From positions 71,296 through 135,295 of the forward strand of contig JBAZYN010000003.1 of NCBI GenBank assembly GCA_041659325.1: a DNA stretch of 64,000 nt, in the 5' to 3' direction. Of the stretch, positions 1 through 64,000 are shown piece after piece (positions within the stretch are counted from its first letter, which is position 1; each line of letters opens with the position of its first letter). The position numbers and the translations under genes are program-made. Source of the stretch: Candidatus Shapirobacteria bacterium. GTDB taxonomy: Bacteria > Patescibacteriota > Microgenomatia > UBA12405. The notes beneath the pieces were generated by a model that ran no database searches, was not told the origin of the DNA, and saw only the letters and a program-made list of their open reading frames with translations.

Positions 1-110
1 CTACGTTCAGGGTAAACTGGCTCAGGGTCGCAATGACCCTCCTACGCTACCGACTTTGCCAAGGCTACGGAGGGCAAGGCGTAATGACGTTGGGGGGGGA
101 AAAAAAGGTG
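1..110. repeat. Mosaic intergenic repeat block (modules ...ctcagggtcgcaatgac..., ccgac-ttg-gccaagg, ggctacggagggcaagg)
   Basis: Near-identical to blocks at 7300-7390 and 59940-60050; contains the cgcaatgacg motif that recurs more than 14 times in the window. Confidence 0.7.
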
Positions 111-121
111 GTAGGACGGGG

Positions 122-580
122 TTATTTTAGTTCCTGATAGAGGGCGTCTAAAAAAGCAATTTTGGGGAGATCTTTTATCTGTTCGATTGTCACCCACTTG
201 TAATCATCGTGTTCTTCGGGATTTAATTTGATTATCCCGCTTTTATACCGGCAAGAATAAACCAATTGGAACTGATGGCGTTCGGGGTTTGATAGGTGAT
301 CGAAGCAGAAAATTATTTTTTCGATATCTACCTCTAAATTAACTTCTTCCCTGATTTCCCTACTTAGGGCATTGACAGCCCTTTCATCAAAATCTATGGA
401 CCCGCCGGGAATATCCCAAACGTTTGACATATAGTCGTTTATAGGTGAGCGGTGGGTGATTAAAAATTTGCCGTCTTTTTTTATAAGACCATGGGCAGCG
501 ACTTTGAAATATGGCATGGGTAATTTTAACAGTTTTGTTATAATATCGGGTGTTATAAGGTTTAAAAAATATGAGTCCAT
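122..580 (-). CDS. NUDIX hydrolase
   Basis: Nudix box GGSIDFDERAVNALSREIREEVNL (GX5EX7REUXEEXGU). Confidence 0.8.
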   Translation of the reverse strand: MDSYFLNLITPDIITKLLKLPMPYFKVAAHGLIKKDGKFLITHRSPINDYMSNVWDIPGGSIDFDERAVNALSREIREEVNLEVDIEKIIFCFDHLSNPERHQFQLVYSCRYKSGIIKLNPEEHDDYKWVTIEQIKDLPKIAFLDALYQELK

Positions 581-912
581 TTAAAATAGAAATTGGGGGT
601 GAACCCGGGGGTGAAGAGGTTGATTTACAGGTGGGTGAAGAGGAATCCACACAAAAAGTCCCGTGCGAATTTCAGGTTAGGGGAGGCCAGGGCTTTGTGG
701 CGGCTGGAGCTGATTGGTTTGCGGGCGGCAATGGCAGAGAAGGAAAATATTCTGCCCTTTTAGTTGCTTGTCCCGTGGATTCCATGAAAAGGTTGGTGGT
801 AGGAAAAAACGAGTCTGATACCGCAGAAATGGAGTGGCAGAGATCCACTGGTCCAGTTTTGATACGAGTGACTTTAAGCCGAATTTTACAAGTGGTCGAA
901 AAAGGGCGGTAA
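571..912 (+). CDS. hypothetical protein
   Basis: 113-aa ORF, Gly/Glu-rich N-terminus, no recognisable motif; could be spurious. Confidence 0.25.
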   Translation: MSPFKIEIGGEPGGEEVDLQVGEEESTQKVPCEFQVRGGQGFVAAGADWFAGGNGREGKYSALLVACPVDSMKRLVVGKNESDTAEMEWQRSTGPVLIRVTLSRILQVVEKGR

Positions 913-933
913 AAATCTAGAAACGGCTAAATT

Positions 934-1707
934 TTATTGTGTTACACGAACGGTTTTGGAGGGAACCGGGAGTGAAGTCATCTCGGGCAAATTGGCTTTG
1001 ATGATCTCTTTGATTTCGTCTTTGGTGACAAAACCATCGGCACAATAAGTTTGGTTTTCGATGACCTTTTGGAAAACTTCACAGTTTAGACCCATACCGT
1101 ATTGGTTACCCCCGCCCTGAGCGAGACCGGTCTGAACTTTTGGAACTCCGGAGGGCATTTGGAAGCCGGTGGGCATCTGAAAGCCGGAAGGAAGAGGGAT
1201 AGCTTTGTTGCCAAGCATCATGCCCATACCAAGAATTCCCTGGCCTAGTTCGTCATCTTCACAAATAAAACCATAGAACTTTTGGGCGGTTTCACAAGGG
1301 ATGCCTTTGGCAAGATCCTGACCGGATTCGCCCATCATTTGTCTGGTGCCGCCGTCGGAGGTGTCGGTGGTACCCCAACCCCAGGCTTTGGTGCCACTTG
1401 GCATTGGCATAACTTTTGGAGTTTCAGAGTTTTGTCTTTTCACGGTGGTGACTGAAGAACTACCGACGGGTAATTGTTTTAGAATATTTTGCCAACTGAT
1501 GCCTAACACCTGGGAATTTTGGGTGGTCAGCCAGAGCTGAGCTCCCTGAAATAAGGCGAGAGCAAATAAAGAAAATGCGCCGAGGGCGATATAAAGACGA
1601 TTGCTGTTTGGGTTCATATTAATAATATAATGGGCCAAATTTTGAGGGTTGTCAAGAATGAGAGTGACCGAGAATGCCGGAGGAGCAGAAAAATTACTTG
1701 AATTCAA
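934..1707 (-). CDS. hypothetical secreted/membrane-anchored protein
   Basis: N-terminal TM/signal segment (LYIALGAFSLFALALF), Gly/Met-rich repeats GFQMPTGFQMPSG; overlaps the next ORF by 14 nt (operon). Confidence 0.5.
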   Translation of the reverse strand: MNSSNFSAPPAFSVTLILDNPQNLAHYIINMNPNSNRLYIALGAFSLFALALFQGAQLWLTTQNSQVLGISWQNILKQLPVGSSSVTTVKRQNSETPKVMPMPSGTKAWGWGTTDTSDGGTRQMMGESGQDLAKGIPCETAQKFYGFICEDDELGQGILGMGMMLGNKAIPLPSGFQMPTGFQMPSGVPKVQTGLAQGGGNQYGMGLNCEVFQKVIENQTYCADGFVTKDEIKEIIKANLPEMTSLPVPSKTVRVTQ

Positions 1708-2212
1708 AGTCTTTTATCTCTGCAGCCAGATGGGGCATGGTTTCCGTGACAAGACCGCGAACAACGGCAGAATATCGGCCTGTTCTTTCGGGGCCATAGC
1801 TTGGGGCATATCCTAGAATTAAAGTTGATTCAATCCTTTGGGATCCGGCTTCCGGCTGTTCGGTGTATGACCACTGGTCGCCGTCTAACCGATTCCTGAC
1901 TAGAAACTCGGAACTGAAAAAATCGTCGCTGATCATAACAGGATCGAGATGCGCCGCTTTGACCTCCCCTACAACAAGCGAAAGAACGAAAAGCCGAGAG
2001 GCCTCCAGATTTGGAAATGATAATCTTAGCCAGCCGGAATTTTGTTTCAAACGGGTACCGGCAAACCATGGAGTCAGGTCTATTTTGTCCATACTTTCTA
2101 CAACTTCCGCAGGAGAAGACGGGTAATTGGTACCAAAAATTTCGTGTAAAAGCGGTTGATCGGCGGGGGCGGGGGCAGTATGGATTTTATCGACTTCAGA
2201 TTGTGCGGACAT
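1694..2212 (-). CDS. hypothetical protein
   Basis: 172-aa ORF, translationally coupled to the downstream ORF; no motif recognised. Confidence 0.45.
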   Translation of the reverse strand: MSAQSEVDKIHTAPAPADQPLLHEIFGTNYPSSPAEVVESMDKIDLTPWFAGTRLKQNSGWLRLSFPNLEASRLFVLSLVVGEVKAAHLDPVMISDDFFSSEFLVRNRLDGDQWSYTEQPEAGSQRIESTLILGYAPSYGPERTGRYSAVVRGLVTETMPHLAAEIKDFEFK

Positions 2213-2239
2213 TTTTAAAAAGGTGACTTGCTGATGTGA

Positions 2240-3325
2240 TTATTCTAAATAATCCATGAGCTTTTTTCTACGGGAAGGGTGCCTTAATTTTCGCAGGGCT
2301 TTTGCCTCGATTTGACGAATACGCTCGCGGGTGACATTGAAAATCTTGCCGACTTCCTCGAGAGTTTTGGGGGTTTCCCCCATCAAACCAAAGCGGAGAG
2401 ATAAAACTTTTGATTCCCGCTCGTCGAGGCTATCGAGAACTTCCTCGATGGATTCGCGCAATAATTCTTTTGAAGTTTCTTCGTAGGGAGAGGGCTGGGT
2501 GGTGTCTTCGATAAAGTCACCTAAAAATGAGTCTTCATCGTCGCCGACCGGAGTGGCCAGAGAAGTAGTGTCCTGAGAGATCCGATAAATTTCTTCTACT
2601 TTTTCGATAGTAACCCCAACCTCTTCGGCGATTTCGTCGATGGTCGGCTCGCGGCCTAGTTTTTGGGTAAGGGCGCGGGTGGCTTTGTAAACTTTGTTGA
2701 TGGTTTCCACCATATGAACGGGAATACGGATGGTTTTGGCCTGGTCGGCGATAGCGCGGGTAATAGCCTGACGTATCCACCAGGTGGCATAGGTGGAAAA
2801 CTTGAAACCCCGGTGCCAATCAAATTTTTCGACAGCGCGCATAAGGCCTTGATTGCCTTCCTGAACCAAATCAAGAAAAGTCAAACCGCGGCCGATATAT
2901 TTTTTGGCAATGGAAACAACAAGCCTTAAATTGGCATTGATTAAGTCAGCCCGGGCGACCTGAGAACCTTTTTCGATTTCTTTGGCTAATCTGACCTCGT
3001 CTTCGAAAACCAAAAGATCGATTTTGCCAATCTCTTTGAGATACATGCGGACCGAGTCGATACTGCCTTTGGGAGACAGTAGGGCCAAAAGATCGGCGCT
3101 ATTGAGTTTTTGTTTTTCGGCCTCGATGGCTTCTTTGGATTCGACTTTGTCGAAAACATCGACACCACGCTCGAAAAGATAATTAAAAACATCATCTACC
3201 TGCTCAATATATTTTTCCGGCTCGGGAATAAGAGCGATGATTTCTTCGTTGGTAAGATAGTGGAGCTTTTTGGCCTGGGCGACTAGGGTTTGTTTTATCT
3301 TGGAAAAATCTAGGGTAGCTGGCAT
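2240..3325 (-). CDS. rpoD: RNA polymerase sigma-70 factor RpoD
   Basis: Region 2 [41 protein letters not shown]; region 4 [30 protein letters not shown]. Confidence 0.95.
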
Positions 3326-3357
3326 CGGTGTATTGTATATGAAATTATTGAGTAAAT

Positions 3358-5151
3358 CTACCTTTTTTGGGACTGAAAAGCAGCAAGTTTTGCAAGTAGC
3401 TGGTTGTACTCGGACTCGATGCTTTTTAAATCGACTTCATCGTCTGAGTTTTCACTATTGGCAATAACCGTACTGAGATTGTTTAGTTTATCCTTTAAAT
3501 AGATAATATTCAACTGGCTGATGGTCTTTTTTATTTCCCGGGTTTTTTTGCCGGATTCGAAGTTTTGAGACTCGGCGGCAATGAAAAGACTTTGAAAAGT
3601 ATCCCTAATTTCGGGCGGAAGAGTATCGCGGAAGGTTTTGGGGTCAAATTTTTTGGTTTTTTGCAGGGTATCGGCGATGGTTTTGAAGCGGGGGGTGTCA
3701 AAAAGGGAGAGATCGGCGGCGTGTTTTTTGGCGACTTTGGAGGGATCCCGGCAGGAAATAATGAGAATTAAAAGAATTTCTTCCAGTTTTTCTTTTTTGG
3801 GAGGACCGGAGGGAGTGGCTGATACGGGAGCGGAAACGGTGATATTGGACTTGGAGTATGAGCTATATTTGGCCGACTCGGCAACCACGGCCTCTTCTTT
3901 GGAGCCGACACGGTTTGCCAGTTTCCCCAAATAATCGGATTTGGTAACAGCGTCGGAAATTCGGGCTAAAAAGGGCAGGACGGCGGCCATAATTTGGCTC
4001 TTACCGCGGGAAGTGGCAATACCAAAATTTTTGATACTGGAGTCTATAATAAAATCCCAGATAGGCACGGCCTTGGAAAGCCTGGAACGGAAAAAATCGG
4101 GATCGGCCTTGACGGCCTCGTCGGGATCTTTGTATTTGCCTTCTAGATCAATTACCCGGATGTCAAAACCGAGATTATCGGCCAATTCAATGCTTTTTTT
4201 GGCGGCATTGTTGCCGGCGAAATCAGAATCAAGACCAAGAATAAGGGTGTCGGTATAACGTTTGAGAAGTTGGAGCTGATCCTGGGTAAAGGCAGTACCT
4301 TTGAGAGCGACAATGTTTTGGATACCTATCTGGTAGGGAGAGATCATATCAAACTCCCCTTCGACGATGACAACTGAGGATTTGGTTCTTATGGCTTCTT
4401 TGGCTAAATTAAGGCCAAAAAGCATTTGGCTTTTGTGATAAATTTCGGTTTCGGGAGAGTTTATATATTTGGCCATGTTTTGATTGGGGGCGAAAGGGAG
4501 AATCCGGCCGGAGAAGCCCAAAACCCGGTCGCGATAATCGGTGAGAGCAAAGGTGAGGCGGCCCTGAAAGCGGTCGTAGAAACCGCCTGATTTGTACTGA
4601 CTTTGGCCGAAGGTACCGGTGGATAAAAGCTCCCGGATGGTATAACCCTTTTTTTGAAGAAAATTGGCTATGAGCCTGGAATCGGTGGGGGCAAAACCAA
4701 TTTGAAATAGCTTGATTGATTCCCTTGTTACCCCTCTGTCTAAAACATAATCAAGGGCCTTTTGGCCCAGAGGATGGGATAAAAGAATATAGTTGTAGAA
4801 TTTGGCAACGTGGCTGTTGATTTCGATGAGGATTTTTTTGGCGGCTTCTTCGCGACTGATATCCTCATTTTGTTGGAGTTTTACCCCAGCGATTTTGGCC
4901 AGCTGCTCGAGAGATTCGCGAAAAGATATGTGCTCGTATTCCTGCAAAAAAGTAAAGGCATCACCGGCTTTGCCGCAACCAAAACATTTGAAAATTTGTA
5001 GCTCGGGAGAAACTAAAAACGAAGGGGTTTTTTCACCATGAAATGGACAATTGGTGACATAGTGGCGGCCCCTTTTTTTTAGCGGTAAATATGCGGATAT
5101 TACATTGACAATGTCTATTTTTTGCTTGATTTCGTCGACCTGATTTTCCAC
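3358..5151 (-). CDS. dnaG: DNA primase DnaG
   Basis: CHC2 zinc finger [11 protein letters not shown]...[15 protein letters not shown] region EGEFDMIS...[10 protein letters not shown]; dnaG-rpoD macromolecular-synthesis operon order. Confidence 0.95.
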
Positions 5152-5169
5152 TGAGTAATTGTAGCATTC

Positions 5170-5325
5170 AAACCCTAACCCTACCCTTTCCCTTGACAGG
5201 GCAAGGGATAATTGAAATCAAAACATCCCCCTGCCTGCCGGCAGGCAGGGATTGCCACGTCGTTCCACTCCTTCCGCCAAAGGCGGAGAAGCGCAATGAC
5301 GGGTAAGAAGCAATGACGGAAGGGG
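5170..5325. repeat. Mosaic palindromic repeat block (cccttgacagggcaaggg; ccctgcctgccggcaggcaggg; gattgccac-hairpin-cgcaatgacgg)
   Basis: Perfect palindromes; the same modules recur at 10370, 23942, 37862, 34590, 37880 and 61985. Confidence 0.8.
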
Positions 5326-5369
5326 TTAACTGAATACGAGGAGGAGGTCATTTGGTTGAAACCCATCTA

Positions 5370-5726
5370 TTATGCCTGAGTGACAATATCCGCTAGCGCC
5401 TGGCAACCATCTCTTTCTGGACTATTATAATTTGCTCTAAGAATAGGCTGTCCGTCTTTAGTGTGGGAAATAATGGTTACTTCGTTTCCGATCTGTTTAC
5501 GAATTTCGCTTGCGACGGCTTGTCCATCTCGTCTACTAGTGCCCAAATTATCAGCCACAATTACAACTGCCCGTTCAGGAATACGAGGAATTAGCGCTAA
5601 AGCTTTTTCTAGGGAATCTGCAGTTTCACGAACACTGTGACCATTTCTTTCTAAAGTAGCTCTGGTTATTTCTATTTGATCGGGATTACGTTTGATAAGA
5701 TAAGTTTCTGCGTGAGACGGTGACAT
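5370..5726 (-). CDS. hypothetical protein
   Basis: 118-aa ORF, good coding look; no motif recognised. Confidence 0.45.
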   Translation of the reverse strand: MSPSHAETYLIKRNPDQIEITRATLERNGHSVRETADSLEKALALIPRIPERAVVIVADNLGTSRRDGQAVASEIRKQIGNEVTIISHTKDGQPILRANYNSPERDGCQALADIVTQA

Positions 5727-5821
5727 GTATTGGTATGATACAAAAAGATGGTGGTAAAAGCAAGAAAGGGACCGAAGGTGGGGAGAGACAAATAATTTTG
5801 TAATCAGTAATCGGTAAGAAA

Positions 5822-5932
5822 GGTTTAGCCGAATTCGAGAATGAGTCCGTGCAATCCAAATCCCTCTTTAATTCTCCCTTTGACAAGGGAGAACATTGAT
5901 TATTGCCAGGGGAGGGTTTAGCCGAATTCGAG
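5822..5932. repeat. 75-bp insert carrying module aaatccctctttaattctccctttgacaagggagaac, flanked by 18-bp direct repeats ggtttagccgaattcgag (5822-5839 and 5915-5932)
   Basis: The second DR copy is the last 4 codons plus stop (LEFG*) of the permease gene. The first copy is an orphan duplicate distal to the insert. Confidence 0.8.
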
Positions 5933-7000
5933 TAATAAACCAAAAGTAAGAGATACAAAGATAAGAACTGCAAGAAGGAAGGTGACAGGTCGGGGATTGA
6001 TTCTTAGGCGGATGGCGCAAATCATGAGAGCAGAAACATATATGGTGATGGCGCCGGTAAGAGAAATTACCTGGATGAAGGGGACGGAAAATAGAAAAAG
6101 GCTAAGAAATGGAATAGCCAGGGGAAGAATTTGCGAAACAGGTTTTGAGAGACGGAAGTCACGATAAAAGAGCTCACGGAAGACTAAGAGAAAATTGAGA
6201 GAAGCTTCGTAGGTAATTAGAAGTCCAAAAACCGCCAGGCATCTCCCCAACCAGGGAGAGACTTTGAAGATGCCTGTGATCGAATCTACGGACAGAGAAA
6301 AACCGCTAAGCCGAATAACGGAAAAACTGAAAATTAAATAAATTAGTGAAACTAAAAGCAAACCGATAAGGGAGGCCAGGACGGTGTGTTTGGATTTGTC
6401 GGGCTGACCGCGAAAAAGCTCCTCTATTTCGGGAATTATAGTAAAACCACTGAGGGCAAAAATAAGAGAACCGAAAAAAGAAAAATTGGGGACAACCGAG
6501 CTGAGAGCCGGAGGAAGAGCTTGCAGGGCGGCAGAGAGAATTAGAAGAGGAACAAGAAGGATGGCGATGGGGATAATGTTTTCCAGGCGGCGGATGAGAT
6601 CGAAACGGTAGAGATGGCTAAAAGCCAGCAGAATTATGAAAATCACTGAGGCGGCAAAAAGCGGAATATAGGGGAAAAGAATGACTAAAAAATTTGAGAA
6701 AAGCTTGATATAAGCAATGGTGGCACCAAGACCGAGCAGAAGAATATTGAGGGAGGCAAGAGTTTTGAAATTTTTGCCAAGATAGATTTGGGCGTAACCG
6801 GAAAACTGATGATCCCCGGCCGTGTTTAAAACAACTTCGAGATAAAAGTAATTTATGAAACCGGAGACGATGGTGAGAATTCCCAAAAATATCAGAGAAA
6901 AATAAAAATCCGATTTGTAAAAAAGATAAGGCAGGGCGAAAATTCCGGCGCCGACAGTGCCGTAAAATTGGAGAAAGACGGCCTTTGAAAAGCGGGACAT
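5918..7000 (-). CDS. amino acid permease-like membrane transporter
   Basis: 10-12 TM helices; N-terminal GTVGAGIFALPY motif typical of amino-acid transporter families. Confidence 0.6.
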   Translation of the reverse strand: MSRFSKAVFLQFYGTVGAGIFALPYLFYKSDFYFSLIFLGILTIVSGFINYFYLEVVLNTAGDHQFSGYAQIYLGKNFKTLASLNILLLGLGATIAYIKLFSNFLVILFPYIPLFAASVIFIILLAFSHLYRFDLIRRLENIIPIAILLVPLLILSAALQALPPALSSVVPNFSFFGSLIFALSGFTIIPEIEELFRGQPDKSKHTVLASLIGLLLVSLIYLIFSFSVIRLSGFSLSVDSITGIFKVSPWLGRCLAVFGLLITYEASLNFLLVFRELFYRDFRLSKPVSQILPLAIPFLSLFLFSVPFIQVISLTGAITIYVSALMICAIRLRINPRPVTFLLAVLIFVSLTFGLLLEFG

Positions 7001-7400
7001 TGGTTAAGTATAGAGTCTAAAAGTCTTAAAGTCGAAAGTCTAAAGTTTAAAGCCAGCATAAACAAATTAATAATTAACAATTAACAGATTTGTATCTGTA
7101 ATCGGTAATCAGTAATTGGTAATTAGTAATCTGTAAACTGTAATTAGCCTTAGCTGTAAGCGAGTGCACTAAATCCCTCTTAAAATTTCAATTTGTCCCG
7201 CCCGTCGGACAGGCAGGAGCAATCTTAAAACAACTCTACTATTTCAATCCTGTAAGGATTGCTTCGTCGCCTGAAAGGCTTCTCGCAATGACGGGGGCGG
7301 AAGATTGCCACTCCTTCCCTTCAACTATGTTCAGGGCAAGCCCTTCGACAAGCTCAGGATAAACTAGCTCAGGGTCGCAATGACGGGGAAAAGGGAAATT
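7001..7400. repeat. Composite intergenic repeat region (9-mer tandem gtctNaaag units, GTAATN hexamer array, palindromic modules)
   Basis: atagagtctaaaagtcttaaagtcgaaagtctaaag (compare 61960-62080); gtaatcggtaatcagtaattggtaattagtaatctgtaa; block 7300-7390 matches 1-60 and 59940-60000. Confidence 0.8.
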
Positions 7401-7436
7401 AAGAATTTAAAAAAACAAAAAACCAGGAAAGCTCTA

Positions 7437-7560
7437 ATTTCCCTCGAAGCGGCGGTGGCGGCGGTTGAACTCGATGGCGGCGTCGACAATTTTTGAGGGA
7501 TTAAAATCGGGGAAATGATCTTTTTCAAAATAGAATTCGGCATAGGCGTAATTTATAAAA
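7437..7560 (-). pseudogene. Duplicated 3' fragment of uppS (last ~36 codons plus stop)
   Basis: ~108 bp (7441-7548) about 93% identical to 8300-8407; translates to ...YAYAEFYFEKDHFPDFNPSKIVDAAIEFNRRHRRFEGN*. Confidence 0.85.
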
Positions 7561-7567
7561 ATATCGA

Positions 7568-8284
7568 TTAGTGGTGGAAAAACTGACGGACGGAAAGAAG
7601 TAGATAGTTAGTGGCAGCCGAAACGAATAGGATGCCCTGCAATGCCTTGTTTGTGAGGGACTTTTCGCCTTTTTCTGTCCCGGGGGTGTTTGGATCGATT
7701 AGCTTTATACCTTCTTGGGTTTTGAATAGATTATTGGAGTGGCGGAGAGAAAAAACAGCCCTGTCGACGATAAAAAGAAGTGACATCTTGTCGGGGACAC
7801 TTTCGTCCCTTCCGATTAAATCGTAATTTACTCCATATCTTAAATAGCATTTCATTGAATCGAATAAAATACATCTAAGCTGTGTGATATCGGCAGGCGG
7901 TAAACTCAAAATCCCCTTTAGCCCGAGTTTATTAAGAGGAGTACCTTCGACAAACTGCTGTATTCGGGCAATCCGGCTTGTCCCGGGAGCAGTACCCCCA
8001 ACAACCAGATAAGATTGAGCGACTATGGATTGTCTGGCTTGTTCCCCTGCGGTCCTTAACGTCAACTCTTCCAGAGTCCGTAATTTTTTTGCTTCGTTCC
8101 AAGCCTGATGCGGAGTATGGTCCCAAAAATTGTCCTTGGCGACCTTGACCACTACACCTTGGCCACTATCCGGAAGATAAACATTGGTTGATTTAGATTC
8201 GGTAGTGTTGTGATGATGATTCAAGTCAAACGGTAATCCCTGAGTATCAGACGAACGGTCGATCGACATATCTGATGATATCAA
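7568..8284 (-). CDS. hypothetical protein (inserted between uppS and its duplicated 3' end)
   Basis: 238-aa ORF; His-rich N-terminus; no motif recognised; begins 4 bp after the uppS stop. Confidence 0.55.
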   Translation of the reverse strand: MISSDMSIDRSSDTQGLPFDLNHHHNTTESKSTNVYLPDSGQGVVVKVAKDNFWDHTPHQAWNEAKKLRTLEELTLRTAGEQARQSIVAQSYLVVGGTAPGTSRIARIQQFVEGTPLNKLGLKGILSLPPADITQLRCILFDSMKCYLRYGVNYDLIGRDESVPDKMSLLFIVDRAVFSLRHSNNLFKTQEGIKLIDPNTPGTEKGEKSLTNKALQGILFVSAATNYLLLSVRQFFHH

Positions 8285-8290
8285 AATTTG

Positions 8291-9019
8291 TTAATTTCCC
8301 CCGAAGCGGCGGTGGCGGCGGTTGAACTCGATGACAGCGTCAATGATTTTTGACGGATTGAAATCGGGGAAATGATCTTTTTCAAAATAGAATTCGGCAT
8401 AGGCGTTTTGCCAGGACATGAAGCCCGATAGGCGCTGTTCACCGGAGCTGCGGATAATAAGATCGGGATTGGGATAGGGCTGATTTTGCAGATTGAGATA
8501 TTTGTCGATCAACTGTTGATCGACTTTGTCCGGACTGATTTTGTCGGCGACAATGGCAGAAACAACGCGGGTAATTTCGTCTTTGCCGCCGTAATCGAGG
8601 CATATATTGAAAACATGATCGGTAAAGTGAGCGGTGTCGGCTTCGGCTTTGGCGATAGCTGAGGCCAAACTTTTGGGAATACGGTCTTTACGGCCACGGT
8701 GGATAATTTTTACTTTTTCTTTTTTGGCGGAGTCAATTTGTTTTTTGAGAAAAAGCTCGTAGAGCTTCATGAGATAGGCAATTTCTTCTGCTGACCGGTT
8801 CCAGTTTTCGGTGGAAAAACACCAGACGGAGACGGTGTGAACGCCGATTTCCCAACAAGCTTCGGTAACTTCAACAGCGGCATCAAAACCCTTTTTGTGG
8901 CCTTCGAGGGTATACATGCCCCTGGCTTTGGCCCAACGACGGTTACCATCGGGAATTATGGCGATATGGTGGGGAATTTCTGAATTTTCAGGCAAGGAAA
9001 GATTCCATTTTGATTTCAT
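8291..9019 (-). CDS. uppS: undecaprenyl diphosphate synthase (isoprenyl transferase)
   Basis: HIAIIPDGNRRWA motif; ...RRHRRFGGN C-terminus. Confidence 0.9.
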   Translation of the reverse strand: MKSKWNLSLPENSEIPHHIAIIPDGNRRWAKARGMYTLEGHKKGFDAAVEVTEACWEIGVHTVSVWCFSTENWNRSAEEIAYLMKLYELFLKKQIDSAKKEKVKIIHRGRKDRIPKSLASAIAKAEADTAHFTDHVFNICLDYGGKDEITRVVSAIVADKISPDKVDQQLIDKYLNLQNQPYPNPDLIIRSSGEQRLSGFMSWQNAYAEFYFEKDHFPDFNPSKIIDAVIEFNRRHRRFGGN

Positions 9020-9048
9020 TAAAGATTACGTCGGATAAAATTATAAAA

Positions 9049-10167
9049 TCATTCCGAGGCTTTGCGGAGCTTGGTTATTTTGAATAGATATGGAGAGACA
9101 ATATAGAGAACTTCGAAAGTGGCCACCGATAACTCGAAGGCACTGGGAATGTTGCTAGTAACGATATATGCGCCGATACCAAGAATGACGGCGTTTTTGA
9201 AGGTTTGATCCATCTTGATTTTGTAAACTTTGTTGATTGCCTCTTGAGCGATAGAGGCTTTTTGGGCGGTATCGGAAGCTTTGGCGGCGCCGGTATAACC
9301 AGCGTGGTAGGTTGTGAGAAATGTACCAATGGCGGTGATTAGATTCATGGTACTGTTTTGACGGGTCAAATCCGCCATAAGAGTAACCCCCTGAAAGGAG
9401 GTGGGGAGGTGACGAAGGATAATAGTGGAGAGGATAAAAAGAGTGCCGCTGAAACCACCAATTTTTAGTAACATCCGGTTGTAGTTGATGCGGGCGGAGA
9501 GAATTTTTTTATTGCGCGAAAAGATAAATTTGACAAGGCGCCAAAGAAACCGGCCGAGAACGAAAAACAAAGTCATACCAAGCCAAATTTTGGCGATGGT
9601 TAACCAATCAAGGGCATAACTTTCGGTGACTTTGAAAAAAGGGAGGCGGAAGTCGGTGCCGCGAAGAGGATAGTCGGGATATTTGACGAAATCATAGAGG
9701 AGTTTTGGATCAAGGGGGGTGTTGTAAAAATCGATAAGAAATATCCGGCCGGCGGAAAAGAAGGCAATAGCATTGACAATAAAATTGAAAACATAAAAGA
9801 CGATAGTGGCATCTCCCTTTCTTATCTTTTCGGTAAAGACGAAGTACTGGTCATTTTCTTTGGTATTTTCCAGTAGTTCCTCGAAGACTTTGAGCCTGGT
9901 GTCGAAGAAGTCACCTAAAAGACGGAGAGGCATAAAAGCAAGATTTTGGATAACACCGATAAGGAGGACGGAAACCCAGATTTGGCCGGTAAAGTTGTAA
10001 AGGGTAAAAAAGATACTGGCGTACAAACGAAAGCTGCCGCCGCGGAAAAACCAGATAAAAATGGCAAAAAGAAAAATTATGAGGGCGGAAGTAAGGAGTG
10101 GCAGCCAGAGACGGCTGTTGTCGATATTCCTGATTTTGGAGATTGATTGGTCGCTACCGGTATCCAC
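9049..10167 (-). CDS. hypothetical polytopic membrane protein
   Basis: Multiple TM helices; no secure motif (YidC-like not confirmed). Confidence 0.4.
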   Translation of the reverse strand: MDTGSDQSISKIRNIDNSRLWLPLLTSALIIFLFAIFIWFFRGGSFRLYASIFFTLYNFTGQIWVSVLLIGVIQNLAFMPLRLLGDFFDTRLKVFEELLENTKENDQYFVFTEKIRKGDATIVFYVFNFIVNAIAFFSAGRIFLIDFYNTPLDPKLLYDFVKYPDYPLRGTDFRLPFFKVTESYALDWLTIAKIWLGMTLFFVLGRFLWRLVKFIFSRNKKILSARINYNRMLLKIGGFSGTLFILSTIILRHLPTSFQGVTLMADLTRQNSTMNLITAIGTFLTTYHAGYTGAAKASDTAQKASIAQEAINKVYKIKMDQTFKNAVILGIGAYIVTSNIPSAFELSVATFEVLYIVSPYLFKITKLRKASE

Positions 10168-10174
10168 TATGTGA

Positions 10175-10258
10175 TTATAACGAATTACGAATTAATAATT
10201 ACGAATTACGAATTATCAGGTAATCTGTAATTGGTAACCGGTAATCGGTAACCAGCTC
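10175..10258. repeat. GTAATN / AATTAC hexamer tandem array forming a long imperfect hairpin
   Basis: attacgaattaataattacgaattacgaatta...ggtaatctgtaattggtaaccggtaatcggtaacc. Confidence 0.75.
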
Positions 10259-10261
10259 AAT

Positions 10262-10421
10262 TAAATCCACCCCTATCCCCTCCTTTGAAGAAAGGAGGGG
10301 CACTACTCGTCATTGTGAATGAATAGAGGGAATGTGACGATCTCGTGTTTCTTGCCGTAAACCATGCCTGCCGGCAGGCAGGGATTGCCACTCCGCCAGT
10401 TGGCGGATCGCAATGACGGGG
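10262..10421. repeat. Rep135 composite element, copy 1 (carries an extra ccctgcctgccggcaggcaggg module)
   Basis: aaatccacccctatcccctcctttgaagaaaggaggggcactactc...gattgccactccgccagttggcggatcgcaatgacgg; other copies at 34454, 46075 and 49861, plus a partial at 30056. Confidence 0.85.
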
Positions 10422-10472
10422 TATGGAAGAAGTACTGGCTGAAAGGGCGAGTTTGACTTATACTTTGTAAGT

Positions 10473-10826
10473 ATGGCAGAAAATAAAGAAAGACTGGGGG
10501 TAGGTGAAATCGGCGGGAAGCAAGAGACGAGAATGGTGGACGTGGAGACAGCGGCCAGAGCACCATTGCCACGGGAAGTGGAATCGTGGATGGAAAAGGT
10601 GGAAAAAGACCAGACGGTGCAGAAAATTGTGAATGATGACAGGACAGGACAACCGGTGATGACACCGACAGCACCGACGGATCCGGTGATTCAACTACCG
10701 ATAACGAGAGGTACTTTTGCGGCAGGCTTTGGCAAGGCAATAAGCGATGCCGGAAGGTGGCTATCGGTTTTTATTTTCAGAGTGATTAAAATTAAGAAAG
10801 GAAAAGTTAAATTTAAAGACGAATGA
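10473..10826 (+). CDS. hypothetical small protein upstream of, and overlapping, the VirB4-like ATPase
   Basis: 117 aa, hydrophilic with a hydrophobic C-terminal tail; 4-nt overlap with the next start (ATGA). Confidence 0.5.
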   Translation: MAENKERLGVGEIGGKQETRMVDVETAARAPLPREVESWMEKVEKDQTVQKIVNDDRTGQPVMTPTAPTDPVIQLPITRGTFAAGFGKAISDAGRWLSVFIFRVIKIKKGKVKFKDE

Positions 10827-13156
10827 ACCCGGAAACTATTATCAGCCTGGTGACATCAATAATTGTATTTGCATTTATCGGGACGTTGGTGATCCTGCTT
10901 TTGGGATTTTTGGGGTATTTGCTGGTTTTAAGGTATAGATGGAGAGACAGAGAAGCCAAATCACTTGGGATGGTGACGCTGATGGTAGCAGTACCACAGG
11001 ATAATGAGATAAAAATTGATGCCATGGAGCAGATAATTAGCTCGTTTTCGACCATGTACAAAAGCGCCAAGTTTAAATTTTTGCAAACCTATGTAGCCCA
11101 ACCCAATTTATCGCTAGAGATTGTGGGAACGGCGCAAGACATTAGGTTTTATATTTGCACACCGAAAAAACTTCAGGATTTGGTGGAAAAACAGGTTTAT
11201 AGTGTTTATGCCGGGGCTGACGTAAGACAAGTGGATGAGCCAAATATATTTACTGAGGATGGGAAAGTGGAATATGTATGGTTGGCACTAAAAAAGCTGC
11301 CGCATTACCCTTTGAAAACATATAAGGAAATTCCGACTGACCCAATGGCGGCTGTAACTTCGGCTTTGTCAAAACTAAGTACCGGGGAAACGGTGGCGAT
11401 ACAATTGGTACTTTCGCCGACTGACGGCAGTTGGGCAAAGGCGGGGAGAAGCTTTATCAGCAGTACTAAAAAGTCGGAGGCAAACCCGGAGAAGGCCTCG
11501 TATAAAGTGGATGCAAGACAACTGGAGGCGGTGGAGAATAAGGCGGGAAGACAGGGCTTTGAAACGGTAATAAGGATAGTGTCGTGTGCCCCGAGCAGCG
11601 AGGTTGCGAAATTAAATATTTCGAATATTAAGGCATGCTTTGGCCAATTTGAATCACCGTGGAATAAACTGTCGTCTAAAAAAATGTATCTTAAGTCATT
11701 TTTTGTGGATGATTTTATCTATAAATATCCGGTGGTGTATTGGTTTAAAAACAAGACCATATTGTCGACAGATGAGATTGCATCGATTTTTCATTTTCCC
11801 AACAAATCTATTGAAACACCAAATATTTACTGGCTGAAAGCAAAAAAGGCACCGGCGCCGAATGAGGCTGTGCAGGAGGGGCTGTATATAGGCGACAACG
11901 TGTATCGAGGGATAACTAAAAAAGTGTGTATGACAGCATCGGACCGGCAAAGGCATTTTTATATCGTGGGACAAACAGGGGTGGGTAAATCGTGGCTTTT
12001 GGCAGACATGGCGCTACAAGATATTAAAGCCGGGAAGGGGGTGTGCTTTATTGATCCGCATGATACGTTTGAAAGCATATTGGAGAGGATTCCACCGGAG
12101 CGGGTGGAGGATGTGATTTATTTTGACCCGTCGATGGTGAACCGGCCGATGGGCTTTAATGTGATGGAATGTGAGAGAGAGGACCAGAAAGATTTTGTGA
12201 CTAGCTCGATTATTAACCTAATGTATAAACTGTATGATCCTTATAAAACCGGAATTGTGGGACCTAGGTTTGAACATGCAATAAGAAACATTATGTTGAC
12301 GGTGATGGCAGAGCCGGGGGCGACATTTATCGAGATTGTCCGGTGTCTGACCGATCCGACTTATGTGCAGGCAATGCTACCAAAGGTGAACGACCCGATG
12401 GTAAAAAGATATTGGACTGATCAAATCGCCCAAACTTCGGATTTTCATAAATCGGAGGTGTTGGACTATATCGTGTCAAAATTCGGCCGATTTATTACCA
12501 ACACGATGATGAGAAATATTATCGGGCAGTCGACGTCGTCGTTTAACTTTAGAAAAGCCATGGATGAGGGGAAAATATTGATTATTAATTTGGCCAAAGG
12601 GACAATTGGCGAGGAAAATTCGGCCTTTTTGGGATTGGTTTTAATCCCCAAAATTTTGATTGCGGCCATGAGCCGGCAGGATACGCCAGAGGCGAACCGG
12701 AAGGATTTTTATTTGTATGTGGATGAGTTTCAAAATTTTGCCACCCAGGATTTTGCCGTAATTTTGTCAGAAGCCAGAAAATACCACCTTAACTTGATCG
12801 TGGCCAACCAATTTATTTCACAGATGGATGATGAGGTAAAAAATGCCGTTTTCGGAAACGTAGGTACAATTTCGACTTTTAGGGTGGGAGTGGCCGATGC
12901 AGGGTTCTTGGTGCGGCAGTTTCAGCCGGAATTTAACGAACATGACCTTTTGAACCTGGGAACGGGAGAAATTTATATGAAGACAATGCTTAACGGTGTC
13001 CCCCAGTCACCATTCTCGGTGCGGGTGGCGGCGGTGGAAAAGAAAAAACCGGGGAACCCGAAACTGGCGGAGATGATAAAGCAGCTGTCGTCGATGAAAT
13101 ACGGCAGACCGAGAGAGATTGTGGAAGCGGAAATTGCCAAGAGAGCGAGATTCTAG
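10823..13156 (+). CDS. VirB4/VirD4-superfamily (T4SS/conjugation-type, AAA_10/DUF87-like) P-loop ATPase with an N-terminal TM helix
   Basis: Walker A GQTGVGKS near aa 385, Walker B FYLYVDEFQNF near aa 630, N-terminal TM; this architecture and motif spacing resemble VirB4/TrbE. Confidence 0.6.
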   Translation: MNPETIISLVTSIIVFAFIGTLVILLLGFLGYLLVLRYRWRDREAKSLGMVTLMVAVPQDNEIKIDAMEQIISSFSTMYKSAKFKFLQTYVAQPNLSLEIVGTAQDIRFYICTPKKLQDLVEKQVYSVYAGADVRQVDEPNIFTEDGKVEYVWLALKKLPHYPLKTYKEIPTDPMAAVTSALSKLSTGETVAIQLVLSPTDGSWAKAGRSFISSTKKSEANPEKASYKVDARQLEAVENKAGRQGFETVIRIVSCAPSSEVAKLNISNIKACFGQFESPWNKLSSKKMYLKSFFVDDFIYKYPVVYWFKNKTILSTDEIASIFHFPNKSIETPNIYWLKAKKAPAPNEAVQEGLYIGDNVYRGITKKVCMTASDRQRHFYIVGQTGVGKSWLLADMALQDIKAGKGVCFIDPHDTFESILERIPPERVEDVIYFDPSMVNRPMGFNVMECEREDQKDFVTSSIINLMYKLYDPYKTGIVGPRFEHAIRNIMLTVMAEPGATFIEIVRCLTDPTYVQAMLPKVNDPMVKRYWTDQIAQTSDFHKSEVLDYIVSKFGRFITNTMMRNIIGQSTSSFNFRKAMDEGKILIINLAKGTIGEENSAFLGLVLIPKILIAAMSRQDTPEANRKDFYLYVDEFQNFATQDFAVILSEARKYHLNLIVANQFISQMDDEVKNAVFGNVGTISTFRVGVADAGFLVRQFQPEFNEHDLLNLGTGEIYMKTMLNGVPQSPFSVRVAAVEKKKPGNPKLAEMIKQLSSMKYGRPREIVEAEIAKRARF

Positions 13157-13291
13157 GAAAAAACCCTTCCGTCCCGACTAAAGTCGGGACACCTTCCCTT
13201 GACAGAGCAGGCTAATACAAATTTATAATTCCTTAAGGCGGATGCCTTGCAATTTTTCTTTGGCTTCGATAAGCGGAAAATTTTTTCCTGA
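13157..13291. repeat. 135-bp insert flanked by an 18-bp direct repeat of the VirB4-like gene terminus (caagagagcgagattcta at 13138-13155 and 13292-13309)
   Basis: Contains hairpin gtcccgactaaagtcgggac and a ~60-bp segment (13215-13282) about 80% identical to the 3' end of the recombinase gene at 14182-14245. Confidence 0.75.
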
Positions 13292-13347
13292 CAAGAGAGC
13301 GAGATTCTAAGGGGGAATTTAAGAATTTTATTCGCCTACCCTATTTA

Positions 13348-13734
13348 CTAGGATTTTGGCCTTGAGTCGGAGAGACTTTGGGAATCAGGGTTTGTAATAT
13401 CTCGTGAAAAGACCTTAACTCTTCCCGAAATTAAACGGGCAATGCACTTGGATGGTTGTCCTTTTGTGTTTAAAAGGTAGAGATCGACTCTTTCTGGAGC
13501 TAACCGTGTGGCAGCGAAAGTGCCCGGGTGGTTCACTGCATACTGCTCGGCCATATTTGTCAGACCACTATTTGCAACCGAGCAAATTGTGCCGGGATCG
13601 GCGCCCCGATTGGCGATACCGCACATACCAATGTTAAACCCGCCTGGAATCCGATAACATGGATTCCCCGGATAAAAACAATAGGTATACAGTAATTGCA
13701 TTGGTGGAGTAACTTTTCTTTCTGGATCAGCCAT
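13348..13734 (-). CDS. Cys-rich small protein, paralog 1
   Basis: GMCGIANRGADPGTICSVANSGLTNMAEQY aligns to GLCGVSTPQDKGRTFCGRAENGLTTMANSY of the neighbouring ORF. Confidence 0.6.
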   Translation of the reverse strand: MADPERKVTPPMQLLYTYCFYPGNPCYRIPGGFNIGMCGIANRGADPGTICSVANSGLTNMAEQYAVNHPGTFAATRLAPERVDLYLLNTKGQPSKCIARLISGRVKVFSRDITNPDSQSLSDSRPKS

Positions 13735-13785
13735 ATTTTTATTTTATTTTTAAATTTATTATTCTTTTAATTTAATGTGGATGGA

Positions 13786-14163
13786 TTACCGGGTGATTTC
13801 TGGTATCGGAATCTGTTCTTTATTGTTGATGACTCTGCCTGAACGCAGTGTGGCTAACGTAGTAACTCGGTCATGACCAGCGACGGTACAAAGATCGACT
13901 TCTGTATCGTTTACGACAAATGCCGCTACGGGGAGAAGACCTAAATCTTGTCTGTGTGCGGCAAGGTAACTATTGGCCATTGTCGTTAGGCCATTTTCTG
14001 CACGGCCACAGAATGTCCTGCCCTTATCTTGGGGTGTGGAAACACCACATAGACCAATATCTTTATCTCTAAGACAGGCTGTCAATTTAAAACAAGCAGG
14101 AGTTGCTAAAATAACCGTTTTAGTTTGGTCGCCCGTTTTTGCTTCTGGTGAACCATTGGGCAT
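13786..14163 (-). CDS. Cys-rich small protein, paralog 2 (start codon 18 nt after the recombinase stop)
   Basis: Paralogous to 13348-13734; co-transcribed with the recombinase. Confidence 0.6.
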   Translation of the reverse strand: MPNGSPEAKTGDQTKTVILATPACFKLTACLRDKDIGLCGVSTPQDKGRTFCGRAENGLTTMANSYLAAHRQDLGLLPVAAFVVNDTEVDLCTVAGHDRVTTLATLRSGRVINNKEQIPIPEITR

Positions 14164-14181
14164 ATATTTTATTAATAAAAT

Positions 14182-15051
14182 TTATAATTCTTTTAATTTG
14201 ATGCCTTTGGATTCTTCTTTGGCTTCGATAAGCTCCATGTATTTTTCGGTGGTGGAAATGCGCTTGTGACCGACAATTTGGGAAACTACGTCGATGGGAA
14301 CGCCGGATTTTAATTGAAAAGCAATAAAAGTGTTTCGCAAGTCATTGACTTTGATACCCTTGATGTCGGCCTTGTTGAAATAGCGATTTAATAAACTTCT
14401 GATGTTACGGGCTAGAAGGTGACGGCCGGTTTTGGTAACAAAAACGCTTTTGGATTTGCTGTTGTAACGACCTTCATCGAGATATCTTTTTAGAGCTGAT
14501 TTGGCGGAATTGTTTAGAGGAACAGTGCGGACACTGTGACTTTCGTATGAGTCGATGATAATTTCATTGTCTTTGATGTTTTCCAACTTTAGATTTTCGA
14601 TTTCTTTGATCCTTAGACCGGCTTGAAGCATCAGCTCGACAATGGCGGTGGACCGGGCATCATTTCGGCAGGCGTCGCGCAGAGACCGGTATTCAATTGG
14701 TTTTAAAATTTTGGGGACATCATTTTCGTACTTGGGATGTTTTATTTCGGTGGAAGGATCGACAGAGATGAGGCCTTCATTTTTTAAAAAGGAAAAGAAA
14801 TTTTTGATGGAGTTTAGTTTTCGACTGACTGACTTGGCGGTATAGCCGTTTTTCATTAAATCTTTTTTGAAGTTGTCAATATCGGTGCCACGAACGGCAT
14901 CAACTCCGGTGATTTTTGACTGGGCCTTTAAAAAGTGGATCAGCTGATTAATATCACCTTTGTAGGCTACAATGGTGTTTGTGGACTTACCTTTTGTTAA
15001 AAGAGATTTGGTAAAAAGATCCAAGGTGGATTCAAGGGATAGATCGGGCAT
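14182..15051 (-). CDS. tyrosine site-specific recombinase, XerC/XerD-like
   Basis: C-terminal catalytic signature HSVRTVPL...LRNTFIAFQLKSGVPIDVVSQIVGHKRISTTEKYMEL (R..HxxR..Y); 289 aa. Confidence 0.85.
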   Translation of the reverse strand: MPDLSLESTLDLFTKSLLTKGKSTNTIVAYKGDINQLIHFLKAQSKITGVDAVRGTDIDNFKKDLMKNGYTAKSVSRKLNSIKNFFSFLKNEGLISVDPSTEIKHPKYENDVPKILKPIEYRSLRDACRNDARSTAIVELMLQAGLRIKEIENLKLENIKDNEIIIDSYESHSVRTVPLNNSAKSALKRYLDEGRYNSKSKSVFVTKTGRHLLARNIRSLLNRYFNKADIKGIKVNDLRNTFIAFQLKSGVPIDVVSQIVGHKRISTTEKYMELIEAKEESKGIKLKEL

Positions 15052-15123
15052 GTTGTTTATAATAGTTTACAAATAATGACTTATAGTACCATTATTAGGG
15101 ATAATATACAATATATGTAACCG

Positions 15124-15429
15124 ATGAAATTAATAAGTAATATTTTATTTGGCCTGGGACTGGGGATAATGATAATCTTGAGTCTGGGCAACGTGTGGAG
15201 ACAATATTCCCTTTTGAGGGAGGCAGGGAAAGAAAATAAGGCGCTGGAGGATAAGGTAAGTAGTTTGCAGGATGAAAATAGAAAACTTTTGAGAACTATT
15301 GATTATGCTACCAGTAGCGCTTTTATGGAGAGACAAGCAAGGATACTACTGGGAGTGGGAACCAGTAGGGATTTTTGGATAAAAGGCCTTAAGGAGAAGA
15401 AATACACTGATGAGTTTTTGACTAGATAA
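15124..15429 (+). CDS. septum formation initiator (FtsB/DivIC family)
   Basis: N-terminal TM, coiled coil LEDKVSSLQDENRKLLRTI, MERQARILLG motif. Confidence 0.6.
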   Translation: MKLISNILFGLGLGIMIILSLGNVWRQYSLLREAGKENKALEDKVSSLQDENRKLLRTIDYATSSAFMERQARILLGVGTSRDFWIKGLKEKKYTDEFLTR

Positions 15430-15472
15430 TGCCGATTTTATGTGCTAGAATCCAACAGTCGAATCAGCAACA

Positions 15473-15542
15473 TGCGGGGTAGTGTACGGCTGCACGTGAG
15501 GCTCATAATCTCACAGGCCGGGTTCAACTCCCGGCCCCGCAA
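15473..15542 (+). tRNA. tRNA-Met (CAU), initiator-like
   Basis: tgcgggg...ggctcataatctcac...ggttcaactcccggccccgca; closely resembles E. coli tRNAfMet (CGCGGGG...GGGCTCATAACCC...GGTTCAAATCCGGCCCCCGCAACCA); CCA not encoded. Confidence 0.75.
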
Positions 15543-15610
15543 CATTTCACTTGGTAATCGGTAACCAGTAATTGGTAATTGGTAATAAGAAAATGTATCG
15601 GTTTTACTTG

Positions 15611-15639
15611 TTGACAGAAGCGAAAGGCGAAGTTAGAAT
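15611..15639 (+). promoter_or_regulatory. Sigma-70-type promoter (TTGACA, 17 nt, TAGAAT)
   Basis: ttgaca at 15611-15616, 17-nt spacer, tagaat at 15634-15639. Confidence 0.5.
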
Positions 15640-15645
15640 GACTAG

Positions 15646-15716
15646 CGATCTTGGAAACGAGATTTTGCACCCAAATTTTGAAATAGAAAGGTCCTCATTA
15701 ACCTGAGGACTTTTTT
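15646..15716 (+). ncRNA. Candidate small RNA (~70 nt) bounded by a consensus promoter and an intrinsic terminator
   Basis: Predicted TSS ~7 nt after the -10; ends with hairpin gtcctca-ttaacc-tgaggac followed by TTTTTT; no ORF. Confidence 0.35.
15689..15716 (+). terminator. Rho-independent terminator
   Basis: 7-bp GC-containing stem, 6-nt loop, T6 tract. Confidence 0.6.
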
Positions 15717-15719
15717 ATT

Positions 15720-16040
15720 GGAAAATCAAAACCCACTTTTAAATAAAACCCTAACCCTACCCTTTCCCCCACCAAAGGCGGGCAGGCTTGACAGGGCAAG
15801 GGGGAATAAAAATCCAAATCCCTCTTTAATTCTCCCTTTGACCCACCTGCCGGACGAGCTGGTCTTCCTTTGGCCCTCCTACGCCACCGACTTCGCCAAA
15901 GCTACGGCGGGCAAGCAAGGGAGAATTATAAAAATAAAAGAAACTCGATATATTTGGTATAATCACCCTAGTTTTTGGCTCGCCTACGGTAAACCTACGG
16001 CGGGCGAGGCCCTCCCCGTAAGGCTACGGAAGGGCTGGAA
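15720..16040. repeat. Mosaic repeat block upstream of the tRNAs
   Basis: Modules cccttgacagggcaaggg, aaatccctctttaattctccctttgac, cctacgccaccgacttcgccaaagctacggcgggcaag (compare 1-110); includes a TGgTATAAT extended -10 at 15955-15963. Confidence 0.75.
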
Positions 16041-16043
16041 TAT

Positions 16044-16117
16044 GGCAGGGTAGCTCAGCTGGTTAGAGCGTAGCATTCATAACGCTAAGGTCGCGGGTCC
16101 GAGCCCCGCCCCTGCTA
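16044..16117 (+). tRNA. tRNA(CAU), elongator Met or Ile2 (lysidine)
   Basis: ggcagggtagctcagctggttagagc-gtagcattcataacgcta-aggtc-gcgggtccgagccccgc-ccctgct-a; Ile-like backbone. Confidence 0.8.
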
Positions 16118-16202
16118 CAAACAAAACCCACCCGCCCTTCGACAAGCTCAGGGCACCCTCCCTTGAAAAAGGAGGGAAAAGAGGAAAGTTAAAAATTAAT
16201 TA

Positions 16203-16276
16203 GGGCATGTAGCTCAGTTGGTTAGAGCATCGATCTTATAAGTCGAGGGTCCATGGTCCGAGTCCATGCATGCCCA
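16203..16276 (+). tRNA. tRNA-Ile (UAU)
   Basis: gggcatgtagctcagttggttagagc-a-tcgat-cttataa-gtcga-gggtc-catgg-tccgagt-ccatg-catgccc-a; 7-nt anticodon loop cTTATAAa gives anticodon TAT. Confidence 0.65.
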
Positions 16277-16322
16277 CAGTGGGTGGAAAACCTAAATTAA
16301 TTTTTATTTATTTTTCCAAAAT

Positions 16323-16835
16323 ATGGGCGAAAGAGAGATTAAAAAAGAAGGGGTGTTGACAGTAAGTGACGTGATGGTGATTACGAAGACAATGCGAGAT
16401 TTGTGCCCTTTAGCCGAAATGGTGTTCAGATCAGGATTGGACGGAGTTGTTTTAGGGAAAGCTCAATACAACACCACTTCACGGAGCGATTTCCAGGTAG
16501 TAGCCACGGCCGGGAACACTGGGGATATGTGGTATCCGGATCTGGCTGAAGTGAGCGAGAGAAGGCCCTTTGCAGTAGCAAACAGGGCCGACGGGAAGGT
16601 GGCGATTGGAATATTGACCAGATATACCGACCAATTTGGTCGAGTTGTACCATTACATGTGATTTTGAGAGAAATCGCAATTTCGGGTCCGAAAGAGGCC
16701 TATGGATTGATGACGAGATTATTTCCGAATTTAAGCTTTGAAGAAACAGGAGAAGAGTTAACCTATTCGGATATGCAAGGTTATGCGGAAAAAAATATTG
16801 TGCCGTGTTTTCCATTGCCATTTCCTAAAAGATAA
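16323..16835 (+). CDS. hypothetical protein
   Basis: 170-aa ORF; no motif recognised. Confidence 0.45.
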   Translation: MGEREIKKEGVLTVSDVMVITKTMRDLCPLAEMVFRSGLDGVVLGKAQYNTTSRSDFQVVATAGNTGDMWYPDLAEVSERRPFAVANRADGKVAIGILTRYTDQFGRVVPLHVILREIAISGPKEAYGLMTRLFPNLSFEETGEELTYSDMQGYAEKNIVPCFPLPFPKR

Positions 16836-16883
16836 TTTGAGGATTGACCGTTAGTGAGGGGTTAAAAAGAAGTATACTGGTGT

Positions 16884-17507
16884 ATGCAATATGACAAAAA
16901 AATAGGGTTGGTGATTTTGATATTGGTCTTGGTAGCGGCGGGCTTGATTATTACGAAAATTGATCCCAGAACGGGAGAGAAGACACAACCACCATTGACG
17001 GAAGTGACTCCCCTGCCGGAAGTACCGCCAAAAGGAGATAATTTGGTATTTGAAAACAGTGACTTGGGAATTAAACTTGGCTACCCCGAGAATTTCTCGC
17101 CGGTGGAATGCATACTTGAAGATGATGTGATATGTTTGGACGAAACGGCAAAAAGTAGCCGATTGTCAACTAAACCGGATATAAGGCTGTATAGAATTAG
17201 ACTGGAGAATACGGGAGATTATAAACAAGTAATGATGGGTGATGTAATATTTGACGCAAGTGGGCTAAGCCCGGAAAGTTTTGAGGAATTTGTACCGATA
17301 GTGGCGGGGGGGAATTCGTTTTATAAGATTAAAACGGGGTTGTTTGAGGGGATTTTGACGTATAAGTATTTTCTAGTGAGAAACAGCGATATTTTGGTGT
17401 TTGAGGTGACTTCCAGCCCGGCGGGATGGACAGAGGAGGGATATGATCCGGAAAAAGATGAGCTGAATAGACAGTTTTTGGAAATGACGGGAAGTATGGA
17501 GCTCTAG
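16884..17507 (+). CDS. hypothetical membrane-anchored protein
   Basis: N-terminal TM (IGLVILILVLVAAGLIIT), then a Pro-rich and soluble domain. Confidence 0.5.
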   Translation: MQYDKKIGLVILILVLVAAGLIITKIDPRTGEKTQPPLTEVTPLPEVPPKGDNLVFENSDLGIKLGYPENFSPVECILEDDVICLDETAKSSRLSTKPDIRLYRIRLENTGDYKQVMMGDVIFDASGLSPESFEEFVPIVAGGNSFYKIKTGLFEGILTYKYFLVRNSDILVFEVTSSPAGWTEEGYDPEKDELNRQFLEMTGSMEL

Positions 17508-17509
17508 AA

Positions 17510-18720
17510 CCAGGCAGATTGGGAGTTAGAATGCTTTTTGTTTTCGTCCTGTGCTTTTTGGGCCTGGACTCATCAGATCCGGAGAAACCGGATAAACACA
17601 CATCCGACCCACCTGGTGGCTATAAAAAACGCCACCAGGCAGGTCGGGGAACTCGATAGTGCTTGGCCCTCAGGGTCCGAAATTCACCCTAGAGGGCCTC
17701 GGACGCGTGGGCGTCGGTGCTACGGGGTGTAGCAGTGCGTCTGGGCCCAGAGGGTGTTCGACCTATCGACCAACTGGACATCCCAAGGGGGCTGTCGATT
17801 GTGACCGGGGGCGACGGTAAACTCGAACTCATTGTTCGACAACCATCGGTAGGAACACGGTTCCACACCCTCCCACAAAAGCAAGGCCCAATCCTCACCC
17901 GAGCTCCGCGGTAGCGGGGGCAAGTTGACCCGAATGCGGACGCTCCAGGGCACGTGGTGCCGGAAAGAGAAGACCACGCCGGGCCAACCCTCATGGTTGG
18001 GCCTGAATTCACGGGTCTCAACCTCCGTACCGCCGACGAACAAGGTCGCACTCGCGCTGCCCGGGCAGCCCTGGCATAGGACGCCAAGGAAGGAACGGCT
18101 GTTCCTTGGGGGCGGGGGGGGCGGTGGGGTGACCGGGGGGGTCAACGTGACCGGCGGGTTGGTCGGAGTGGCCGTGATCAGCGTCATCGGCGGGGTCGGG
18201 GTGGCCGAAGGGGTGGCCGAGGTCGTGGGCGTGTTGGTCGGGGTGGCCGAAGGGGTGGCCGTGGTCGTGGGGGTCGGCGACGGGGTGGCCGTGCGGGTCG
18301 GGGTACGGGTCGGCATGCAGTGGCGGATGTTCTCCTCCTGGATATTGATGGTGGAGGAATTCGCCACAATGCCATTCGGCCCTTCGAAGCGGATGCTGTA
18401 GACGCCCGGCTGCGCGATCCTCGTGAAGTGGGGGTCCTTCCCGGGTTTGGTGCAGCCTTCGCTGAGCGTGATCGACCGAGAGGAAACGACCTGGCCATCC
18501 CTAATGAGGGACAGAGTACCAGTGACCTTTTCGGTCGAGCATACACGGGCCCACATCGTCAGATCCTCGTAGCAGTCCCACCCTTCGGCGGGAATGGTGA
18601 CGACCGGCGTCTCGGCGGACACGACCGAAGAGTCCCGGAGGGATACTCCCACCAGGACGGCGAGGGCGATGATGCCCAAGAGCAACGCGGCGGACACGAT
18701 CTTTTTCCCGTTCATGAGAT
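17510..18720. other. High-GC (~60-65%) island in a ~42% GC background
   Basis: Abrupt composition shift immediately after the stop at 17507 and before 18720; the antisense strand is full of spurious long ORFs, as is typical for high-GC DNA. Confidence 0.8.
17720..18715 (-). CDS. secreted/membrane-anchored protein with a Pro-Thr-rich linker (high-GC, foreign-looking gene)
   Basis: Signal/TM MNGKKIVSAALLLGIIALAVLVGV; PT linker PTRTPTRTATPSPTPTTTATPSATPTNTPTTSATPSATPTPP...PPPPPPP; C-terminal Cys-containing domain. Confidence 0.7.
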   Translation of the reverse strand: MNGKKIVSAALLLGIIALAVLVGVSLRDSSVVSAETPVVTIPAEGWDCYEDLTMWARVCSTEKVTGTLSLIRDGQVVSSRSITLSEGCTKPGKDPHFTRIAQPGVYSIRFEGPNGIVANSSTINIQEENIRHCMPTRTPTRTATPSPTPTTTATPSATPTNTPTTSATPSATPTPPMTLITATPTNPPVTLTPPVTPPPPPPPRNSRSFLGVLCQGCPGSASATLFVGGTEVETREFRPNHEGWPGVVFSFRHHVPWSVRIRVNLPPLPRSSGEDWALLLWEGVEPCSYRWLSNNEFEFTVAPGHNRQPPWDVQLVDRSNTLWAQTHCYTP

Positions 18721-18888
18721 CTCCTTTTCGGATACTTTTGAAAAGAACGCACTATCGATATGTCAACGAACATGTCTTCCGACAACTTTTCAACCAAGCT
18801 AAATGGCTGATTTGTCGTCGAAAAACAGAAAACAGTAAGGACGGGGGTAATATATCAAAATATGATGGGTTTGTCAATAATATAGGAT

Positions 18889-18990
18889 ATGTTTTCTATC
18901 TTGAACCAGGGCCTATTTGACCGAGGCGAGGTTAAAAATTTTGTCATGACAGTTGGCGGATTTGACAAAAATGCTAAAATGGGTTTGGAT
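18889..18990 (-). pseudogene. Degenerate duplicate of the 3' end of the thermonuclease gene
   Basis: Minus-strand translation ...KSANCHDKIFNLASVK* versus the nuc C-terminus ...KSVNCHEKLFDQF*; ttgtcatgacagttggcggatttg versus ttttcatgacagttgacggatttg. Confidence 0.5.
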
Positions 18991-19007
18991 TATCAATTAA
19001 TAAAAAA

Positions 19008-19670
19008 ATGGGTGAGCCATTGGCAGATCGTTTTGGAAGGTTATTTGGAAGAGGTGCAAAGCCACAAGGGACGGTGGCGGTTGGACTAAGTTCTGCTCGG
19101 GAGCCCTTGCTACAGACAGTTGCCGCCGAAGGGGCACCGCCGAAGAATGGAATAGAGGTGGCTCTGGCATCCGCAGCTTTTCAAAGATTGAGAGAGCGAT
19201 TTGGAACAAGGCCAGAAGTGGCAGAGACGGGGTTTGGGAAAGACGATTTAACAGTGGGGGATTTGGTGGATATATTGGATTTATATTTGACGGCGAGAGA
19301 TGATAAGGGTATGGGTTTTGCACCTGTGGCCGAGATGGTCGTCGATACAATTTCTGAAGCAACGTGGAAGGAAGAGTGGAATCAAGAACTTACTAAGCTG
19401 CATAAAGCGAGTAAAACAGGCGGGCTAGACAGGCAAAGCCCACTTTATGCGCTATCGGTTGGTTTGGATAGAATCACCAATCCTTCGAGGGTTAGTGGGG
19501 GTGAATTGAGCCACCACCCGGGAGGGATAACGATTGACGGAAAGTCTCCATTATCTACCAATAGATATCAAGTGATGTTGACAAACAGAGGTCAACAGGA
19601 TAATGGTCTTCCAATAAAGGATGTTTTTGTGAAAGCCGGACTACCGGTGGACAGCAACATTAGAATGTAA
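19008..19670 (+). CDS. hypothetical protein (lies between the nuc 3' fragment and the intact nuc gene)
   Basis: 220-aa ORF; no motif recognised. Confidence 0.5.
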   Translation: MGEPLADRFGRLFGRGAKPQGTVAVGLSSAREPLLQTVAAEGAPPKNGIEVALASAAFQRLRERFGTRPEVAETGFGKDDLTVGDLVDILDLYLTARDDKGMGFAPVAEMVVDTISEATWKEEWNQELTKLHKASKTGGLDRQSPLYALSVGLDRITNPSRVSGGELSHHPGGITIDGKSPLSTNRYQVMLTNRGQQDNGLPIKDVFVKAGLPVDSNIRM

Positions 19671-19713
19671 AAGAAGAACTGGCGTTAAAAAAACCTGGAT
19701 GGCAGGATAGATT

Positions 19714-20379
19714 TTAAAACTGGTCAAAAAGTTTTTCATGACAGTTGACGGATTTGGTAAAGCCGGCCTGGAGGGCTTCGGCTTCGGAGCAAAACCAACG
19801 GTCGCCTTCGTCCAGGGCGAGCTGAACATTGGAGTAATTGCCGCAGCCATCAAAAAAATATGTCTTTTTGCCGTCTTTGACATTGCCCTTAATAGAACAC
19901 TTGGGATTGGCGGGATTAACAGATTGGAAACAGAGGGGGCCGAAAATACCGATTTTGGTGGCCTTGGCGGCGGCACCGGCTTTTTGGAGACGGGCAGATT
20001 CGATAGAAGCATTTGAGGTATAACGGGCCCAACCGGAGTTGAGCATTAATTCATTGACCAGAGTACCGTCGGGAAGGTAAACCAGGGCTAAAAAACGATT
20101 GTGAGAATCATTAATTGTGCCGACAATTTTGACCTGTTTGCCTTGTAAAAGTGAAGTTAGTTCCGCTTTGGCCTGGTGATAGCCGCATAAACCTTTTTCG
20201 GGAGCATTGATGTTCATGAGGCGGATGGACTGTTTATTTTCCTCAAGGACAATACTGTCGCCATCGATGATTTCGGAGACAGTATAGAGTTTTTGGGGCG
20301 GAATTTGGGAGCGGATAACGAAGAGACCTAAAAGCAGGTTTAAAATGACGGAAATTACAAGAAAGATCCGAGTCATCAT
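19714..20379 (-). CDS. membrane-anchored thermonuclease (SNase-like) with a Cys-containing C-terminal extension
   Basis: N-terminal TM; SNase core ...GDSIVLEENKQSIRLMNINAPE...VGTINDSHNRFLALVYLPDGTLVNELMLNSGWA. Confidence 0.75.
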   Translation of the reverse strand: MMTRIFLVISVILNLLLGLFVIRSQIPPQKLYTVSEIIDGDSIVLEENKQSIRLMNINAPEKGLCGYHQAKAELTSLLQGKQVKIVGTINDSHNRFLALVYLPDGTLVNELMLNSGWARYTSNASIESARLQKAGAAAKATKIGIFGPLCFQSVNPANPKCSIKGNVKDGKKTYFFDGCGNYSNVQLALDEGDRWFCSEAEALQAGFTKSVNCHEKLFDQF

Positions 20380-20467
20380 CTAAGAATAGCATGTTATAAT
20401 AACCGCTAGTTTATATAAGCCGAAGATAGGTAAGCGAAAGCTGAAGGGTCGGAGGCAAAAAGAAAAA

Positions 20468-21175
20468 ATGGCGAAAACAAATCCAAAAATTGAAGCCCAG
20501 ACAAGAACCGTTTTGGGGAAAAAGGTTAAAAACTTAAGAGCCCAAGGGATTACTCCGGCAACCGTATACGGAAAAGGAGTTGAGCCGGTGTCGGTTCAAA
20601 TTAATACTAAGGAATTGGATAAACTGTTTGAAGACGTGGGTGAATCGGGATTAATTGATTTTGCAATTGACGGAAAGGTAGTCCCGGTATTGTTTAAAAA
20701 CCCTCAATATCATCCGGTTTTGGGGAACTTAATTCATATCGACTGCCACCAGGTAAATTTGAAAGAGAAAATTACGGCAACAGTACCAATTGAGTTTGTG
20801 GGTGAAAGTACGGCGGTGAAACTGGGAAATGTGTTGGTGGAAGTTTTGATGGAAATCGAGGTGGAAGCATTACCGACTGATTTGCCGGAAAAGATTGAAG
20901 TCGATTTGACGGTTTTGGAAACAGTGGAATCGGTGGTAACAGTGGCCGATTTGAAAGTTGACAGGACCTTAGTCGAGGTTAAAAATGACCCGGAACAGGT
21001 AATTGTGAAGGTGGAACTACCGAGAGAAGAAGAAGTGGAGCCGGTAGCAGCCGCTGAAGAGGCAACCGAACCGGTAGTGGCACCGGCAATGGCCCAGAAA
21101 ACTGAGGAAGAAAAAGAGGCGGATGCCAAGACCAAAGCAGCTGAAAAAGCGGCCTACAAGAAAGACGAAAAATAA
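20468..21175 (+). CDS. rplY: 50S ribosomal protein L25 / general stress protein Ctc
   Basis: MAKTNPKIEAQTRTVLGKKVKNLRAQGITPATVYGKG...; acidic C-terminal tail. Confidence 0.9.
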   Translation: MAKTNPKIEAQTRTVLGKKVKNLRAQGITPATVYGKGVEPVSVQINTKELDKLFEDVGESGLIDFAIDGKVVPVLFKNPQYHPVLGNLIHIDCHQVNLKEKITATVPIEFVGESTAVKLGNVLVEVLMEIEVEALPTDLPEKIEVDLTVLETVESVVTVADLKVDRTLVEVKNDPEQVIVKVELPREEEVEPVAAAEEATEPVVAPAMAQKTEEEKEADAKTKAAEKAAYKKDEK

Positions 21176-21178
21176 AAA

Positions 21179-21628
21179 CTATCTGGGTTGGGAGTCGAAA
21201 AAGAGATTGATGAGGTCGTCTCTAACCGGGTCAGCGTTCTTGGCCAGGAGAAGCGAGTTTTGGGCATCTGAGATTTTGTTCAGGCAGTGTTGGAGTTTGG
21301 CCATTTCCATATAGTCTTCGACGGTTTTGTCGGGTTTGACGACGAGACTGTTGAGCTGTTTTTTGAATTCTTCGGGATCGTTTTTAGCTTTGTAATCGGC
21401 TAAATCGGACTGATCAAGATAAAATTCCTGTGATTGGGCCAAATCCCAGCGACGATTGTCGATATAGAGGCGCCAGAGATTGAGATGGGCAGCATAGCGG
21501 TCCCCTTTTGACAGGGAAAACAAGGCCAGTCTATTTCTGGTGTATGGATCACGGCAAAAATAAACAGTAAGATTGGTAAAAATGAGGATAAAAAGAATAA
21601 TAATCAGAGACAGTTGGGATCTTTTCAT
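21179..21628 (-). CDS. hypothetical membrane-anchored protein
   Basis: N-terminal TM; stop overlaps the valS stop region by 4 nt. Confidence 0.45.
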   Translation of the reverse strand: MKRSQLSLIIILFILIFTNLTVYFCRDPYTRNRLALFSLSKGDRYAAHLNLWRLYIDNRRWDLAQSQEFYLDQSDLADYKAKNDPEEFKKQLNSLVVKPDKTVEDYMEMAKLQHCLNKISDAQNSLLLAKNADPVRDDLINLFFDSQPR

Positions 21629-23904
21629 TTTGGCCAGGCGGCGGTGATGAGCATGGCCTCTTTCAGATTATATTTTTTGGCGAGAGTTTGGTAGATATTT
21701 TCGGTGATAAAAGGGATGAAGGGATGAAGAAGCTTGAGAGAAGTAATCATAACGTGGAGAAGGACGGGCAGGGCGTCCGGTCCCCTATTTTTGGTGGATT
21801 CGAGATAAATATCGCAAAAATCATGCCAGAAAAAGTGGTAGAGGTCTTCTGAGGCCTGGCCGAAACGAAAATTATTTAGATTTTTGGTAGTGGATTTGAT
21901 GATTTGGTCGAGTTTGGTGAGGATGGCTTGGTCGGATAAATCCCTCTCGGCTTCGCCGCTTCTCCCTTTGACAAGGGAGATATTTACCGGAGCATCGCCG
22001 AATTTGAATTCGATGAAACGGGCGGCGTTCCAGATTTTGTTGATAAAGTTACGCTGGGCGCGGATTTTGTCTTCGGAGACGACGAAATCAGAGGCGGGGG
22101 CGATGCCGATGACCAGGGACATTCTGAGGGCATCGGTGCCGTATTTTTCGGTCATGGTGAGGGGATCAACCCCATTTCCCTTGGACTTGCTCATTTTTTG
22201 ACCTTTGGAATCGACGACCCGAGAATGAAGATGGACCATTTTGAAGGGAACATCTTTGGCTAAATATAGGCCAAACATGATCATTCTGGCGACCCAGAAG
22301 AAAAGAATATCCCAAAGAGTGTCGAGAACTGAAGTGGGGTAAAAATAGAAAAAATCCGGGGATGATTTTTGCGGATCATCGGGATTGAAACCGAGAGTGT
22401 TTAGAGGCCACTGGCCGCTTAAAAACCAGGTGTCAAAAGTATCGGTTTCCTGCAATAAATGGGTGGACTTGCATTTTGAACAATGCGAAACTTGGTCGAC
22501 GACAAAATCGGTGTCAACCGGGGCGATTAGTGATTGTAGCCCGTTTTTGATTTCTTCATAGGAATATTTGTCTTTTAGATCGGCGTAAAACCCGGAAACT
22601 ATTTCTTGGTCCCGATTTAGGAAGTTAATTTTTATTTGAGGACTGCAGTCCAAACAATACCAGGCGGGAATTTGGGGACCCCAAACAATTTGGCGGCTGA
22701 TATTCCAATCGCGGATATTTTCCATCCAGGTAATAAAAGCTTTTTTGAATCTGGTGGGGAAAAACTTGACCTGTCCCTCTTTGGCGGCGGCAATGGCGGC
22801 CTTGGCTAAAGGATCTATTTTTAGGTACCACTGGGGAGTAACCATGGGCTCGATGGGGCGGTTGCAGCGGTAACAACGGCCGATACGGTGCTGATATTTG
22901 TCGTCTATTTTGACTAACATACCGCGGGATTTCATATCCGCCACCACTTTTTCCCGGGCGGAAGCGACAGTCAGCCCGGCATATGGTCCGGTGAGCTCAT
23001 TTAGACGACCATCAAGACCGATAACCTTTTTGAGAGGTAAATTGTGCCTTTTGGCGGCTTCAAAATCGTTTGGATCGTGAGCGGGGGTGATTTTGACAAC
23101 ACCGGTGCCAAATTCCATATCGACCATATCATCAGCAATTACTTTGACAGTAAAAGGGCCGTTTAGCCCGTCGACGGTGATTTCCTGACCGATGTATTGG
23201 GTATACCGCGTGTCTTTGGGATGGACGGCGACGGCAGTGTCGCCAAACTTTGTTTCGGGGCGGGTGGTGGCCAGAGTGAACGGCCCATACTTCATATAAT
23301 ATAGGCTGGTTGTTTCGTCGACGTAATTGACTTCGAGATTGCTAAAGGCGGTGCCACAGTGAGGACAATAATTGACAATTTTTTCATCACGATAGATAAG
23401 GCCGTCGCGATAGAGCTTTTTGAAGACAGACAGGACATTGTTTACAATCGAGGGCTCCATACTGTAGTGATATCGGGTCCAATCCATGGAGAAACCCAGT
23501 TTTTTCATCTGGAAGACGTTTTGTTGCCGATTTTTTTCGACGAAATCCCAAATCAGCTGATATAGGGTCTGTCTGTCAAAATCAAAACGACTTTTGCCTT
23601 CCTTGGATAATTTTTTTTCGAAAACAAATTGGGTTTCGATGCCGGCATGATCGCCGCCGGGCAGCCATAAGGTGGGATCGCCCAACATGCGGTGATAGCG
23701 GACTAAAATATCTTCGATGGTAAATACGGCATGCCCCATGTGCATGGGATCGTTGGCGTTTGGGAGGGGCAAAATGATGGTGTAGGGTGGGTGGGATTTG
23801 CGAGCCTTTTGAGGATTTTTGGGGACAATCGGGGTGAAGGCGCCTGATTTTTCCCACAGGGAATAGATGTCCTGCTCGTTACTTGGGTCATATGCCTTGT
23901 CCAT
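21625..23904 (-). CDS. valS: valine--tRNA ligase (short form)
   Basis: HMGH motif (PNANDPMHMGHA), GGDHAGIETQ, KMSKSKGN; 759 aa; contains an in-frame repeat-derived insert SLVKGRSGEAERDL. Confidence 0.9.
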   Translation of the reverse strand: MDKAYDPSNEQDIYSLWEKSGAFTPIVPKNPQKARKSHPPYTIILPLPNANDPMHMGHAVFTIEDILVRYHRMLGDPTLWLPGGDHAGIETQFVFEKKLSKEGKSRFDFDRQTLYQLIWDFVEKNRQQNVFQMKKLGFSMDWTRYHYSMEPSIVNNVLSVFKKLYRDGLIYRDEKIVNYCPHCGTAFSNLEVNYVDETTSLYYMKYGPFTLATTRPETKFGDTAVAVHPKDTRYTQYIGQEITVDGLNGPFTVKVIADDMVDMEFGTGVVKITPAHDPNDFEAAKRHNLPLKKVIGLDGRLNELTGPYAGLTVASAREKVVADMKSRGMLVKIDDKYQHRIGRCYRCNRPIEPMVTPQWYLKIDPLAKAAIAAAKEGQVKFFPTRFKKAFITWMENIRDWNISRQIVWGPQIPAWYCLDCSPQIKINFLNRDQEIVSGFYADLKDKYSYEEIKNGLQSLIAPVDTDFVVDQVSHCSKCKSTHLLQETDTFDTWFLSGQWPLNTLGFNPDDPQKSSPDFFYFYPTSVLDTLWDILFFWVARMIMFGLYLAKDVPFKMVHLHSRVVDSKGQKMSKSKGNGVDPLTMTEKYGTDALRMSLVIGIAPASDFVVSEDKIRAQRNFINKIWNAARFIEFKFGDAPVNISLVKGRSGEAERDLSDQAILTKLDQIIKSTTKNLNNFRFGQASEDLYHFFWHDFCDIYLESTKNRGPDALPVLLHVMITSLKLLHPFIPFITENIYQTLAKKYNLKEAMLITAAWPK
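21938..21981. repeat. Palindromic repeat module inserted in frame inside valS
   Basis: aaatccctctcggcttcgccgcttctccctttgacaagggagat; identical 44-mer at 28827-28870 inside tsaD; encodes SLVKGRSGEAERD on the valS strand. Confidence 0.9.
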
Positions 23905-23914
23905 GGGATGATTT

Positions 23915-24060
23915 TAACATCTAAATCCCTCTAAATCTCCCCCTGCCTGCCGGCAGGCAGGCCTGCCCCCTCTTTGAAGAAAGAGGGGGAAATCAAACCC
24001 ACCCATTATCTCCATCCCTTGACTCTCCGAAAGCTTCGCATTCTGGCGGGTGAACAAGGG
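23915..24060. repeat. Mosaic repeat block (aaatccctctaaatctcc; ccctgcctgccggcaggcagg; ccccctctttgaagaaagaggggg)
   Basis: Perfect palindromes shared with 5238, 10370, 37862 and 61985. Confidence 0.8.
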
Positions 24061-24081
24061 GGGGATTTATATAAGTTATAA

Positions 24082-24720
24082 TTGACCATGAAACAAGGTG
24101 ATATTTATAAACTTCATAAAAAATATTCCCACGGAAAATATAAAAAGGAGATATTGGAAATTGTTTGGACACATAGCCTAATCGTTAAAGATATTTCATT
24201 GCAAATTGTTAACCATCTTGAAGAAAAATACGGAATTAAGACAGACAAGAAAATTGTTGAATTCGGAGCATTAATTCACGATATCGGTTTTTATGACTGC
24301 TTTGATGATAATTACAAAAAGACATGCAAATATCTGCTTCATGGGAAGATGGGCTACGATATTTTGACTAAAGAAGGGGTGTCGCAAAAAAAAGCGAGAT
24401 TTGCCTTGACACATACCGGAGTGGGGATAAGCAATGAACAAATAGAAAAGGAAAATCTTGATTTACCAAAAAATAATTATGTGCCAATCAGTTTAGAAGA
24501 AGAGATTGTCTGTTATGCCGATAATTTTCATTCAAAAGGTCATCCAAGATTTAATGATTTTGAAGGAACGTTGGAAGAATTAAATAAAATTAACCCGAAT
24601 TACGGGGTAATTTTGAAAAGATATAGAGAAAAATTTGGAATCCCTGACCTAAAACAACTTAAAGAAAAATACAGAGAATGGCACCGTGATATCAATGAAT
24701 GGGTCGAAGGCCTAAAATGA
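24082..24720 (+). CDS. HD-domain phosphohydrolase
   Basis: HD motif in FGALIHDIGF; later HTGVG. Confidence 0.7.
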   Translation: MTMKQGDIYKLHKKYSHGKYKKEILEIVWTHSLIVKDISLQIVNHLEEKYGIKTDKKIVEFGALIHDIGFYDCFDDNYKKTCKYLLHGKMGYDILTKEGVSQKKARFALTHTGVGISNEQIEKENLDLPKNNYVPISLEEEIVCYADNFHSKGHPRFNDFEGTLEELNKINPNYGVILKRYREKFGIPDLKQLKEKYREWHRDINEWVEGLK

Positions 24721-24733
24721 TAAAATAGCGAGA

Positions 24734-25903
24734 ATGGAAATAATCAAAATTAACGACAGTTACGAAGAAATTATTAAAAGGACGGCTGAAACGATAAGGG
24801 GCGGCGGACTGGTGATATTCCCATCGGATACGGTATATATTTTGGCGATGGATCCGACAAATGTTGATGCGACAAAGAAACTTTTGGCGTTTAAAAACCG
24901 CTGGGTGGGAAAGGCAATTTCGGTGGCAGTGGCGGATACTAAAATGGCCAAAGATTATGTAGAACTATCGGAAAACGCTGAAAATATATATGCTAACTTG
25001 CTACCCGGACCATTTACGGTAGTAAGCAAGGGAAAACATAAAATGGCGAGCGGGATTGAGGCGGAAAACGGGACTTTGGGGATAAGAATCCCCGATAACA
25101 AATATATTCACGATTTGGTGACAGCCATTGGGAAACCGGTAACGGCGACATCGGCTAATCTGTCGGGGCGGACACCGCATTATTCTATCGAGAGCTTTTT
25201 GAAAACATTGTCGCAGAAAAAGAGGGACATGATTGATTTGATCGTTGATGCGGGGAAACTGCGGTTTAATAAGCCGTCGACAGTTATTGATGCCACTGAG
25301 CCGGAAATCAAAATTTTGAGGCGAGGCGACCTGATTACTGCTAATTCTAAAACTTTGATATCCAAATCGGAAAAGGAAACGGGGAAGATTGCGGAGTTTA
25401 TATTGAATAAATCCCTAAATCAAAATCTACCCCTATCCCCTCCTTTGACGAAAGGAGGGGCACTGCCATTAGTATTTGGACTGAGTGGAGATTTGGGATG
25501 CGGAAAGACAGTGTTTTCGAGGAGTGTGGGGAAAATATTGGGGGTTAAAGAAAAAATCACTAGCCCGACATTTGTGATTATGAATGAGTATGATATCAGT
25601 CTGAAAGTCCAAAAGTCTGAAAGTCTGAAAGTTGGACAGCCGGTTAGTCTGAAAGTCCAAAAGTCTGAAAGTCTGAAAGCCGGGAAGTTTTTACATTTTG
25701 ATTTGTATAGAATCGGAGGCCAGTTTGAATTGGAAGAAATAAAATTTTGGGAACAGTTCAAACCGGGAACCGTGGCTTGTATTGAGTGGCCGGAAAATAT
25801 GGGAAAGGAAAATTTTGAGAAATTGAAAAAGATGACGAATTATAAGGCAATAAACTTTGAATATGTGAACGAGAGAACAAGAAAGATAAGTTATGAGATG
25901 TAA
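24734..25903 (+). CDS. L-threonylcarbamoyladenylate synthase (TsaC/YrdC domain) fused to tRNA t6A protein TsaE
   Basis: YrdC domain ...VTATSANLSGR...; TsaE P-loop GLSGDLGCGKTVF, SPTF, HFDLYRI; two in-frame repeat insertions in the TsaE half. Confidence 0.85.
   Translation: MEIIKINDSYEEIIKRTAETIRGGGLVIFPSDTVYILAMDPTNVDATKKLLAFKNRWVGKAISVAVADTKMAKDYVELSENAENIYANLLPGPFTVVSKGKHKMASGIEAENGTLGIRIPDNKYIHDLVTAIGKPVTATSANLSGRTPHYSIESFLKTLSQKKRDMIDLIVDAGKLRFNKPSTVIDATEPEIKILRRGDLITANSKTLISKSEKETGKIAEFILNKSLNQNLPLSPPLTKGGALPLVFGLSGDLGCGKTVFSRSVGKILGVKEKITSPTFVIMNEYDISLKVQKSESLKVGQPVSLKVQKSESLKAGKFLHFDLYRIGGQFELEEIKFWEQFKPGTVACIEWPENMGKENFEKLKKMTNYKAINFEYVNERTRKISYEM
25423..25463. repeat. Palindromic module aaatctacccctatcccctcctttgacgaaaggaggggcac inserted in frame in tsaE
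   Basis: Same module opens the Rep135 copies; encodes NQNLPLSPPLTKGGAL just before the TsaE P-loop. Confidence 0.9.
25598..25679. repeat. 9-bp tandem repeat (agtctgaaag/gtccaaaag units) inserted in frame in tsaE
   Basis: Encodes LKVQKSESLKVGQPVSLKVQKSESLKA between EYDIS and GKFLHFDLYR; the same unit family is intergenic at 7003-7050 and 61960-62080. Confidence 0.85.
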
Positions 25904-25904
25904 A

Positions 25905-26000
25905 CCAAATCCCTCTTTAATTCTCCCTTTGACAAGGGAGAACACTACTCTTGTGCGTAAGAACGACTGAATGTAAGAGACGAATTTTCCGCTTGGGCAA
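25905..26000. repeat. Module aaatccctctttaattctccctttgacaagggagaac plus a tail
   Basis: Identical to the module at 5858-5897. Confidence 0.8.
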
Positions 26001-26045
26001 TCCAAATTGATAAGGGAGATATAAAGTTTTTTGCGAATAGCAGGT

Positions 26046-26921
26046 TTACCAACCGCGGGAGGAGCCGCCGCCGCCGGAACGACCACCGCCAAAGCCGCCA
26101 AAACCACCTCCCCCGCCGGAACGGAAACCACCGCCTTTGAACCCCCCCATAGTCGTCCAGAAATTGGTGGGTTTACCGGATGATTTGAGATTTTTAAAGT
26201 TTTTGGAGAGAAGATAATCAAGAAGTAATCCCAACAAACCGAAGCCGACACCGGCCAAAAGACCGGCGACTAGAAAGCCAATAACAGCTCCGGCGATACC
26301 GCCGGTAAAAATCTCTTTGGAGCGGCCAAGATAGGCAATAAAATAAATAGGAAGCCCGGTAAAAATGAGAAAAAGGATAATGCCCAGAATGTTGCCGGAG
26401 GAGGGTTTCTCGGGTGAATCGGGGGGAATTTGAGTGGGATCTGATAGATAGGCTTCGAGACGATTTACTGTGTTTTGAACACCTAGTTCGTAATTTCCTT
26501 TTTTAAACTCGGGGATAAACTCGGTGTCGAGAATATTGCCGGCCCGACCATCGGTGATTATCGGCTCCAGACCATAACCGACTTCGATTCTGACTTGGCG
26601 CTGCCCGGGAGCGATTAAAAGAAGAAGGCCGTTATCCTGGCCTTTTTTGCCAATCCCCCATTTTTGAAAAAGATCCAGGGCGTATTCTTCGACGGACAAA
26701 TCATCCATGGAAACAACGGTGGCAACGGCAATTTCGTTTTTGGTTTTGGACTCGAAATCGGCCAGGTTTTGATTTAGGATGGCTTCAAATTCGGGGCTTA
26801 AAATTTCGGCATAGTCGTTTACATACCCCCGATATTCGGGGAGGACGACTTTGGCGAAAACCGAATGAACTCCTAGAAAAAGGAAAACAAAAACTAACGT
26901 CAGCAAAACCTTTGGCTTCAT
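26046..26921 (-). CDS. TPM-domain (TLP18.3/Psb32-like) protein with a Gly-rich C-terminus
   Basis: YVNDYAEILSPE...GLLLLIAPGQRQVRIEVGYGLE; signal peptide; TM; GGFRSGGGGGFGGFGGG tail. Confidence 0.75.
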   Translation of the reverse strand: MKPKVLLTLVFVFLFLGVHSVFAKVVLPEYRGYVNDYAEILSPEFEAILNQNLADFESKTKNEIAVATVVSMDDLSVEEYALDLFQKWGIGKKGQDNGLLLLIAPGQRQVRIEVGYGLEPIITDGRAGNILDTEFIPEFKKGNYELGVQNTVNRLEAYLSDPTQIPPDSPEKPSSGNILGIILFLIFTGLPIYFIAYLGRSKEIFTGGIAGAVIGFLVAGLLAGVGFGLLGLLLDYLLSKNFKNLKSSGKPTNFWTTMGGFKGGGFRSGGGGGFGGFGGGRSGGGGSSRGW

Positions 26922-26924
26922 TTA

Positions 26925-27491
26925 TTAGTTGGTGATGTCCAATTTGACCGAAGGGGCAGTATCGGCACCATCCTGGGCTTGGAAAAATTGTCGTTGTTTG
27001 AAACCAAAAAGATTGGCAAGGAGGCTACCGGGGAAACGAATCACCTTGAGATTGTACTCGGAGACGGTTTCGTTGAACCTTTTTCGTTCGACGGCTATCC
27101 GGTTTTCGGTACCGGCAAGCTCATCCATGAGCCTGACTACCGTAGTGTCGGATTTTAACTCCGGGTAGTTTTCCATAATTACCAAAAGACGACCAAGAGA
27201 GCTTTCGACACCGGTGGCGGCGGCAGATTTTTCATCCACTGTTGTGGCGCCGGCATAGCGGGAACGGGCATCGGCAATATCTTTGAAGATGGTTTGTTCC
27301 TGCTTGAGAACACCTTTGACGGATTCTACTAAATTGGGGATAAGATCGAAGCGGCGCTGATACTGGGTTTCGACCTGGGCCCACTGGACGTCGACACTTT
27401 GATTGCCGGTGACGAGACCATTGTAGGCGGAAATTGCCCATAAAAATAAAAACACGGCGATGACACCGAGGACTAATAGACCTTTTTTCAT
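26925..27491 (-). CDS. lemA: LemA family protein
   Basis: N-terminal TM plus YNGLV...QRRFDLIPNLVE... LemA signature. Confidence 0.8.
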   Translation of the reverse strand: MKKGLLVLGVIAVFLFLWAISAYNGLVTGNQSVDVQWAQVETQYQRRFDLIPNLVESVKGVLKQEQTIFKDIADARSRYAGATTVDEKSAAATGVESSLGRLLVIMENYPELKSDTTVVRLMDELAGTENRIAVERKRFNETVSEYNLKVIRFPGSLLANLFGFKQRQFFQAQDGADTAPSVKLDITN

Positions 27492-27495
27492 ATGT

Positions 27496-28164
27496 TTATA
27501 AAAATTTGAAACTTGTAATTAGTTTTTCGCATTCTGATTTGAGGGCGGCATCCGAGTTGTGAATACACTGGATGGTGTAGAACTTATCTTTGTATTTTAC
27601 ATCAACTAGAGTTTGGGCGGAAATGTCGTAGCGGAAAGCAGGTTGGCCAGAGAGAAGGTAACTTCGGGTGTTGTCCAAAACCGGCCGGCCGGGATTTTCC
27701 CAGGACCAATCACTACCGACATGGACGGCGATATTGCCACCAATACGATAGAAAGCAATTCTGTGGCCGGTAGGTTCGGCAATTTTGTATACTTTTCTAT
27801 CTGACATATAGGAAAGGGTGAACCCATCTTCGGTGCCATCATAGGTCTGAAAAGCGGGGGTGGGCCCGGGGGTTAGGGTGGGAGCCGGGGAATCTTCCGG
27901 CGAAGGAAGTGGCGAAGAGGTGGCGGGGAATTCGGAGGGAGTTTCTGAGACAGAGGGAACAAATTCGGGAGACGGGGTGGCGGATTGCGGGTTTTCCTCG
28001 AAAACGAGGGGAGGTTCGGGCGGAGTAACAATATTATCCTGCGTTGATTTTATTTTGAAAAACAAAAAAATACCGATGAGGGAGAGGATGACAAAAACAG
28101 CAGAAAGGGAGAGATATCTTTTGTTGGATTGAAGCTGATCAAGATTAGCACGACTGGTATCCAT
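27496..28164 (-). CDS. hypothetical membrane-anchored protein with a Pro/Ser/Thr-rich linker
   Basis: TM LSLSAVFVILSLIGIFLFF; PEPPLVFEENPQSATPSPEFVPS... Confidence 0.5.
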   Translation of the reverse strand: MDTSRANLDQLQSNKRYLSLSAVFVILSLIGIFLFFKIKSTQDNIVTPPEPPLVFEENPQSATPSPEFVPSVSETPSEFPATSSPLPSPEDSPAPTLTPGPTPAFQTYDGTEDGFTLSYMSDRKVYKIAEPTGHRIAFYRIGGNIAVHVGSDWSWENPGRPVLDNTRSYLLSGQPAFRYDISAQTLVDVKYKDKFYTIQCIHNSDAALKSECEKLITSFKFL

Positions 28165-28229
28165 CAGTTAATGATACAGAGTCAGGGAAACATTGGCAAG
28201 AGAAACTAGCCTAACGGTATCTTTATTTT

Positions 28230-28481
28230 CTACCCTTTTACCGGCCATACCCCTGGCCCCTTTGGCTGACTATTTTGTGCCTCAGCCTGATTAGCTACCG
28301 GAAGACCGAGTGGTAACAAGCCGGCCCTTGTATCTTCTAGATTAACCGAGTCTGCCCCTTTGACTACCGGTTGCCCGAAAATACTTATAAATACTGTTCC
28401 GTCCGGAGAATTATCAAATTCATCGCGGGTAATTAGTAAAATATCAGCTTGGTTTTGTGGATCCCCTTCTTTCAATGTCAT
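28230..28481 (-). CDS. hypothetical small protein
   Basis: 83-aa ORF divergent from tsaD. Confidence 0.3.
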   Translation of the reverse strand: MTLKEGDPQNQADILLITRDEFDNSPDGTVFISIFGQPVVKGADSVNLEDTRAGLLPLGLPVANQAEAQNSQPKGPGVWPVKG

Positions 28482-28574
28482 AGATAATAATAAAAATAAT
28501 TATTGTTCTGATTATAATGTATGTTATAGGTCTTTGTCAAGAGTATTACCGGCAATGGACGTTTACTACCTTGT

Positions 28575-29783
28575 GTGTTTTTCGATTGGATTTCGCGGGA
28601 AGAGACAAGGCCAGGGCGGTATAATAGGCGGATGATTGTACTGGCAATAGAAACAAGTTGTGACGATACGTGTGCGGCGGTGCTAGAAAATGACCGGATA
28701 TTGTCGAACGTGGTTTCGTCACAAATTAACCTACATGCCCAGTGGGGCGGAGTGGTGCCAGATATTGCCAAAAGGGCGCATATGGAAAGAATTATGCCGG
28801 TGGTGATGACAGCTTTAAAAAGGGCAAAATCCCTCTCGGCTTCGCCGCTTCTCCCTTTGACAAGGGAGATGGAAAAATTGATGAATGAAATTGATGTGAT
28901 TGCGGTGACGGTGGGACCCGGGCTAGCGCCCGCTTTGGGAGTGGGAGTGAATACTGCCAAAGAACTGGCAATAAAATACAAAAAAAAACTGGTGGCGGTA
29001 AACCATGTGGAGGGGCATATTTTGTCCAACCTGGCAAAAAACAGGAAGGGAAAACCGGAGAGAGAGATCGAGTACCCTGCCCTAGTACTGACGGTTTCGG
29101 GAGGACATACCAAGATCATTTTGATGAATCAAAATGATCAATTTTCAATTTCTAATTCTCAATTTTTAAAAAATAAAAAAGTACCAAATAAAATAGGTGG
29201 TTTTCAATATCAGGTTGTTGGAGAAACGCTGGATGATGCGGCGGGAGAGGCACTGGATAAGGCAGCAAAATTGATGGGGCTGGGGTATCCCGGAGGGCCG
29301 ATAATTGAGAGGTTGGCGGAGGGCGGAGACCAGAATTTTCTTGAATTACCCAGACCAATGGCAGACAAAAAGATTCTTGACTACAGTTTTTCGGGGCTGA
29401 AAACTAGCTTTTATTACAAGATTAAGGACTGGCCCAAGGATAAGGTGGCCCAAAATTTGCATGACTTGGCGGCAAGCTATCAGGCGGCAGTGTTTGAGAT
29501 GCTTCTCAGAAAATTTAAACTGGCAATTGAAAAATGTGAGCCAAAAAGTCTGATGGCCTGCGGCGGAGTGATGGCAAATGTGACATTAAGAAAACAATTG
29601 CGGATGTTGGCGAGAAAATTTAAGTTGCCGATTTTTATGCCATATACTAAGATTTTGAATACGGATAATGCCGGGATGATTGGGGTGGCGGGATATTTTA
29701 AGGCAATGAGGGGTGAGTTTGTAAAAGATATTGAAGGTTTGGACAGAAACCCGAGAGCACAATTAACAATTAAATTTTTGTAA
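28575..29783 (+). CDS. tsaD: tRNA N6-adenosine threonylcarbamoyltransferase TsaD
   Basis: MIVLAIETSCDDTCAA (likely true start ~28632), HVEGH, SGGHT, DDAAGEALDKAAKLMGL; contains the repeat-derived insert KSLSASPLLPLTRE and an AT-rich low-complexity insert NQNDQFSISNSQFLKNKKVPNK. Confidence 0.9.
   Translation: MFFDWISREETRPGRYNRRMIVLAIETSCDDTCAAVLENDRILSNVVSSQINLHAQWGGVVPDIAKRAHMERIMPVVMTALKRAKSLSASPLLPLTREMEKLMNEIDVIAVTVGPGLAPALGVGVNTAKELAIKYKKKLVAVNHVEGHILSNLAKNRKGKPEREIEYPALVLTVSGGHTKIILMNQNDQFSISNSQFLKNKKVPNKIGGFQYQVVGETLDDAAGEALDKAAKLMGLGYPGGPIIERLAEGGDQNFLELPRPMADKKILDYSFSGLKTSFYYKIKDWPKDKVAQNLHDLAASYQAAVFEMLLRKFKLAIEKCEPKSLMACGGVMANVTLRKQLRMLARKFKLPIFMPYTKILNTDNAGMIGVAGYFKAMRGEFVKDIEGLDRNPRAQLTIKFL
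28827..28870. repeat. Palindromic repeat module inserted in frame inside tsaD (opposite orientation to the valS copy)
   Basis: 44/44 identical to 21938-21981. Confidence 0.9.
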
Positions 29784-29784
29784 T

Positions 29785-30170
29785 CAGTAATCTGTAATTG
29801 GTAATTAAGTCAAAACCCACCCTTTAATTCCCTCCCTTGACCCTCCTACACCATGGCTACGGAGGGGCGAGAGGGAGGGCGGAACATTGCAATCCAAATC
29901 CCTCTAAATCTCCCTTTGACAAGGGAGACTTCAAAAACCCCTCACCCATTCGGGAGCTCCCCTTGACCCGCCTGAGGCGGGTAAACCGGCAGGCAGGCCT
30001 ATCCCCTCCTTTAACCCTCCTACGCCATGGCTACGGAAGGGCGATGGAAAGGGAGAGCACTGCTGATTATCGCGAATGAATAGGGTGTGAGGTGGTTTTG
30101 TATTTATTACCGTAATGATTGCCACGCTACGCTCGCAATGACGCGTGGATCCCAATGACAGTTTGTTGAG
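29785..30170. repeat. Large mosaic repeat block including a partial Rep135 variant (30056-30160)
   Basis: GTAATN hexamers; ccctacaccatggctacggagggg twice; aaatccctctaaatctccctttgacaagggagacttcaaaaacccc (compare 48980); cgcaatgacg. Confidence 0.8.
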
Positions 30171-30241
30171 AAAAAATTTAGCATAGATTTCGGTAAATAT
30201 GCGGTTTATAGGACAATGGTATAATCGGGATAATCGATAAT

Positions 30242-31699
30242 ATGGTGGCAATAATAATTACTTTACTTTATTGGTTTTGGGTGAAGGGCGGGGGCGGATT
30301 TAATTTGGGATTTAGTGCCCTTGGTACGATATTTTTTATATGGCTCTTGGTTAAAAAGGGAGAAATAAGAAAGGATAAATATTTGATAGCTTTGTGGCTG
30401 ATGGGAGTGGCAATAGCCTGGTTTCAGACGTGGAGAAATTTTGAGGGGATAAAAGCTATCAGCGTGGTGACTTTGGTGACGTTGGGCGGGTATTTGTCGG
30501 CTTTAGGGAAACAGCCAAAGGCGATAATTGATCTTCAGAGAATAGTGGGCAGTGCCCTCAAAACTATTCCGGATTTTTTTCGGGAACTTTTTGGGTTGGG
30601 GACGAAATTTTTGACAATTAAAGTATTTTCCAAAACCAAGGGAGAGAGATGGAATAAAATACTGGCGGGGGCAATCTTGGCGGTACCGATGGTGCTAGTG
30701 TTTGGAGGATTGTTTTATAGCGCTGATCCGATTTTTGCCAAACTGATAAACAGTATTAGACTGCCGCAGATAAATATTTCGGAAAAATTAATTGGCGATG
30801 TAGTGTCGACAGTAATGGTTTTGGGGATGAGCTTGACGCTGGCTAATTTTCGACTAGCCAAAAGGAGTGAAAACGGCAAAAGGATTAAGGGCGCGGAAGA
30901 GATAACAATTGCCGCCGGGGTAGTGGCGGGATTGTTTTTGGTGTTTTCAGCGATACAAATAAGATACTTTGGAATAAGTAGCGATGAACTAAGGGAAATG
31001 GGGATAATGTATTCGGAATATACCAGAAAGGGCTATGCAGAAATGCTTTTGGCGGCGGGACTGGCGATAGGATTGGTGTTGTGGCTAGATAAGATGAAAA
31101 AGGGAGCGGCAAAAAAAATTGGGCTTGCACTGGTGGCAGAAACGCTTTTGATAGTGATAGCAGCTACAAACAGAAACTATCTTTATCAGGCAGTACACGG
31201 GTTTACCAGAGTTAGGCTGATGGGATTTTTGATGTCGGGATGGATGGGAGCAGCGTTACTTTTGGTGGGGTGGAAAATGGTGAAAAGAAAATCGGATAAT
31301 AGATTTTTTAGGGCGATAATTGGGGTAACGGTGGCGACAGTGCTTCTGGCCAATATAGCCAACATTGACCGAATGGTGGTGAAAAACAGACTGCCGAATT
31401 TGGGATATGGGATTGACTATATATATGTTTCGGAATTGTCGTATGACGCACATGAGATTTGGCCGTGGCTACTGGACGAAACAGATGAAAAATTGAGAGG
31501 CGCGCCGGAGAGACGGTGGGTTTACTATGGCCTGAGAGCAAAGGCTGATAGACTAAAGGGCGAGAGGGAGCGTAATTTCGCAAACTGGGCGGGGTGGAAC
31601 GGGACGGCAGTAGAGGCGGAAAAAACAATGGAAAAATTAAGAGAGAGGTTGGACGAAGAGGCAAAAGAAATTGTAATTTCGAAAGAAAGTGAAACATAA
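30242..31699 (+). CDS. hypothetical polytopic membrane protein
   Basis: About 10 TM helices and a charged C-terminal cytoplasmic tail. Confidence 0.5.
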   Translation: MVAIIITLLYWFWVKGGGGFNLGFSALGTIFFIWLLVKKGEIRKDKYLIALWLMGVAIAWFQTWRNFEGIKAISVVTLVTLGGYLSALGKQPKAIIDLQRIVGSALKTIPDFFRELFGLGTKFLTIKVFSKTKGERWNKILAGAILAVPMVLVFGGLFYSADPIFAKLINSIRLPQINISEKLIGDVVSTVMVLGMSLTLANFRLAKRSENGKRIKGAEEITIAAGVVAGLFLVFSAIQIRYFGISSDELREMGIMYSEYTRKGYAEMLLAAGLAIGLVLWLDKMKKGAAKKIGLALVAETLLIVIAATNRNYLYQAVHGFTRVRLMGFLMSGWMGAALLLVGWKMVKRKSDNRFFRAIIGVTVATVLLANIANIDRMVVKNRLPNLGYGIDYIYVSELSYDAHEIWPWLLDETDEKLRGAPERRWVYYGLRAKADRLKGERERNFANWAGWNGTAVEAEKTMEKLRERLDEEAKEIVISKESET

Positions 31700-33206
31700 A
31701 TTGATATTTTGGATAATTCCCCCACTTGCGGCTTGGATGGCGATTTACGGAATGGTGGCGATCAGATCGCCTTGGAACAGTGATTTTATGTCGATGATAC
31801 TGGTAGTGAAAGAACTGTTTAGGAGCAAGGTTTATTTGTCGCCGGATACATTTTTGATTAAATACCCTATCGTGTGGCTGGTGTCTGCCTTTGTGGAATA
31901 CGGGAGAAAATATATGTGGCTTTTACAAATGGCAAACGGGGCGGTGATGATTGCCGGGTTTGGGTGGTATTTTGCGGATTATGCAGGCCGATTTGTAAGT
32001 AAAAAAATGACCGGGGCGGCAGTGGCGGCGGGACTGTTTTATATGGCGACAATGTCGGCAGCGTTTTTCGGGTTTACGGTTCACCCGTTTTTGAGAAATG
32101 CCGAAATTGCTCTAATGCTTTTGTTTTTGATGGTTTTCAGAAAATCTAAATTGTGGAGCCTGCCGATTTTGATAATAATGCTTTTAAATGATGCCTATTT
32201 TACCTTTGTATTTGTAATACCTTTGGCGGTATGTGAAATAATTGGGGCATCTATTAAGAAAAAGGATTTGAGCGTTAGTAGAGGGTTTGGGCTTCTGGCG
32301 GCGGGGACAGTTTTGACCTACTTTTTGAGAGATCGGATAATTAACCGAACGCCGTATTTTTTGATATATGAGGAGATAGCGGCATTTCGGGATTGGAACT
32401 CGGTGGGGACGACAATTTCTTTGATGCTTCAGGGCTTGATTGATCTGACGGGGGCAAACTTTTTTGAACAAAAGTTTTATACCAGTATGGCATTGACGGC
32501 GGTGATGGGCGGAGGACTGGCAATATTAGCGGTGGTTGGGTTAGTAAAATTGTTTGTTGACGGAACAAAAAAGAGCCAAGTGGAGATGATGCTACCATTG
32601 ACATCTTCGCTAATAACTATAGCGGTGTCACTGCTATCGACCAGATATGGGAGTCGGGAAGCGGGACGATATTTGGTAATTATTTGTTTTTGGTTGCCCT
32701 TTGGGCTTTTGTATTGGCTCCAGTCAATCAGAAACTTTAAAAGGCTGTTTTGGGTATTGGTGCTGGGAATTTTTTTAATATGCGCTTTTAAAGCCAGAAC
32801 AATTTTGATTGAAAACCGAAGAAATGATTTTTGGAGGGACAATTTTTATAATCTGGAACTGGTAAGTTTTTTGAAGAAAAATGATTTGAAATACGGGTAC
32901 GCCGGATTTTGGAGCTCGGGAATTTCAACATTTTTGGCCAAAGAAGAGGTAAGGGTTAGGCAGGTGGGATGCGAAGCTAGTAGAATCGGCGCACAAACAT
33001 GGGTGGTTTCGGACAGTTGGTATAAGACTGATTATTATTTTGGACCCTCATTTATACTCATAGGTTCGTATGGAAACGATAGAGATACTTTTATCGAATG
33101 TGATGAAAAGGCGGTTTTGAAACAGTTCGGGGAGCCACAAAAAGTGCTGGAATACGAGAAAGATAAGATATATGTGTATGACTATAATGTAGCGGAGAGG
33201 TTTTGA
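31689..33206 (+). CDS. polytopic membrane protein, possibly a GT-C-type glycosyltransferase
   Basis: Many TM helices followed by a ~120-aa C-terminal soluble domain; overlaps the previous gene by 11 nt. Confidence 0.35.
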   Translation: MKHKLIFWIIPPLAAWMAIYGMVAIRSPWNSDFMSMILVVKELFRSKVYLSPDTFLIKYPIVWLVSAFVEYGRKYMWLLQMANGAVMIAGFGWYFADYAGRFVSKKMTGAAVAAGLFYMATMSAAFFGFTVHPFLRNAEIALMLLFLMVFRKSKLWSLPILIIMLLNDAYFTFVFVIPLAVCEIIGASIKKKDLSVSRGFGLLAAGTVLTYFLRDRIINRTPYFLIYEEIAAFRDWNSVGTTISLMLQGLIDLTGANFFEQKFYTSMALTAVMGGGLAILAVVGLVKLFVDGTKKSQVEMMLPLTSSLITIAVSLLSTRYGSREAGRYLVIICFWLPFGLLYWLQSIRNFKRLFWVLVLGIFLICAFKARTILIENRRNDFWRDNFYNLELVSFLKKNDLKYGYAGFWSSGISTFLAKEEVRVRQVGCEASRIGAQTWVVSDSWYKTDYYFGPSFILIGSYGNDRDTFIECDEKAVLKQFGEPQKVLEYEKDKIYVYDYNVAERF

Positions 33207-33269
33207 AGAGACAGTAGGGACGGGATTGTGATAGACTGGGATTAATTATTAATTAATTTTAATTATAAT

Positions 33270-34319
33270 ATGCGTATTTTGGACAGATTTAAGTCACAAC
33301 CAGCGCCAGGGAAATCGGCAGAACCGACAACTCCAGTTACAGCAGCGCCAGAAGTTGAGACGGCATTATCAGCGGCGGCACCGGGACCAGTAATGGTGGA
33401 AAAAGTGGCTCCTGTAGAGGTAACACCTGATTTTGGTATACCCGTTCCGGGGACACCTTTTGGACCACCTATGGAGTTTGCAGAAAGATACTATAGAGCG
33501 GCTGTTGAGGCGGGCAAGATGCCTCCCGAGATTGGAAATAGGTTAGCTATTTTTGCGGATATGTCTCGTGATCTATCCCGCGTTTGGAAGGAAGAACAGG
33601 ATGCGGCAGAAGCCGAGAGATCGGCACGCCACCCGTTTAAGGTACTGGAGGACGCCCTGGTTGAAGGAACCAGAAGGCAGTATGGGGCACTTAATCAAGA
33701 ACCATACCGAAGAAGTATTGCCAGAGAATTACCCCAAATATTCGCACAGTTAAAAAGACAGTATGATCAAGAAAGATTGGTAGGAGGGAACGCTTCGGAT
33801 GCGGAAATATTGGACCGGGCAATGGCCTCCGAGGGGGTTCATACCACCCTAGACGTGGCCATGTTGGTGGAAGGTTACCCGCAAGGTTCTTTGGGGAATG
33901 CTAGGTTTCCAATTTCTGAATTACCGGCAATGCTTAAGGCATTAGGAGCTATTCCGGTTGAGGCTCCGGACGCAGAACAGTTCCCGGTTAAGCACGAGAA
34001 CCGATATCTTAAAGAACTTTTGGAGGCCAGAGGCGCAACATCAACCAAGGTTGAAATCCCCTATGGAGGCCAACACGCAGCGGCAACAGAATACACTTGT
34101 CCTACTAGGATTCCGGGTGTTGATGTCGTTGTAGGTATTTTGGATCGATATGCTGATGGTCATGAAGAAGTAGGCGCAAGAGGTTTCCCCATCCATGAAG
34201 GTTTCAAGTTGCAGTTGACGAAACCATTTTTGGCAGAAGCTTTGGGGCTTCAACTTTCAGAAGATACCGGCGCAGAACCGGTACCTGCCAAAGGAAATGA
34301 TATAACGCACGGACGCTAA
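33270..34319 (+). CDS. hypothetical protein (moderately GC-elevated)
   Basis: 349-aa ORF, Ala/Pro-rich N-terminus; no motif recognised. Confidence 0.5.
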   Translation: MRILDRFKSQPAPGKSAEPTTPVTAAPEVETALSAAAPGPVMVEKVAPVEVTPDFGIPVPGTPFGPPMEFAERYYRAAVEAGKMPPEIGNRLAIFADMSRDLSRVWKEEQDAAEAERSARHPFKVLEDALVEGTRRQYGALNQEPYRRSIARELPQIFAQLKRQYDQERLVGGNASDAEILDRAMASEGVHTTLDVAMLVEGYPQGSLGNARFPISELPAMLKALGAIPVEAPDAEQFPVKHENRYLKELLEARGATSTKVEIPYGGQHAAATEYTCPTRIPGVDVVVGILDRYADGHEEVGARGFPIHEGFKLQLTKPFLAEALGLQLSEDTGAEPVPAKGNDITHGR

Positions 34320-34329
34320 GGTGAAGGTT

Positions 34330-34690
34330 TCTGGGTGAAAGAGTAAAGAGAGAATTGAGGGAAAAAAAGTAAGATTGCCGCGTCGTACCGATAATTCGGA
34401 ACTCCTTCCGCCACTGGCCCGCCTCGGCGGGTAAACGGGCAGGCAGGGGAGCAAAATCTACCCCTATCCCCTCCTTTGATGAAAGGAGGGGCACTACTCA
34501 TCATCGTGAATGGATAGAGTGAATGTGAAGATCTCGTATTTCTTGCCCCAAAGATTGCCACTCCGCCAGTTGGCGGATCGCAATGACGGGGAAAAAAGAT
34601 TGCCACGTCGTTCCACTCCTTCCGCCAAAGACGGACAAGTGCAATGACAGGATTTTAAATCTCCCCCTGCCCCTTCTTTGACCCTCCTAC
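34330..34690. repeat. Mosaic repeat block including Rep135 copy 2 (34454-34591) and two gattgccac-hairpin-cgcaatgac modules
   Basis: aaatctacccctatcccctcctttgatgaaaggaggggcactactcatcatcgtgaatggatag...ccgccagttggcggatcgcaatgacgg. Confidence 0.85.
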
Positions 34691-34691
34691 G

Positions 34692-36416
34692 CTAGGGCAA
34701 CGGCGGGCCGCGGCGGAAGACGGCGGCCCAGGGAACAAAATTGCTGGTAAAGGTTTTTTCGTGGATGATCTGGTCATTTCGGGTGACTTTCCAATCGAAG
34801 GCGGTTTTTAGACCGGCAATACGATGCTCGTCCTGGATAACTTTGCCGGCCGGTAGGGTGGGATCGTCGATATAGATATCGGGAGGCGGGGGTTGGCTGC
34901 CCCACTTGCGGTAGTTGGTGATTTCGGTCTTTCTACCATCAGAGGTACCGTAAATTTCGTAGGTTAACGTTTTGTTTTTGCCGTCGTATATATTTTGAAT
35001 GAGGACATAATGGCCAGTATCGTTGACAAATTTGAGGTCGGGACTAGGGATGAAAACGGTAGCATCGTAGCCCGGGGGCATGTCTTCTTCGTAGTAGCCA
35101 ACCCGATAGGCGTGATTGCGGCGCTCGGTAATGTCGACACCGGCATTTAACATAGCCCGGAAAAAAGTGGTGGAAACCTGGCAGATACCGCCGCCGACAT
35201 CGAGCTCGGTCTTGCCGGCCCGGATGATATAGGCTTTTTTGTAACCAGCTTCAAGAGTAACTTCACCCAAAGCTTTGATAAAGGAAAAAGTATCACCGGG
35301 AGCAACCAGAACGCGATTGACAATTGAAGCCCCTTTTTCAATATTGAAATTACGGATAGTGCTTGAACTTTTGAAGGTGGAGGTACCCCGGCCGAGTAGC
35401 TCTTTGATACCCAAATTGTTGACAGATTCAGTTTTGATATTGGGGGCGGAGGCAATAACGGGGATGGATTTGGTAATTACTTTTTCGGCTGAGTCTGTTA
35501 ACTCCGATAATGAGGCTAAAATAGTGGCGGCCAGGGCGGGCTGATCGAGAGTCAAGCCATTTAGGGCCGGGCGGAATTCGGTAACGGTATTGTTTTCAAA
35601 CTTAAAGATGGCATCGACTGGGTCTCGCTTGATACTGGCAGAAAGACTACCGACATAATCGGAGATTTTGTAACGGTTGAACTGGTGGTCGAAATCAAGC
35701 CAGGGGATTAAAACAGAATCGGCCAAAGCTATATTGGAGACTTCACTTGTCAAAAGAAGACTTTTTCCAATTAACTTTTTGGCGAAATCGAGAGTGGCGG
35801 TGATTTGGTCTGCGGCCGGAAGTTCCCCGACGGTAGAAACCGGAATATTCAGGCCGGAAAATTGATAGACAGCGAGGGAGCTACTAATTAACTGTTTAAG
35901 AACCGGCTGATCAACTCTTTGACCGATTTGGCCTTCTTTTACCGTAATTTTTCCCTGGTCATACTGCAACTCGCTGGGAACGAAAGGCTTGTCAATTTGA
36001 CTTGAAAGGTCGGCAAGATATTTGTCCAGACCGTCCTGGTCGTAGCTAATTTCTAAAGTAAAATGCTTGGGGGCAAAAAAATACCGGATATATTGGGGAA
36101 TGCCTTCGTTGAGACGGCGGTATAACATGGTGCTGATAAGCTTGTCTTTGTTGAGAGAAGCGGAGATAGAGGCGGGATTGAGGGTAAATTTTTTGTCGGC
36201 GGCCAAAAGAGTCAGCGGCCGGCCGAATTCAAAATCGGTATCGAGCCGGGTGGTGATTTCTTCACGGCTGAGGCCGGAATAATCTTTGTCTAAAAGAAAG
36301 GTATTTTCCGCAGTTTTACCGTAATTGATGATAATCGGGGAAAGCAGGAGGGTACAAAAAACAAGGATGAGACCAAGGATGGATAATATCTGATAATTTA
36401 TTTTAATTTTTAGCAT
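34692..36416 (-). CDS. VanW family protein
   Basis: N-terminal TM; VanW core ...GGGICQVSTTFFRAMLNAGVDITERRNHAYRVGYY. Confidence 0.8.
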   Translation of the reverse strand: MLKIKINYQILSILGLILVFCTLLLSPIIINYGKTAENTFLLDKDYSGLSREEITTRLDTDFEFGRPLTLLAADKKFTLNPASISASLNKDKLISTMLYRRLNEGIPQYIRYFFAPKHFTLEISYDQDGLDKYLADLSSQIDKPFVPSELQYDQGKITVKEGQIGQRVDQPVLKQLISSSLAVYQFSGLNIPVSTVGELPAADQITATLDFAKKLIGKSLLLTSEVSNIALADSVLIPWLDFDHQFNRYKISDYVGSLSASIKRDPVDAIFKFENNTVTEFRPALNGLTLDQPALAATILASLSELTDSAEKVITKSIPVIASAPNIKTESVNNLGIKELLGRGTSTFKSSSTIRNFNIEKGASIVNRVLVAPGDTFSFIKALGEVTLEAGYKKAYIIRAGKTELDVGGGICQVSTTFFRAMLNAGVDITERRNHAYRVGYYEEDMPPGYDATVFIPSPDLKFVNDTGHYVLIQNIYDGKNKTLTYEIYGTSDGRKTEITNYRKWGSQPPPPDIYIDDPTLPAGKVIQDEHRIAGLKTAFDWKVTRNDQIIHEKTFTSNFVPWAAVFRRGPPLP

Positions 36417-36826
36417 TGGCGGTCCATGGCCTGATTGGCCAATTCGTCGGCTTTTTGATTAAGCTCGCGGCGAATGTCCTGAAATGAATAAGGCAGAGCA
36501 ATATCCTGAAGCAGATTGATGACGGTACGATAGAAGTCTTTGAGATTTTGGGCTTTTACCTTGTACTGCCCCTGAACCTGGCGGACTAAAAGCTGAGAAT
36601 CGGAGCAAAAAGAAATTTTTTGGATATTGTAGGCATCGCGATTGGCCTTGATCCAGGAGAGGGCACCGATAAGGGCGGAATATTCGGCCTCATTGTTGGT
36701 TTTGATACCCAAAAATTTTGAGTCCTGGAAAATGAGATTATTATTTTCATCTAAAATCACCAGGCCGTAGCCGGAGGGACCGGGATTGCCCCTGGCGCCA
36801 CCATCGGTATAGACGGAAATATGCAT
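36410..36826 (-). CDS. rnhA: ribonuclease HI
   Basis: ISVYTDGGARGNPGPSGYG...SDSQLLV...QKADELAN. Confidence 0.9.
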   Translation of the reverse strand: MHISVYTDGGARGNPGPSGYGLVILDENNNLIFQDSKFLGIKTNNEAEYSALIGALSWIKANRDAYNIQKISFCSDSQLLVRQVQGQYKVKAQNLKDFYRTVINLLQDIALPYSFQDIRRELNQKADELANQAMDRQC

Positions 36827-36834
36827 GTTGGTAA

Positions 36835-36965
36835 TTGGTAACCTGTAATTGGTAACTGGTAATTAAGACAGTTAATTTTAACAGGCAGAATGGGGTTATT
36901 CTATGAGAAGATGGAGGACACTTGTAATCAGTAATCGGCAATCAGTAACCTGTAATTGGGAACTG
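36835..36965. repeat. GTAATN hexamer arrays (two blocks)
   Basis: ggtaattggtaacctgtaattggtaactggtaatt ... gtaatcagtaatcggcaatcagtaacctgtaattgggaactgggaatt. Confidence 0.75.
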
Positions 36966-36969
36966 GGAA

Positions 36970-37728
36970 TTACTCTACAAAAAGAAGGAGAAACATGAGG
37001 CCGACACCGACGATGATGGAAAAAAGTTGGATGAGGGAGGCGGAAATTTTGGGACTATGGCGATGAAGCTCGGGGATGAGATCGGAGGCGGCCAGATAGA
37101 TAAAAGCACCGGCAGTGACGGGCAAAAGATAAGCGGCAAAATTGTCGATATTGGTGCCAAGAAAGAAGGTTAGAAAAACTCCTAAAAAACTTATAAGGGC
37201 GGATAAAAAATTTAGAAGAAGGGCTTTGGCGACCGGTACACGGCTATGGACCAAAATAGCATAATCCCCTATTTCCTGGGGTATTTCGTGAATCAAGACG
37301 GCCAGGGTGGTGGCTAGGCCCAACTCACGGCTGACCATAAAAGCGGCGGCGATGAGCATGCCGTCGATGAAGTTGTGAACGGCGTCGCCGACAGTATTTA
37401 GGGCAACAATGTGGCTATGGCTGTCTTCACCCTCCGGACAATCAAGGTTGTGGCAGTGACGCCAACGAAGAAACTTTTCCAGGGTGAAATTTAAAAGTAG
37501 GCCGGCGATGACGAGAAGGGAAATGGTGGCGGAGGGAATGGGGCCGGAAAAAGATTCGGGAAGGATATGGATGAAGGCATCGCCCAAAAGACTACCGACA
37601 GCGAAACTGACTAGGTATGGGGATAGACGGCTGACAAGAGACGGGCTGAAAAATAAAAAAACAAGGCCGGAGAGAGAGACCAGACTGATAAAAAAGACAG
37701 CGATGAGTGAACTAAAAAGCGGAGACAT
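36970..37728 (-). CDS. ZIP family metal (zinc) transporter
   Basis: HNFIDGMLIAAAF and HEIPQEIGDYAIL motifs. Confidence 0.85.
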   Translation of the reverse strand: MSPLFSSLIAVFFISLVSLSGLVFLFFSPSLVSRLSPYLVSFAVGSLLGDAFIHILPESFSGPIPSATISLLVIAGLLLNFTLEKFLRWRHCHNLDCPEGEDSHSHIVALNTVGDAVHNFIDGMLIAAAFMVSRELGLATTLAVLIHEIPQEIGDYAILVHSRVPVAKALLLNFLSALISFLGVFLTFFLGTNIDNFAAYLLPVTAGAFIYLAASDLIPELHRHSPKISASLIQLFSIIVGVGLMFLLLFVE

Positions 37729-37839
37729 AGGGGGATTTTAACATGTTTTGGCCCCGGGTGATAGCTTGGCGGTTTTGAAATCCGGGCAACAAATTCGTGA
37801 ACGGAAAGCGGATTTTGGCGGTGAATACCGGTGGCAGTG

Positions 37840-37995
37840 AGATAGGAGGTATTTTAAATCTCCCCCTGCCTGCCGGCAGGTAGGGATTGCCACGTCGCTT
37901 CGCTCCTTCCGCCAAAGGCGGATAGGCGCAATGACGTGAGATGAAAGATTGCCACGTAATTTTACTCCTACCGCCAAAGGCGGATCAGCCCAGGG
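37840..37995. repeat. Palindromic module block (ccctgcctgccggcaggtaggg; two gattgccac-ccgccaaaggcgga-cgcaatgac units)
   Basis: Compare 5238-5300. Confidence 0.8.
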
Positions 37996-38044
37996 TGGAG
38001 ACAAGAGAGACTAGAATGTCTTTGTTTTTGGTATTATGTAAATA

Positions 38045-39598
38045 GTGAATCCAGACGAGATAAAATCACCGCTGCCCCCAAGAAAAGTTTTGATCGGAGA
38101 CGAAGGTGAAGTAACACCAATCCCGGAGGCAGCAGTACCGCCGACTGAACCAACCGGTGGCGAATCTGTCTTGTTCCCCCCACAGGGGCCAACAGTGACC
38201 GGCGAGGGAAATAGCTCCCGGGTATCCAGTAAAATTATTCAAAAAAAACCGTTTAACAAGAAAATTATATTTATTGCAATCGGGGTGGCAGTGTTAGGAC
38301 TGGTGATAATGATGCTGCCCAAAATTTTTTCCGGCAAAACCGACGGAAATAAAGAAGTAACGCTGAATTACTGGGGAATATGGGAAGAAAGCAGTGTAAT
38401 AGACGCGGTAATTGCCGATTTTGAGGCACAAAATCCGGGGATAAAAATTAAATATACCCGCAAGGATAAGGAAAACTACCGGTCGATTTTGATGAGCCGG
38501 CTACAAAAAGGCCAAGAAGATACGCCGGATATTTTTAGAATCCATAGCACCTGGGTACCGACATTTCAAAACTTATTGGAGCCGGTACCGCAAACGACAG
38601 CAACAAATTTGCAATTGGAGAGCGATTTTTTTGATGTTTATAAGACAGAGTTGAAAAAAAAGGGCGCCTATTTGGCCATTCCCCTGATGTATGACGGACT
38701 GGCGCTGTTTTATAACAAAACAATGCTGGATGCGGCGGCGGTATCGGTGCCGAAGGGATGGTGGGAGCTGCAATCGGCGGCTGAAAAAATGACCGTAAGA
38801 GACAGCAATGGGAAGCTGCAGGTGGCCGGAGCGGCGATCGGACTGACAGATAATATCGACCATTGGAGCGATGTGGTGGGGCTTTTGATGAAACAAAACG
38901 GGGTGAATCCCCTGGTGGATGATGAGGAAAATAACCAAAAAATTCAGAGTGTGTTGGAATATTACACCCTGTTTGCCACCAAAAATGGCGGAGTGTGGGA
39001 CCAGTCTATGCCCAATTCAACCGATGCTTTTACGGCCGGAAAAGTGGCCTTTTATTTTGGGCCGTTGTGGAGGGTTTATAATTTTGCCGAACCGATGTAT
39101 AAGGATTTTAAGTATGAAGTAACGACAGTGCCGCAATTGCCGACAATTGCTGATATCCCCCTTGATCAGCCCCTTTCTGATGCTGATTTGACCAATATTC
39201 ACTGGGCGAGCTATTGGGTGGAGGGAGTGGCGGCGGGCAGTAAACACCAAAAAGAGGCCTGGAAATTTATGGAATTTTTGGCATCAAAAGAATCACTGGA
39301 AAAGATGTATACGGCGGCTTCGCAAATAAGGGTGTTTGGGGAGCTGTACCCGCGGAAGAGCATGGCAGAAATGATCAGCAGCAACGAGAAAATCAGACCA
39401 TTTATATCGGTGGCGGATAATGCTTCGGGCTGGTATTTGGCCAGTAGAACATTTGACGCCGGTTTAAACGAGGAAATGATTAAGTATTTTGGCGACGCGG
39501 TAAATCAAATAATAACAACCAAAGATATAAAGAACGCTATGATAACTCTTCGAAGCGGGATTAATCAGTTGAAATCGCGGTACAAATTGACGGAATAA
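38045..39598 (+). CDS. ABC transporter extracellular solute-binding protein (family 1, sugar-type)
   Basis: N-terminal TM anchor; ...TLNYWGIWEE...DIFRIHSTWVP... Confidence 0.7.
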   Translation: MNPDEIKSPLPPRKVLIGDEGEVTPIPEAAVPPTEPTGGESVLFPPQGPTVTGEGNSSRVSSKIIQKKPFNKKIIFIAIGVAVLGLVIMMLPKIFSGKTDGNKEVTLNYWGIWEESSVIDAVIADFEAQNPGIKIKYTRKDKENYRSILMSRLQKGQEDTPDIFRIHSTWVPTFQNLLEPVPQTTATNLQLESDFFDVYKTELKKKGAYLAIPLMYDGLALFYNKTMLDAAAVSVPKGWWELQSAAEKMTVRDSNGKLQVAGAAIGLTDNIDHWSDVVGLLMKQNGVNPLVDDEENNQKIQSVLEYYTLFATKNGGVWDQSMPNSTDAFTAGKVAFYFGPLWRVYNFAEPMYKDFKYEVTTVPQLPTIADIPLDQPLSDADLTNIHWASYWVEGVAAGSKHQKEAWKFMEFLASKESLEKMYTAASQIRVFGELYPRKSMAEMISSNEKIRPFISVADNASGWYLASRTFDAGLNEEMIKYFGDAVNQIITTKDIKNAMITLRSGINQLKSRYKLTE

Positions 39599-39601
39599 AA
39601 A

Positions 39602-40255
39602 ATGATTTTGGTAAATTTTAAAATTTATCGGGAGACATTTGGCGAAGGGGCAACTCGGTTGGCAGCGGCCTGTAAGATAGTGGCGGAGAAAACAGGTGTG
39701 CAAATTATCCCGGTAGTATCGGCTATTGACGCCTACCGGATTATTAAAGAAGTGGGAATGGAGGTAATGGTTCAGCACACTGACGGGATGGTTGAAGGGA
39801 CCAAAAGCGGCTTTGTGTCAACCGAGCAGGCGGTATTGGCCGGTATCAGCGGATCTCTTGTGAACCACTCGGAACATAAGGTGAAGCCGGGGACAATAAA
39901 AAAGATGTTGGCAGTTTGGCCGGAGAAGTTTAAATCGGTGGTATGTATCCAAACACAAGGACAGACGGAAAGATGGGCTAAAAACATAAAGCCGGATTTT
40001 ATTGCCTATGAACCCTCTTATCTTATCGCTTGCCAGGAGCGATCGGTGGCCACAGAAAAACCTGAAGTAATTGAAAAAATAGTTGATAGATACAGGGGGA
40101 TTCCGGTGTTGGTGGGGGCCGGAATTCATAGTGTTGAGGATGTAAGAATATCCTTATCATTGGGAGCAAAGGGAATTTTAATCTCGTCTTTTATTGTAAA
40201 ATCTGCCAATCCAGAGGCAGACCTGTTAAAACTGGCTGAAGTTTTTAGTGTATAA
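39602..40255 (+). CDS. tpiA: triosephosphate isomerase, archaeal-type short form
   Basis: VNFKIY and NHSEH motifs; ~217 aa, as in archaeal TIM. Confidence 0.7.
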   Translation: MILVNFKIYRETFGEGATRLAAACKIVAEKTGVQIIPVVSAIDAYRIIKEVGMEVMVQHTDGMVEGTKSGFVSTEQAVLAGISGSLVNHSEHKVKPGTIKKMLAVWPEKFKSVVCIQTQGQTERWAKNIKPDFIAYEPSYLIACQERSVATEKPEVIEKIVDRYRGIPVLVGAGIHSVEDVRISLSLGAKGILISSFIVKSANPEADLLKLAEVFSV

Positions 40256-40261
40256 TCGGCT

Positions 40262-40963
40262 ATGGCATCTATTGATAATTTACTGGTATCGCTTTTTGTT
40301 GACGAAGTAGTCGGCGGGTTTTTGGTAACTGTCCCACCGGGACACGTAGGATGTATCTACAGTATTTTTACCGGAGTAATGAAAAACGTGTGGCACCCGG
40401 GGATGCATTTTAAGATCCCGATAATTCACCGGGTGAAGCTGTTTAATGCACAGCTAATTGAATATACAATTTCGAAGGATGTGGTTTTGATTGATAATAA
40501 GGAAATAATGGGCGATGAAATAATTAATGCGGTGACGACGGACAACAAATTTGTGGCGGTAGAAGCCACGGTTTTGATAAAACTTGATACCAGCAGAATG
40601 CCCGAAATTTGGCAAAATATTGGAGAAAATTTTGTTTCTAAGGTGGTAAGGCCGGTGACCCGAAGCCGGATTCGAAAGGTACTGACTAGCCATACCCTAG
40701 CAAACGCCCTGTCGGTGGACCGGAGCTTAATCGAAGAAGAAGTAAGGCAGGAGCTAAAAAACTCGCTTGAACCACACGGTCTGAATGTAGATAACTTTTA
40801 TTTGAGCTCTTTGACCCCAATCGACAATGTGTCGCCAATTGAGGAGAAGGGAATAATTATGCCGGCACTGGAAGATGACGGCGGACTGAAAAGCCAGGAA
40901 GAGATAAAAAACCAAAGATTTATATCAGGAAATATTCAGAGACAAAGTTCTAACCGGCAATAG
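40262..40963 (+). CDS. SPFH/band-7 (prohibitin-like) domain protein
   Basis: N-terminal TM; band-7 core ...PGMHFKIPIIHRVKLFNAQLIEYT... Confidence 0.65.
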   Translation: MASIDNLLVSLFVDEVVGGFLVTVPPGHVGCIYSIFTGVMKNVWHPGMHFKIPIIHRVKLFNAQLIEYTISKDVVLIDNKEIMGDEIINAVTTDNKFVAVEATVLIKLDTSRMPEIWQNIGENFVSKVVRPVTRSRIRKVLTSHTLANALSVDRSLIEEEVRQELKNSLEPHGLNVDNFYLSSLTPIDNVSPIEEKGIIMPALEDDGGLKSQEEIKNQRFISGNIQRQSSNRQ

Positions 40964-41609
40964 TTAGGGTCCAAAACTTTTTGACTAAGTGACAAGAATT
41001 TATTTGACAAGTAAAGGCGTGGCGGGCTGACCTGAGGGTGGAAAACGTGGTGGCAACATCGTCGACGAGAATGAAGTTTTCACCTGGGTTAGTATTTGTT
41101 TCATTTATATTAAATACATTGGATAGATTGGCCTGTCGATCTGATGGTTTTTCGTTTTTTACCTGAGGGGAGGTATTTACGGAACGAGAAAGCAAATTGT
41201 TTGAATAATTGAGCTTAATTTGACGGGAGAGGTGCTGACAAATTAAGTCTGATTGGTTGTATCCGCGCCATTTTTGGCGGAACGGATGGAGAGGGATAGG
41301 GATTAGAGTAAATAAGTTGTTCTGCCAGTATTTTAGAAGATTTGGGTAAGAAGATTTTAGGGTGGAACTGATCAGGCCGGACAACTGCCCCGCCAGGTCG
41401 GAGACGAAATTATATTTATAATCATGAATGAGATTTGTAATGAGACCATTGTATTTGAAGAGGGATAGGTTTCCCTCGAAAAGAGAGGTGTCGATTAAAT
41501 TTATGGGCTGGGGGAATAGTTGGGATTGACAGGCGGAGCAAAGGTATTGGCCGGGGTGGCCACAGCCATAACAGCGGCGGGGGAAAAGAAAATCAAGAAG
41601 AATGGACAT
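40950..41609 (-). CDS. comF: ComF family protein (phosphoribosyltransferase)
   Basis: N-terminal Cys4 CYGCG...CSAC; PRTase motif FILVDDVATTFSTL. Confidence 0.8.
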   Translation of the reverse strand: MSILLDFLFPRRCYGCGHPGQYLCSACQSQLFPQPINLIDTSLFEGNLSLFKYNGLITNLIHDYKYNFVSDLAGQLSGLISSTLKSSYPNLLKYWQNNLFTLIPIPLHPFRQKWRGYNQSDLICQHLSRQIKLNYSNNLLSRSVNTSPQVKNEKPSDRQANLSNVFNINETNTNPGENFILVDDVATTFSTLRSARHAFTCQINSCHLVKKFWTLTIAG

Positions 41610-41611
41610 GG

Positions 41612-41720
41612 GTTTAAACCCTTACCCTTCCCTTTCCCTTGACAGGGCAAGGGAAAAATTCAAAAGAATATAACATAAGTAATAATATAATTACCAATTA
41701 CGAATTATCAATTAAATCAG
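41612..41720. repeat. Module cccttacccttccctttcccttgacagggcaagggaaaaa plus an AATTAC hexamer array
   Basis: Compare 5170-5200; the hexamer array is rendered as spurious N-terminal codons of the next ORF. Confidence 0.7.
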
Positions 41721-42586
41721 ATAAAATAAGAGCTGTGGGGAAGGAAATGATTAAAAGAAAGAATGCGTCGGAACTGGTGCTGACGGTGATGATTTGGGCG
41801 ATGGTGGGACTTTTGGGGACAAGATTGTACCTGGAAATAATGGGGTACCCGCAAATAGGAAAGGGCGACTGGCATGTGGCACACGCCCTAATCGGAGGGT
41901 TGGTGATGACTGCCGGAATGATGATTGATCTGGTATTTTACGGAACAAGAACAAAAAAAATAGCAGCGGGGGTATTTGGGTTGGGGATGGGATGGTTTAT
42001 TGATGAGGTAGGGAAATATTTATCGAGGGACAACAATTATTTTTTTCAACCGGCGATAGTCGTAATTTATGCTTTTTTTGTAATCTTGTTTTTGATTTAT
42101 AAATACCTGGAAAAAAGAGAAACGAGGGACGGAGTCAGCGAAAACAAAGAGATGGGTATAAGCTGGGAAGCTAAATGGTGGAGGCAGGTCAGAAAAATCA
42201 CGTATCATAAAATTTTTAGGAGAAAGATTGTGATTAATATTCTTTTTTTGATAGCGGTCGGATATGTGGTGGCCGGAGCGGGAGATGCAGTATTTCTTTG
42301 GGGGACATTTAGAAACGACAGGGATATAAGTATGTTTACATTTAAGTCGATTACTGATTTGATAATTGCGGTTGTGTTTGGAATTGGAATTTATATGGTC
42401 TCCCGGAAAAAGCGACGAAGGGGGATTAATTTTTTCAGGTATGGGCTTTTGGTGAATATTTTTTTGTCATCGATTTTTAACCTGTATTTTGAGCAATTCA
42501 GCGCGGTAATAGGCTTGGGGTTTAGTGTGGCGATATATTATGGACTGGATAAAATGAGAAGAGAACTGATAGAGACAAAACATTGA
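41639..42586 (+). CDS. hypothetical polytopic membrane protein (probable true start ~41746, MIKRKNASE)
   Basis: 6-8 TM helices; the annotated N-terminus overlaps the repeat. Confidence 0.5.
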   Translation: MTGQGKNSKEYNISNNIITNYELSIKSDKIRAVGKEMIKRKNASELVLTVMIWAMVGLLGTRLYLEIMGYPQIGKGDWHVAHALIGGLVMTAGMMIDLVFYGTRTKKIAAGVFGLGMGWFIDEVGKYLSRDNNYFFQPAIVVIYAFFVILFLIYKYLEKRETRDGVSENKEMGISWEAKWWRQVRKITYHKIFRRKIVINILFLIAVGYVVAGAGDAVFLWGTFRNDRDISMFTFKSITDLIIAVVFGIGIYMVSRKKRRRGINFFRYGLLVNIFLSSIFNLYFEQFSAVIGLGFSVAIYYGLDKMRRELIETKH

Positions 42587-42687
42587 ACGTCTCCGGCCGG
42601 CTGAATAGGGTCATAAACATAACGCGACCGCTGGATGGCAATAATTTTGGCTTTTTCGCCATCCGATTCACAGTTATTATCGGAATA

Positions 42688-42918
42688 TCAAGGGATTTGT
42701 TTAGGTTGGCCAGAAAGGGAAGCTGCTTGATCAACAGCTTCGATTAATACTCTTTTTAGTTCTTCGGGGTCTGCTGGTAAATCCCAGGGGCCGACGTGGC
42801 TTATTGCGTAAAAGACAAGTTCGCGCGCCGAGCCAGCAGGGCCCTTCTCATGGATAAAACCAAGGAGAGGGTTTTGGGGCTGATCAGTTGTTTTATGGTC
42901 TGATTCTTTAGGTAACAT
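42688..42918 (-). CDS. hypothetical small protein
   Basis: 76-aa ORF. Confidence 0.3.
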   Translation of the reverse strand: MLPKESDHKTTDQPQNPLLGFIHEKGPAGSARELVFYAISHVGPWDLPADPEELKRVLIEAVDQAASLSGQPKQIP

Positions 42919-43073
42919 AGGTTTTATTACGGTCTAAGTTTAATTATATTAATCGTTTCCCTTAAAAATGTCGTTTAAGGTAGCAACTTGGCTATATTTT
43001 ACTATAAATAACCGAATATGGGTGGAGTGGGGCAACGAGCGAATTGGGTTTATTGTGTTGGCCGAGGTGCCGA

Positions 43074-43652
43074 TCATTTTTTTTCTTTTGTTTTGCCGGT
43101 ATAACTAATCCTATCTTTCGTAAATACCAATAAGGCAACAACTACAGTAATGATTTCGGCAACAAATAGTTTTGATTTTGTGTAAATCGATAAAATTTCC
43201 GCGTTTGAAGTTGGGTTATTTTTGTAGAACTCCAATGCTTCATGAAGGGTTTTTTTCCGACCAAGGTTGAATGGGTATTCCCAAAGTATTTGGGGAGTTG
43301 ATGTAATCCCGCTATCCAGATTAAGCCATCCCAGTAAGTGATTAAAATCGTCCAGAACGAGATGGCTTGCCATTGCAACGCCGGCTAAAATAAAGGTTTT
43401 TGTCGAGAACTTTTTGCGGAACAAAAAATACAAAATGGAGAACAAGACAATTCCGAAAATGGGCGTATGAGTAGGAAGATAATGGTGCAAGCCGCCCGGA
43501 TAACCGAATAAGGGGGGAAGAAAAAAATCTAAATCAAAGCTATTTCCGCTAAAAACGATAAATAATGTCTCGATAGATCGTAACTTCTCCTTGGGCCTAA
43601 TTGGAAATCCGGAAATTAAATAAGATGCCGCAATATGGCCCGGAGTTATCAT
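43074..43652 (-). CDS. membrane protein, possibly YdjM/DUF457-type metal-dependent hydrolase
   Basis: MITPGHIAASYL N-terminus; 4-5 TM; conserved His residues. Confidence 0.35.
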   Translation of the reverse strand: MITPGHIAASYLISGFPIRPKEKLRSIETLFIVFSGNSFDLDFFLPPLFGYPGGLHHYLPTHTPIFGIVLFSILYFLFRKKFSTKTFILAGVAMASHLVLDDFNHLLGWLNLDSGITSTPQILWEYPFNLGRKKTLHEALEFYKNNPTSNAEILSIYTKSKLFVAEIITVVVALLVFTKDRISYTGKTKEKK

Positions 43653-43744
43653 TTGTCATTGTAATCAAAAAATGAGCGGTGTTCCATAAATTGGGGCGGC
43701 TATGCACTAGAGGTTGCCACACGCTAAATTATTCTATCATCAGC

Positions 43745-43840
43745 GTGTGAGCAATCCGGGCGAGGCGACTTGCCTGCCCGCGGTGGCGGGTAAATGGGCA
43801 GGCAGGGGTGCAACGAGGGCGAGCGAAAGGAAGAGCTTTA
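43745..43840. repeat. Repeat modules (ccgggcgaggcgacttgcctgcccgcggtggcgggtaaatgggcaggcagg)
   Basis: Compare 29950-30000 and 60000-60030 (gcgggtaaacgggcaggc). Confidence 0.65.
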
Positions 43841-43843
43841 AGC

Positions 43844-44281
43844 TCACGAATTCTTTTTAATCTTTTTTATGTCTGGAAAAGTCAGCCAAGCAGACATGGC
43901 ACCAAAAACAGTTTTGTCTATGTCAAAAGGCTTAATGGCTTGAGGATTCTTTAGAAAGATTAAAAGGCAATACTTTTTATTTTTAAACATTTGATAATAC
44001 CGGGGGATGTCTTGTGCTTCTAATCCATCATCGGAGCCATATTCGGAAAGTAATTGCCCAACACGTTTGGGGGTGAGGCCAGAAAATTGAAGAACTTTTT
44101 TAACCTCAGCTTTTAAACTAACGAGCCCTCCCGTGTCTTTAAAATAGACTGTTTCATTGGGCTTAATTCTATCCCAAGGTGAATACTTAACCATGTACCA
44201 ACGTGATTCAATTTTCTTTAAGCCTGAGAGAATTTTTTGAGTCAAACCCCATTGTTTTTTCATGATAGCTAGATGATCCAT
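43844..44281 (-). CDS. ASCH domain protein
   Basis: ILSGLKKIESRWY (ILxGxKTxExR-type motif). Confidence 0.55.
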   Translation of the reverse strand: MDHLAIMKKQWGLTQKILSGLKKIESRWYMVKYSPWDRIKPNETVYFKDTGGLVSLKAEVKKVLQFSGLTPKRVGQLLSEYGSDDGLEAQDIPRYYQMFKNKKYCLLIFLKNPQAIKPFDIDKTVFGAMSAWLTFPDIKKIKKNS

Positions 44282-44522
44282 AGAACTATTGAGTTTAAAA
44301 TTTTGGCTAACGTTTCGGTATGTTCGTAGTTAAGCGGACATGATAATCTCTCTTATTTTACAACATGACCACTTCGCCATAGGCGGATAAAAATTAGAGT
44401 CGAACGAGTGCAACCAAATGAGTCGGACATACTGTGTTGCTGACCCGAGGGAGTCCTGCAGTCAGACGATCTCAAGTTCGCTACAGGGTCGGAGCCAAAG
44501 CCGAAGATGTAAAAAATCACAA

Positions 44523-44741
44523 CTAAGGGAGGCCAGTTCTATTATTGACTTTTCTTTCTAGCGTGTCAACATTAGCTGAATTAAAAGTACGGGCCGTTCG
44601 GAAATTGATACATTCGTGACAAGTTGATTCGGGCTTGCCCCGATGATCCACTTGAATATGATGGGCAAATTTGCGATTCAGCTTGATTAAACTTTGTCTT
44701 GCGGCTGATAATTGGTCAGATAAGTTTTCTGGTGAAGACAT
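44523..44741 (-). CDS. small HNH-endonuclease-like protein
   Basis: HHIQVDHRGKPESTCHECINFRT resembles an HNH core (HH...N...CxxC). Confidence 0.35.
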   Translation of the reverse strand: MSSPENLSDQLSAARQSLIKLNRKFAHHIQVDHRGKPESTCHECINFRTARTFNSANVDTLERKVNNRTGLP

Positions 44742-45198
44742 AAAATTTTATATTGGTAAAGGCTTCAGGATGGCTGATTCTACCATAATTTACGATTTTT
44801 TATCAAAAGATTGGCATTAAATGTTAATTATGGGTAATTTTGGGACCAGTGGTTTTAAGATTGCCGCGGTCACTCCTTCCCTCGAAATGACGTGACTTAA
44901 GCGCAATGACCTATAAAGAGGTAAAAATTACCGAATCAATAGCGGTCGTCCCGTTATATTTCCACCATATCTTTTGCCATCTGCGGTATTTACATCATCG
45001 AAACAACTCGACCTTCTACGGCTTCCCCAGGATTGCCGAAAAACACGATTTGGTACATATTGCACAGTATCTCGCGCAAGCTGATTCTATTGGTTAGATG
45101 TAAAATAAGTGGAGTAAGCTGAAGTCGAATAACGATTTGGGCGGTGGCTTTTTAAAAAGTTTTAATTTTGCGATAACAATAATATTGGCAATTTTATT

Positions 45199-45909
45199 TT
45201 ACGTCACCGAGTAGGCAATCCTCGTTGTTCCTTGGTTAGATTTTATTTTTCTGATGGTGATTTTGCCGATTTCGGAAGCAGTTTTTACATGGGTGCCACC
45301 ACAGCCACAAATTGGAAATCCGGCAAAATTTACAACTCTGGCAGACTTGCCGGCGGGTGCCCAAACGCCTTTGGCCTGGGCTTCTGCGGGGCTTAAGTCT
45401 TTTTTCTCTACCGGTAAATTTTGCTCAAGAAGGTTGTCAATATTTTTTTGCAAAAGTGGAATTATTTCGGCAGGATTTTCAATTGTTCCACTATACTCAA
45501 CATACGGACCATCAGGAAAATGAAAACCCTTGGTTGGTTTTAGATTTTCTATCCCTATTTTTGTAACGGCACAATCCAGCAAGTGTCCGGCGGAGTGAAG
45601 CCGGGCATTTAATATTCTTCTTTCTTGGTCAATTTTTAGAACTACTTTGTCGCCCTGTTTTAGCTCACCATTTTTAAATTCGCCAAAATGCCAAACTGTG
45701 CCTGTCTCGTCTAACCTAACATCGTTGACTGTAAAAATATTGACTCCTGAGATTATTTCGCCCTTGTCGGCAGGCTGTCCGCCTCCTTGGGGATAGAAAA
45801 TCGTTTCGTCCAAAATTACGGCTTTGCCCTTTTCGTTTTGACTAACCTCAAGGAAAACTGCCTCTGATTCAAATAAATAAGTGTCGTTAAGATAGTTTAG
45901 TTTTGTCAT
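45199..45909 (-). CDS. alaX: AlaX-type alanyl-tRNA editing protein
   Basis: HSAGHLLD...GCGGTHV zinc-binding editing motifs. Confidence 0.8.
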   Translation of the reverse strand: MTKLNYLNDTYLFESEAVFLEVSQNEKGKAVILDETIFYPQGGGQPADKGEIISGVNIFTVNDVRLDETGTVWHFGEFKNGELKQGDKVVLKIDQERRILNARLHSAGHLLDCAVTKIGIENLKPTKGFHFPDGPYVEYSGTIENPAEIIPLLQKNIDNLLEQNLPVEKKDLSPAEAQAKGVWAPAGKSARVVNFAGFPICGCGGTHVKTASEIGKITIRKIKSNQGTTRIAYSVT

Positions 45910-46074
45910 AGAGGAAAATTAATAACAAAATTATGTGTATAAAATTCTGAGTGAAGTCTAACACTTTTTATTGATTCGGGTAACGGTTTAGGATGACTGA
46001 TGTTACCATGTTTAAGAATATTTTATCAAAAACATGGCATTAAATTTAAATTTTGGGGCCAGTGGCCGGATTTT

Positions 46075-46213
46075 AAATCTACCCCTATCCCCTCCTTTGA
46101 AGAAAGGAGGGGCATTGCTCGTTGTCGCGATTGAATGGAGTGAGTGGGGTGATTTCATATTTCTTACCGTAAGGATTGCCACTCCCGACGTGAAGTCGGG
46201 ATCGCAATGACGG
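46075..46213. repeat. Rep135 copy 3 (inner hairpin swapped: cccgacgtgaagtcggg instead of ccgccagttggcgg)
   Basis: Same flanks; the different but still palindromic core argues that the structure is conserved. Confidence 0.85.
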
Positions 46214-46257
46214 ATAAAGTGGCAAAGTTGGGTAATTTTTGATATAATACAACCCTT

Positions 46258-46703
46258 GGAGATGTATTGCATTGACAGGGTGAGTACTTTAAAAAACCGC
46301 AAGCCGGCTTTGATCCATTGAGCCGTTAAACAGGGTCGAAAACAACATGCCAATAATATCGGCAAAGCTTTGAGAGAATCTTTGGCTTCGGTCGAAGGTA
46401 CCCTTTTGGGCAACGGAAACGGTTTCGTTTCTGCTGCTCCAGTTGCTTACGCTATTGCGTAAACAACAAGCCATTAATTAGTCCCCTATTCTAGGGGAGA
46501 TTAGTTAGTGCCAATTAAACTAGAATGCTGATCTGCCGATCTCGACTTTGGCAGAGAATAAGCGAGGGGTAATGCCCTCATCAATCGACATTTCACCGCC
46601 TTTTTTGGGTATTAGCTGGTGAAAGTGTAGGAGAAAACCCAATAAGCTTGTAGACGTTTTTTAATTTCCACTTTGGACCCCCGATCATTCCGGGGCATCT
46701 CCT
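46258..46703 (+). ncRNA. ssrA: tmRNA (ssrA)
   Basis: 5' GGAGAUG-UAUUGC-AUUGACAGGG (compare E. coli GGGGCUG-AUUCUG-GAUUCGACGGG); tag ORF ...GNGNGFVSAAPVAYAIA* ending with TAA at 46460-46462; 3' tRNA-like ggac-ccccg-atcattc-cgggg-catctcc pairs with the 5' end; putative promoter tggcaa-17-tataat (46220-46248); smpB is 1.7 kb away. Confidence 0.75.
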
Positions 46704-46912
46704 CTAAACAGAATCTGCGATCTTTTGTAACCTGTAATTGGTAATCAGTAATTGGTAAAAACCTAGAAGCAACATGAGATTAGAAAATCTATGTATGGGG
46801 TGTAAACATAATTGCTGTGACGGGTTTTTTGGGTGAAAGAATTTACTTTTCCACCGTCCAATTTTGTTAAGGTAGTGTGGAACGATAAGACAAAGCTGGA
46901 AACAACTTTTTT

Positions 46913-47398
46913 TTGATTTTTTTGATATCTAGTGATACGATATATATCATGGTACAAGTTGAAATAGAGGACAGAAGAGAAGGAGTGTCGGTGGTCGTGC
47001 CTAGGTTTTCTTTGGGGGCTTTATCTTGCTATAAAGACCCTACTGGACAAGTTAGGGTGGAGTTGGGAGAAGGGGTGGCATCGGTTGAGATTAGGAAAGG
47101 GTGTTGTGGGGTGCTGATGGATGGAACAAAACCAGCGGGAATTGTGGACTTTTCGCGTGCGTCAGAAAGTTGGCAAGTACATATGAATGGGGATGGTGGA
47201 ACTAGATACTCTTTGAAAAAAGGAAACGAAGGTTTTCAGCTCGTGAGGGCAAGTGACGGAAAACCAATAATTAGCGGTGTCGATTCAGATGATGTTCAGG
47301 GTGCAATAAGGGTAAAACTTGAAAATATAGGGGCTGGTATTCATGTGAAGAGGTATTTTGACGACCCTGTCCGATTGTGGGTAACCAGAACTGAATAA
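46913..47398 (+). CDS. hypothetical protein (likely start ~46949, MVQVEIEDRR)
   Basis: 161-aa ORF. Confidence 0.45.
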   Translation: MIFLISSDTIYIMVQVEIEDRREGVSVVVPRFSLGALSCYKDPTGQVRVELGEGVASVEIRKGCCGVLMDGTKPAGIVDFSRASESWQVHMNGDGGTRYSLKKGNEGFQLVRASDGKPIISGVDSDDVQGAIRVKLENIGAGIHVKRYFDDPVRLWVTRTE

Positions 47399-47424
47399 GA
47401 ACCGATCTTTATGAACTAAAAAAG

Positions 47425-48339
47425 TTACTGCATTTCCTCGGAGATGGGCTTCACACAAACTAGACCTCCGGCGCAGGTGAGATTAACGGTTTGGTACTGA
47501 CCGGGATCCGGATTGTAGTTGGTGCAGAAAGCGCCATTGCCGGAACAAGTATAGGTGGGAGCCGGAGTGGAGGTGGGTCTAGTGGTGGGAACAGCGGTAG
47601 GAATAGGCCTGATACAAACCAGACCTGAGGCACAGGTAAGATTTAGGGTTTGATACTGACCGGGGTTTGGATTGTTGTTTGAGCAGAAAGCGCCATTGCC
47701 GGAACAAGTATAGGTGGGAGCCGGAGTGGAGGTGGGTCTAGTGGTGGGAACAGCGGGAGAAATAGGCCTTATGCAAACTTGATTATTGGCACAAGTTAGA
47801 TTAAGAGTCTGATAATTAGTGGAATCCGGATTGAAGTTGGTGCAGAAAGCGCCATTACCGGAACAAGTATAGGTGGGAGCGGAGGTGGGCCGGGTGGTGG
47901 GGACAGCGGGCGGAGTATCGCCACAAGCGGAACCACTACAGACACCGTTTTTGCAGGAAAGACCTGAACGACAACCAAACCAAGAAGTGCATCTTTGGCC
48001 GCAGCTACCACGAGAAGAATTGGTGGGATTTATTTTACAGATTATATCGGTATACCGATTGCGATAGGTGGAATCTTGGTGACAGGGGGAACTAGCGTCC
48101 CGACCGGAAGTGTAGCTATATGTCTGAGAGGGAGAACCTGAACAATTTGTATTGCTAGCATTATAAACAGAAACACGGCAGCTGTATTGAAGAGCGGCCT
48201 GATTTTCGACAACACGGCGTTGACCGATATAGCGTATCCCGGCGAAGAGACCGAGAGCGGTGACAACTAAACCAGTGAGGACAGCAACCTGGGCAAGGCC
48301 GGATTGCATTTTTTTTGTGGAAAAAGCGTTTATAACCAT
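47425..48339 (-). CDS. secreted Cys-rich protein with three ~46-aa tandem repeats
   Basis: TM/signal; 3x (AVPTTRPTSTPAPTYTCSGNGAFCTN.NPDPGQYQTLNLTCA.GLVCIRPI); ~138-bp nucleotide tandem repeats. Confidence 0.75.
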   Translation of the reverse strand: MVINAFSTKKMQSGLAQVAVLTGLVVTALGLFAGIRYIGQRRVVENQAALQYSCRVSVYNASNTNCSGSPSQTYSYTSGRDASSPCHQDSTYRNRYTDIICKINPTNSSRGSCGQRCTSWFGCRSGLSCKNGVCSGSACGDTPPAVPTTRPTSAPTYTCSGNGAFCTNFNPDSTNYQTLNLTCANNQVCIRPISPAVPTTRPTSTPAPTYTCSGNGAFCSNNNPNPGQYQTLNLTCASGLVCIRPIPTAVPTTRPTSTPAPTYTCSGNGAFCTNYNPDPGQYQTVNLTCAGGLVCVKPISEEMQ

Positions 48340-48441
48340 AAAGGATAGATGATTAAACTAGTGATTGATTAATAGTGGCATACGGTGGCGAAAAACACAA
48401 TAAATAGGACGACGTTGATTAGGCGGTGGTTTGGGTGGAGT

Positions 48442-48858
48442 CTAAATATTGGCCTCTTGCTTCTCGCTTATGGCTTTGAGTTTTGCTTTTTTTTCGTATT
48501 TTTTGACTTTGCGGCCGACCCCGATTTCGACTTTGAACCAATGGCCTTTGAGGAAAATGGCGATGGGAATGAGCATGTATTTTTGATTGCGGTAGCTTTG
48601 TAGTTTGGCAATTTCTTTTTCGGATAAAAGAAGCGAGCGGTCGTGAGTGGTGTCGACAACCTGGCCCTGGGAAAATTTGTAAAGCGGGATTTGAAGGTTG
48701 ATCAAAACCGGCTGACCATTTTTGATTTCGACTTTTGAGCTGGCAAACTGGACGGTTTGGGTGCGCAGCGACTTGACGTCGGAGCCGGTGAGAACCAGGC
48801 CCGCTTCAAATTTTTCGACAAACTTGTAGTCGAGTGAATCGCGATTAAAATGACGCAT
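48442..48858 (-). CDS. smpB: SsrA-binding protein SmpB
   Basis: MRHF...KFEAGLVLTGSDVKSLR... Confidence 0.9.
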   Translation of the reverse strand: MRHFNRDSLDYKFVEKFEAGLVLTGSDVKSLRTQTVQFASSKVEIKNGQPVLINLQIPLYKFSQGQVVDTTHDRSLLLSEKEIAKLQSYRNQKYMLIPIAIFLKGHWFKVEIGVGRKVKKYEKKAKLKAISEKQEANI

Positions 48859-48904
48859 GAGGGAAGTAGAAAGTTATAAAGGATTGGATATTGAAATTAT
48901 CTCA

Positions 48905-49140
48905 TACTAAAACCTAGCCTTCTCTCCTTAACCCTACTTAGCTTAGGGTACGGATAGACGAGAGAAAGAGGGGAAACAATGCACGCCAAATCCCTCTAAA
49001 TCTCCCTTTGACAAGGGAGACTTCAAAACCCCACACCCTTTCGGGAGCTCCCCTTGACCCTCCTATCGGCGGGCAGGCAAGGGAGCAAAATCTTCCCCTA
49101 TCCCCTCCTTTGAAGAAAGGAGGGGGCTTCTCTTCAGATA
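48905..49140. repeat. Mosaic repeat block
   Basis: aaatccctctaaatctccctttgacaagggagacttcaaaacccc... (compare 29890-29960); cccctatcccctcctttgaagaaaggaggggg. Confidence 0.8.
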
Positions 49141-49217
49141 ATGTTTAGATTGACGGTATAGAGTGGTTTTATATAGTGGGGTATTTTGGGGAAATGGTTT
49201 GAGGTAAAATCAGGATA

Positions 49218-49709
49218 GTGAATGGATTAAAAATCAGACCATATCAGGATAATGATTCCAGGGCTGTATGCCAAATGTTTGAAGATTTTATTGATTATTT
49301 GGCTACACTTGACCCGATGGGAAGAGTTGTAAAACAGGCAGAATACGGTAAAAATTACCTTGATAAAACGTTAAAAGACCTAAAAAATAAGGATGGAGTT
49401 TTTTTGGTGGCGGAAGTTGATGAAAAAATTGTGGGGACGGGGGTGGCGGTGATTGAAACATTGAGCCCGGAAGATTTGATGGAGGTGCTGCCGCATAAAC
49501 CGGGAAGGGTTTCAGAATTATTCGTTTCCAGCCAATACCGAAGGCAAGGAATCGGCACTACGCTAATGCAGCATCTGGAAACTTATTTGAAACAAAAAGG
49601 TTGCAATACTATTCATATTGAAGTTTTTGCCCCAAATCATTTATCCCATAAACTTTACGAAAGATTGGGTTTTTCTGACCGAAATATTGATTTGATAAAA
49701 TTATTGTAG
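49218..49709 (+). CDS. GNAT family N-acetyltransferase
   Basis: YRRQGIGTTLMQHLETYLKQKG (acetyl-CoA binding motif A). Confidence 0.8.
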   Translation: MNGLKIRPYQDNDSRAVCQMFEDFIDYLATLDPMGRVVKQAEYGKNYLDKTLKDLKNKDGVFLVAEVDEKIVGTGVAVIETLSPEDLMEVLPHKPGRVSELFVSSQYRRQGIGTTLMQHLETYLKQKGCNTIHIEVFAPNHLSHKLYERLGFSDRNIDLIKLL

Positions 49710-49860
49710 ATTGAAGAAAAAGAAAATTTGGATATTTTTACTTTTGGTTTTGTTGGCGGTGGTTTTTGTAGTTTTGGTGGGCAAAGGGGGGGAATCAAAT
49801 TGCGGGGGAGAATCAGGGATAAAGTGTATGATTTAGATAAAGCTGCTGGCCCCCTCATTT

Positions 49861-49994
49861 AAATCTACCCCCATCCCCTCCTTTGAGGAAAGGAGGGGCA
49901 ATGCTCATCATCGTAACTGAATAGAGAGAATGAGGTGATCTCGTGTTTCTTGCCGTAAAGATTGACACTCCGCCAGTTGGCGGATCGCAATGAC
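49861..49994. repeat. Rep135 copy 4
   Basis: aaatctacccccatcccctcctttgaggaaaggaggggcaatgctcatcatcgtaactgaatagag...ccgccagttggcggatcgcaatgac. Confidence 0.85.
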
Positions 49995-50055
49995 AAGATT
50001 CGGAAACGGATCAAGTGAAGAGGTGAAGGATAAGTAGGTAGGATATAATCGAAAG

Positions 50056-50487
50056 ATGAAGATAAAAATAAAAAGATTTGATAAGAATATTCCCCTACCC
50101 CTGTATAAGACCGAGGGGGCGGCTTGTTTGGATTTGTATTCCAGGACGGAAACAAAAATTTTGCCACATACGGTCGGATTTATTCCGTTAAACGTGGCTT
50201 TGAGTATTCCAAAGGGGTATTGGGTGATGATTGCCGCGCGAGGATCTACCCACAAATTTGGGATTATGCCGGTTCACGGAATTGGAATTGGTGACTGGGA
50301 CTTCAGAGGTGACAATAATGAGTATCTTTTCCCGGCGCTGAATTTTACCGACAAAGAGGTAACTATTGAAAAAGGTACCCGAATTGCCCAGATGATGATT
50401 TCTAAGGTCGAAAAAGTAGAAATAACCGAAGTGAATAAGCTTGAGGACAAAGACAGGGGCAAATTTGGATCGACGGGAGAAAAATAA
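50056..50487 (+). CDS. dut: dUTP diphosphatase
   Basis: GAACLDLYS, ARGSTHKFG, GIGDWDFRGD, DRGKFGSTG (dUTPase motifs 1-5). Confidence 0.85.
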   Translation: MKIKIKRFDKNIPLPLYKTEGAACLDLYSRTETKILPHTVGFIPLNVALSIPKGYWVMIAARGSTHKFGIMPVHGIGIGDWDFRGDNNEYLFPALNFTDKEVTIEKGTRIAQMMISKVEKVEITEVNKLEDKDRGKFGSTGEK

Positions 50488-50560
50488 ATCTTTTTGTAGA
50501 AAGGGGTAATTATTTTAGTCCATTTTTTAATTTTTCTAAAAAATGTGATATATTTCGCAT

Positions 50561-51193
50561 ATGGGTAGAATACTTAAGGAGGGTTTAGAAAATTGGCTTA
50601 GTAGAATATCCGGGACTACGGGTGCCGTTCCCGAACGGCGTGGGTCTGCGGAAGAAGTAAAGGAGGAAAGGAGAGGGAATATAAAGAAGGCCTTTGCGCA
50701 TGCCGTTGAACACAGCAGTCAGAAAGTGGCTATTGTTTGCACTTCAGGGCTAAGGAGTACAGACCGAGAAAAATTGGTACCTATTCTTGTCGAAGCCGTG
50801 CGAGAGTATACTAGTCTTACGCAGAGACAGGTTCTTGACGGCCTGATACTGGCACAGCCGGAAAGAACCATTGTGGTAACCGACTGTACTCCAGAGTTAT
50901 TAGGAAAGAATCCGAATTTAGAGAGAGAAATTCAACGCCAAATTACACTGAATGTTTCTGGTAAAGGCACGGGGAAGGGTGATAAGCGACTAATTCTGAT
51001 TACTGATCACTTACCCGATCCTACGGCATTACATGATAATAATTTACCCTGGTTAAAAGAGCGTGTATGGTCTATCAGATCAATGGGGGCAAACGATGTG
51101 GCCCTGGCTAAGGTCAAACTTGCCGATCCTTCTCGGAACAAGCCCTGGAGCGGGGAATGGGTTGAGGATGAGCTCGTACGATTCGGAAGATGA
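50561..51193 (+). CDS. hypothetical protein
   Basis: 210-aa ORF, slightly GC-elevated. Confidence 0.45.
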   Translation: MGRILKEGLENWLSRISGTTGAVPERRGSAEEVKEERRGNIKKAFAHAVEHSSQKVAIVCTSGLRSTDREKLVPILVEAVREYTSLTQRQVLDGLILAQPERTIVVTDCTPELLGKNPNLEREIQRQITLNVSGKGTGKGDKRLILITDHLPDPTALHDNNLPWLKERVWSIRSMGANDVALAKVKLADPSRNKPWSGEWVEDELVRFGR

Positions 51194-51269
51194 AATTTGG
51201 CAGGTTTTTACATTTAGTTAATAAACAGGCGTATAATGAGGGTGTTAGAGATGTTACGTTGAAATTCTT

Positions 51270-51614
51270 ATGCTGATATTAATCTTGCTTTTGATCTTGG
51301 GCTCGCTTTTGGTTTATATTTCCAGATTTAACTTTATGCCGGTAACGGTTAACCTGGGGTGGTATGTGATTGCGGATGTTCCCCTGTTTTATGTAATCGT
51401 AGGGTCGATGGTTTTTGGGCTAGTTTTGTCCTATCTGGTTTATTTGATCAATAGCATTTCCAGATCTTTGGTCCTGCGCGGGAAAGACAATGAAATAAAA
51501 AAATACAAGGAAGAAATTTTGGAATTGACCAAACAGGTGCATCAGCTGGAACTGGAAAACGAAAAACAAAAAAATGATAAAAACCCGGTACCGACTGACA
51601 CAGATGCGCTATGA
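51270..51614 (+). CDS. LapA/DUF1049-like small membrane protein with a coiled-coil tail
   Basis: Two TM helices then EEILELTKQVHQLELENEKQ. Confidence 0.5.
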   Translation: MLILILLLILGSLLVYISRFNFMPVTVNLGWYVIADVPLFYVIVGSMVFGLVLSYLVYLINSISRSLVLRGKDNEIKKYKEEILELTKQVHQLELENEKQKNDKNPVPTDTDAL

Positions 51615-52069
51615 AAAACCTTTTGGGGAAGATTTATAAAGCCCTGCATCTTCCGAAAGAGTCCCAACTGTTTTTTATGCGGTTACTAAACGACCGGTTT
51701 TTGGTGGGAGTGACGGGAATTATTTTTAATGAGAAAAAGGAAATCCTTTTACTAAAACATACTTACCGATCACATGCCTGGAGCTTGCCGGGGGGGTACC
51801 TTAAATCGGGTGAACACCCGCGCGAGGCACTGGAGAGAGAAATCAGGGAAGAATCAGGACTGGTGGTTTCGGTGGACGAGTCTTTGAAAATCCGAACTGA
51901 CCGGGAAAGCCCCCGATTGGATATTTGTTATTTTGGGGTGTTGATCGGCGGGGATTTTGTCCCGACTAAAGAAGTCGAGGAGTACGGATTTTTTGCCCAG
52001 GATAAACTGCCGCTACTTCGGAAAAATCAGGTCATCTTGATTGATGAGGTATTGAAAGATCACAGTTGA
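51611..52069 (+). CDS. NUDIX hydrolase
   Basis: GGYLKSGEHPREALEREIREESGL. Confidence 0.8.
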   Translation: MKNLLGKIYKALHLPKESQLFFMRLLNDRFLVGVTGIIFNEKKEILLLKHTYRSHAWSLPGGYLKSGEHPREALEREIREESGLVVSVDESLKIRTDRESPRLDICYFGVLIGGDFVPTKEVEEYGFFAQDKLPLLRKNQVILIDEVLKDHS

Positions 52070-52082
52070 AACCCGCGGTGGG

Positions 52083-52973
52083 ATGGAGGAGGCAAGTTGT
52101 TTTGTTATTATTAAGTTAGTATATAAATATATGGCTGACTGGGAAAAAATATCAAGCAGAGGTAATGTTGAAGACAGACGGTCGTGGGGCCCGGCGGTGG
52201 CCGGAGGTCTGAGTGTAACCGGGATCATCATTTATCTTCTGATTAGTTTACTAACAAACGGCCAGGTTGATATCCCTATTGATCAGTTGGGAGGTGGCCA
52301 GGTAGAGGACCAGGAGAATCTTGAGAGACAAGACTTTGAGGGAGCGGACAGTTATGAGGTATTTGCTTCGACTGTTTTGGGGTCTAATAATGAGATGTGG
52401 GAGAAGGTGTTTGAGAAGACCCAAGAACCCTATGTTCCCCCGAGATTGGTACTATTCCGCAACTCCACCGAATCGGCGTGCGGGGTGGCTAATTCACAGG
52501 TGGGGCCACATTACTGTTTTTCGGATGAGACTATTTATTTGGACGAGACTTTTTTTGATGAATTAACCCAACAATATGGGGCCAGAGGAGGAGATGTGGC
52601 GGAAGCTTACATTATTTCCCATGAAGTGGGGCATCACGCGCAAAATCAAATGGGTCTAATTGACGCGAAAACCGGGGAAATACAACTGAGGGGAGAGAGC
52701 GCTAATGATTTGAGTATAAAACTGGAACTCCAGGCGGATTGTTTTGCCGGATTGTGGGCAAATTCGATTAGGGATTTGGATGTTTTGTCACCCGGGGAAA
52801 TATCTGAGGCGATGGATGCGGCAGCAACAGTAGGAGACGACCGGATTCAGGAAAAGGTAACCGGGCGGATTAGCCCGGAAAATTGGACTCACGGCTCGTC
52901 TGAACAGCGCGTTTCCTGGTTTACTAAAGGGTATGAATCGGGGACGGTGTCGGCGTGTGATACATTTGAGTAA
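52083..52973 (+). CDS. YpfJ-family neutral zinc metallopeptidase (likely start 52131, MADWEKISSRGNVEDRRS)
   Basis: NVEDRR N-terminal motif, TM, HEVGHHAQ zinc site. Confidence 0.8.
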   Translation: MEEASCFVIIKLVYKYMADWEKISSRGNVEDRRSWGPAVAGGLSVTGIIIYLLISLLTNGQVDIPIDQLGGGQVEDQENLERQDFEGADSYEVFASTVLGSNNEMWEKVFEKTQEPYVPPRLVLFRNSTESACGVANSQVGPHYCFSDETIYLDETFFDELTQQYGARGGDVAEAYIISHEVGHHAQNQMGLIDAKTGEIQLRGESANDLSIKLELQADCFAGLWANSIRDLDVLSPGEISEAMDAAATVGDDRIQEKVTGRISPENWTHGSSEQRVSWFTKGYESGTVSACDTFE

Positions 52974-52981
52974 TATAATTA

Positions 52982-53197
52982 ATGCAGATGAAGAAATTAA
53001 CGATGGCGACTATTGGAGTGGTGTCGGGATTGTACCTTCTGAATCCGGGATTTGGGATATTTGAGCTTATTCCTGATGCGGTGCCGTTTGTGGGGAATTT
53101 GGATGAGGGGACGGCGACATTTTTTTTGTTATCGGCATTGGCTTATTTTGGGATAGATGTCAGAGACGTTTTTGGCGGCTGGGGAAAGAGGAAGTAG
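52982..53197 (+). CDS. DUF1232 (YkvA-like) membrane protein
   Basis: IPDAVPFVGNLDEG. Confidence 0.6.
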   Translation: MQMKKLTMATIGVVSGLYLLNPGFGIFELIPDAVPFVGNLDEGTATFFLLSALAYFGIDVRDVFGGWGKRK

Positions 53198-53284
53198 GGC
53201 GTTTATTGTATTGCATGATTTTGGTAATACAAGTTACTAAAAAAAATATTCCCAAGTTACAGAATACTAACATTGATTAGTCCA

Positions 53285-53415
53285 TACTTTTCTTAGTCTG
53301 AATTGAGACGGGTAATTAACCCTAATAAACAACAGTTAATTTAAGTAGGTAATTAACCAAAATAAATATCTATTAGTTAATTCTATCCCGTCTCAATTCG
53401 GCACTTATATGAAAA
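53285..53415. repeat. ~130-bp AT-rich element bounded by ~30-bp imperfect (15-bp perfect) inverted repeats, upstream of the crp-like gene
   Basis: tctgaattgagacggg ... cccgtctcaattcgg; internal gtaattaacc x2. Confidence 0.7.
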
Positions 53416-53644
53416 GTACCAAAGCAGGGGCCAAGATTTCTTTGATGTCGGGTAAAATAGATTTCCGGTCCCCTATTAAAAGAAACGGGTTGCCGAATTG
53501 GCCGTTTAAAGTACCTAGGCATAGTCTTTTGTACAACATCTGGTCACTAATTTCGACACCGCCAATAAACTAATAATCCCCGGAAAATTATCTCCCGAAT
53601 ATTTTTTGGTATACTTATGTATATTGGGTTGATAGGAGGTAAAG

Positions 53645-54307
53645 TTGCATACCGATAAAACAAAGGCCTTTGAGGAGTTTTATAAACAATTTACGGTCCG
53701 TGATTACAAAAAGGGAGAAATGCTTATCCGGGCTGATGACGACCCACAGGGCATTTTTTGTTTAAAAAAAGGATATGTCCGACAATACACGATTTCTAAG
53801 GCCGGCTTTGAGCTTACGCTCCATATCCTTAAGCCTATCTCGTATTTTCCTATGGTATGGGCGGTTAACGGCACACCCAATGTATATTTTTTTGAAGCTT
53901 TAACTCCGGTCGAAGTCGGGCGGGCGCCACGGGACCAGGTGGTCAATTTTATCAAAGACAAACCAACGATTATTTTTGAATTGTTGAGTGAATTAATTGA
54001 GGATTATGCCGAATCACTGATGCGGATTGAACATTTAGTTTTTAGCGATGCCCACCGCCGGGTGATTTCAGTCCTGATTTATATAGCAAAGCATTTTGGA
54101 GAAGTACGGGATAAGGGGATTATAGTTAACCACCGCTTTACCCAGCAGGATATAGCTACTTTGGTGGGGGTGGCGAGAGAGACAGCCAGTATTGAAATGG
54201 CGAAATTGGAAAAAGATGGCTTTGTTAAATATATTGATCATGCCATGGTGTTTAAAGACATGGATAAATTAGAATCCGAGTTATTAACAGATAATTCGAA
54301 ATCGTAA
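53645..54307 (+). CDS. Crp/Fnr family transcriptional regulator
   Basis: cNMP-binding beta-roll region; C-terminal HTH QQDIATLVGVARETASIEMAKLEKDGFV. Confidence 0.8.
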   Translation: MHTDKTKAFEEFYKQFTVRDYKKGEMLIRADDDPQGIFCLKKGYVRQYTISKAGFELTLHILKPISYFPMVWAVNGTPNVYFFEALTPVEVGRAPRDQVVNFIKDKPTIIFELLSELIEDYAESLMRIEHLVFSDAHRRVISVLIYIAKHFGEVRDKGIIVNHRFTQQDIATLVGVARETASIEMAKLEKDGFVKYIDHAMVFKDMDKLESELLTDNSKS

Positions 54308-54464
54308 TATCGACGAAGGTAAATTGGCTGATGGTGGCGAAGAGTTGGTGAAGGGACAGGACGACGGAAGTTAATAATAAATTTGTTATGTAGATCACAT
54401 GGAAGTTGTAGTGGGCGTTACTGTGTATCACATCAATTAACGGTAGACTTCTAGTACTTCAGAT

Positions 54465-54632
54465 ATGACAACTACTACAAGGCAAAGGATAACTTTGTTT
54501 ATTAACCACTCGGTGGCCAAACATGCCAGAGCGGAGGCAGTAGTGGAAGAGCTGACTTTGTCTAACCTGGTGGAAAAGGCGTTAACTCAATATTTACCAA
54601 AAGTTACAATAATTAAAAAAATCGAATTATAA
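54465..54632 (+). CDS. small ribbon-helix-helix (CopG/antitoxin-like) protein, 55 aa, below the ORF-track cutoff
   Basis: MTTTTRQRITLFINHSVAKHARAEAVVEELTLSNLVEKALTQYL...; RHH pattern (beta-strand KxITLxI, then a helix with SLSxLVExAL). Confidence 0.45.
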   Translation: MTTTTRQRITLFINHSVAKHARAEAVVEELTLSNLVEKALTQYLPKVTIIKKIEL

Positions 54633-54678
54633 GTTGATATAAATCTATAAAAATTTACAAAAAGGTTGGTGAATAAAT

Positions 54679-54891
54679 ATGACAACTATAGTAAATAGTC
54701 CGACTCCGGCAGCTGACAATAGCGGTAGCGGATTTTTGATCGGTGTTTTGGTTTTGGTAGGACTGGGCTTGTTATTTGTTTACTTTGGTCTTCCGGCGAT
54801 TAGGCGGATGGGGCCAATTGAGGTAAATGTACCGGCTGCGCAAATTAATGTCCCGGATAAAATTGATGTTAATGTCCAACCGGCAGAATAA
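54679..54891 (+). CDS. small membrane protein
   Basis: Single TM FLIGVLVLVGLGLLFVYF. Confidence 0.4.
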   Translation: MTTIVNSPTPAADNSGSGFLIGVLVLVGLGLLFVYFGLPAIRRMGPIEVNVPAAQINVPDKIDVNVQPAE

Positions 54892-54991
54892 GAATATAAA
54901 TTTTGTGATTTTACTAATTTCTTACACATAATTTATATTTCTTTGAGCGAATAAATTTAGAATTTAAATAGTTATTAATTTTTTAAAAAAT

Positions 54992-55243
54992 ATGGGTATT
55001 TTACTTTGGATAATCTTTGGAGGGTTGGCAGGCTATATTGCCTCCGTTATTATGAAGACTAATTATAGTCAGGGCACTTTGTCGGACATAATTTTGGGGA
55101 TAGTCGGAGCGGTGGTGGGAGGATATTTGACAGGGACGGTGGGGCAACCGGGCGTAACAGGCTTTAATGTTAACAGCCTAATTGTGGCCGTAGTCGGGGC
55201 CATAGTAGTTATATATATTGGCCGGTTAATCCGAAATAGATAG
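54992..55243 (+). CDS. GlsB/YeaQ/YmgE family stress membrane protein
   Basis: GILLWIIFGGLAGYIAS...GIVGAVVGGYL. Confidence 0.8.
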   Translation: MGILLWIIFGGLAGYIASVIMKTNYSQGTLSDIILGIVGAVVGGYLTGTVGQPGVTGFNVNSLIVAVVGAIVVIYIGRLIRNR

Positions 55244-55292
55244 CCCTTAGAACAATTTAATAATTTAATAAAATAACCATTTAAAAATAAAT

Positions 55293-55559
55293 ATGACAGA
55301 TGTACAAAAGAAAAGAGAGGTAAAAAATACAAACGGAGTTAACCCTATTGTGGCCGGAATTGCCGGAGCGGTGGTGGGAGGAGTAGCGGTGGCAACTTCA
55401 ATGGTTATGAGCAATAAAAAAAACCGCGACAAAATAAAAGCCGGACTGGCATCGGCAAAAGACAAGACAGTGGAATATTTGGATGAGGTGAAAAAACAGG
55501 CATCGGATAGAAAATCGGAGGTAAAAGAAAAAGTAATTCAGGAGGTTAAAAAATTATGA
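55293..55559 (+). CDS. YtxH-like small stress protein
   Basis: GIAGAVVGGVAVATSMVMSNKKNRDKIKAGL... then a Lys/Glu-rich helix. Confidence 0.55.
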   Translation: MTDVQKKREVKNTNGVNPIVAGIAGAVVGGVAVATSMVMSNKKNRDKIKAGLASAKDKTVEYLDEVKKQASDRKSEVKEKVIQEVKKL

Positions 55560-56008
55560 CAAAAATAATCAAAGAAACCATTACGACAGGAAGAAATAGT
55601 AGTAATAGTATACCCGGACCAACTATTGCCACTCCGGTGATAGCGGATGGAGACAGTAGTGAACCGATTTTGACCACCCAGGTAAAAACAGGGGCATCTA
55701 ACCGGGAGATGATCGAGTACATGATCTACTTCTTCCTGGGAGTTATTGAAGTTCTGTTGGGATTTCGGCTTATTTTTAAGTTGGCCGGAGCCAGTCTGGC
55801 TAGCAGTTTTGTCAGGGTGATTTACTTTATCACCGGGTTGTTTGTCTTGCCCTTTGAAGGGATATTTCGCCGGGCGTATGCTGAGGGGGCAGAAGTGACA
55901 TCTGTTTTGGAGCCGTCAGTTTTGGTGGCGATGGTCGTTTATGTAATTTTGGCTTGGGGATTTGTGAAATTAGTGAGAATTTCCTCGGGCGAAAAACTGG
56001 AATCTTAA
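55556..56008 (+). CDS. YggT-like membrane protein
   Basis: GFRLIFKLAGAS...VIYFITGLFVLPFEGIFRR. Confidence 0.45.
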   Translation: MTKIIKETITTGRNSSNSIPGPTIATPVIADGDSSEPILTTQVKTGASNREMIEYMIYFFLGVIEVLLGFRLIFKLAGASLASSFVRVIYFITGLFVLPFEGIFRRAYAEGAEVTSVLEPSVLVAMVVYVILAWGFVKLVRISSGEKLES

Positions 56009-56035
56009 AGTTAATAATTGAGGAGAAAAAAATAT

Positions 56036-56173
56036 GGGATTATTGGACATAATCGTAGTGCTTCTAATTCTTTCGTGGTTGGGAGGATTTTCTCTCCACT
56101 TGGGAGGAGGGTTAATCCACCTACTTTTGGTTGTTGCAGTTATCATTTTTGTAGTCCGATTATTGGGCTAAAG
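56036..56173 (+). CDS. lmo0937-family small membrane protein (45 aa)
   Basis: MGLLDIIVVLLILSWLGGFSLHLGGGLIHLLLVVAVIIFVVRLLG; SD gaggag at 56022-56027. Confidence 0.8.
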
Positions 56174-56185
56174 GTAAAAATATAT

Positions 56186-56329
56186 GAACCTATCTTTTAC
56201 AAACTTAAGTCCTTTGACTTCGTTGGTATTTGGGATATTAATATTGGTGTTCCCAAGAATTATTAACTATCTAATCGCGGCCTATCTGATAATCGTGGGG
56301 CTTATCGGCTTGGGTATTTTGGGATAAAA
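56186..56329 (+). CDS. DUF3096-family small membrane protein (47 aa)
   Basis: MNLSFTNLSPLTSLVFGILILVFPRIINYLIAAYLIIVGLIGLGILG. Confidence 0.7.
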
Positions 56330-56331
56330 AA

Positions 56332-56835
56332 GTGGCAAGACAAAATATAGAGACGACTGTCGGACCTCAGAAACTGCCTTCACAGCAGGAGATTGATGTT
56401 TTGGAAAAACAGGAAGAGGCCGAAGTGGTATCAGGCTTGGTAAAAAAATCAAACCGGATATTGGCCTCGATTTCTACCCATAGGCTCCCAATTGATTTGT
56501 TTCCCGACACCCTCAATATTGAGGAGGGAAGAATTACCATAATTATTCGTAATTATTTTTTTTCGTCCCAAGTGCATAGCGTGGATATTAAGGATATTTC
56601 CAATATACTTATTAATATGACCCCGTTTTTTGCTCAGTTGGTGGTGGTTTCAAAAACTTTTACCAAAAATGATATAAGGATAAGTGGTTTGAGAAGGGAC
56701 GAGGCAATTTTTGCCAGAAGAATTATTGAGGGATTGAGAACCTTTGAGGAGAAACAAATAGATACTTCTGCTTATACCAAGGAAGAACTAGTGGCAAAAC
56801 TGGAAGAACTGAGTACGACTGAGATAGTGACGTAG
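56332..56835 (+). CDS. hypothetical protein
   Basis: 167-aa ORF. Confidence 0.45.
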   Translation: MARQNIETTVGPQKLPSQQEIDVLEKQEEAEVVSGLVKKSNRILASISTHRLPIDLFPDTLNIEEGRITIIIRNYFFSSQVHSVDIKDISNILINMTPFFAQLVVVSKTFTKNDIRISGLRRDEAIFARRIIEGLRTFEEKQIDTSAYTKEELVAKLEELSTTEIVT

Positions 56836-56860
56836 GAACTTTTGTGGTATTCTTTTTGAG

Positions 56861-57298
56861 ATGAAAAAGTGTGATTGCGAGCTATGTAAATTTGAAAATC
56901 CGAAGCCAACTGTGACGGCCGTTATAATCAGGGATGGTAAAATTTTGGTATTAAAAAGAAATGAAAATCCTTTTGCGGGAGAGTGGGATTTTGCCGGTGG
57001 TTATTTACAAAAAAACGAGACACCCGAAGAGGCCTTGAAGAGAGAGCTAAAAGAAGAGTTGGGAGTTGAAAGTGATCTTAAATTTTTGGGGTATTTTGCC
57101 GGAACAGCCAGCTATCATGATTATGAGTTCCCGGTGATAAACATTGCTTATTACGCCAACCTTTTGGGGGATATCAAACTAAATACTGAAGAAAATTCAG
57201 AAGTTGTGTGGATGCCTATATCAGAACTCGAGACGGTGGCTTTTGACTCAAACCAAAAAATACTTAAATATATAAAGAAGCAGAAACGGGAGGATTAG
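56861..57298 (+). CDS. NUDIX hydrolase with an N-terminal zinc ribbon
   Basis: CDCELCKFEN; GGYLQKNETPEEALKRELKEELGV. Confidence 0.8.
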   Translation: MKKCDCELCKFENPKPTVTAVIIRDGKILVLKRNENPFAGEWDFAGGYLQKNETPEEALKRELKEELGVESDLKFLGYFAGTASYHDYEFPVINIAYYANLLGDIKLNTEENSEVVWMPISELETVAFDSNQKILKYIKKQKRED

Positions 57299-57353
57299 AG
57301 CTTGAGAGACGTTGCTGGAAACGGGTGAGAGTGACATGATATACTGAGGGAGT

Positions 57354-58043
57354 ATGGTTAAAGATGCTTTGCGTGTGAGTTGGGAGCCCGTTGGTCTTAA
57401 AGACCCTATCAGGCCACCCGGAAGAGAGGAGTTAGTTTTGGGTTCGCAGTCGGGTAGGGGTTATTTTGACAAAGCAGTATTTAGAGTTAAGTTTGGCGAA
57501 AGGACAACGAGAGTAGGCAGGAGTGTCCCCGGTGGAGGGACAACGATTGAGACGGTGAGGGTGGACGAAGAATACGGAAGATTAATTTCTCAAGCGAGAG
57601 AGGCAGAAACACGTGGGGATGGCGAGGGATACTTCCAAGCGGTAAGCCAATTGGCCCATTTTATGGGGCAAGAGATAGGTGAAGACCCAGGAAACCAGCG
57701 TGGAGGGGATATGGGAAACACCAGGGTAGCGGCAGGAAGGGCGTTGAGTAATATGGGCATAAACGACGAAACATCTGTAATTTCGACGGGTGAAGATTGG
57801 GTGACAGAAAGCGACACATTGAACAATCAGAGGATACCTCATCAATCCGGTACTGACGGGGCGAATTTGTCCGAAGGTGTTGGAACCGATGCCGTGGGTA
57901 TGTTTAATACCAGAGGATGTGGCTATATTACAGCGAAATTGGTAGATGGACACCATGAAATGAGAGGGCGTACGGTAATTAGACCACATAGCCCGAAGGT
58001 GGTGGAAATCCATGTAACAGGGTTCAGGGGGCCTGGCCGCTGA
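57354..58043 (+). CDS. hypothetical Gly-rich protein (GC-elevated)
   Basis: 229-aa ORF. Confidence 0.45.
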   Translation: MVKDALRVSWEPVGLKDPIRPPGREELVLGSQSGRGYFDKAVFRVKFGERTTRVGRSVPGGGTTIETVRVDEEYGRLISQAREAETRGDGEGYFQAVSQLAHFMGQEIGEDPGNQRGGDMGNTRVAAGRALSNMGINDETSVISTGEDWVTESDTLNNQRIPHQSGTDGANLSEGVGTDAVGMFNTRGCGYITAKLVDGHHEMRGRTVIRPHSPKVVEIHVTGFRGPGR

Positions 58044-58145
58044 GCGGAAAAACTTCTTTCGTAAAATACCCGATTGAGTTTGTGGAAAAAATTTCGGAAC
58101 TTTAGAGAGAGATTTTGTAGATTTTTGATTTGATAAAATGAAGAT

Positions 58146-58760
58146 ATGGGAACTAATAGAATTTCCGGTGATTTAGTTTTTCTTGAACCACTAAAGTCTG
58201 AGGAAAAAATACAAATTATTGATTGGAATAAAGATCCTGAAGTTTCTAAATATACGGAGCCTTGGGATTTTAGTGAGATAGATTCTAAAAGTATTAGTTT
58301 TGGAATACACGACAAAATCTCTTCGAAGCTAATTGGAGATGTAGGAATAAGCTCGATTGATCTAAAAAATAAACACGCAGAAATTGGCCTGACTATTGGT
58401 AATAAAAATTGTTGGGGGAAAGGATTCGGGACTGATACTGTTAAAACAATTTTAAAATATTGTTTCGAGGATTTAAAATTAATCAAAATATTTTTGGATG
58501 TTTGGGTAGAAAACGAGAGAGCGATTGGATGTTATATAAAATGCGGGTTTAAAAAAGATGGCATTTTGAGAGAACATGTTTTTAAAGATGGAACGTATCA
58601 CGACAAATTGATAATGAGTATTTTGGATAGAGAATATAAAAAGCATGTTAGTCCGACTAGAAATTTTCTGTCACTTAAGGGGTCGGTAAAATCTTTGAGA
58701 AAATCTTCTGATAAAAAGATGGATAAAAATATTTTGTCCTATGTAAAAGACGCCAGGTAA
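58146..58760 (+). CDS. GNAT family N-acetyltransferase (RimJ/RimL-like)
   Basis: AEIGLTIGNKNCWGKGFGTDTVKTILKYCFEDL. Confidence 0.8.
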   Translation: MGTNRISGDLVFLEPLKSEEKIQIIDWNKDPEVSKYTEPWDFSEIDSKSISFGIHDKISSKLIGDVGISSIDLKNKHAEIGLTIGNKNCWGKGFGTDTVKTILKYCFEDLKLIKIFLDVWVENERAIGCYIKCGFKKDGILREHVFKDGTYHDKLIMSILDREYKKHVSPTRNFLSLKGSVKSLRKSSDKKMDKNILSYVKDAR

Positions 58761-58799
58761 ATATCTTAGTTTGGGCAAAAAATACGGAGATAAATTTGT

Positions 58800-58860
58800 A
58801 AAGATTGCCACGTCGTCCTGATTAACATCGAGGACTCCTCGCAATGACGGGTTAGAGAGA
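58800..58860. repeat. gattgccac-hairpin-cgcaatgacgg module
   Basis: aagattgccacgtcgtcctgattaacatcgaggactcctcgcaatgacggg. Confidence 0.75.
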
Positions 58861-58935
58861 GATTTGGGAGGGTGTTGCACCGAATGACCGATCGTGTTAC
58901 ACTGTATCAGTGTACTAGCTTGTTAGTACTGATAT

Positions 58936-59187
58936 ATGAAAAATAAAGATATAAAAGAACTAATAAAAACCCTGCTTAGCACAAAAACTGAAAGCGAAAT
59001 GTTTGATCTGCTAAAAGGGCTTTTGACCTCCGGTGAGCTTGGTGAAATATCAAGCAGGTTAAGCATAGTAAGACTATTAAAAGAAGGGGTGCCTCAACGC
59101 AAAATAGCCGATAAATTAAGAGTGGGGATAGCAACTGTTACCCGGGGCTCGAGAGAGCTAAAAAACGGCAGATTTAAGAATATATAA
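58936..59187 (+). CDS. TrpR/YerC-family DNA-binding protein
   Basis: ...EISSRLSIVRLLKEGVPQRKIADKLRVGIATVTRGSRELKNG. Confidence 0.7.
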   Translation: MKNKDIKELIKTLLSTKTESEMFDLLKGLLTSGELGEISSRLSIVRLLKEGVPQRKIADKLRVGIATVTRGSRELKNGRFKNI

Positions 59188-59200
59188 TTATATTGAACAG

Positions 59201-59905
59201 ATGAAGAATACGAAAAAGATCGGCATTATCGGCGGGGTCGGCCCACAAGCGACTCAATTTATCTTTGAAAAAATAATTAATTTTTCTCAGATTAAATACG
59301 GGGCTAAAAACAACAATGATTATCCGCAGATTTTGATTGAAAGCGTGCCTGTGCCAGATTTTATATCTGATACAAATCAAATAGAAATTGCCAAAGTAAT
59401 GCTAACCGAATCGGCCCGATCCCTGACAAGGGCGGGGGCGACAAGACTGTGTATTGGCAGTAATACGGTTCACATATTACTTGAGGAATTGAGAAAAAGT
59501 ACCGAAATTCAGTTTATGTCGATGATTGAATTGGTGGCTCAAAATTGCGTAAAACAGGGCTTTAGTAAAGTTGGCCTGTTGGGAACACCGGTTTTAGTTA
59601 AATCGAGATTGTATGACAAAGAACTGGAAAAGAACGGCATTGAACTAATTTCGCCGACTGGAAATGAAGTTAAAATTGCTGACAGCATTATCCGTGAAGT
59701 GCTAGCGGGCAAAAAAGAATTTCGTAAAAAACAGGAATATATCGGAGCATTGAATAATCTTTTTAAAAGAGGGAGTGAGGCAATAATACTCGGATGTACT
59801 GAGCTTCCATTGGCGATTAACTACGAAGCACTAGGGAACAAGATGATTAGCTCAGATGAAGTTCTGGCTGAAGGAATCGTGGATTACTATTACAGATTGG
59901 AGTGA
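59201..59905 (+). CDS. aspartate/glutamate racemase family protein
   Basis: IGIIGGVGPQAT and ILGCTELPL motifs. Confidence 0.8.
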   Translation: MKNTKKIGIIGGVGPQATQFIFEKIINFSQIKYGAKNNNDYPQILIESVPVPDFISDTNQIEIAKVMLTESARSLTRAGATRLCIGSNTVHILLEELRKSTEIQFMSMIELVAQNCVKQGFSKVGLLGTPVLVKSRLYDKELEKNGIELISPTGNEVKIADSIIREVLAGKKEFRKKQEYIGALNNLFKRGSEAIILGCTELPLAINYEALGNKMISSDEVLAEGIVDYYYRLE

Positions 59906-59924
59906 TAAAAAATATAGGGATAAA

Positions 59925-60050
59925 CAAGTAAAAGATTGCCACCCTTCGACATGCTCAGGGCAAGTCCTTCGACTGGCTCAGGATAAACTAGCTCGGAACT
60001 CCCACCACAGGCCCTCCAAAGGCGGGTAAACGGGCAGGCGCCATGACGGG
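59925..60050. repeat. Mosaic repeat block
   Basis: ...cccttcgacatgctcagggcaagtccttcgactggctcaggataaactagctc... (compare 7320-7380 and 1-40). Confidence 0.8.
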
Positions 60051-61949
60051 TTAGAGAGAAATTTTGTAGATTTTTTGGTCGGAGCAGAGGACAAAAATTT
60101 GATTGGTTTTTTCATAAAAAACCAGGTCGAGGATTTTGAGGTCACCGTAGTTGTAACTACTTTTGTATTTACCTGTTTTGTCGTAGACATAGACGATATT
60201 GTCGTTGTCGGAAAAGACTATGGTTTCGGAATCGGTACCGATATTTAAATGGGCGGTTTTGGTGAGGGCGGAAACAGATTGGAGGGCAAAATTTTCTTTG
60301 ACACCACGAGTGTAGGCGGTGAGACGACCGGAAGCTGATAAAACCCAAACCTTGCCATTGATGGCGAGATTTGTTGAATCACTATCGAGGGACTCCCCTG
60401 CTTTGAGCCATGACTGTGGCGGCCCAAAAACCGAATCGGCGGGGGTTGATTTCCAAATAGAAGAATTGGCCGGATCAAGAAGATAAAGAGCGTTAGTCCA
60501 GAAATAAAGGCTAACGGGTTTGGTCGGTTTCGGAGAGGTGGTGATTTTCGAGAAAGCGAGCACTTCCGGTGAGCCGGTTTTGGTTATTTGAAAAACACCG
60601 GTTTCGGTAAGGGAAAATAATTTGCCTTCACTTACAGCAAAAGCCAATCCTTTGTTGATATCTTTGTCCTGTGAAAAGACGGAATTGTTTCTGTCGGGGA
60701 TTTCGACACTGTCTACCCGACTGGCGGCTGAGTCAATAATCAACAAAGAATCTCTGCTTAGCAACATACGGGAATACTGGGGGCTGTCGACAATAACGCC
60801 ATTGTCGGCGTAAAACTCGGGTTTGTACTCTGAGGCAGAACCAGATTGGGAGAGAATTTGAGTGATGTCCTGTTTATATTTTTCAACCTCCTGAGGGTGG
60901 ATTTTTAGGGCAGAAATTTTGTCCAAAATCGACTGGGCGTTTCTGGCTTCCTTGATGGCATCTTCGAGATTCATGTTTTTTACGGCAAGAGAATTGGCAA
61001 TCCGGGATTCTATCTCGGTTTTTAATTGCTGATACTGGGCTTCCTGTGATTTTTGGCGGTTTTGGACAAATCCATAGTACGAACCGGCGCCGAGGGCGAT
61101 TAATATAAAAACGGCGACGATATTGTTGATTTTGGTGCGGTGCTTTTTGACACTACTTTCCTGACTAGAGACAAAAATTGGCTTGGGCGAGAAAAACTTT
61201 TTAAAAAAGCCGGGGTTAATTCTTTTAGGGGTGAAACCCGATTTGACTTGAGGGAATACTTTTGGGGACGGGGGCGGGTTGTCGACGGGGGGTTTGGCGG
61301 TAACTTCGGGAAGAGAGGGGATGGTATTTTCATCGTCTGAAATGATTTGAACTATAACGGCCGAGGCACCTGACTGGTCGTCCAAAGAATAAAGCTCGGA
61401 GAGAAAATTTTCTTCGATATTTTGAATTTTGGTGTCGGAAATTATATTTTTGATTTTTTCCCAGGTTATTTTTTGCTGAAATATTTTGGTAGAAAGAAGG
61501 ACTTTGTCGCCGGAGGTAATTTTGCCGGAAATTATTTTGGTATTGAAATCGTTGATGTCCAGTAACCGGCTGATTTGCTGACCCCGACTGAGAGTGCAAA
61601 CTCCTGATTTGCAAACACCCGTATGTAGGGTATCCTGATGGACAATGACGAGAACTAGATCGGTGATGATATCCGACAAAGAGCTTTTGGCCACCGACTC
61701 TAAACAATACTGAAGCGAGGCATCGACTTGATCGTGGGGGGAAGAATAATAAAATTGATTGATTTCGGAAATTATGGATTTACCTGTTTTGATAATTTCC
61801 GGGTCGATTTCGGGAGTTGAGATGTTTAAGAGGCCGAAAAGGTGGCCTCTTTTTGAGGCAACTGAAAAATCATCTGATTCGTTTTCCCAAAATTGGGCCC
61901 AATTGTTGGCGTTGTGTTTTCCGATAAATGACCGACAGATGAAATGCAT
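60051..61949 (-). CDS. hypothetical large protein (cytoplasmic N-terminal domain, one TM, coiled coil, extracytoplasmic beta-rich C-terminal domain)
   Basis: 632-aa ORF; TM IVAVFILIALGAGSYYGFV. Confidence 0.55.
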   Translation of the reverse strand: MHFICRSFIGKHNANNWAQFWENESDDFSVASKRGHLFGLLNISTPEIDPEIIKTGKSIISEINQFYYSSPHDQVDASLQYCLESVAKSSLSDIITDLVLVIVHQDTLHTGVCKSGVCTLSRGQQISRLLDINDFNTKIISGKITSGDKVLLSTKIFQQKITWEKIKNIISDTKIQNIEENFLSELYSLDDQSGASAVIVQIISDDENTIPSLPEVTAKPPVDNPPPSPKVFPQVKSGFTPKRINPGFFKKFFSPKPIFVSSQESSVKKHRTKINNIVAVFILIALGAGSYYGFVQNRQKSQEAQYQQLKTEIESRIANSLAVKNMNLEDAIKEARNAQSILDKISALKIHPQEVEKYKQDITQILSQSGSASEYKPEFYADNGVIVDSPQYSRMLLSRDSLLIIDSAASRVDSVEIPDRNNSVFSQDKDINKGLAFAVSEGKLFSLTETGVFQITKTGSPEVLAFSKITTSPKPTKPVSLYFWTNALYLLDPANSSIWKSTPADSVFGPPQSWLKAGESLDSDSTNLAINGKVWVLSASGRLTAYTRGVKENFALQSVSALTKTAHLNIGTDSETIVFSDNDNIVYVYDKTGKYKSSYNYGDLKILDLVFYEKTNQIFVLCSDQKIYKISL

Positions 61950-61954
61950 TATTC

Positions 61955-62080
61955 TAGTATAGAGTCTAAAAGTCTCAAAGTCTAAAAGCCATGCCTGCCG
62001 GCAGGCAGGTCTGAAAGTTTCAAAGTCGAAAAGTCGAAAGTCTCAAAGTTTCAAAGTCTAAAAGTTAAAAGACTGAAAAT
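61955..62080. repeat. 9-bp tandem (gtctNaaag) array interrupted by ccatgcctgccggcaggcagg
   Basis: agagtctaaaagtctcaaagtctaaaag...gtctgaaagtttcaaagtcgaaaagtcgaaagtctcaaagtttcaaagtctaaaagttaaaag. Confidence 0.85.
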
Positions 62081-62296
62081 TTAAAGAAAAACGATGGCGA
62101 GGATTATGAGGAGGATGGAAAAAAGCAGATGTAAGTAGGAAAAAGCAATTAAAATGGCATTGAATTTATCATAAACATTGCTAGACATGGAAGTGACCTG
62201 CTTGACAATAACAATAGAGAAAATGAAATATAAAATAGTGCCCAGAATAGCGAATAATTTTCCGGCTAAAAGCATGAGGGTATTGATTTGTAACAC
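62081..62296 (-). CDS. small two-TM membrane protein
   Basis: 71-aa hydrophobic ORF. Confidence 0.4.
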   Translation of the reverse strand: MLQINTLMLLAGKLFAILGTILYFIFSIVIVKQVTSMSSNVYDKFNAILIAFSYLHLLFSILLIILAIVFL

Positions 62297-63156
62297 TATT
62301 TTATCCTCCCTTCGAGGGTTTCCTGCTCTTCTTCCCCTCTCATTTGCTGCAAGACTTTTATGACCAAACCTGGGTTGGGAACTAGCTCGACTCTAATAAC
62401 CGGAATTTCTGAGGCGGTTTGGATAAGAACGGTACCGTAGTTAAAAATGGTTTGGCTGACACCACCCTGAGTGGAGGTAACATCCTGAATCATGGATATT
62501 TTGGCTTCGGAAAATTTCTTGCTCAACATGTTGTAAAAATCAATATCGATTACCCTTTCTTCGGTGATAATAAAAACGTTGAAATACCAGGAGAGAAAAC
62601 TTTCAAAGGCGATAGCGAAAGTGACTAAGTACCAAAAAAGAACAAAAACGGTCTGGTACCGGCCCGGGAAAAAACTAAGTAAGGGGATAAAAGACAGGAG
62701 AAATGGGGCTAATAACATAAAGAGGCAGATGATGATCCATTTAACGTTGGTAAACCAGTGACGGCGTAAAACAAGAATTATTTCCTCTTCGTCGTCGCGG
62801 GTATCGAAAGTAAACACTTTGGGGCGAGCCAGAAAGGAAGAGAGGGGGCTAGTAGTTTTCCCCTGGATTAATTCATATATTTTTTGGCGGAATTTCATGT
62901 TGGCGGATTTATCGGATTCCGAGGATGGTGGCGGTGAATTACGTGTGGGTGGTGGTGTTTGGGACTGCGGAGGATGGATCGGAGCTGAAGCGGAAGGGAC
63001 AATTTTGGGTTTCTTTTTTTTGGGAGACTCGGAGGGCTTTAGGATAGTAGTAGTAGTGGTTGGTGGAGGGCTGACGGGAGATGGGTCCGACTTCGCTGAA
63101 GCTTCGACGGATAAATCATCGGGGGCGATTGCATCTAAATCTTTTGCGCGTGGCAT
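62296..63156 (-). CDS. bacterial PH-domain (bPH_2/YdbT-like) membrane protein with a Pro/Ser-rich N-terminus
   Basis: ...EIILVLRRHWFTNVKWIIICLFMLLAPFLL... Confidence 0.55.
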   Translation of the reverse strand: MPRAKDLDAIAPDDLSVEASAKSDPSPVSPPPTTTTTILKPSESPKKKKPKIVPSASAPIHPPQSQTPPPTRNSPPPSSESDKSANMKFRQKIYELIQGKTTSPLSSFLARPKVFTFDTRDDEEEIILVLRRHWFTNVKWIIICLFMLLAPFLLSFIPLLSFFPGRYQTVFVLFWYLVTFAIAFESFLSWYFNVFIITEERVIDIDFYNMLSKKFSEAKISMIQDVTSTQGGVSQTIFNYGTVLIQTASEIPVIRVELVPNPGLVIKVLQQMRGEEEQETLEGRIK

Positions 63157-63227
63157 GAGTTATTGTAACATTTTGAAGACTGGCTAATTAAATTATACTA
63201 AGTTGTCGAAATTTAATAGGTGATTGG

Positions 63228-63983
63228 CTAAAAGGTGACACGGTGGGGAAGACCCCAGTCGTCTTTGATATAACGCTCCCTTGGTGTGGCATAAACTGCC
63301 GCGGCCCTTTCAGGCCAGGTATTGGCACATCTGACTGTAATACCGGTTAGACTGGTAAGTAGGGCAGCGTGACCCGGATGACCATCCGCCTTCAGGCGAT
63401 CGGCTCTTTGCTTCTGTTGACTTTCCCAGTCATCGGTAGCTTTGCCTACTACGGCAAGCATTCTGTCTAGGGCCCATCTATCTTGATCCCTGGCTTGCGA
63501 TTCATCAAAAAACGAGTGGGGGTATTTTCCGTGGTGGTAATGATGCGCCCAGGCGGTCACAACATCCCTGCGGAAATTGCTTCCGCTTGAGGCGGACTGA
63601 GTGGCGGCTTCCATAAATTCGTTTGTCGGCCCGTGAGAAGTTAGTGCCCCAACACAGGCGGCAAACTCGGAGACAACTGTGTTGTATAGTGGTTTTAAAT
63701 GTTGGGCGTTAAGAGGAAAGGACAGTCCAGCCACTGAGCATTTAGGGAGAACCGGCGCTAAGGGGCTTAGTTGGACCGGATTTACTACCCCATTGGCCGT
63801 TACTGTGGGGGTTATGGCAATTTGTATATCCATAATCGCTACGACAGGATTTTGCCGGGCGGCTAATTGTTGAGATAATTCTAAGGGAGAAAGACCCCCA
63901 AAAGGAAACATCAATACTTGGGGGGCTTTGGCTGAACTAACCTTAACTAGGGTACCAATGTCAATCGACATAAATTGAAGCAT
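63228..63983 (-). CDS. hypothetical protein (GC-elevated; may extend past the window end)
   Basis: 251-aa ORF, His-rich patch AWAHHYHHGKYPH. Confidence 0.45.
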   Translation of the reverse strand: MLQFMSIDIGTLVKVSSAKAPQVLMFPFGGLSPLELSQQLAARQNPVVAIMDIQIAITPTVTANGVVNPVQLSPLAPVLPKCSVAGLSFPLNAQHLKPLYNTVVSEFAACVGALTSHGPTNEFMEAATQSASSGSNFRRDVVTAWAHHYHHGKYPHSFFDESQARDQDRWALDRMLAVVGKATDDWESQQKQRADRLKADGHPGHAALLTSLTGITVRCANTWPERAAAVYATPRERYIKDDWGLPHRVTF

Positions 63984-64000
63984 AGAAGGAGGTAGCGCCT

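Follow-up and report, generated by a model that had tools for sequence, protein, structure and literature searches.

Very small REP-like stem-loops in the spacers and genes of a Candidatus Shapirobacteria genome, probable non-autonomous insertional DNA

The window, i.e., the whole 64-kb stretch of DNA that was analyzed, carries genes for LeuRS, TsaD, a Sua5-TsaE fusion, several tRNAs and tmRNA, and five recurrent families of short palindromes (M1 to M5) had been predicted in it. All five are present, far above chance, as each gave 0 matches in dinucleotide-shuffled sequence, which served as the chance level. In the window, module CCCTGCCTGCCGGCAGGCAGG occurs at five sites, CCCCTCCTTTGANGAAAGGAGGGG at six sites and in one variant, CCCTTGACAGGGCAAGGG at three sites, and there are six exact copies of TCCCTTTGACAAGGGAGA and four of M5 (GATTGCCAC-X-CGCAATGACGG). 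Under a relaxed pattern M5 reaches 11 copies, including GATTGCTTC/GATTGCCGC variants, and additional degenerate or long-insert copies were found by direct sequence reading. Two extra families, M6 (CCCTCCTACGC...CTACGGAGGG) and M7 (CCCTTCGACAAGCTCAGGG), were identified as well, along with a composite unit that is specific to this genome, measures about 135 nt and occurs in five copies. The accompanying arrays had been described as GTAATN hexamers and 9-bp gtctNaaag units; their real periods are seven (GGTAATC and similar) and eight (AGTCTGAA). The features of the window are listed below.

1–95, +: M5 3′ part, truncated at the window start, M7 content nested in it
38–74, +: M6 inserted after CGCAATGA in the 1–95 unit, then a second CGTAATGACG
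5167–5207, +: M4 with leader, AAACCCTAACCCTACCCTTTCCCTTGACAGGGCAAGGG
5221–5249, +: M1 palindrome CCTGCCTGCCGGCAGGCAGG with C-rich leader
5250–5320, +: M5 (GATTGCCAC...CGCAATGACGG), inner hairpin CCGCCAAAGGCGG, 3′ flank GCAATGACGG duplicated
5796–5817, +: heptamer array (GTAATNG)
5855–5892, +: M3 with leader, AAATCCCTCTTTAATTCTCCCTTTGACAAGGGAGA
7006–7052, +: array of AAGTCTA/AGTCTNAA units, period 7–8
7094–7146, +: heptamer array
7258–7296, +: M5 variant GATTGCTTCGTCGCCTGAAAGGCTTCTCGCAATGACGG
7303–7386, +: M5, its X part a nested M7 (CCCTTCGACAAGCTCAGGATAAAC...)
10174–10261, no strand assigned: reverse-type (ACGAATT), then forward (GGTAATC) heptamer array, an AT-rich inverted arrangement
10263–10419, +: composite unit of M2, 60-nt core, 21-nt M1 insertion (10362–10382) and M5
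15550–15592, +: heptamer array right after tRNA-Met
15743–15925, +: cluster flanked by tRNA genes, M4 leader with a hairpin nested in it, then M3 leader with M6 nested in it
16127–16175, +: M7 and hairpin CCCTCCCTTGAAAAAGGAGGG, between tRNA-Met and tRNA-Ile
21938–21981, +: M3 (44 nt) inside LeuRS (gene on the − strand), in frame as ISLVKGRSGEAERDL
23923–23990, +: M1 with leader, then M2-like hairpin CCCCCTCTTTGAAGAAAGAGGGGG
25423–25460, +: M2, in frame, TsaE part of the Sua5-TsaE ORF
25590–25695, +: octamer array (AGTCTGAA x10), in frame, Sua5-TsaE ORF
25903–25941, +: M3 with leader
28827–28870, +: M3 (44 nt, identical to 21938–21981) inside TsaD, in frame as KSLSASPLLPLTRE
29776–30145, +: large cluster of heptamers, M6 nested in CCCTCCCTTGA hairpin, M3, nested M1-type, M2 with M6 in its loop, composite core and minimal M5
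34373–34720, +: large cluster of M5-like unit, nested M1-type, composite unit (M2, core, M5) and second M5; its nested M6 (+) overlaps the vanW 3′ end
36828–36972, +: two heptamer arrays (36828–36865 and 36920–36972)
37853–37995, +: M1, M5 and degenerate M5, in a spacer of at most 68 nt in sister genomes
41613–41655, +: M4 with leader
43766–43810, +: nested M1-type hairpin CCTGCCCGCGGTGGCGGGTAAATGGGCAGGCAGGGG
44859–44912, +: M5 variant (GATTGCCGC...), 3′ flank duplicated
46075–46213, +: composite unit (M2, core, M5; inner stem CCCGAC/GTCGGG) immediately 5′ of tmRNA
46723–46768, +: heptamer array directly 3′ of tmRNA
48918–49125, +: cluster of M6-like unit, M3, nested M1-type and M2
49861–49994, +: composite unit (M2, core, M5)
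58803–58850, +: M5, inner hairpin GTCCTGATTAACATCGAGGAC
59934–60050, +: M5 with 97-nt nested content, M7 x2 and M1-type hairpin
61955–62087, +: octamer array split by a 21-nt M1 unit (61989–62009)

Altogether the modules account for about 3.2 kb (5%) of the window. Perfect intergenic hairpins with a stem of at least 7 bp are enriched about fourfold (24 observed versus 5.5 ± 1.9 expected). The original prediction placed modules in most intergenic spacers, which holds for the larger ones (21 of 27 spacers of at least 140 nt) but not for all spacers of at least 40 nt (23 of 46). They are also not purely intergenic as supposed, since six copies lie in frame at four positions of three genes (LeuRS, TsaD, and TsaE). 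The host is plausibly a streamlined organism with a small genome, as indicated by the Sua5-TsaE fusion of this MAG and its compact sister genomes.

The modules extend well beyond the window. They are found in independent sister assemblies and in the Logan assembly of the same organism (L001), and M5 was detected at more than 120 loci from many phyla, including Chloroflexota, Bacillota, Elusimicrobiota, Patescibacteria, Actinomycetota and Atribacterota, on megaplasmids of isolates and in viral contigs, which also carry three modules other than M5. The reservation that only a local duplication might be present thus falls away. A duplication or assembly artefact limited to the 64-kb stretch would fit the high local density only; against this spread, and with copies distributed across the whole 64 kb, it is extremely improbable.

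The TsaD site between ALKRAK and KIEDIDVIGVT is empty in 24 of 120 homologue clusters and in about half of 33 sister loci, and where it is occupied, differing in-frame modules are found at the same position (M3, M2, M4-type, M5+M3, nested forms, and short arrays). Two sites in TsaE and one in LeuRS likewise show presence or absence and differing modules among homologues. The same 43-nt M3 sequence is found unchanged in the window and in L123/L153, with the flanking coding DNA at only about 43–50% in a rough global alignment whose left-flank register was guessed. Among the five composite units, one has a 21-nt M1 inserted and another carries M6 in its M2 loop; the same 21-mer also splits an octamer array. 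The ZIP-SBP spacer measures 316 nt in the window versus a sister maximum of 68 nt (n=12), and the RNaseH-ZIP spacer 143 nt versus a sister median of 37 nt. Close relatives differ greatly in module load: many of their orthologous spacers and gene sites are empty, and low-GC sister genomes have no modules at the corresponding loci. Neither clean target-site duplications nor sharply defined module ends were found, and divergence obscures the insertion points within genes. A single old insertion with later turnover could account for the hot spots in place of repeated insertion.

All 43 asymmetric modules of the window (M3, M4, M5, M6, M7, CCCTTGAC hosts, and nested M1) are oriented + and none −, a feature absent from the original prediction. 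This orientation is kept whether the neighboring genes are arranged −|−, −|+, +|− or +|+, and also within genes on either strand. The + strand is the G-rich strand, with positive GC skew throughout, and the counts cover one replichore, with no crossing of an origin or terminus. Orientations in sister loci are 11:1 for M2, 9:0 for M4 and 4:0 for M3, but these loci share synteny and skew with the window and are therefore not independent tests. In unrelated genome contigs the orientation of M5 follows the GC skew (68:41, p=0.012), as it does in viral contigs (34:18), and in genomes it shows no association with the coding strand (54:55). M7 follows the skew in unrelated contigs too (79:34), as does M3 with 23:2, a count inflated by the many viral contigs with M3 that belong to related phages and share the same flanks. 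The strand lock towards the G-rich, presumably leading strand irrespective of gene direction, together with the skew-following orientation elsewhere, therefore suggests that insertion or retention of the modules is coupled to replication.

The other strand of M5 reads CCGTCATTGCG (CCGTC-ATTGC...GCAAT-C) and is CGTC-tagged. M5 is a variant form of the CGTC-tagged REPs, a published superfamily that includes Neisseria dRS3 and Rickettsia RPE-4 and RPE-6 (Di Nocera, De Gregorio & Rocco 2013, PMC3733652). Both have the CGTC tag, A/T first stem pairs, intragenic copies, a range of several phyla and a location mostly adjoining gene 3′ ends, and for neither is a dedicated transposase known; M5 in other bacteria likewise has CCA-type tails (74/210) and occurs mainly as head-to-head dimers (42 versus 14), and Micavibrio, a published CGTC-1 host, is among the M5 matches (PMC3733652). 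CGTC REPs have stems of 8–9 bp and loops of 4–5 nt (PMC3733652), whereas M5 is built of a 5-bp clamp, an internal loop that is conserved, and an inner hairpin that varies from 8 to 97 nt and can hold other modules. In the window M5 further differs by its single orientation and the absence of CCA tails and inverted dimers, and its phylum range is much wider and includes viral contigs. The inner loops of M5 are mostly C[TNC]G triloops (54/95), the complement of which is the GNA mini-hairpin, a hyperstable DNA structure (PMC13037366; PMC3201870).

What can be seen directly is that the modules are repeated, form hairpins, nest, are present or absent at orthologous as well as paralogous sites, reside in genes in frame, are locked to one strand, and are spread across phyla and viruses. 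The nesting and the shuffled combinations bear out the proposed REP/BIME-like mosaic, in which short palindromic repeats are combined. As they are inserted in spacers, in each other and in essential genes, in one chromosomal direction, the modules behave as insertional DNA and not as expression signals. On balance they are probably very small (about 20–60 nt) REP-like stem-loops of a non-autonomous insertional kind. Two unit types may be distinguished, a GC-rich hairpin behind a short C-rich leader (AAATCCC...) and, in M5, a hairpin clamped by the conserved flanks GATTGCCAC and CGCAATGACGG. Such units would insert into spacers and into single-stranded loops or flanks of resident units, putatively behind TTGA in a loop or behind GCAATGA in M5, which would build the "Lego" mosaics. 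Essential genes would receive them in permissive loops, and there their stop-free C/T-rich and G/A-rich sequence would be translated. The simplest coupling might be through a hairpin that forms in single-stranded DNA at the replication fork, with a logic akin to that of IS200/IS605 or REP/RAYT elements, or to template switching.

A specific version of this explanation is that the modules are ordinary REP/REPIN sequences, mobilized in trans by a RAYT or an IS200/IS605-type Y1 transposase encoded elsewhere. The hairpins are indeed REP-like, with a conserved tag adjoining the stem, and a strand bias is known for single-stranded-DNA transposition (IS608/ISDra2). The M5 head-to-head doublets in other bacteria are arranged as in REPINs (PMC3116915). 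However, RAYTs are linked to GTAG-tagged and not to CGTC-tagged REPs (PMC3733652), and most modules bear neither tag. Inverted doublets are absent from the window, no transposase, Y1 or other, is encoded in its 64 kb, where a Xer-like integrase/recombinase (14182–15051) is the sole recombinase-type gene, and no recurrent neighboring protein was found among 120 M5 loci, which makes this version rather unlikely. It is also unlikely, and slightly more so, that the modules are host-selected single-stranded-DNA motifs of replication or segregation, such as priming (ssi) signals, SSB-excluding mini-hairpins, gyrase sites or polarity signals, whose orientation is kept by function. That they point strictly along the G-rich strand of the window and track GC skew in unrelated contigs would agree with this, as would the M5 triloops complementary to GNA; GNA mini-hairpins are present at primase/ssi sites of phage G4 and RSF1010 (PMC13037366). 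An uneven distribution of REPs has been argued to exclude a general chromosomal function (PMC3733652), and the load in close relatives is uneven, with the many empty orthologous sites noted above. Moreover, the sequence families are numerous and mutually unrelated, M5 often forms inverted doublets without polarity in other bacteria, and insertion in coding loops is hard to picture as selected.

The modules might instead be transcribed elements (terminators, stabilizing 3′ hairpins, SD-sequestering hairpins or promoters) selected for tuning flanking genes, a role often proposed for REPs. M5 of other bacteria is scarce in divergent spacers (8/77) and preferentially adjoins gene 3′ ends, which agrees with the placement of REPs mostly downstream of ORFs (PMC3733652), and the right-hand neighbor converges on M5 (55:29), which fits an RNA-level role there. 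By direct reading, the M3 and M4 loops carry TTGACA, and M2 pairs an CCTCCTTT arm with an SD-like AAAGGAGG arm. A terminator function linked to convergent genes, as suggested for checking, did not emerge: modules occupy 5 of 9 divergent, 4 of 7 convergent, 7 of 12 −|− and 6 of 17 +|+ spacers, in one orientation whatever the gene direction. Neither T-tracts 3′ of module stems nor module overlaps with terminator-like or promoter-like consensus matches were found in the window, where terminator-like sites are at chance level (27 versus 21.9 ± 5.3). Intrinsic terminators and sigma-70 promoters were rejected on these grounds and because the orientation ignores the genes. The copies within essential ORFs on both strands, the module-free loci of low-GC sister genomes and the lack of an Rfam match for the modules make a transcribed element of any kind quite improbable.

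Compared with known systems, the modules of insertional type favored here share with E. coli REP/BIME and REPINs the short GC-rich palindromes in mosaics; the latter are GTAG-tagged, RAYT-associated and viewed as non-autonomous mobile DNA (PMC3116915). Unlike these, the modules mostly have no GTAG tag, no RAYT was seen and no inverted doublets in the window, their orientation is tied to the chromosome strand, and in-frame intragenic copies are frequent. The proposed likeness to Neisseria Correia/NEMIS elements (MITEs) is confined to both being abundant intergenic repeats of a small genome, as the modules show neither the 100–155 bp length of Correia elements nor their 26-bp terminal inverted repeats, TA duplication or IHF site. 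The small dispersed repeats (SDR) of Nostoc (Elhai et al. 2008, Genome Res 18:1484, cited in PMC3116915 and PMC3733652) are reportedly hairpin units of 21–27 nt, nested in each other or in larger repeats, with presence or absence among relatives and no known enzyme. No strand lock or in-frame gene hot spots are known to have been reported for SDR, whose host is cyanobacterial and whose likeness to the modules is one of description. Finally, the Rickettsia palindromic elements (RPE) resemble the modules as in-frame palindromes in essential genes of a small genome, translated as additional peptide loops, with targets including tRNA-modification and tRNA-synthetase genes (PMC1779305; PMC10969869; PMC3733652). 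RPE-1 has 100–150 bp versus 20–60 nt of the module units, and the modules differ in that one gene position holds different modules across lineages and that the units nest within each other.

All five motifs named in the original prediction recur in the window, and none of them was matched in dinucleotide shuffles (0 matches for each). Two further families of hairpin modules, M6 (CCCTCCTACGC...CTACGGAGGG) and M7 (CCCTTCGACAAGCTCAGGG), were added to M1 to M5 by a repeat survey and direct reading. M2 and M5 also occur joined by a core in a composite unit of 135 nt, of which the window contains five copies. Its ends are unlike, with AAATCTACCCC... at one and ...CGCAATGACGG at the other, and no target-site duplication was found. 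The 60-nt core has matches in this organism only and was treated as a genome-specific repeat scaffold. It was considered as a non-coding RNA and set aside; outside the M2 hairpin its consensus structure is weak. The linker arrays, for which periods of 6 and 9 had been given, have periods of 7 and 8 according to Tandem Repeats Finder. The heptamer reads GGTAATC (reverse type ACGAATT) and the octamer AGTCTGAA. The modules cover about 3.2 kb of the window, whose GC content is about 44%, and perfect hairpins are approximately four-fold enriched in its intergenic DNA. The claim that most intergenic spacers are occupied holds for large ones (21 of 27 spacers of at least 140 nt), but not overall (23 of 46 spacers of at least 40 nt).

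The genes of the window are located on both strands and include dnaG, rpoD, leuS, a sua5-tsaE fusion, tsaD, vanW, smpB as well as NUDIX and GNAT genes. TsaD matches NCBI MFA5828758.1 at 100% identity. Since the metagenomic sister loci are compact and syntenic in their gene orders, a small-genome, uncultured lineage is a plausible source. The following features were located:

7435-7549 and 8292-8406: direct duplication of 115 nt with 93% identity; the 3′ end of a uppS-like gene (8291-9019) copied into the spacer downstream of the next gene
13348-13734 and 13786-14163, minus strand: two paralogous small ORFs with no Pfam match, adjoining the integrase
14182-15051: Xer-like tyrosine recombinase (integrase), single copy in the window
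15473-16277, plus strand: tRNA cluster Met(CAT), Met(CAT), Ile(TAT), whose spacers of 500 and 84 nt are packed with modules
17720-18715, minus strand, and 18100-18310: locally high GC (about 53%) with G-rich tandem repeats of 12-42 nt; the product is a Pro/Thr-rich protein
30242-34319: island between tsaD and vanW with three genes, namely DUF4153 and two ORFs with no Pfam match
46258-46706, plus strand: tmRNA gene of 449 nt (RF00023, 63.5 bits, E=1.9e-22), detected solely with permissive Rfam filters and missed by the gathering-threshold run and ARAGORN; a composite unit lies directly upstream and a heptamer array directly downstream
47444-47920: a 159-nt sequence present three times in tandem (later copies 69-87% identical to the first) within the ORF 47425-48339 (minus strand), whose product is a probably secreted protein with a repeated domain rich in Cys and Thr/Pro
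48442-48858, minus strand: smpB, near the tmRNA gene

Among bacterial tRNA-Ile species, a UAU anticodon is unusual.

M2, M3 and M4 share a common layout, in which an A-rich start is followed by a C-rich leader (AAATCCCTCT, AAATCTACCCCTA and AAACCCTAACCCTA), a C/T-rich arm, a loop beginning with TTGA and a complementary G/A-rich arm. M1 is a near-perfect palindrome of 21 nt, and M5 comprises a variable segment X between the conserved flanks GATTGCCAC-G and CT-CGCAATGACGG. The proposed Lego-like, combinatorial arrangement was borne out, and modules nest within one another. M6 and other CCC...GGG hairpins are located directly 3′ of TTGA in the loops of M2-, M3- and M4-type hosts (at 29829, 30003 and 15866, and in the loci L126 and L144 of relatives). 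The X of M5 is filled by M7 and M1-type hairpins at 7303-7386 and 59934-60050, and at the window start M6 interrupts an M5 flank right after CGCAATGA. When the five composite units were aligned, the 21-nt M1 was present in one copy only and M6 inside the M2 loop of another; an octamer array is interrupted at 61989 by the same 21-mer. The 3′ flank of M5, GCAATGACGG, is often doubled, with copies 7-14 nt apart or split by an inserted M6 (5292-5320, 30134-30160, 44883-44912 and 29-95; also L008 and L087 among the collected loci). This doubling, which recurs in unrelated bacteria, resembles either a footprint or an incomplete tandem unit.

The asymmetric modules of the window (M3, M4, M5, M6, M7, the CCCTTGAC hosts and nested M1) comprise 43 copies on the plus and 0 on the minus strand. 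Their orientation is the same in spacers flanked by genes in minus/minus, minus/plus, plus/minus and plus/plus arrangement, and all 2-kb bins have a positive GC skew (0.03-0.37). Six copies lie within real genes of the window, all of them in frame. The minus-strand gene leuS and the plus-strand gene tsaD each contain a 44-nt M3, 100% identical between the two, and the tsaE part of sua5-tsaE holds one M2 and a ten-unit octamer array. In LeuRS, TsaD and TsaE (two sites) the ORF is intact, the Pfam domains are kept on either side of the insert, and insert-free orthologues exist.

The insertion site in TsaD is a hot spot among relatives. A metagenome scan yielded 38 tsaD loci with 60-77% amino-acid identity; skew is positive and gene order conserved in every one of them. 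The uninterrupted form, ...ALKRAK-(I/V/T)KIEDIDVIGVT, is found in about half of the orthologues. The fillings of the others, all in frame, are M3 in the window, M5 plus M3 in L123/L153, M2 in L125, L132, L134 and L141, M4-type or nested forms in L126 and L144, and short arrays. Among the best 120 TsaD clusters of the protein database, 24 are empty at this position, and most of the non-empty ones carry module-like peptides (e.g., KSLSASPLLPLTRE, TPNPSFEERRG, NPSVLRTSPLEKGR and QNPPLTPPLRKGGE). Two TsaE sites and one LeuRS site vary in like manner, and in the minus-strand LeuRS gene the modules are still plus-oriented in every lineage. The window and L123 share an identical 43-nt M3, whereas the flanking coding DNA aligned at only about 43-50% (65/150 and 75/150), values from a crude global alignment with the left flank at a guessed 40-nt offset that may understate the true identity. 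Module-holding spacers are far longer than those of the sisters (316 nt vs. at most 68 nt; 143 nt vs. a median of 37 nt). Modules are thus gained, lost or replaced at orthologous and paralogous sites, which excludes the local duplication that would have refuted the original prediction.

Low-GC relatives (31-36% GC; L127, L133, L124 and many TsaD protein clusters, e.g., P0013, P0064 and P0085) are without GC-rich modules. Their TsaD hot spot holds the AT-rich repeat-encoded peptides SQISDVRSQK and KFLISNFQFLKNKEEK, which suggests a parallel set of AT-rich modules.

Beyond the lineage, exact M5 flanks enclosing an X of 8-38 nt were found at 120 loci or more, with about 34 expected by chance according to our own arithmetic for the whole 596-Gb collection. 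The hosts among the matches listed are Dehalococcoidia, Treponema, Clostridia, Alpha-, Beta- and Gammaproteobacteria, Bacteroidota, Elusimicrobia, Coriobacteriia, Atribacteria and several CPR groups, cultured isolates included. Of 210 M5 copies, 182 have G as the first base of X, 179 have CT as its last two bases and 160 have a hairpin within it, and this regularity identifies them as homologous units and not chance matches. M5 was also found in 57 viral contigs. In megaplasmids of isolates it occupies intergenic DNA that carries no annotation, and Novosphingobium resinovorum NZ_CP017076.1 alone has 35 such places. One viral contig, L204 (IMGVR_UViG_3300022552_000049), contains six M5 copies, four of them in tandem at 690-842 with a 41-nt period. 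M7 is present at no fewer than 120 viral loci and in proteobacterial plasmids, M3 at 27 and M1 at 35 viral loci. The viral M3 has the layout of the window copies, with AATCCCTCC followed by a variable inner hairpin and CCCTCCCTTTGACAAGGGAGG. M2 had no match in the viral contigs, and M2, M3, M4 and M6 had none in the plasmids searched; a cross-phylum spread is not demonstrable for every module. Literature searches with sequence strings and module-encoded peptides returned primer coincidences only.

M5 was compared with the CGTC-tagged REP superfamily. The reverse complement of ...CGCAATGACGG is CCGTCATTGCG..., so that an unpaired CGTC stands beside the stem in all exact window copies; the 210 copies elsewhere have it too, CGTC having been built into the pattern used to find them. 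The opposite strand of M5 reads CCGTC-ATTGC...GCAAT-C, with a CGTC tag and a stem that opens with A/T pairs. PMC3733652 (Di Nocera et al., 2013) defines a stem of 8-9 bp that opens with complementary A/T pairs and carries a 4-5-nt loop. In M5, by contrast, a 5-bp clamp is followed by a conserved internal loop and then by a variable inner hairpin, whose loop is mostly 3 nt (95/160). The tail in the published definition is unpaired, 3 bp long and mostly CCA. Of 210 M5 copies outside the window, 74 have a tail of CCA type (upstream CTG, ATG or GTG), but the window copies have AAA, AAG or AGG upstream and hence no CCA tail. Head-to-head dimers with the tags outside predominate there (PMC3733652); elsewhere M5 has an inverted partner with tags outside in 42 of 137 copies, against 14 with tags inside, whereas in the window it has 0 inverted copies and forms singles and tandem pairs only. 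CGTC REPs are further described as sitting preferentially downstream of ORFs (PMC3733652). The M5 neighbors elsewhere agree with this, since the context is divergent in 8 of 77 cases and the right-hand gene converges in 55 against 29. Intragenic copies, including Rickettsia RPE-4 and RPE-6, an occurrence in five phyla and no dedicated transposase are also stated in PMC3733652. Correspondingly, M5 lies in frame within TsaD of L123/L153, and no recurrent protein family was found near M5 among 120 loci. No M5-like string occurs in the supplements of PMC3733652. Given the 5-bp clamp and the lack of a CCA tail and of an inverted partner in the window, M5 appears, by its sequence, to be a variant of the superfamily and not a member of CGTC-1 to CGTC-4. 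The remaining modules are untagged REP-like stem-loops.

Of the proposed likeness to REP/BIME or Correia systems, the mosaic of REP-like hairpins stands, but Correia elements (100-155 bp, terminal inverted repeats, target-site duplication) differ from units of 20-60 nt. A GTAG tag beside the hairpin is lacking in M1 to M5 and M7, and M6 has CTAC/GTAG-like tetranucleotides away from the stem foot. Unlike REPINs, no asymmetric module has a minus-strand copy in the window, so that inverted doublets are absent. As in Rickettsia palindromic elements, palindromic repeats are placed in frame in protein genes with intact ORFs. Resemblances of M5 to integron attC sites, CRISPR, group II introns and DnaA boxes were considered and dropped, as the sequence appears not to fit.

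One rival reading is that the modules act on expression at the RNA level. A terminator role with association to convergent gene pairs, which the original prediction had proposed to check, is not supported by the placement, which shows no preference for convergent pairs; divergent spacers and genes also hold modules, in one orientation. In 23-42 kb no module was among the terminator-like hits, which were at chance level, and the sigma-70-like consensus sites coincided with none. Even at E<=1, Rfam 15 matched only three tRNAs and one tmRNA. TTGACA loops were rejected as -35 boxes, having no matching -10 and no promoter-scan hit, and G-quadruplexes and anticodon-loop look-alikes were coincidences without support. 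The inner loops of M5 include 54 C[TNC]G triloops among 95, the complement of which, C[GNA]G, is a hyperstable DNA mini-hairpin (PMC13037366, PMC3201870); RNA hairpins under selection would be expected to have RNA tetraloops instead. Motifs selected by the host for replication, another rival, would share the link to GC skew given below but agree less well with the in-gene copies, and a KOPS- or Chi-like polarity of the G-rich arms was rejected, because the palindrome sets the same arm on both strands. Classical RAYT mobilization would account for REP-like hairpins, and the 64-kb window encodes no transposase and no RAYT gene. An assembly artefact, the last rival, is opposed by the occurrence of modules in sister genomes, other phyla, isolates' plasmids and viral contigs.

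The strand lock is independent of transcription, which points to a DNA-level process tied to replication. Outside this genome, too, the modules are oriented with the local GC skew: M5 in 68:41 cases in genomes (p=0.012) and 34:18 in viral contigs, M7 in 79:34 and M3 in 23:2, where many of the M3 phages are related. M5 orientation has no relation to the coding strand in genomes (54:55). Nesting at single-stranded loop sites fits insertion into extruded or fork-exposed hairpins. The modules are therefore regarded, with a modest preference over the rivals, as tiny, non-autonomous hairpins of an insertional kind that are inserted or retained in a replication-coupled manner. This process may follow the logic of IS200/IS605 and REP/RAYT, or template switching. 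That the strand lock reflects fork-exposed single-stranded DNA, and which enzyme acts there, are inferences. A bolder and rather improbable version is a general, transposase-independent copying of tiny hairpins into single-stranded fork DNA (loops, spacers and permissive codons) by host replication or repair enzymes, orientation-locked to the replichore, with the words M1, M3, M5 and M7 shared across phyla via phages. REP-like repeats would then be a by-product or parasite of the replication machinery and not of dedicated transposases, and essential proteins of small genomes would receive a steady supply of new peptide loops.

Few components of bacterial genomes are as poorly understood as REP-like repeats, and the CGTC superfamily has no known mobilizing enzyme. 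Mosaic REPs, CGTC-tagged REPs in several phyla and in-frame palindromic insertions are already known. New are a dense multi-family system in a small genome of candidate-phylum type, a strand lock that is absolute and comes with no inverted dimers, the explicit nesting of modules in modules, hot spots in genes that hold different modules across well over a hundred relatives, and a far wider range, viruses included, for M5, M7, M3 and M1. The locus is an unusually clean natural experiment, with many families in one small genome on one strand and visible nesting, and with loops of the three essential genes tsaD, tsaE and leuS empty or differently filled across the relatives sampled. If the orientation flips with the replichore, REP spread would be tied to the replication fork, as a source of spacer DNA and protein loops in small genomes.

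The modules also break metagenome assemblies and create spurious ORFs and odd insertions in annotated proteins. The island at 30242-34319 is flanked on each side by one of the two largest module clusters, and in several sister genomes tsaD and vanW are nearly adjacent (median gap about 400 nt). In Logan, the same organism is represented by one contig, L001 (4392 nt), which spans exactly this island and breaks within the module clusters at both ends.

Follow-up and report, generated by a model that had tools for sequence, protein, structure and literature searches.

How does a gene come to be followed, within a hundred nucleotides, by a second copy of its own terminal codons? This question is raised by the 3' end of an amino-acid permease gene in a Candidatus Shapirobacteria genome, where two 18-nt repeats enclose 75 nt of repeat DNA directly behind the stop codon. 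The preliminary description of the locus read this arrangement as site-specific integration of a miniature, non-autonomous element into a gene terminus. The analysis presented here covers the whole 64-kb stretch of DNA in which the locus lies (hereafter the window) together with loci from related genomes. It favours, with a probability of about one half, another origin, in which the repeat pair would be an insertion-duplication scar, left when DNA from a related lineage recombined in, anchored by homology and without the help of an integrase.

Structure of the permease locus

The permease gene (5918..7000, minus strand; 360 aa in the ORF list, Pfam Trp_Tyr_perm, MFA5828734.1 from a Candidatus Shapirobacteria MAG) is intact. 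As had been described, the 64 kb contain exactly two occurrences of the 18-mer GGTTTAGCCGAATTCGAG (5822-5839 and 5915-5932); allowing up to 3 mismatches added none, and two matches were obtained in 0 of 100 shuffles. The two copies are identical at 18/18 nucleotides. On the minus strand, the proximal copy (5915..5932) reads CTCGAATTCGGC TAA ACC, that is, L-E-F-G-stop plus 3 nt, and forms the functional end of the permease. Behind the distal copy (5822..5839, minus strand) comes TTTCTTACCG, a sequence with a weak resemblance to what relatives carry directly after the permease stop codon. The block inserted behind the stop codon thus measures 93 bp, made up of 75 bp of repeat DNA and the second copy of the gene end, and the structure across the locus can be written as ...GGACTCATT|CTCGAATTCGGCTAAACC|TTTCTTACC.

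The 75-nt insert (5840..5914) is absent from the orthologous loci of four relatives (L082-L085). Read on the gene strand, it consists of 20-21 nt, a 37-nt hairpin module and a further 17-18 nt, and this last segment looks like the beginning of a GATTGC(C)ACG-type module that has been cut short. The insert had been said to carry the repeat module only; the 37-nt module is indeed present, but its flanks of 18 nt and 20 nt are unique in the window. No ORF was found in the 75 nt, in agreement with the description of the insert as miniature and non-coding. In terms of sequence, an excised or empty allele would have ...TTACTCGAATTCGGCTAAACC joined straight to TTTCTTACCG, an outward-facing (excision) junction would have ...GGACTCATT joined to CTCGAATTCGGCTAAACCCTCCCC, and a donor state would have GGCTAAACCCTCCCCTGGCAATAATCAATG...GGATTGCACGGACTCATT followed by sequence other than CTCGAATTC.

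Beyond the distal copy, at 5796..5817, lies a heptamer array, (GTAATNN)x3, which belongs to the DNA upstream of the next gene; in another genome, L086, an array of this kind likewise stands before the distal copy of the permease end. The array in the window is followed at 5767..5795 (minus strand) by an older, decayed relic of the permease 3' coding sequence, ATTTGTCTCTCCCCACCTTCGGTCCCT, which is positionally homologous to copy 2 of L086. When this relic was aligned locally to the permease ends of L083 and L086, its score was reached in only 0-1 of 2000 shuffles. The relic suggests that the process had already acted here once before.

The repeat module within the insert

The 37-nt module AAATCCCTCTTTAATTCTCCCTTTGACAAGGGAGAAC (5858..5894, plus strand) forms a hairpin of 9 bp with a 4-nt loop at 5872-5893 (arms 5872-5880 and 5885-5893), according to both folding and an inverted-repeat search. 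An identical second copy is found at 25907-25943, and the hairpin core occurs six times in the window, always on the plus strand. More than 20 repeat families are present in the window, the 37-nt module being mosaic with other units, and some of the module and repeat copies lie in frame inside ORFs of conserved genes. The Rfam scan of the window matched three tRNAs only and no family for the module, which rules out a known RNA family. A canonical intrinsic terminator was rejected as well, since there is no T-run on the gene strand and the plus strand gave only a weak pattern match.

At six other copies of the module family, the best flanking repeats measure 6-10 nt, which is the random level, so the module does not appear to be the cause of the duplication. 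Terminal inverted repeats of the insert were not found in 5800-5950, where the only inverted sequences are the hairpin within the insert and, as part of the 18-mer, the palindrome CGAATTCG. On these two grounds, an 18-bp target-site duplication by a transposing module was discarded as a general rule. The two hallmarks of MITEs and transposons, terminal inverted repeats and a duplication of fixed length at every copy, are thus both absent. The module is instead multi-copy, short, hairpin-forming, mosaic and mostly extragenic, as are REP/BIME-like repeats, and no RAYT or IS200-IS605-type transposase was found among the 60 window ORFs scanned. As part of the favoured explanation, and with the same even confidence, the module would be a passenger rather than the agent, belonging to a genome-wide mosaic family of intergenic repeats.

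Gene-end copies elsewhere in the window

The uppS, VirB4-like and nuc genes had been named as further instances of this architecture, and the recurrence proved to be real, as each of them has a copy of its own 3' end downstream. Two cases can be added to that list, xerD and a gene encoding 632 aa, so that the window contains at least six gene ends with such scars (permease, uppS, VirB4/TraD-like, xerD, nuc and the 632-aa gene).

The relic of the uppS 3' end (7434..7549, minus strand) extends over 116 nt, comprising 38 codons plus TAG, is 93% identical to 8291-8406 and lies downstream of the ORFan gene X (7568..8284). In L082, L083 and L084, uppS is directly followed by the permease. A search among 5.8 billion proteins retrieved no homolog of gene X besides itself, and no match was obtained in Pfam, NCBIfam, PADLOC, PHROGs or PDB; on these grounds it was rejected as a mobile cargo family. 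By eye, the uppS relic overlaps a terminator-like hairpin and a T-run that the terminator scan does not list. A template/variable repeat pair of a DGR was also considered for uppS and dismissed: the mismatches are not adenine-specific, since all bases show transitions as well as transversions and no more than 1 of 8 involves an A when either copy is read on the coding strand, and the window has no reverse transcriptase, its sole RVT_3 match being RNase H.

The VirB4/TraD-like gene and xerD share a more complex region. The VirB4/TraD-like gene end at 13138-13155 and its copy at 13292-13309 (together 13138..13309, plus strand) match exactly over 18 nt, and a relic of the xerD end lies between them at 13219-13274. 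This relic and the VirB4 18-mer copy stand head to head, with 17 nt of palindromic filler in between. In L090 and L091, VirB4 and xerD are convergent and overlapping, without an insert, and the xerD relic, the VirB4 copy and the intact VirB4 end together rebuild precisely that junction. The segment 13138..13309 is what is left of the ancestral junction at which VirB4 and xerD converged, and the head-to-head relics are exactly what a single recombination with a foreign allele would yield. Further along (13752..14233, minus strand), the functional xerD end (14178-14233) and a middle relic, X1 (13752-13787), which has a premature stop, flank a 125-aa Cys-rich gene, followed by a paralogous 128-aa gene. 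A tandem segmental duplication fits the middle relic and the 125/128-aa paralogs reasonably well; it was rejected for the permease pair because the 75 nt there have no second copy.

At nuc (SNase; 18930..19761, minus strand), the functional end (19722-19761) and its relic (18930-18969) are 85% identical over 40 nt and flank a 220-aa ORFan on the opposite strand. The end of the 632-aa gene (60051-60075) has two relics, at 58852-58865 and 58102-58126 (58102..60075, minus strand), kept apart by racemase and TrpR-like genes and a GNAT gene (31.5% GC).

Considered together, the repeats in the window measure 18, 18, 25, 36, 40, 56 and 116 nt. Similarity ends at +0 to +5 nt from the stop codon in 9 of 10 pairs, and at -8 in nuc. 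This pattern is the one expected of homology-anchored recombination, in which the duplicate matches its target, varies in length and ends where the homology between donor and recipient does. The two 18-nt cases have the same length, an observation that counts against an origin by recombination. The repeats at the six genes and in L013, L073, L086 and L087 have no common core other than the stop codon. A shared TAAACC insertion motif was abandoned, as this sequence follows 3 of 65 stop codons and is present in L082 and L087, which is not significantly above chance. The cargo differs from site to site (hairpin module, ORFan gene, two Cys-rich small genes, 220-aa ORFan, GNAT, racemase plus TrpR-like), and its units are all complete genes with only 0-39 nt of flank.

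Pfam detected no recombinase in any of the inserts, and among the 60 window ORFs scanned it detected no integrase or transposase except the conserved chromosomal XerD. This protein, the only recombinase among these ORFs, has hundreds of orthologs at ~80% identity and a conserved DivIC-xerD-VirB4 synteny, and the 3' end of its own gene is among the duplicated targets. The sites also differ from integrons, since there is no IntI and the cassettes are bounded by gene-end copies and not by a shared attC-like repeat.

Empty sites and independent recurrence in relatives

The comparison with empty sites that the preliminary description had called for supports an insertion. In L082, L083, L084 and L085, which belong to other species, the permease ends in the same way and is followed by neither the module nor a second copy; these four related loci indicate that the 93-bp block is derived. 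In L083 and L084, uppS, permease and dnaG follow one another with 26-nt spacers, whereas in L082 the same TAAACC permease end is followed by a Fic gene. The corresponding place in the window is occupied by a 118-aa receiver-domain-like gene (5370..5726, minus strand), absent in L083/L084, so that the interval between permease and dnaG holds variable cargo across relatives: nothing, a Fic gene or a receiver-like gene. Ancestral spacers at the scar sites are tiny, from -4 to +26 nt. No donor-state locus, with the permease and this module and without the duplication, was present among the 5 permease orthologs recovered, and the nearest strain in the database searched was no closer than 83% protein identity. 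No record was an exact match to uppS, to the 118-aa gene or to the 251-aa edge gene.

The architecture also arose independently in other genomes. At the permease of L086 (ENA ERZ27250602), a 50-nt repeat accompanies a 91-nt insert with a hairpin module and heptamers. At xerD of L087 (GCA_964517085.1) and L088 (ERZ27248961), a 66-nt repeat is located around a 261-aa gene. In the Peribacteria loci L013 and L073, repeats of 32 and 69 nt enclose repeat-module inserts of 45 and 150 nt, respectively. Searches of the literature brought up no account of Patescibacteria in which repeat modules are flanked by duplicated gene ends.

To quantify the phenomenon, the last 150 nt of each gene were compared with the 3.5 kb downstream. 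A downstream copy of the terminal sequence that extends to the stop codon was detected for 6/65 ORFs of the window versus 2/1020 in 80 other Patescibacteria loci (Fisher p = 9e-7). A search with uppS among GTDB representatives supplied a background set of 1.18 Mb; its best match was only 47% identical, which made it of no use for synteny. Controls with internal segments, gene starts and upstream DNA gave 0-1. Two more distant Shapirobacteria, L091 and L092, showed no scars in 34 ORFs; this absence suggests something clade-specific and counts against the favoured explanation.

Divergence between the copies

The differences between copies were tallied for seven pairs, leaving out the middle xerD relic X1. 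Synonymous codon differences (16) exceed non-synonymous ones (12), and third positions account for 20/35 substitutions (p = 0.003). None of the seven relics has a frameshift or premature stop, and six keep the stop codon at the same place. In the youngest pairs, all differences are either synonymous or swaps between TAA, TAG and TGA (L086 4/4, L087 3/3, L073 5/5, L013 4/4, the 632-aa gene 1/1 and VirB4 1/1). This pattern is most simply read as the result of two alleles that each evolved in a working gene, and hence of recombination between lineages, but it could also be produced by duplication in place and later allelic replacement. For the permease, whose copies do not differ, we infer an origin from different alleles only by analogy with the other pairs.

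Within one genome, the two copies resemble one another more than either resembles any of the available orthologs. The donor must therefore have been a very close relative, unless the functional copy was replaced later by another allele that introduced the synonymous differences. Identity to orthologs is equal for the two copies within 1-4 nt, which gives no call on the native one.

Origin of the duplications

Homology-anchored recombination would proceed as follows. In the ancestor, the next gene would have begun within about 26 nt of the permease stop codon. Incoming DNA from a related lineage would have carried the same permease with different DNA downstream, here the hairpin module. One end of this DNA would have paired by ordinary homology inside the conserved gene, while the other would have been joined illegitimately, or with the help of a very short stretch of homology, a few codons before the stop of the resident gene, a route named homology-facilitated illegitimate recombination (HFIR). 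For larger inserts, the equivalent route would be the single-crossover integration of a circularised fragment. The gene would then continue into the imported 3' end and the downstream DNA that came with it, after which would follow the resident 3' end, reduced to a relic, and the resident downstream DNA; repeated events at one gene end would stack relics. Similarity would stop at the stop codon because the sequences of the two lineages cease to be homologous there; the inner boundary would be arbitrary, hence lengths from 18 to 116 nt; and the gene would stay intact, so that the scar is tolerated. In E. coli conjugation experiments, most integrations with one-sided homology were single crossovers that duplicated 109-950 bp of the homologous segment (PMC3240628), and Patescibacteria are naturally competent (PMC10633639; PMC12455944). 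The duplication, its derived state, its recurrence and enrichment, the lack of a shared motif or recombinase and the allele-like differences between copies are observed; we infer the recombination pathway, the donor, the uptake of DNA through competence or conjugation and the sequence in which these events took place.

Certain observations fit this explanation less well. The identical 18-mer pair itself may have arisen by duplication in place. Moreover, 18 nt is below the usual length for a RecA-dependent crossover and a 93-bp circle is physically implausible, so small inserts would need a linear-DNA or illegitimate route, or be remnants of larger inserts. The cargo consists of complete genes, although random breakpoints in DNA that is ~90% coding should often leave fragments, which hints at selection or at a more precise mechanism.

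The site-specific integration first proposed would involve a miniature non-autonomous element whose attP mimics the permease terminus, with a recombinase supplied in trans by host XerD or by an integrase encoded elsewhere. Much of the earlier reasoning still stands: the insertion is derived, the terminus is duplicated and the arrangement recurs. The layout, with its direct repeats, corresponds to attL-element-attR with the gene reconstituted, relatives have empty sites, and the relics are serially stacked at the permease, xerD and 632-aa gene ends, like tandem islands at one att site. The compact, complete genes of the cargo and the tyrosine recombinase in the window are also compatible with such an element, and a replacement 3' end borne by it would likewise show synonymous differences only. 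What is missing is the machinery, as no insert encodes a recombinase and the only one in the window is the conserved chromosomal XerD, as well as the specificity, as at least six target sequences lack a common core and the repeats range from 18 to 116 nt. Furthermore, the inserts are mutually unrelated, at its right end the 75-nt insert seems to stop partway through a repeat module instead of at a defined terminus, and other module copies lack flanking repeats. Site-specific integration is therefore considered improbable. Duplication in place, in which the module would have been inserted by a target-duplicating process and the synonymous differences acquired later via allelic replacement, can be regarded as doubtful. 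Filled-in staggered breaks about 18 nt apart, template switching at the hairpin and microhomology-mediated break repair are candidates for such a process, and in a compact genome only insertions that regenerate the gene end would survive. With ancestral spacers of -4 to +26 nt, a tolerated insertion must indeed sit at the stop codon. The full identity of the permease copies, the VirB4 pair of exactly 18 nt, the stable hairpin in the insert and the fact that copies within a genome are each other's closest relatives all agree with duplication in place. It is harder to reconcile with the six other module-family copies that have no comparable flanking repeat, with repeats of 25-116 nt elsewhere, with the window's lack of a transposase, and with the VirB4 copy, whose arrangement next to an xerD relic is not what a simple target duplication yields. 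Additionally, the young pairs combine 18 synonymous or stop-preserving differences with 0 non-synonymous ones, and a drifting relic should add non-synonymous changes.

An assembly artefact, in which strains with and without the insert were merged and both alleles of the gene end placed in tandem, appears very remote. The source is a metagenome-assembled genome and the copies resemble two alleles. As for reproducibility in independent assemblies, on which the preliminary description had made its claim depend, a Logan contig (L081, SRR18595301) reproduces the junction between the permease stop codon and the insert, but breaks inside the module before the second 18-mer, and since it starts and ends inside repeats, it spans both copies of neither pair. 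However, a repeat of 18 nt is shorter than any assembly k-mer, so the junction k-mers must exist in the reads. There are no Ns or coverage-type breaks, and assemblies that are unrelated and stem from other projects show this architecture too (L086, L087 with L088, L013 and L073). Recombination with related lineages thus remains the preferred explanation.

Implications

If recombination with related lineages is the right explanation, the scars provide a readable record of DNA gain in an ultra-small, compact CPR genome, in which new genes and modules enter at the 3' ends of housekeeping genes without mobile-element enzymes and each event leaves a relic whose age can be estimated from its decay. 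A downstream copy of a gene's own terminal codons would then serve as a marker of recent acquisition and inter-lineage recombination in uncultivated bacteria, and the explanation would account for variable cassettes at fixed places between conserved genes. It would also call for caution in annotating such repeats as att sites of integrative elements. It would further separate the ubiquitous mosaic modules, as passengers that sometimes lie in frame in genes, from the process that makes the duplications.

A broader and speculative possibility is that Shapirobacteria, and sporadically other Patescibacteria, regularly capture DNA without an integrase and stack it behind the stop codons of conserved genes, the 3' end acting as a portable homology arm. 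ORFan genes, defence-type genes and repeat modules would then be captured material, and the unit of gene-end copy plus cargo could be excised and, once its DNA had been taken up by any relative, directed by homologous recombination to the corresponding gene there. Such a process would be a functional analogue of capture by integrons or tRNA islands, with dated relics and no dedicated recombinase.

Comparison with known systems

With regard to the module, the closest likeness is to REP/BIME, BOX and Rickettsia palindromic elements, which are short, hairpin-forming, mosaic, multi-copy intergenic repeats; as in the Rickettsia elements, copies of the family lie in frame inside conserved genes. None of these families is known to make duplications of at least 18 bp at gene termini. 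Tn7 inserts at attTn7 just behind the stop codon of a conserved gene such as glmS and leaves it intact; it produces a 5-bp duplication and carries tnsABCD(E), and the permease insert has nothing comparable to either.

In the minimal mobile elements of Neisseria, variable cassettes between conserved genes are exchanged by homologous recombination after transformation (PMC3787668). The permease-dnaG interval, with its changing content in different relatives, is similar to these, but in the Neisseria elements the end of the flanking gene is not duplicated. The insertion of e14 and phage 21 at E. coli icd is similar in that a housekeeping 3' end is the target and the gene stays intact via a replacement end. 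In e14/icd, the displaced 3' end stays downstream as the icdC pseudogene, and the copies differ mainly synonymously or conservatively (PMC13626634). However, the prophage e14 measures 15 kb, encodes an integrase of its own and has a defined att core, whereas the inserts described here range from 75 nt to about 1 kb, encode no recombinase, affect at least 6 genes and show variable repeats without a common core. The scars also resemble those of Campbell-type single crossover or HFIR, which shares the one-sided homology, the variable duplication flanking heterologous DNA and the lack of a junction motif (PMC3240628), and in which the gene likewise stays functional only if the fragment includes the gene end. 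Those events are mainly reported from laboratory crosses with plasmids and selectable markers, with duplications usually of at least 100 bp; the events in Shapirobacteria would be natural and recurrent, with scars of 18-116 nt at the ends of many housekeeping genes in a single genome and with some inserts too small for circles.

Duplication at the permease terminus

The window lies on a 141-kb contig from a Candidatus Shapirobacteria MAG (locus tags starting with WC841_), in which the permease gene (MFA5828734.1) occupies 5918..7000 on the minus strand and closes with the codons CTC GAA TTC GGC TAA, followed by ACC. The preliminary description proposed a duplication of this terminus, and the 18-mer GGTTTAGCCGAATTCGAG is indeed present both at the gene end (5915-5932) and at 5822-5839, with no third match in the window at up to three mismatches and no window shuffle containing two matches. 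The 75 nt between the copies were described as carrying nothing besides a repeat module; they do contain the 37-nt module AAATCCCTCTTTAATTCTCCCTTTGACAAGGGAGAAC, but also 18 + 20 nt that are unique within the window. The module folds into a 9-10-bp hairpin and has an identical second copy at 25907-25943, while its hairpin core occurs six times in the window, always on the plus strand. On the gene strand the insert terminates in GGATTGCACGG..., seemingly the cut-off beginning of a separate repeat family, GATTGCCACG.... No terminal inverted repeats were found in the insert, nor flanking repeats above chance at the six further members of the module family. Furthermore, behind a heptamer array, at ~5767-5795, there is a third, decayed relic of the permease coding sequence; this gene end has therefore been a target on at least two occasions.

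Five orthologous permease loci (70-83% protein identity) were obtained by scanning metagenome contigs and by a protein search. Two of them (L083, L084) are compact, with uppS, permease and dnaG separated by 26-nt spacers; in L082 the same permease end (...GAATTCGGATAAACC) is directly followed by a Fic (SoFic-like) gene, and in L085 the permease has a different neighbour. These four provide the empty site that had been sought, as all lack both the module and the second gene-end copy, and the 93-bp block formed by insert and second copy is therefore derived. The permease-dnaG interval is a variable slot, either empty or occupied by Fic or, in the window, by a receiver-like 118-aa gene. The short stretch behind the distal 18-mer (TTTCTTACCG) bears a weak resemblance to the post-stop flank of the relatives, which suggests that the distal copy and what comes next represent the older context.

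Similar scars at other gene ends

The recurrence claimed for the VirB4-like, uppS and nuc genes was confirmed. The uppS end is repeated over 116 nt (93% identity) on either side of an ORFan gene of 238 aa, the end of the SNase gene nuc over 40 nt (85% identity) on either side of a 220-aa ORFan, and that of the VirB4/TraD-like ATPase over 18 nt, exactly. Additionally, relics (displaced downstream copies of a gene's 3' end) of xerD, 36 and 56 nt long, surround two paralogous Cys-rich small genes, and those of a 632-aa gene (14 and 25 nt) surround racemase and TrpR-like genes and a GNAT acetyltransferase gene. The latter (58146-58760) has 31.5% GC, compared with 44% for the window, and its TrpR-like and racemase neighbours 38-39%; in composition, this cargo is foreign DNA, piled up downstream of the 632-aa gene.

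In the uppS relic (7434-7460), a hairpin GGGAAA-TTAGAGC-TTTCC overlaps the stop codon and is followed by TGGTTTTTTGTTTTTTT; noticed by eye and not listed by the terminator scan, it looks like the original uppS terminator. Since no comparable structure is seen at the functional uppS end, ahead of the enclosed ORFan (7568..8284), this gene is probably co-transcribed with uppS, with termination at the relic.

With regard to their anatomy, similarity between the copies stops on the outer side at the stop codon +0 to +5 nt (nuc, at -8, is the exception), while the inner limit is arbitrary, giving repeats of 18 to 116 nt. Neither a sequence common to the repeats nor a motif at either junction was found, and the inserted DNA is unrelated between cases. 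No tallied relic has lost its open reading frame, and nearly all still have a stop codon at the corresponding position; the middle xerD relic, with its premature stop, is not part of this tally. Changes between relic and functional end are skewed towards synonymous sites: across seven pairs, 16 codon differences are synonymous and 12 non-synonymous, with 20 of 35 substitutions in third positions (p = 0.003). Young pairs differ only by synonymous or stop-to-stop changes, both in the window (632-aa gene 1/1, VirB4 1/1) and in other genomes (L086 4/4, L087 3/3, L073 5/5, L013 4/4).

Recurrence in other genomes

A scored scan for downstream copies of a gene's own 3' end that extend to the stop codon returned 6 of 65 ORFs in the window against 2 of 1020 in 80 other Patescibacteria loci (1.18 Mb; Fisher p = 9e-7), and control scans with internal segments, gene starts or upstream DNA gave 0-1 matches. 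Both background matches, in Peribacteria, are genuine cases with module-only inserts immediately next to a stop codon: in L073 a 69-nt repeat (12056-12124 and 12275-12343) flanks 150 nt of repeat modules, and in L013 a 32-nt repeat (757-788 and 834-865) flanks a 45-nt hairpin. In relatives that share 83-89% identity with the window organism, the permease end is duplicated over 50 nt (L086, 1117-1166 and 1258-1307) around 91 nt with a hairpin module and heptamers, and the xerD end over 66 nt (L087/L088; in L087 about 5789-5854 and 6692-6757) around a 261-aa gene. These duplications arose independently, and their boundaries and cargo differ from those of the window. No gene-end scars were detected among 34 ORFs of two more distant Shapirobacteria (L091, L092), and a literature search turned up no account of such a pattern in Patescibacteria.

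Origin of the scars

Most can be learned from the xerD/VirB4 locus. In two relatives (L090, L091) these genes converge and their ends overlap. In the window, the VirB4 end is followed by 63 nt with a hairpin, an xerD-end relic encoding ...GIRLKEL, as in relatives, a 17-nt near-palindromic filler (13275-13291, GGAAAATTTTTTCCTGA), which may be the junction footprint of the joining reaction, the 18-nt VirB4-end copy, a different spacer, the two small genes and the functional xerD end. The first part of the series is a fossil of the junction in its ancestral, convergent state; the second is a junction belonging to another arrangement. One event, a recombination with a foreign allele that used homology in xerD and was illegitimate at the far end, would give the observed order, which neither target-site duplication nor an att-site model does.

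We therefore regard the focal feature, with a probability of roughly one half, as an insertion-duplication scar, left when DNA from a related lineage recombined in, anchored by homology and independently of an integrase. The presumed route is homology-facilitated illegitimate recombination or, in the case of kilobase inserts, a Campbell-type single crossover. Similarity would end at the stop codon because the homology of the two lineages ends there, events would survive because the gene remains intact, and the hairpin module would be a passenger. Such a mechanism has precedent: in E. coli conjugation, most integrants with one-sided homology carry 109-950 bp duplications of the homologous segment (PMC3240628). 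Patescibacteria are naturally competent and still have homologous recombination genes (PMC10633639, PMC12455944). The weak points of the recombination model are that 18 nt are too short for a RecA-type crossover, that 93 bp are too small for a circle, and that the cargo consists throughout of complete genes with hardly any flanking sequence. Moreover, the focal pair (18/18 identical) carries no allele information, and a donor-state locus, with insert and without duplication, was not found among the five orthologous permease loci.

A further weak point is that within a genome the two copies resemble each other more than they do any ortholog, which would fit duplication in place with later allelic replacement of the functional copy, a reading we consider unlikely overall. 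The preliminary description favoured site-specific integration of a miniature element, for which the support is partial: the insertion is real, derived and recurrent, but the defining recombinase and shared att core were tested for and not found. No insert encodes a recombinase, and XerD, the only one among 60 window ORFs in Pfam scans, is the conserved chromosomal enzyme, with hundreds of orthologs (~80% identity) in conserved DivIC-xerD-VirB4 synteny. Integration by a recombinase acting in trans seems less likely still, and readings beyond those discussed here are improbable. An assembly artefact is the least credible, as no assembly k-mer is as short as the 18-mer, the same layout is seen in five unrelated assemblies, and an independent assembly (L081) reproduces one junction of the permease insert.

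Repeat modules and unusual ORFs in the window

Repeat modules also lie in frame inside conserved genes (21938-21981, 28827-28870, 25405-25460, 25590-25695), where they resemble Rickettsia palindromic elements. An identical 44-nt module is found in TsaD and in the linker of a LeuRS-like ORF (encoding ISLVKGRSGEAERDL), and in the TsaE part of a Sua5-TsaE fusion a hairpin module adds ~10 aa and an 8-mer array ~22 aa (DISLKVQKSESLKVGQPV...); L091 and L092 are devoid of these insertions. Heptamer (GTAATNN) and octamer (AGTCTAAA) arrays precede many gene starts (5796-5817, 7094-7146, 10212-10261, 15550-15588, 29772-29807, 36830-36972, 46719-46768, and also 6998-7037 and 61947-62072) and are reminiscent of the intergenic TAACTGA heptamers of Beggiatoaceae (PMC4679880); in L083 the permease is preceded by an analogous TCAGCAC array. 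At 15473-16276, heptamer arrays and mosaic modules separate three tRNA genes. Among the ORFs that have no Pfam match are a 331-aa ORF (17720-18715), a strong compositional outlier with 64.7% GC that is made up of 12/18-nt periodic G-rich repeats (GGTCGGGGTGGCCGAAGGGGTGGCCG...), and a 304-aa ORF containing three tandem 159-nt units (47444-47920; the other two share 87% and 69% identity with the first).

Relation to known systems

The 37-nt module can be grouped with REP/BIME- and RPE-like mosaic repeats, while readings as a DGR, integron, MITE or Tn7-like element each fail on their own defining features. The permease-dnaG slot is similar to the minimal mobile elements of Neisseria, variable slots between conserved genes (PMC3787668), which, unlike the scars, leave no duplication. 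The closest formal analogue is the integration of e14 and phage 21 into icd, which supplies a replacement 3' end and displaces the C-terminal part as a pseudogene (PMC13626634); a recombinase and att core of this type were looked for at the scars and not found. The scars are a variant of insertion-duplication at gene ends, significantly enriched and recurrent. They may be traces of a route by which CPR genomes regularly acquire genes and repeats, and for which the gene-end copy would be a simple marker.

Follow-up and report, generated by a model that had tools for sequence, protein, structure and literature searches.

In a 64-kb window from Candidatus Shapirobacteria (the window is the whole stretch of DNA that was analysed), the 3' end of uppS is present twice, and a single gene for a predicted kinase-like protein lies between the two copies. 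The arrangement is best read as a single old insertion-duplication scar, which would have arisen by a homologous exchange in the uppS end and an illegitimate join. We assign this reading a probability of roughly 0.55. The scar is of a well-documented recombination type, here minimal and integrase-free, and it recurs unusually often in this genome. An accessory gene has been added behind an essential gene, and the essential gene is undamaged.

The uppS locus and its duplicated end

All genes at the locus are on the minus strand. The uppS gene (8291-9019; 242 aa, stop codon TAA) is an intact undecaprenyl/polyprenyl diphosphate synthase gene. Its product matches the Pfam family PF01255 (Prenyltransf) over the entire profile (positions 1-219 of 219, E = 1.4e-71), which identifies it as a full-length cis-prenyltransferase, and is 100% identical to the NCBI protein "polyprenyl diphosphate synthase, Candidatus Shapirobacteria". 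The C-terminal motif RFGGN is kept in the UppS of the window, that is, in the proximal copy, and in 13 of the 14 relatives listed. The exception is P0004, which ends in RFGK. A membrane protein gene (9049-10167) is the conserved upstream neighbour of uppS.

The preliminary description reported a repeat of ~93% identity between 7441-7548 and 8300-8407. Repeat search and self-BLAST (E = 5e-42) bear this out and move the coordinates by only a few bases: the segments 7435-7549 and 8292-8406, 857 nt apart, are identical at 107 of 115 nt (93%). Among the two-copy repeats of the window that span the conserved 3' end of a coding region, none is longer. The copies share identical stretches of 46 and 32 nt, compared with 0-5 exact 13-mers at the same spacing in block shuffles. 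The proximal copy, R (8292-8406), is the functional end of uppS and consists of the last 37 codons and the first two bases of the stop codon. The distal copy, R' (7434-7549), is a promoterless, displaced pseudo-fragment of the uppS 3' end, with 37 codons and the stop codon TAG at 7436-7434. As had been described, it still reads as the UppS C-terminus. Its translation in its own frame, which differs from the frame of the inserted ORF, is AYAEFYFEKDHFPDFNPSKIVDAAIEFNRRHRRFEGN followed by the stop.

The insert of 742 nt contains nothing but one ORF on the same strand, in agreement with the preliminary description. The ORF (7568-8284) encodes 238 aa from TTG at 8284, or 233 aa from ATG at 8269, the version annotated at NCBI. 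It starts 6 nt past the uppS stop, and its spacers to the repeats are 7 nt on the proximal side and 18 nt on the distal side. The 18-nt junction from the ORF stop to the distal repeat, TCGATATTTTTATAAATT (7550-7567), has no counterpart in the relatives L098, L081, and L097 and constitutes a novel non-homologous joint. Between uppS and the distal copy, no minus-strand promoter or terminator signals were found beyond chance; presumably, the ORF is co-transcribed with uppS. The distal copy is followed by the ancestral uppS-permease spacer (7001-7433), which contains many palindromic repeat modules and ends, ahead of the permease start, in a conserved box that resembles a promoter, with a promoter-like site at 7035-7007. 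The permease gene (5918-7000; Pfam Trp_Tyr_perm) is the ancestral downstream neighbour of uppS. Rfam showed no structured-RNA matches at E <= 0.1 in 5000-15500.

Empty sites in relatives and divergence of the copies

The relatives used for the empty-site comparison, with their UppS identity, are L098 (85%; from JGI Ga0247841), L081 (85%; from SRR22315508), and L097 (68%). An UppS scan of genome contigs gave matches of 47% identity at most, mostly from Peregrinibacteria, which are of no use for synteny. In L098, the gene order is membrane protein, uppS, a 192-nt spacer, and permease (360 aa), with neither the ORF nor the duplicate. The permease is 7 nt from uppS in L097 (46% identity over 35 aa, E = 2e-8). 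In L081, the spacer module CCCCGTCATTGCG follows uppS, without the ORF. The membrane-protein orthologue is found 5' of uppS in L098 and also in L096 (61% identity, E = 7e-36). Module for module, the uppS-permease spacer of the window can be aligned to the 192-nt spacer of L098, with 41 identical nt (CTTTCGACTTTAAGACTTTTAGACTCTATACTTAACCAATG), and the distal copy and the spacer together are colinear with the sequence downstream of uppS in that relative. The direct repeat corresponds to the target segment, and the DNA flanked by it is missing from the sites of L098, L097, and L081. The insertion at the uppS 3' end that had been proposed from the window is thus supported by synteny, and the empty uppS-permease site in relatives indicates that it is lineage-specific. 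With its empty site, the locus offers a clean and datable case from Patescibacteria/CPR, a group with poorly known routes of gene gain. These bacteria are thought to depend on DNA uptake.

The arrangement of uppS, ORF, and R' is carried by one assembly only, a metagenome-assembled contig, and the long exact runs between the copies could tangle a de Bruijn graph. Nevertheless, a chimeric join of co-existing strains via shared uppS k-mers is highly improbable. The copies differ at 9 of 116 positions, and the differences show a pattern of pseudogene decay rather than strain-level identity. The sequence at which the ORF meets the truncated uppS tail is unique and must be present in some real molecule. 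Both flanks are colinear with L098, and analogous structures are present at other loci of the contig.

R differs from L098 and L081 at 16 and 15 positions, respectively, and R' at 20 and 18 positions, R' being the longer branch toward both of these close outgroups. Derived states are common to R and R', and neither copy has a closer relative than the other. This sister relationship and the shared derived states indicate that the event occurred inside the Shapirobacteria lineage and is old. Four changes are assignable to the distal copy. Three of them are replacements (I to V, V to A, and G to E, the last of which turns RFGGN into RFEGN) and one is synonymous. The proximal copy has one derived change, which is synonymous; the remaining differences are synonymous and ambiguous in polarity. 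Because the assignable changes are mostly distal and three of those four are replacements, the distal copy is considered unconstrained. It is read as a decaying relic without function. The dN/dS between the copies is ~0.2 by hand count (three replacement and five synonymous differences), a value compatible both with two constrained copies and with one decaying copy. The substitution pattern fits one old event, after which the distal copy decayed. A stretch of 27 nt contains seven of the nine differences (scan p ~0.01, with a post hoc window width), which is not predicted by uniform decay.

The inserted gene and its family

Word-indexed protein searches among 5.8e9 cluster representatives returned only the ORF itself. 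An exhaustive HMM search was needed to recover its family: 14 members at ~40% identity were found among 1.8 billion representatives. A metagenome scan with the ORF gave no matches. The contigs examined that carry homologues look like candidate-phylum (CPR) genomes. The locus draws attention to a tiny, unannotated kinase-fold family on CPR-like contigs, as far as these were examined.

The preliminary description suggested a possible kinase-like fold, and structure prediction supports a bilobal protein-kinase-like fold. AF2 with the family alignment gave a model with pLDDT 83.5 and pTM 0.81; the pLDDT from the single sequence was 31. Foldseek gave 46 PDB matches at E <= 1e-3; every one is a protein kinase or RIO kinase, with TM scores of only 0.32-0.41. 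The ORF has no meaningful match in Pfam (curated threshold), NCBIfam, PHROGs, or PADLOC. One family member shows a weak match to Kinase-PolyVal (E = 0.046), and a PDB profile search gave no kinase match below E 0.1. The family alignment was compared with the catalytic residues of kinases (beta3 Lys, catalytic-loop Asp/Asn, and DFG-type Asp). K47 (in VVK), S183 and N185 (in PLRNSxNL), and D197 (in IKLID) are invariant or nearly so across the family. The residue five positions before N185 is L180, not Asp, and an invariant D155 is present in an inserted loop. The protein may be an active kinase or a pseudokinase.

Homologues of the ORF are found in seven different gene contexts. None of these adjoins uppS; in distant lineages, no homologue was found inserted next to uppS ahead of the adjoining gene, an arrangement that would have argued against an insertion. 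At six homologue loci, there are no flanking repeats. These observations flag the family as patchy and as moving between gene contexts. Foreign composition of the ORF is ruled out, as its GC content (0.446) and GC3 (0.448) are similar to those of the neighbouring genes.

Origin of the insertion and similar structures

In the insertion-duplication proposed here, the ancestral order would be membrane protein, uppS, spacer, and permease. A DNA of ~740 nt with one kinase-like gene would have been joined directly past the uppS stop. One joint would result from recombination inside the last 115 nt of uppS, and the other, the 18-nt joint 5' of the distal copy, would be illegitimate. We infer one of two routes with an equal end structure. 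The first is Campbell-type integration, in which a small fragment that has become circular enters by a single crossover, and the second is homology-facilitated illegitimate recombination (HFIR) with a linear fragment taken up from a close relative. Either would leave an intact uppS, a new gene 6 nt further on, and a displaced, functionless uppS tail that gathers replacements. It is possible that selection has retained the cargo.

In E. coli, single crossovers of partly homologous circular molecules produced locus duplications of 109-950 bp that flank the insert, and HFIR uses one homologous anchor and a microhomology of 3-10 bp at the other end (PMC3240628). The uppS locus resembles these events in that one short homologous exchange places foreign DNA between direct duplications, and in HFIR the other end joins with little or no microhomology. 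At the uppS joint, the microhomology is 1-2 nt at most. Unlike the laboratory events with engineered donors, the uppS event is natural and old, and whereas HFIR usually deletes recipient DNA, here recipient DNA was duplicated. A donor arrangement, with the ORF following uppS without a duplicate, was not found among the seven homologue contexts; if the donor was a close relative in which the ORF followed uppS beforehand, the first insertion is only moved one step back. HFIR has also been invoked for displaced 3' ends at T6SS/Rhs loci (PMC5361080). In those effector-immunity arrays, likewise, DNA anchored in a conserved part displaces the old 3' end as an orphan fragment (PMC5361080). The new end there is a different toxin domain and diversifies the gene, whereas the two ends of uppS code for one and the same sequence and what is new is the gene between them.

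The preliminary description called the insertion cassette-like, and in the mechanistic sense this is not upheld. Pfam detects no integrase, recombinase, or transposase in the insert. There are no terminal inverted repeats at its ends, no inverted repeats in the 7-nt and 18-nt margins, and no attC-like hairpin, and the homologues lack duplicated gene ends. An IS, transposon, or MITE is rejected on the lack of terminal inverted repeats and transposase, and because the duplication is 115 nt rather than short and of fixed length. An integron gene cassette is likewise rejected, as the margins have no hairpin, 5000-15500 has no Rfam match, and the neighbours are uppS and the permease. A diversity-generating retroelement also has a repeat of ~100 nt with one copy as a gene 3' end, but adenine specificity and an adjacent reverse transcriptase are missing at uppS: the nine R/R' mismatches on the coding strand are mixed (T/C, G/C, C/T, A/G, T/C, T/C, T/C, G/A, and A/G), and the neighbours have no RT domain. 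Fungal mitochondrial mobile ORFs, as at atp6 of Allomyces, show the order of gene, replacement 3' end, free-standing ORF, and displaced native 3' end. Their insertion is driven by the ORFs themselves, which are homing endonucleases. The uppS ORF differs in having a predicted kinase-like fold and no nuclease signature.

The insertion of e14 or phage 21 into icd leaves the displaced C-terminal pseudogene icdC (PMC13626634). The same architecture is seen at uppS, where the intact end of the gene is followed by an insert and then by a displaced, slightly divergent C-terminal copy with a stop. This likeness (icd - e14 - icdC; PMC13626634), together with a tyrosine recombinase gene 6 kb away whose own 3' end is duplicated, speaks for a remnant of a site-specific integrative element. 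Such an element would have used the uppS 3' end as attB, carried the replacement end, and later lost all but one cargo gene. We regard this as quite unlikely. Element e14 is 15 kb long, with its own integrase and site-specific excision, whereas the uppS insert has no integrase or other element gene. Its content is not that of the e14/icd type: the sole ORF has a kinase-like fold, there is no phage or defence family match, and the composition is that of the host. With margins of just 7 and 18 nt, the later loss would have required two exact deletions, each reaching as far as an att copy. The icd copies are host and phage versions, whereas the uppS copies are sisters within the lineage; the substitutions that they share indicate that the "replacement" uppS end is not foreign.

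The theme shared with the permease and VirB4-like genes, which had also been described, is real: each has a perfect duplication of 18 nt, stop codon included. The tyrosine-recombinase gene, ~6 kb from the uppS insert, has a duplicated 3' end too, and the gene at 60051-61949 is probably a further case. The tyrosine-recombinase and VirB4-like genes, which are convergent, show the topology seen at uppS, and this speaks for the insertion-duplication reading. Their two displaced 3' fragments are fused head to tail, and the fusion point is a microhomology of 4 nt (GCTT). Such a VirB4'/Xer' microhomology typifies illegitimate joints. The duplicated ends other than uppS carry unrelated cargoes. Ordinary RecA-dependent crossovers need more homology than the 18-nt duplications offer, so that a single mechanism may not account for every case.

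Both the perfect 18-nt duplications and the VirB4'/Xer' joint would be accommodated by in-situ replicative template switching (MMBIR/FoSTeS-like) or staggered-break repair. At uppS, replication would have exited at the stop, copied ~740 nt from an ectopic ORF template, and returned 115 nt behind the point of departure. One step would thus produce the whole structure from an unrelated source, which fits the absence of uppS-ORF adjacency elsewhere, and neither a circular intermediate nor a related donor with the same adjacency is required. The sister relationship of R and R' is also as expected. However, neither joint at uppS has convincing microhomology, and no ORF paralogue that could be the template was found in the 64-kb window by tblastn. 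Most documented cases of such template switching come from eukaryotes and E. coli stress models. It is a rather unlikely origin of the uppS structure.

The duplications around inserted material at uppS, the tyrosine recombinase, the VirB4-like gene, the permease, and probably 60051-61949 are also expected from a dedicated integrase-free mobile cassette. It would combine a cargo with a gene-3'-end "address tag", excise via the direct repeats, and reintegrate by homology at the equivalent gene end in naive genomes after DNA uptake; this genome would hold several such units. Stop-codon-covering repeats number three in the 64-kb window versus ~8 in 1.36 Mb of other candidate-phylum loci, a crude control, and the ORF family is patchy and context-free. 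Against this, no second tagged instance of the ORF was found, neither a circle nor a polymorphic site was observed, and the unflanked homologues and unrelated cargoes do not agree with it. The distal copy, being old and in decay, gives no indication that the unit moved recently. Such a cassette is very unlikely.

The recurrence at several gene ends of this small genome hints at a lineage-specific recombination or repair bias. A broader proposal, which we hold to be quite doubtful, is that this lineage gains genes without integrases, by cargoes that travel with gene-end copies of 20-115 nt as homology-addressed cassettes. A single exchange exactly at gene ends would preserve the host gene, and excision would be possible in principle. 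If true, this would explain why four gene ends or more carry such duplications within 64 kb.

Gene order at uppS and the empty site in relatives

All genes in the uppS region are encoded on the minus strand. The gene for a 372-aa membrane protein (10167..9049) is followed by uppS (9019..8291; 242 aa), whose product matches the whole Pfam Prenyltransf profile (1.4e-71). The uppS stop codon is 6 nt from the TTG start of an ORF of 238 aa (8284..7568); from the ATG at 8269, this ORF encodes a 233-aa protein listed at NCBI as hypothetical, from a "Candidatus Shapirobacteria bacterium" MAG. After another 18 nt, the final 115 nt of uppS occur once more (7549..7435), and a 434-nt spacer of short palindromic repeat modules lies between this distal copy and the permease gene (7000..5918).

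The proximal copy (R, the true uppS 3' end) and the distal copy (R') are identical at 107 of 115 positions, or 107 of 116 if the third base of the uppS stop codon is counted. They share exact runs of up to 46 and 32 nt; shuffled sequences share a few 13-mers at most. R' still translates as AYAEFYFEKDHFPDFNPSKIVDAAIEFNRRHRRFEGN followed by a stop, in a frame different from that of the preceding ORF, and lacks the 5' part of uppS. The repeat, its exact runs and this translation bear out the duplication of the uppS 3' end around an inserted ORF that was claimed in the preliminary description.

A metagenome scan with UppS identified the locus L098 (JGI Ga0247841_10029175), whose UppS is 85% identical. 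The same membrane protein gene is followed there by uppS, then by 192 nt of spacer and by the same permease (360 aa); neither the inserted ORF nor a second uppS tail is present. In the alignment, R' and the following spacer are colinear with the uppS end and spacer of L098. Both spacers contain the modules CCCGTCATTGCGA, GCAATC and TTAATTnTTAATTATTAATT, and the alignment ends in an identical stretch of 41 nt before the permease ATG, which includes a promoter-like box. In the 68% relative (L096/L097), the membrane protein is upstream of uppS (61% identity, E 7e-36) and the permease N-terminus starts 7 nt past the uppS stop (E 2e-8). In L081, the second relative with an 85% identical UppS, the uppS stop is followed directly by the CCCCGTCATTGCG module. 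These arrangements show that the ancestral order was uppS, spacer and permease, and that the region with the kinase-like ORF is an insertion at the uppS 3' end, as had been proposed. The gain in the lineage of the window is 857 nt, of which 742 nt are unique DNA (U) and the rest is a copy of the repeat.

Many Microgenomates UppS homologues (P0015, P0022 and ~60 others) are 404-424 aa in length and have a helical C-terminal extension of ~170 aa without a Pfam match; the lineage of the window has the short 242-aa form. One relative, L091 (5001-8449), contains two uppS-NUDIX modules in tandem. The 3' side of uppS seems to be evolutionarily plastic in Microgenomates.

Divergence of the two uppS tails

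In a comparison of 116 nt, 9 sites distinguish R from R'. The distances to L098 and L081 are 16 and 15 sites for R, and 20 and 18 sites for R'. R and R' are sister copies because they share states unseen in the outgroups: G in a GTC/GCC codon, and GGA-AAT for GGC-AAC. A distant donor was thus not the source of the duplicated uppS segment. The distance between R and R' is about half of that between R and L098, and the duplication is old.

When the changes were polarized with three outgroups, the distal branch received four of them: three replacements (I>V, V>A and, within RFGGN, G>E) and one synonymous change. Of 14 listed relatives, 13 keep the RFGGN motif. The only change on the proximal branch is synonymous, and the other differences are synonymous and ambiguous as to branch. 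R' thus appears to be a decaying relic, and the working gene end is R. An assembly artefact could in principle generate the arrangement of uppS, ORF and uppS tail, but the decay pattern of R', the unique joint and the colinear flanks speak against it, and it is unlikely.

The first 46 nt of R and R' are identical, and seven of the nine differences fall within 27 nt (repeat positions 47-73; scan p ~0.01 for a window chosen post hoc). This cluster is located at 7462-7503 versus 8319-8360, and could be due to local rate variation or to a partial conversion of one copy by the other.

The mismatches between R and R' are mixed in type and not confined to adenines, and a diversity-generating retroelement was rejected. 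An IS or MITE was rejected as there are neither terminal inverted repeats nor a transposase, and the 115-nt duplication far exceeds every known target-site duplication. No integrase is encoded between R and R', and the ORF leaves margins of just 7 and 18 nt, excluding a recognizable integrative element. Both an attC-like hairpin and intI are absent, excluding an integron cassette; the analysis gives no support to the word "cassette" for this insertion. No structured RNA was detected with Rfam between 5000 and 15500.

The inserted ORF and its homologues

The inserted ORF showed no match to Pfam at the curated threshold, nothing meaningful in NCBIfam, PHROGs or PADLOC, and no sequence-level relative in PDB. 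An exhaustive HMM search revealed 14 cluster representatives among 1.84 billion, which are ~40% identical and 212-250 aa in length when complete. The AlphaFold model built with the family alignment (pLDDT 83.5, pTM 0.81) matched only protein kinases in Foldseek (46 of 46 at E<=1e-3, including PknB and RIO2), with TM-scores of only 0.32-0.41. Among the (nearly) invariant residues of the family, K47 in strand 3, N185 in the PLRNSxNL loop and D197 in IKLID fit the kinase core; the canonical catalytic-base position lacks Asp. The model and these matches support the kinase-like fold suspected earlier, and the protein may be either an active kinase or a pseudokinase. It looks functional because every family-invariant residue is retained. 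The composition of the ORF is that of the neighbouring genes.

The homologues were seen in contigs of candidate-phylum-like gene content, and all seven examined contexts are different. One homologue is between ftsH and a 5'-3' exonuclease gene, one is immediately behind a class-I aminoacyl-tRNA synthetase gene, and one overlaps the start of dus. Two are behind an ADK-like gene and a divergent gene, respectively, and two are ahead of an uncharacterized gene (thermonuclease-like by eye) and a Na/Ca exchanger gene, respectively. No homologue among the seven adjoins uppS, and a scan of six of the loci showed no flanking direct repeats. The family is a patchy accessory gene without its own address tag.

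Mode of insertion and other duplicated gene ends

The R-U-R' structure, with an empty site in relatives, has the topology of an insertion-duplication. In experiments, the same topology arises when the chromosome undergoes a single crossover with a circular molecule of partial homology, with duplications of 109-950 bp, and homology-facilitated illegitimate recombination (HFIR), which combines one homologous anchor with one illegitimate joint, is a related route for linear DNA (PMC3240628). HFIR was put forward as the origin of 3' gene ends displaced at T6SS and Rhs loci (PMC5361080). In nature, the classical parallel to the resulting structure is icd-e14-icdC of E. coli (PMC13626634). The insertion at uppS is a minimal, recombinase-free variant of this known "displaced 3' end" scar.

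By analogy, the favoured scenario is that DNA was taken up, a single homologous exchange occurred within the uppS tail, and the other end was joined illegitimately at TATAAATT|ACGCC. The main alternative is that replicative template switching made R-U-R'. A donor state, in which uppS adjoins the ORF without a duplicate, was not found in any of the seven homologue contexts.

Duplicated ends are also present in other genes of the window. The last ~50 coding nt and the stop codon (14233-14173) of a tyrosine-recombinase gene (15051..14182, minus strand; Phage_integrase 4e-28) recur 960 nt downstream at 13274-13213 (82% over 62 nt, E 5e-7), with the translations LIEAKEESKGIKLKEL versus LIEAKEKLQGIRLKEL, each followed by a stop. 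Between the copies are two small ORFs (125 and 128 aa), which are paralogues of each other, and a 22-nt piece of the recombinase end (13773-13752) lies between these ORFs. The gene for a VirB4/TraG-like ATPase is convergent with the recombinase gene, and its last 18 nt (13138-13155, with the first two bases of the stop codon) are perfectly repeated 154 nt downstream at 13292-13309, in a displaced fragment of ~31 nt with an 8-nt indel. The displaced VirB4 and recombinase fragments are fused directly at the 4-nt microhomology GCTT, which is the single novel joint expected of a tandem or Campbell-type duplication via illegitimate joining. The permease end CTCGAATTCGGCTAAACC (18 nt with the stop) is perfectly duplicated within 5822-5932, around a 75-nt insert that includes one of the five copies of a palindromic repeat family (5850-5895); in L098, the same end is present only once. 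The recurrence of the theme at other gene ends is thus confirmed by the recombinase, VirB4-like and permease duplications. A fifth, weaker case is the gene at 60051..61949, whose end (AAATCTCTCTCTAA + CCCGTCAT) is found again as 22 nt at 58865-58844 and as 14 nt at 58115-58102; plus-strand genes of 83, 234 and 204 aa lie in between, in the region 58102-60064.

As a crude control, a count was made of exact repeats (15 nt or longer, copies separated by 40-1600 nt) that cover the stop codon of an ORF with 100 aa or more. The 64-kb window has 3 of them, compared with ~8 in 1.36 Mb from other candidate-phylum loci, not counting 6 more in a single repetitive locus. This apparent excess, which is based on a single contig and an informal null, is the most interesting aspect; it underlies an unlikely reading in which cargo with a copied gene end would integrate as a homology-addressed cassette. 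The uppS scar would matter more if a genome-wide excess, excision or re-integration were demonstrated.

Intergenic spacers throughout the window are composed of short repeat modules in mosaic arrangement, and many modules are palindromes with a TTGAnn loop. Such spacers occur, for example, at 5167-5311, 7040-7430, 10212-10430, 25405-25700, 29770-30060, 34410-34720, 37850-38010, 46050-46210, 48910-49130, 49840-50010 and 61950-62070. The modules include GTAATnGGTAAT runs, AGTCTnAAAGTC runs, CCCCTCCTTTGAnGAAAGGAGGGG, CTCCCTTTGACAAGGGAG, GCCTGCCGGCAGGC and GATTGCCAC...CGCAATGACGGGG. The CCCGTCATTGCG module often begins directly past a stop codon, both in the window and in the relatives L098 and L081. 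An identical 44-nt palindromic element, AAATCCCTCTCGGCTTCGCCGCTTCTCCCTTTGACAAGGGAGAT, is present in opposite orientations at 21938-21981 and 28827-28870, inside the housekeeping ORFs for a class-I aminoacyl-tRNA synthetase and TsaD. It is read in frame as an extra stretch of ~15 aa (ISLVKGRSGEAERDL and KSLSASPLLPLTREM), resembling the in-frame palindromic elements of Rickettsia. An ORF of 304 aa (47425..48339) contains three tandem 159-nt repeats at 47444-47920 (100%, 87% and 69% identity to the reference copy), and probably encodes a repeat-containing Gly/Ser-rich surface protein.
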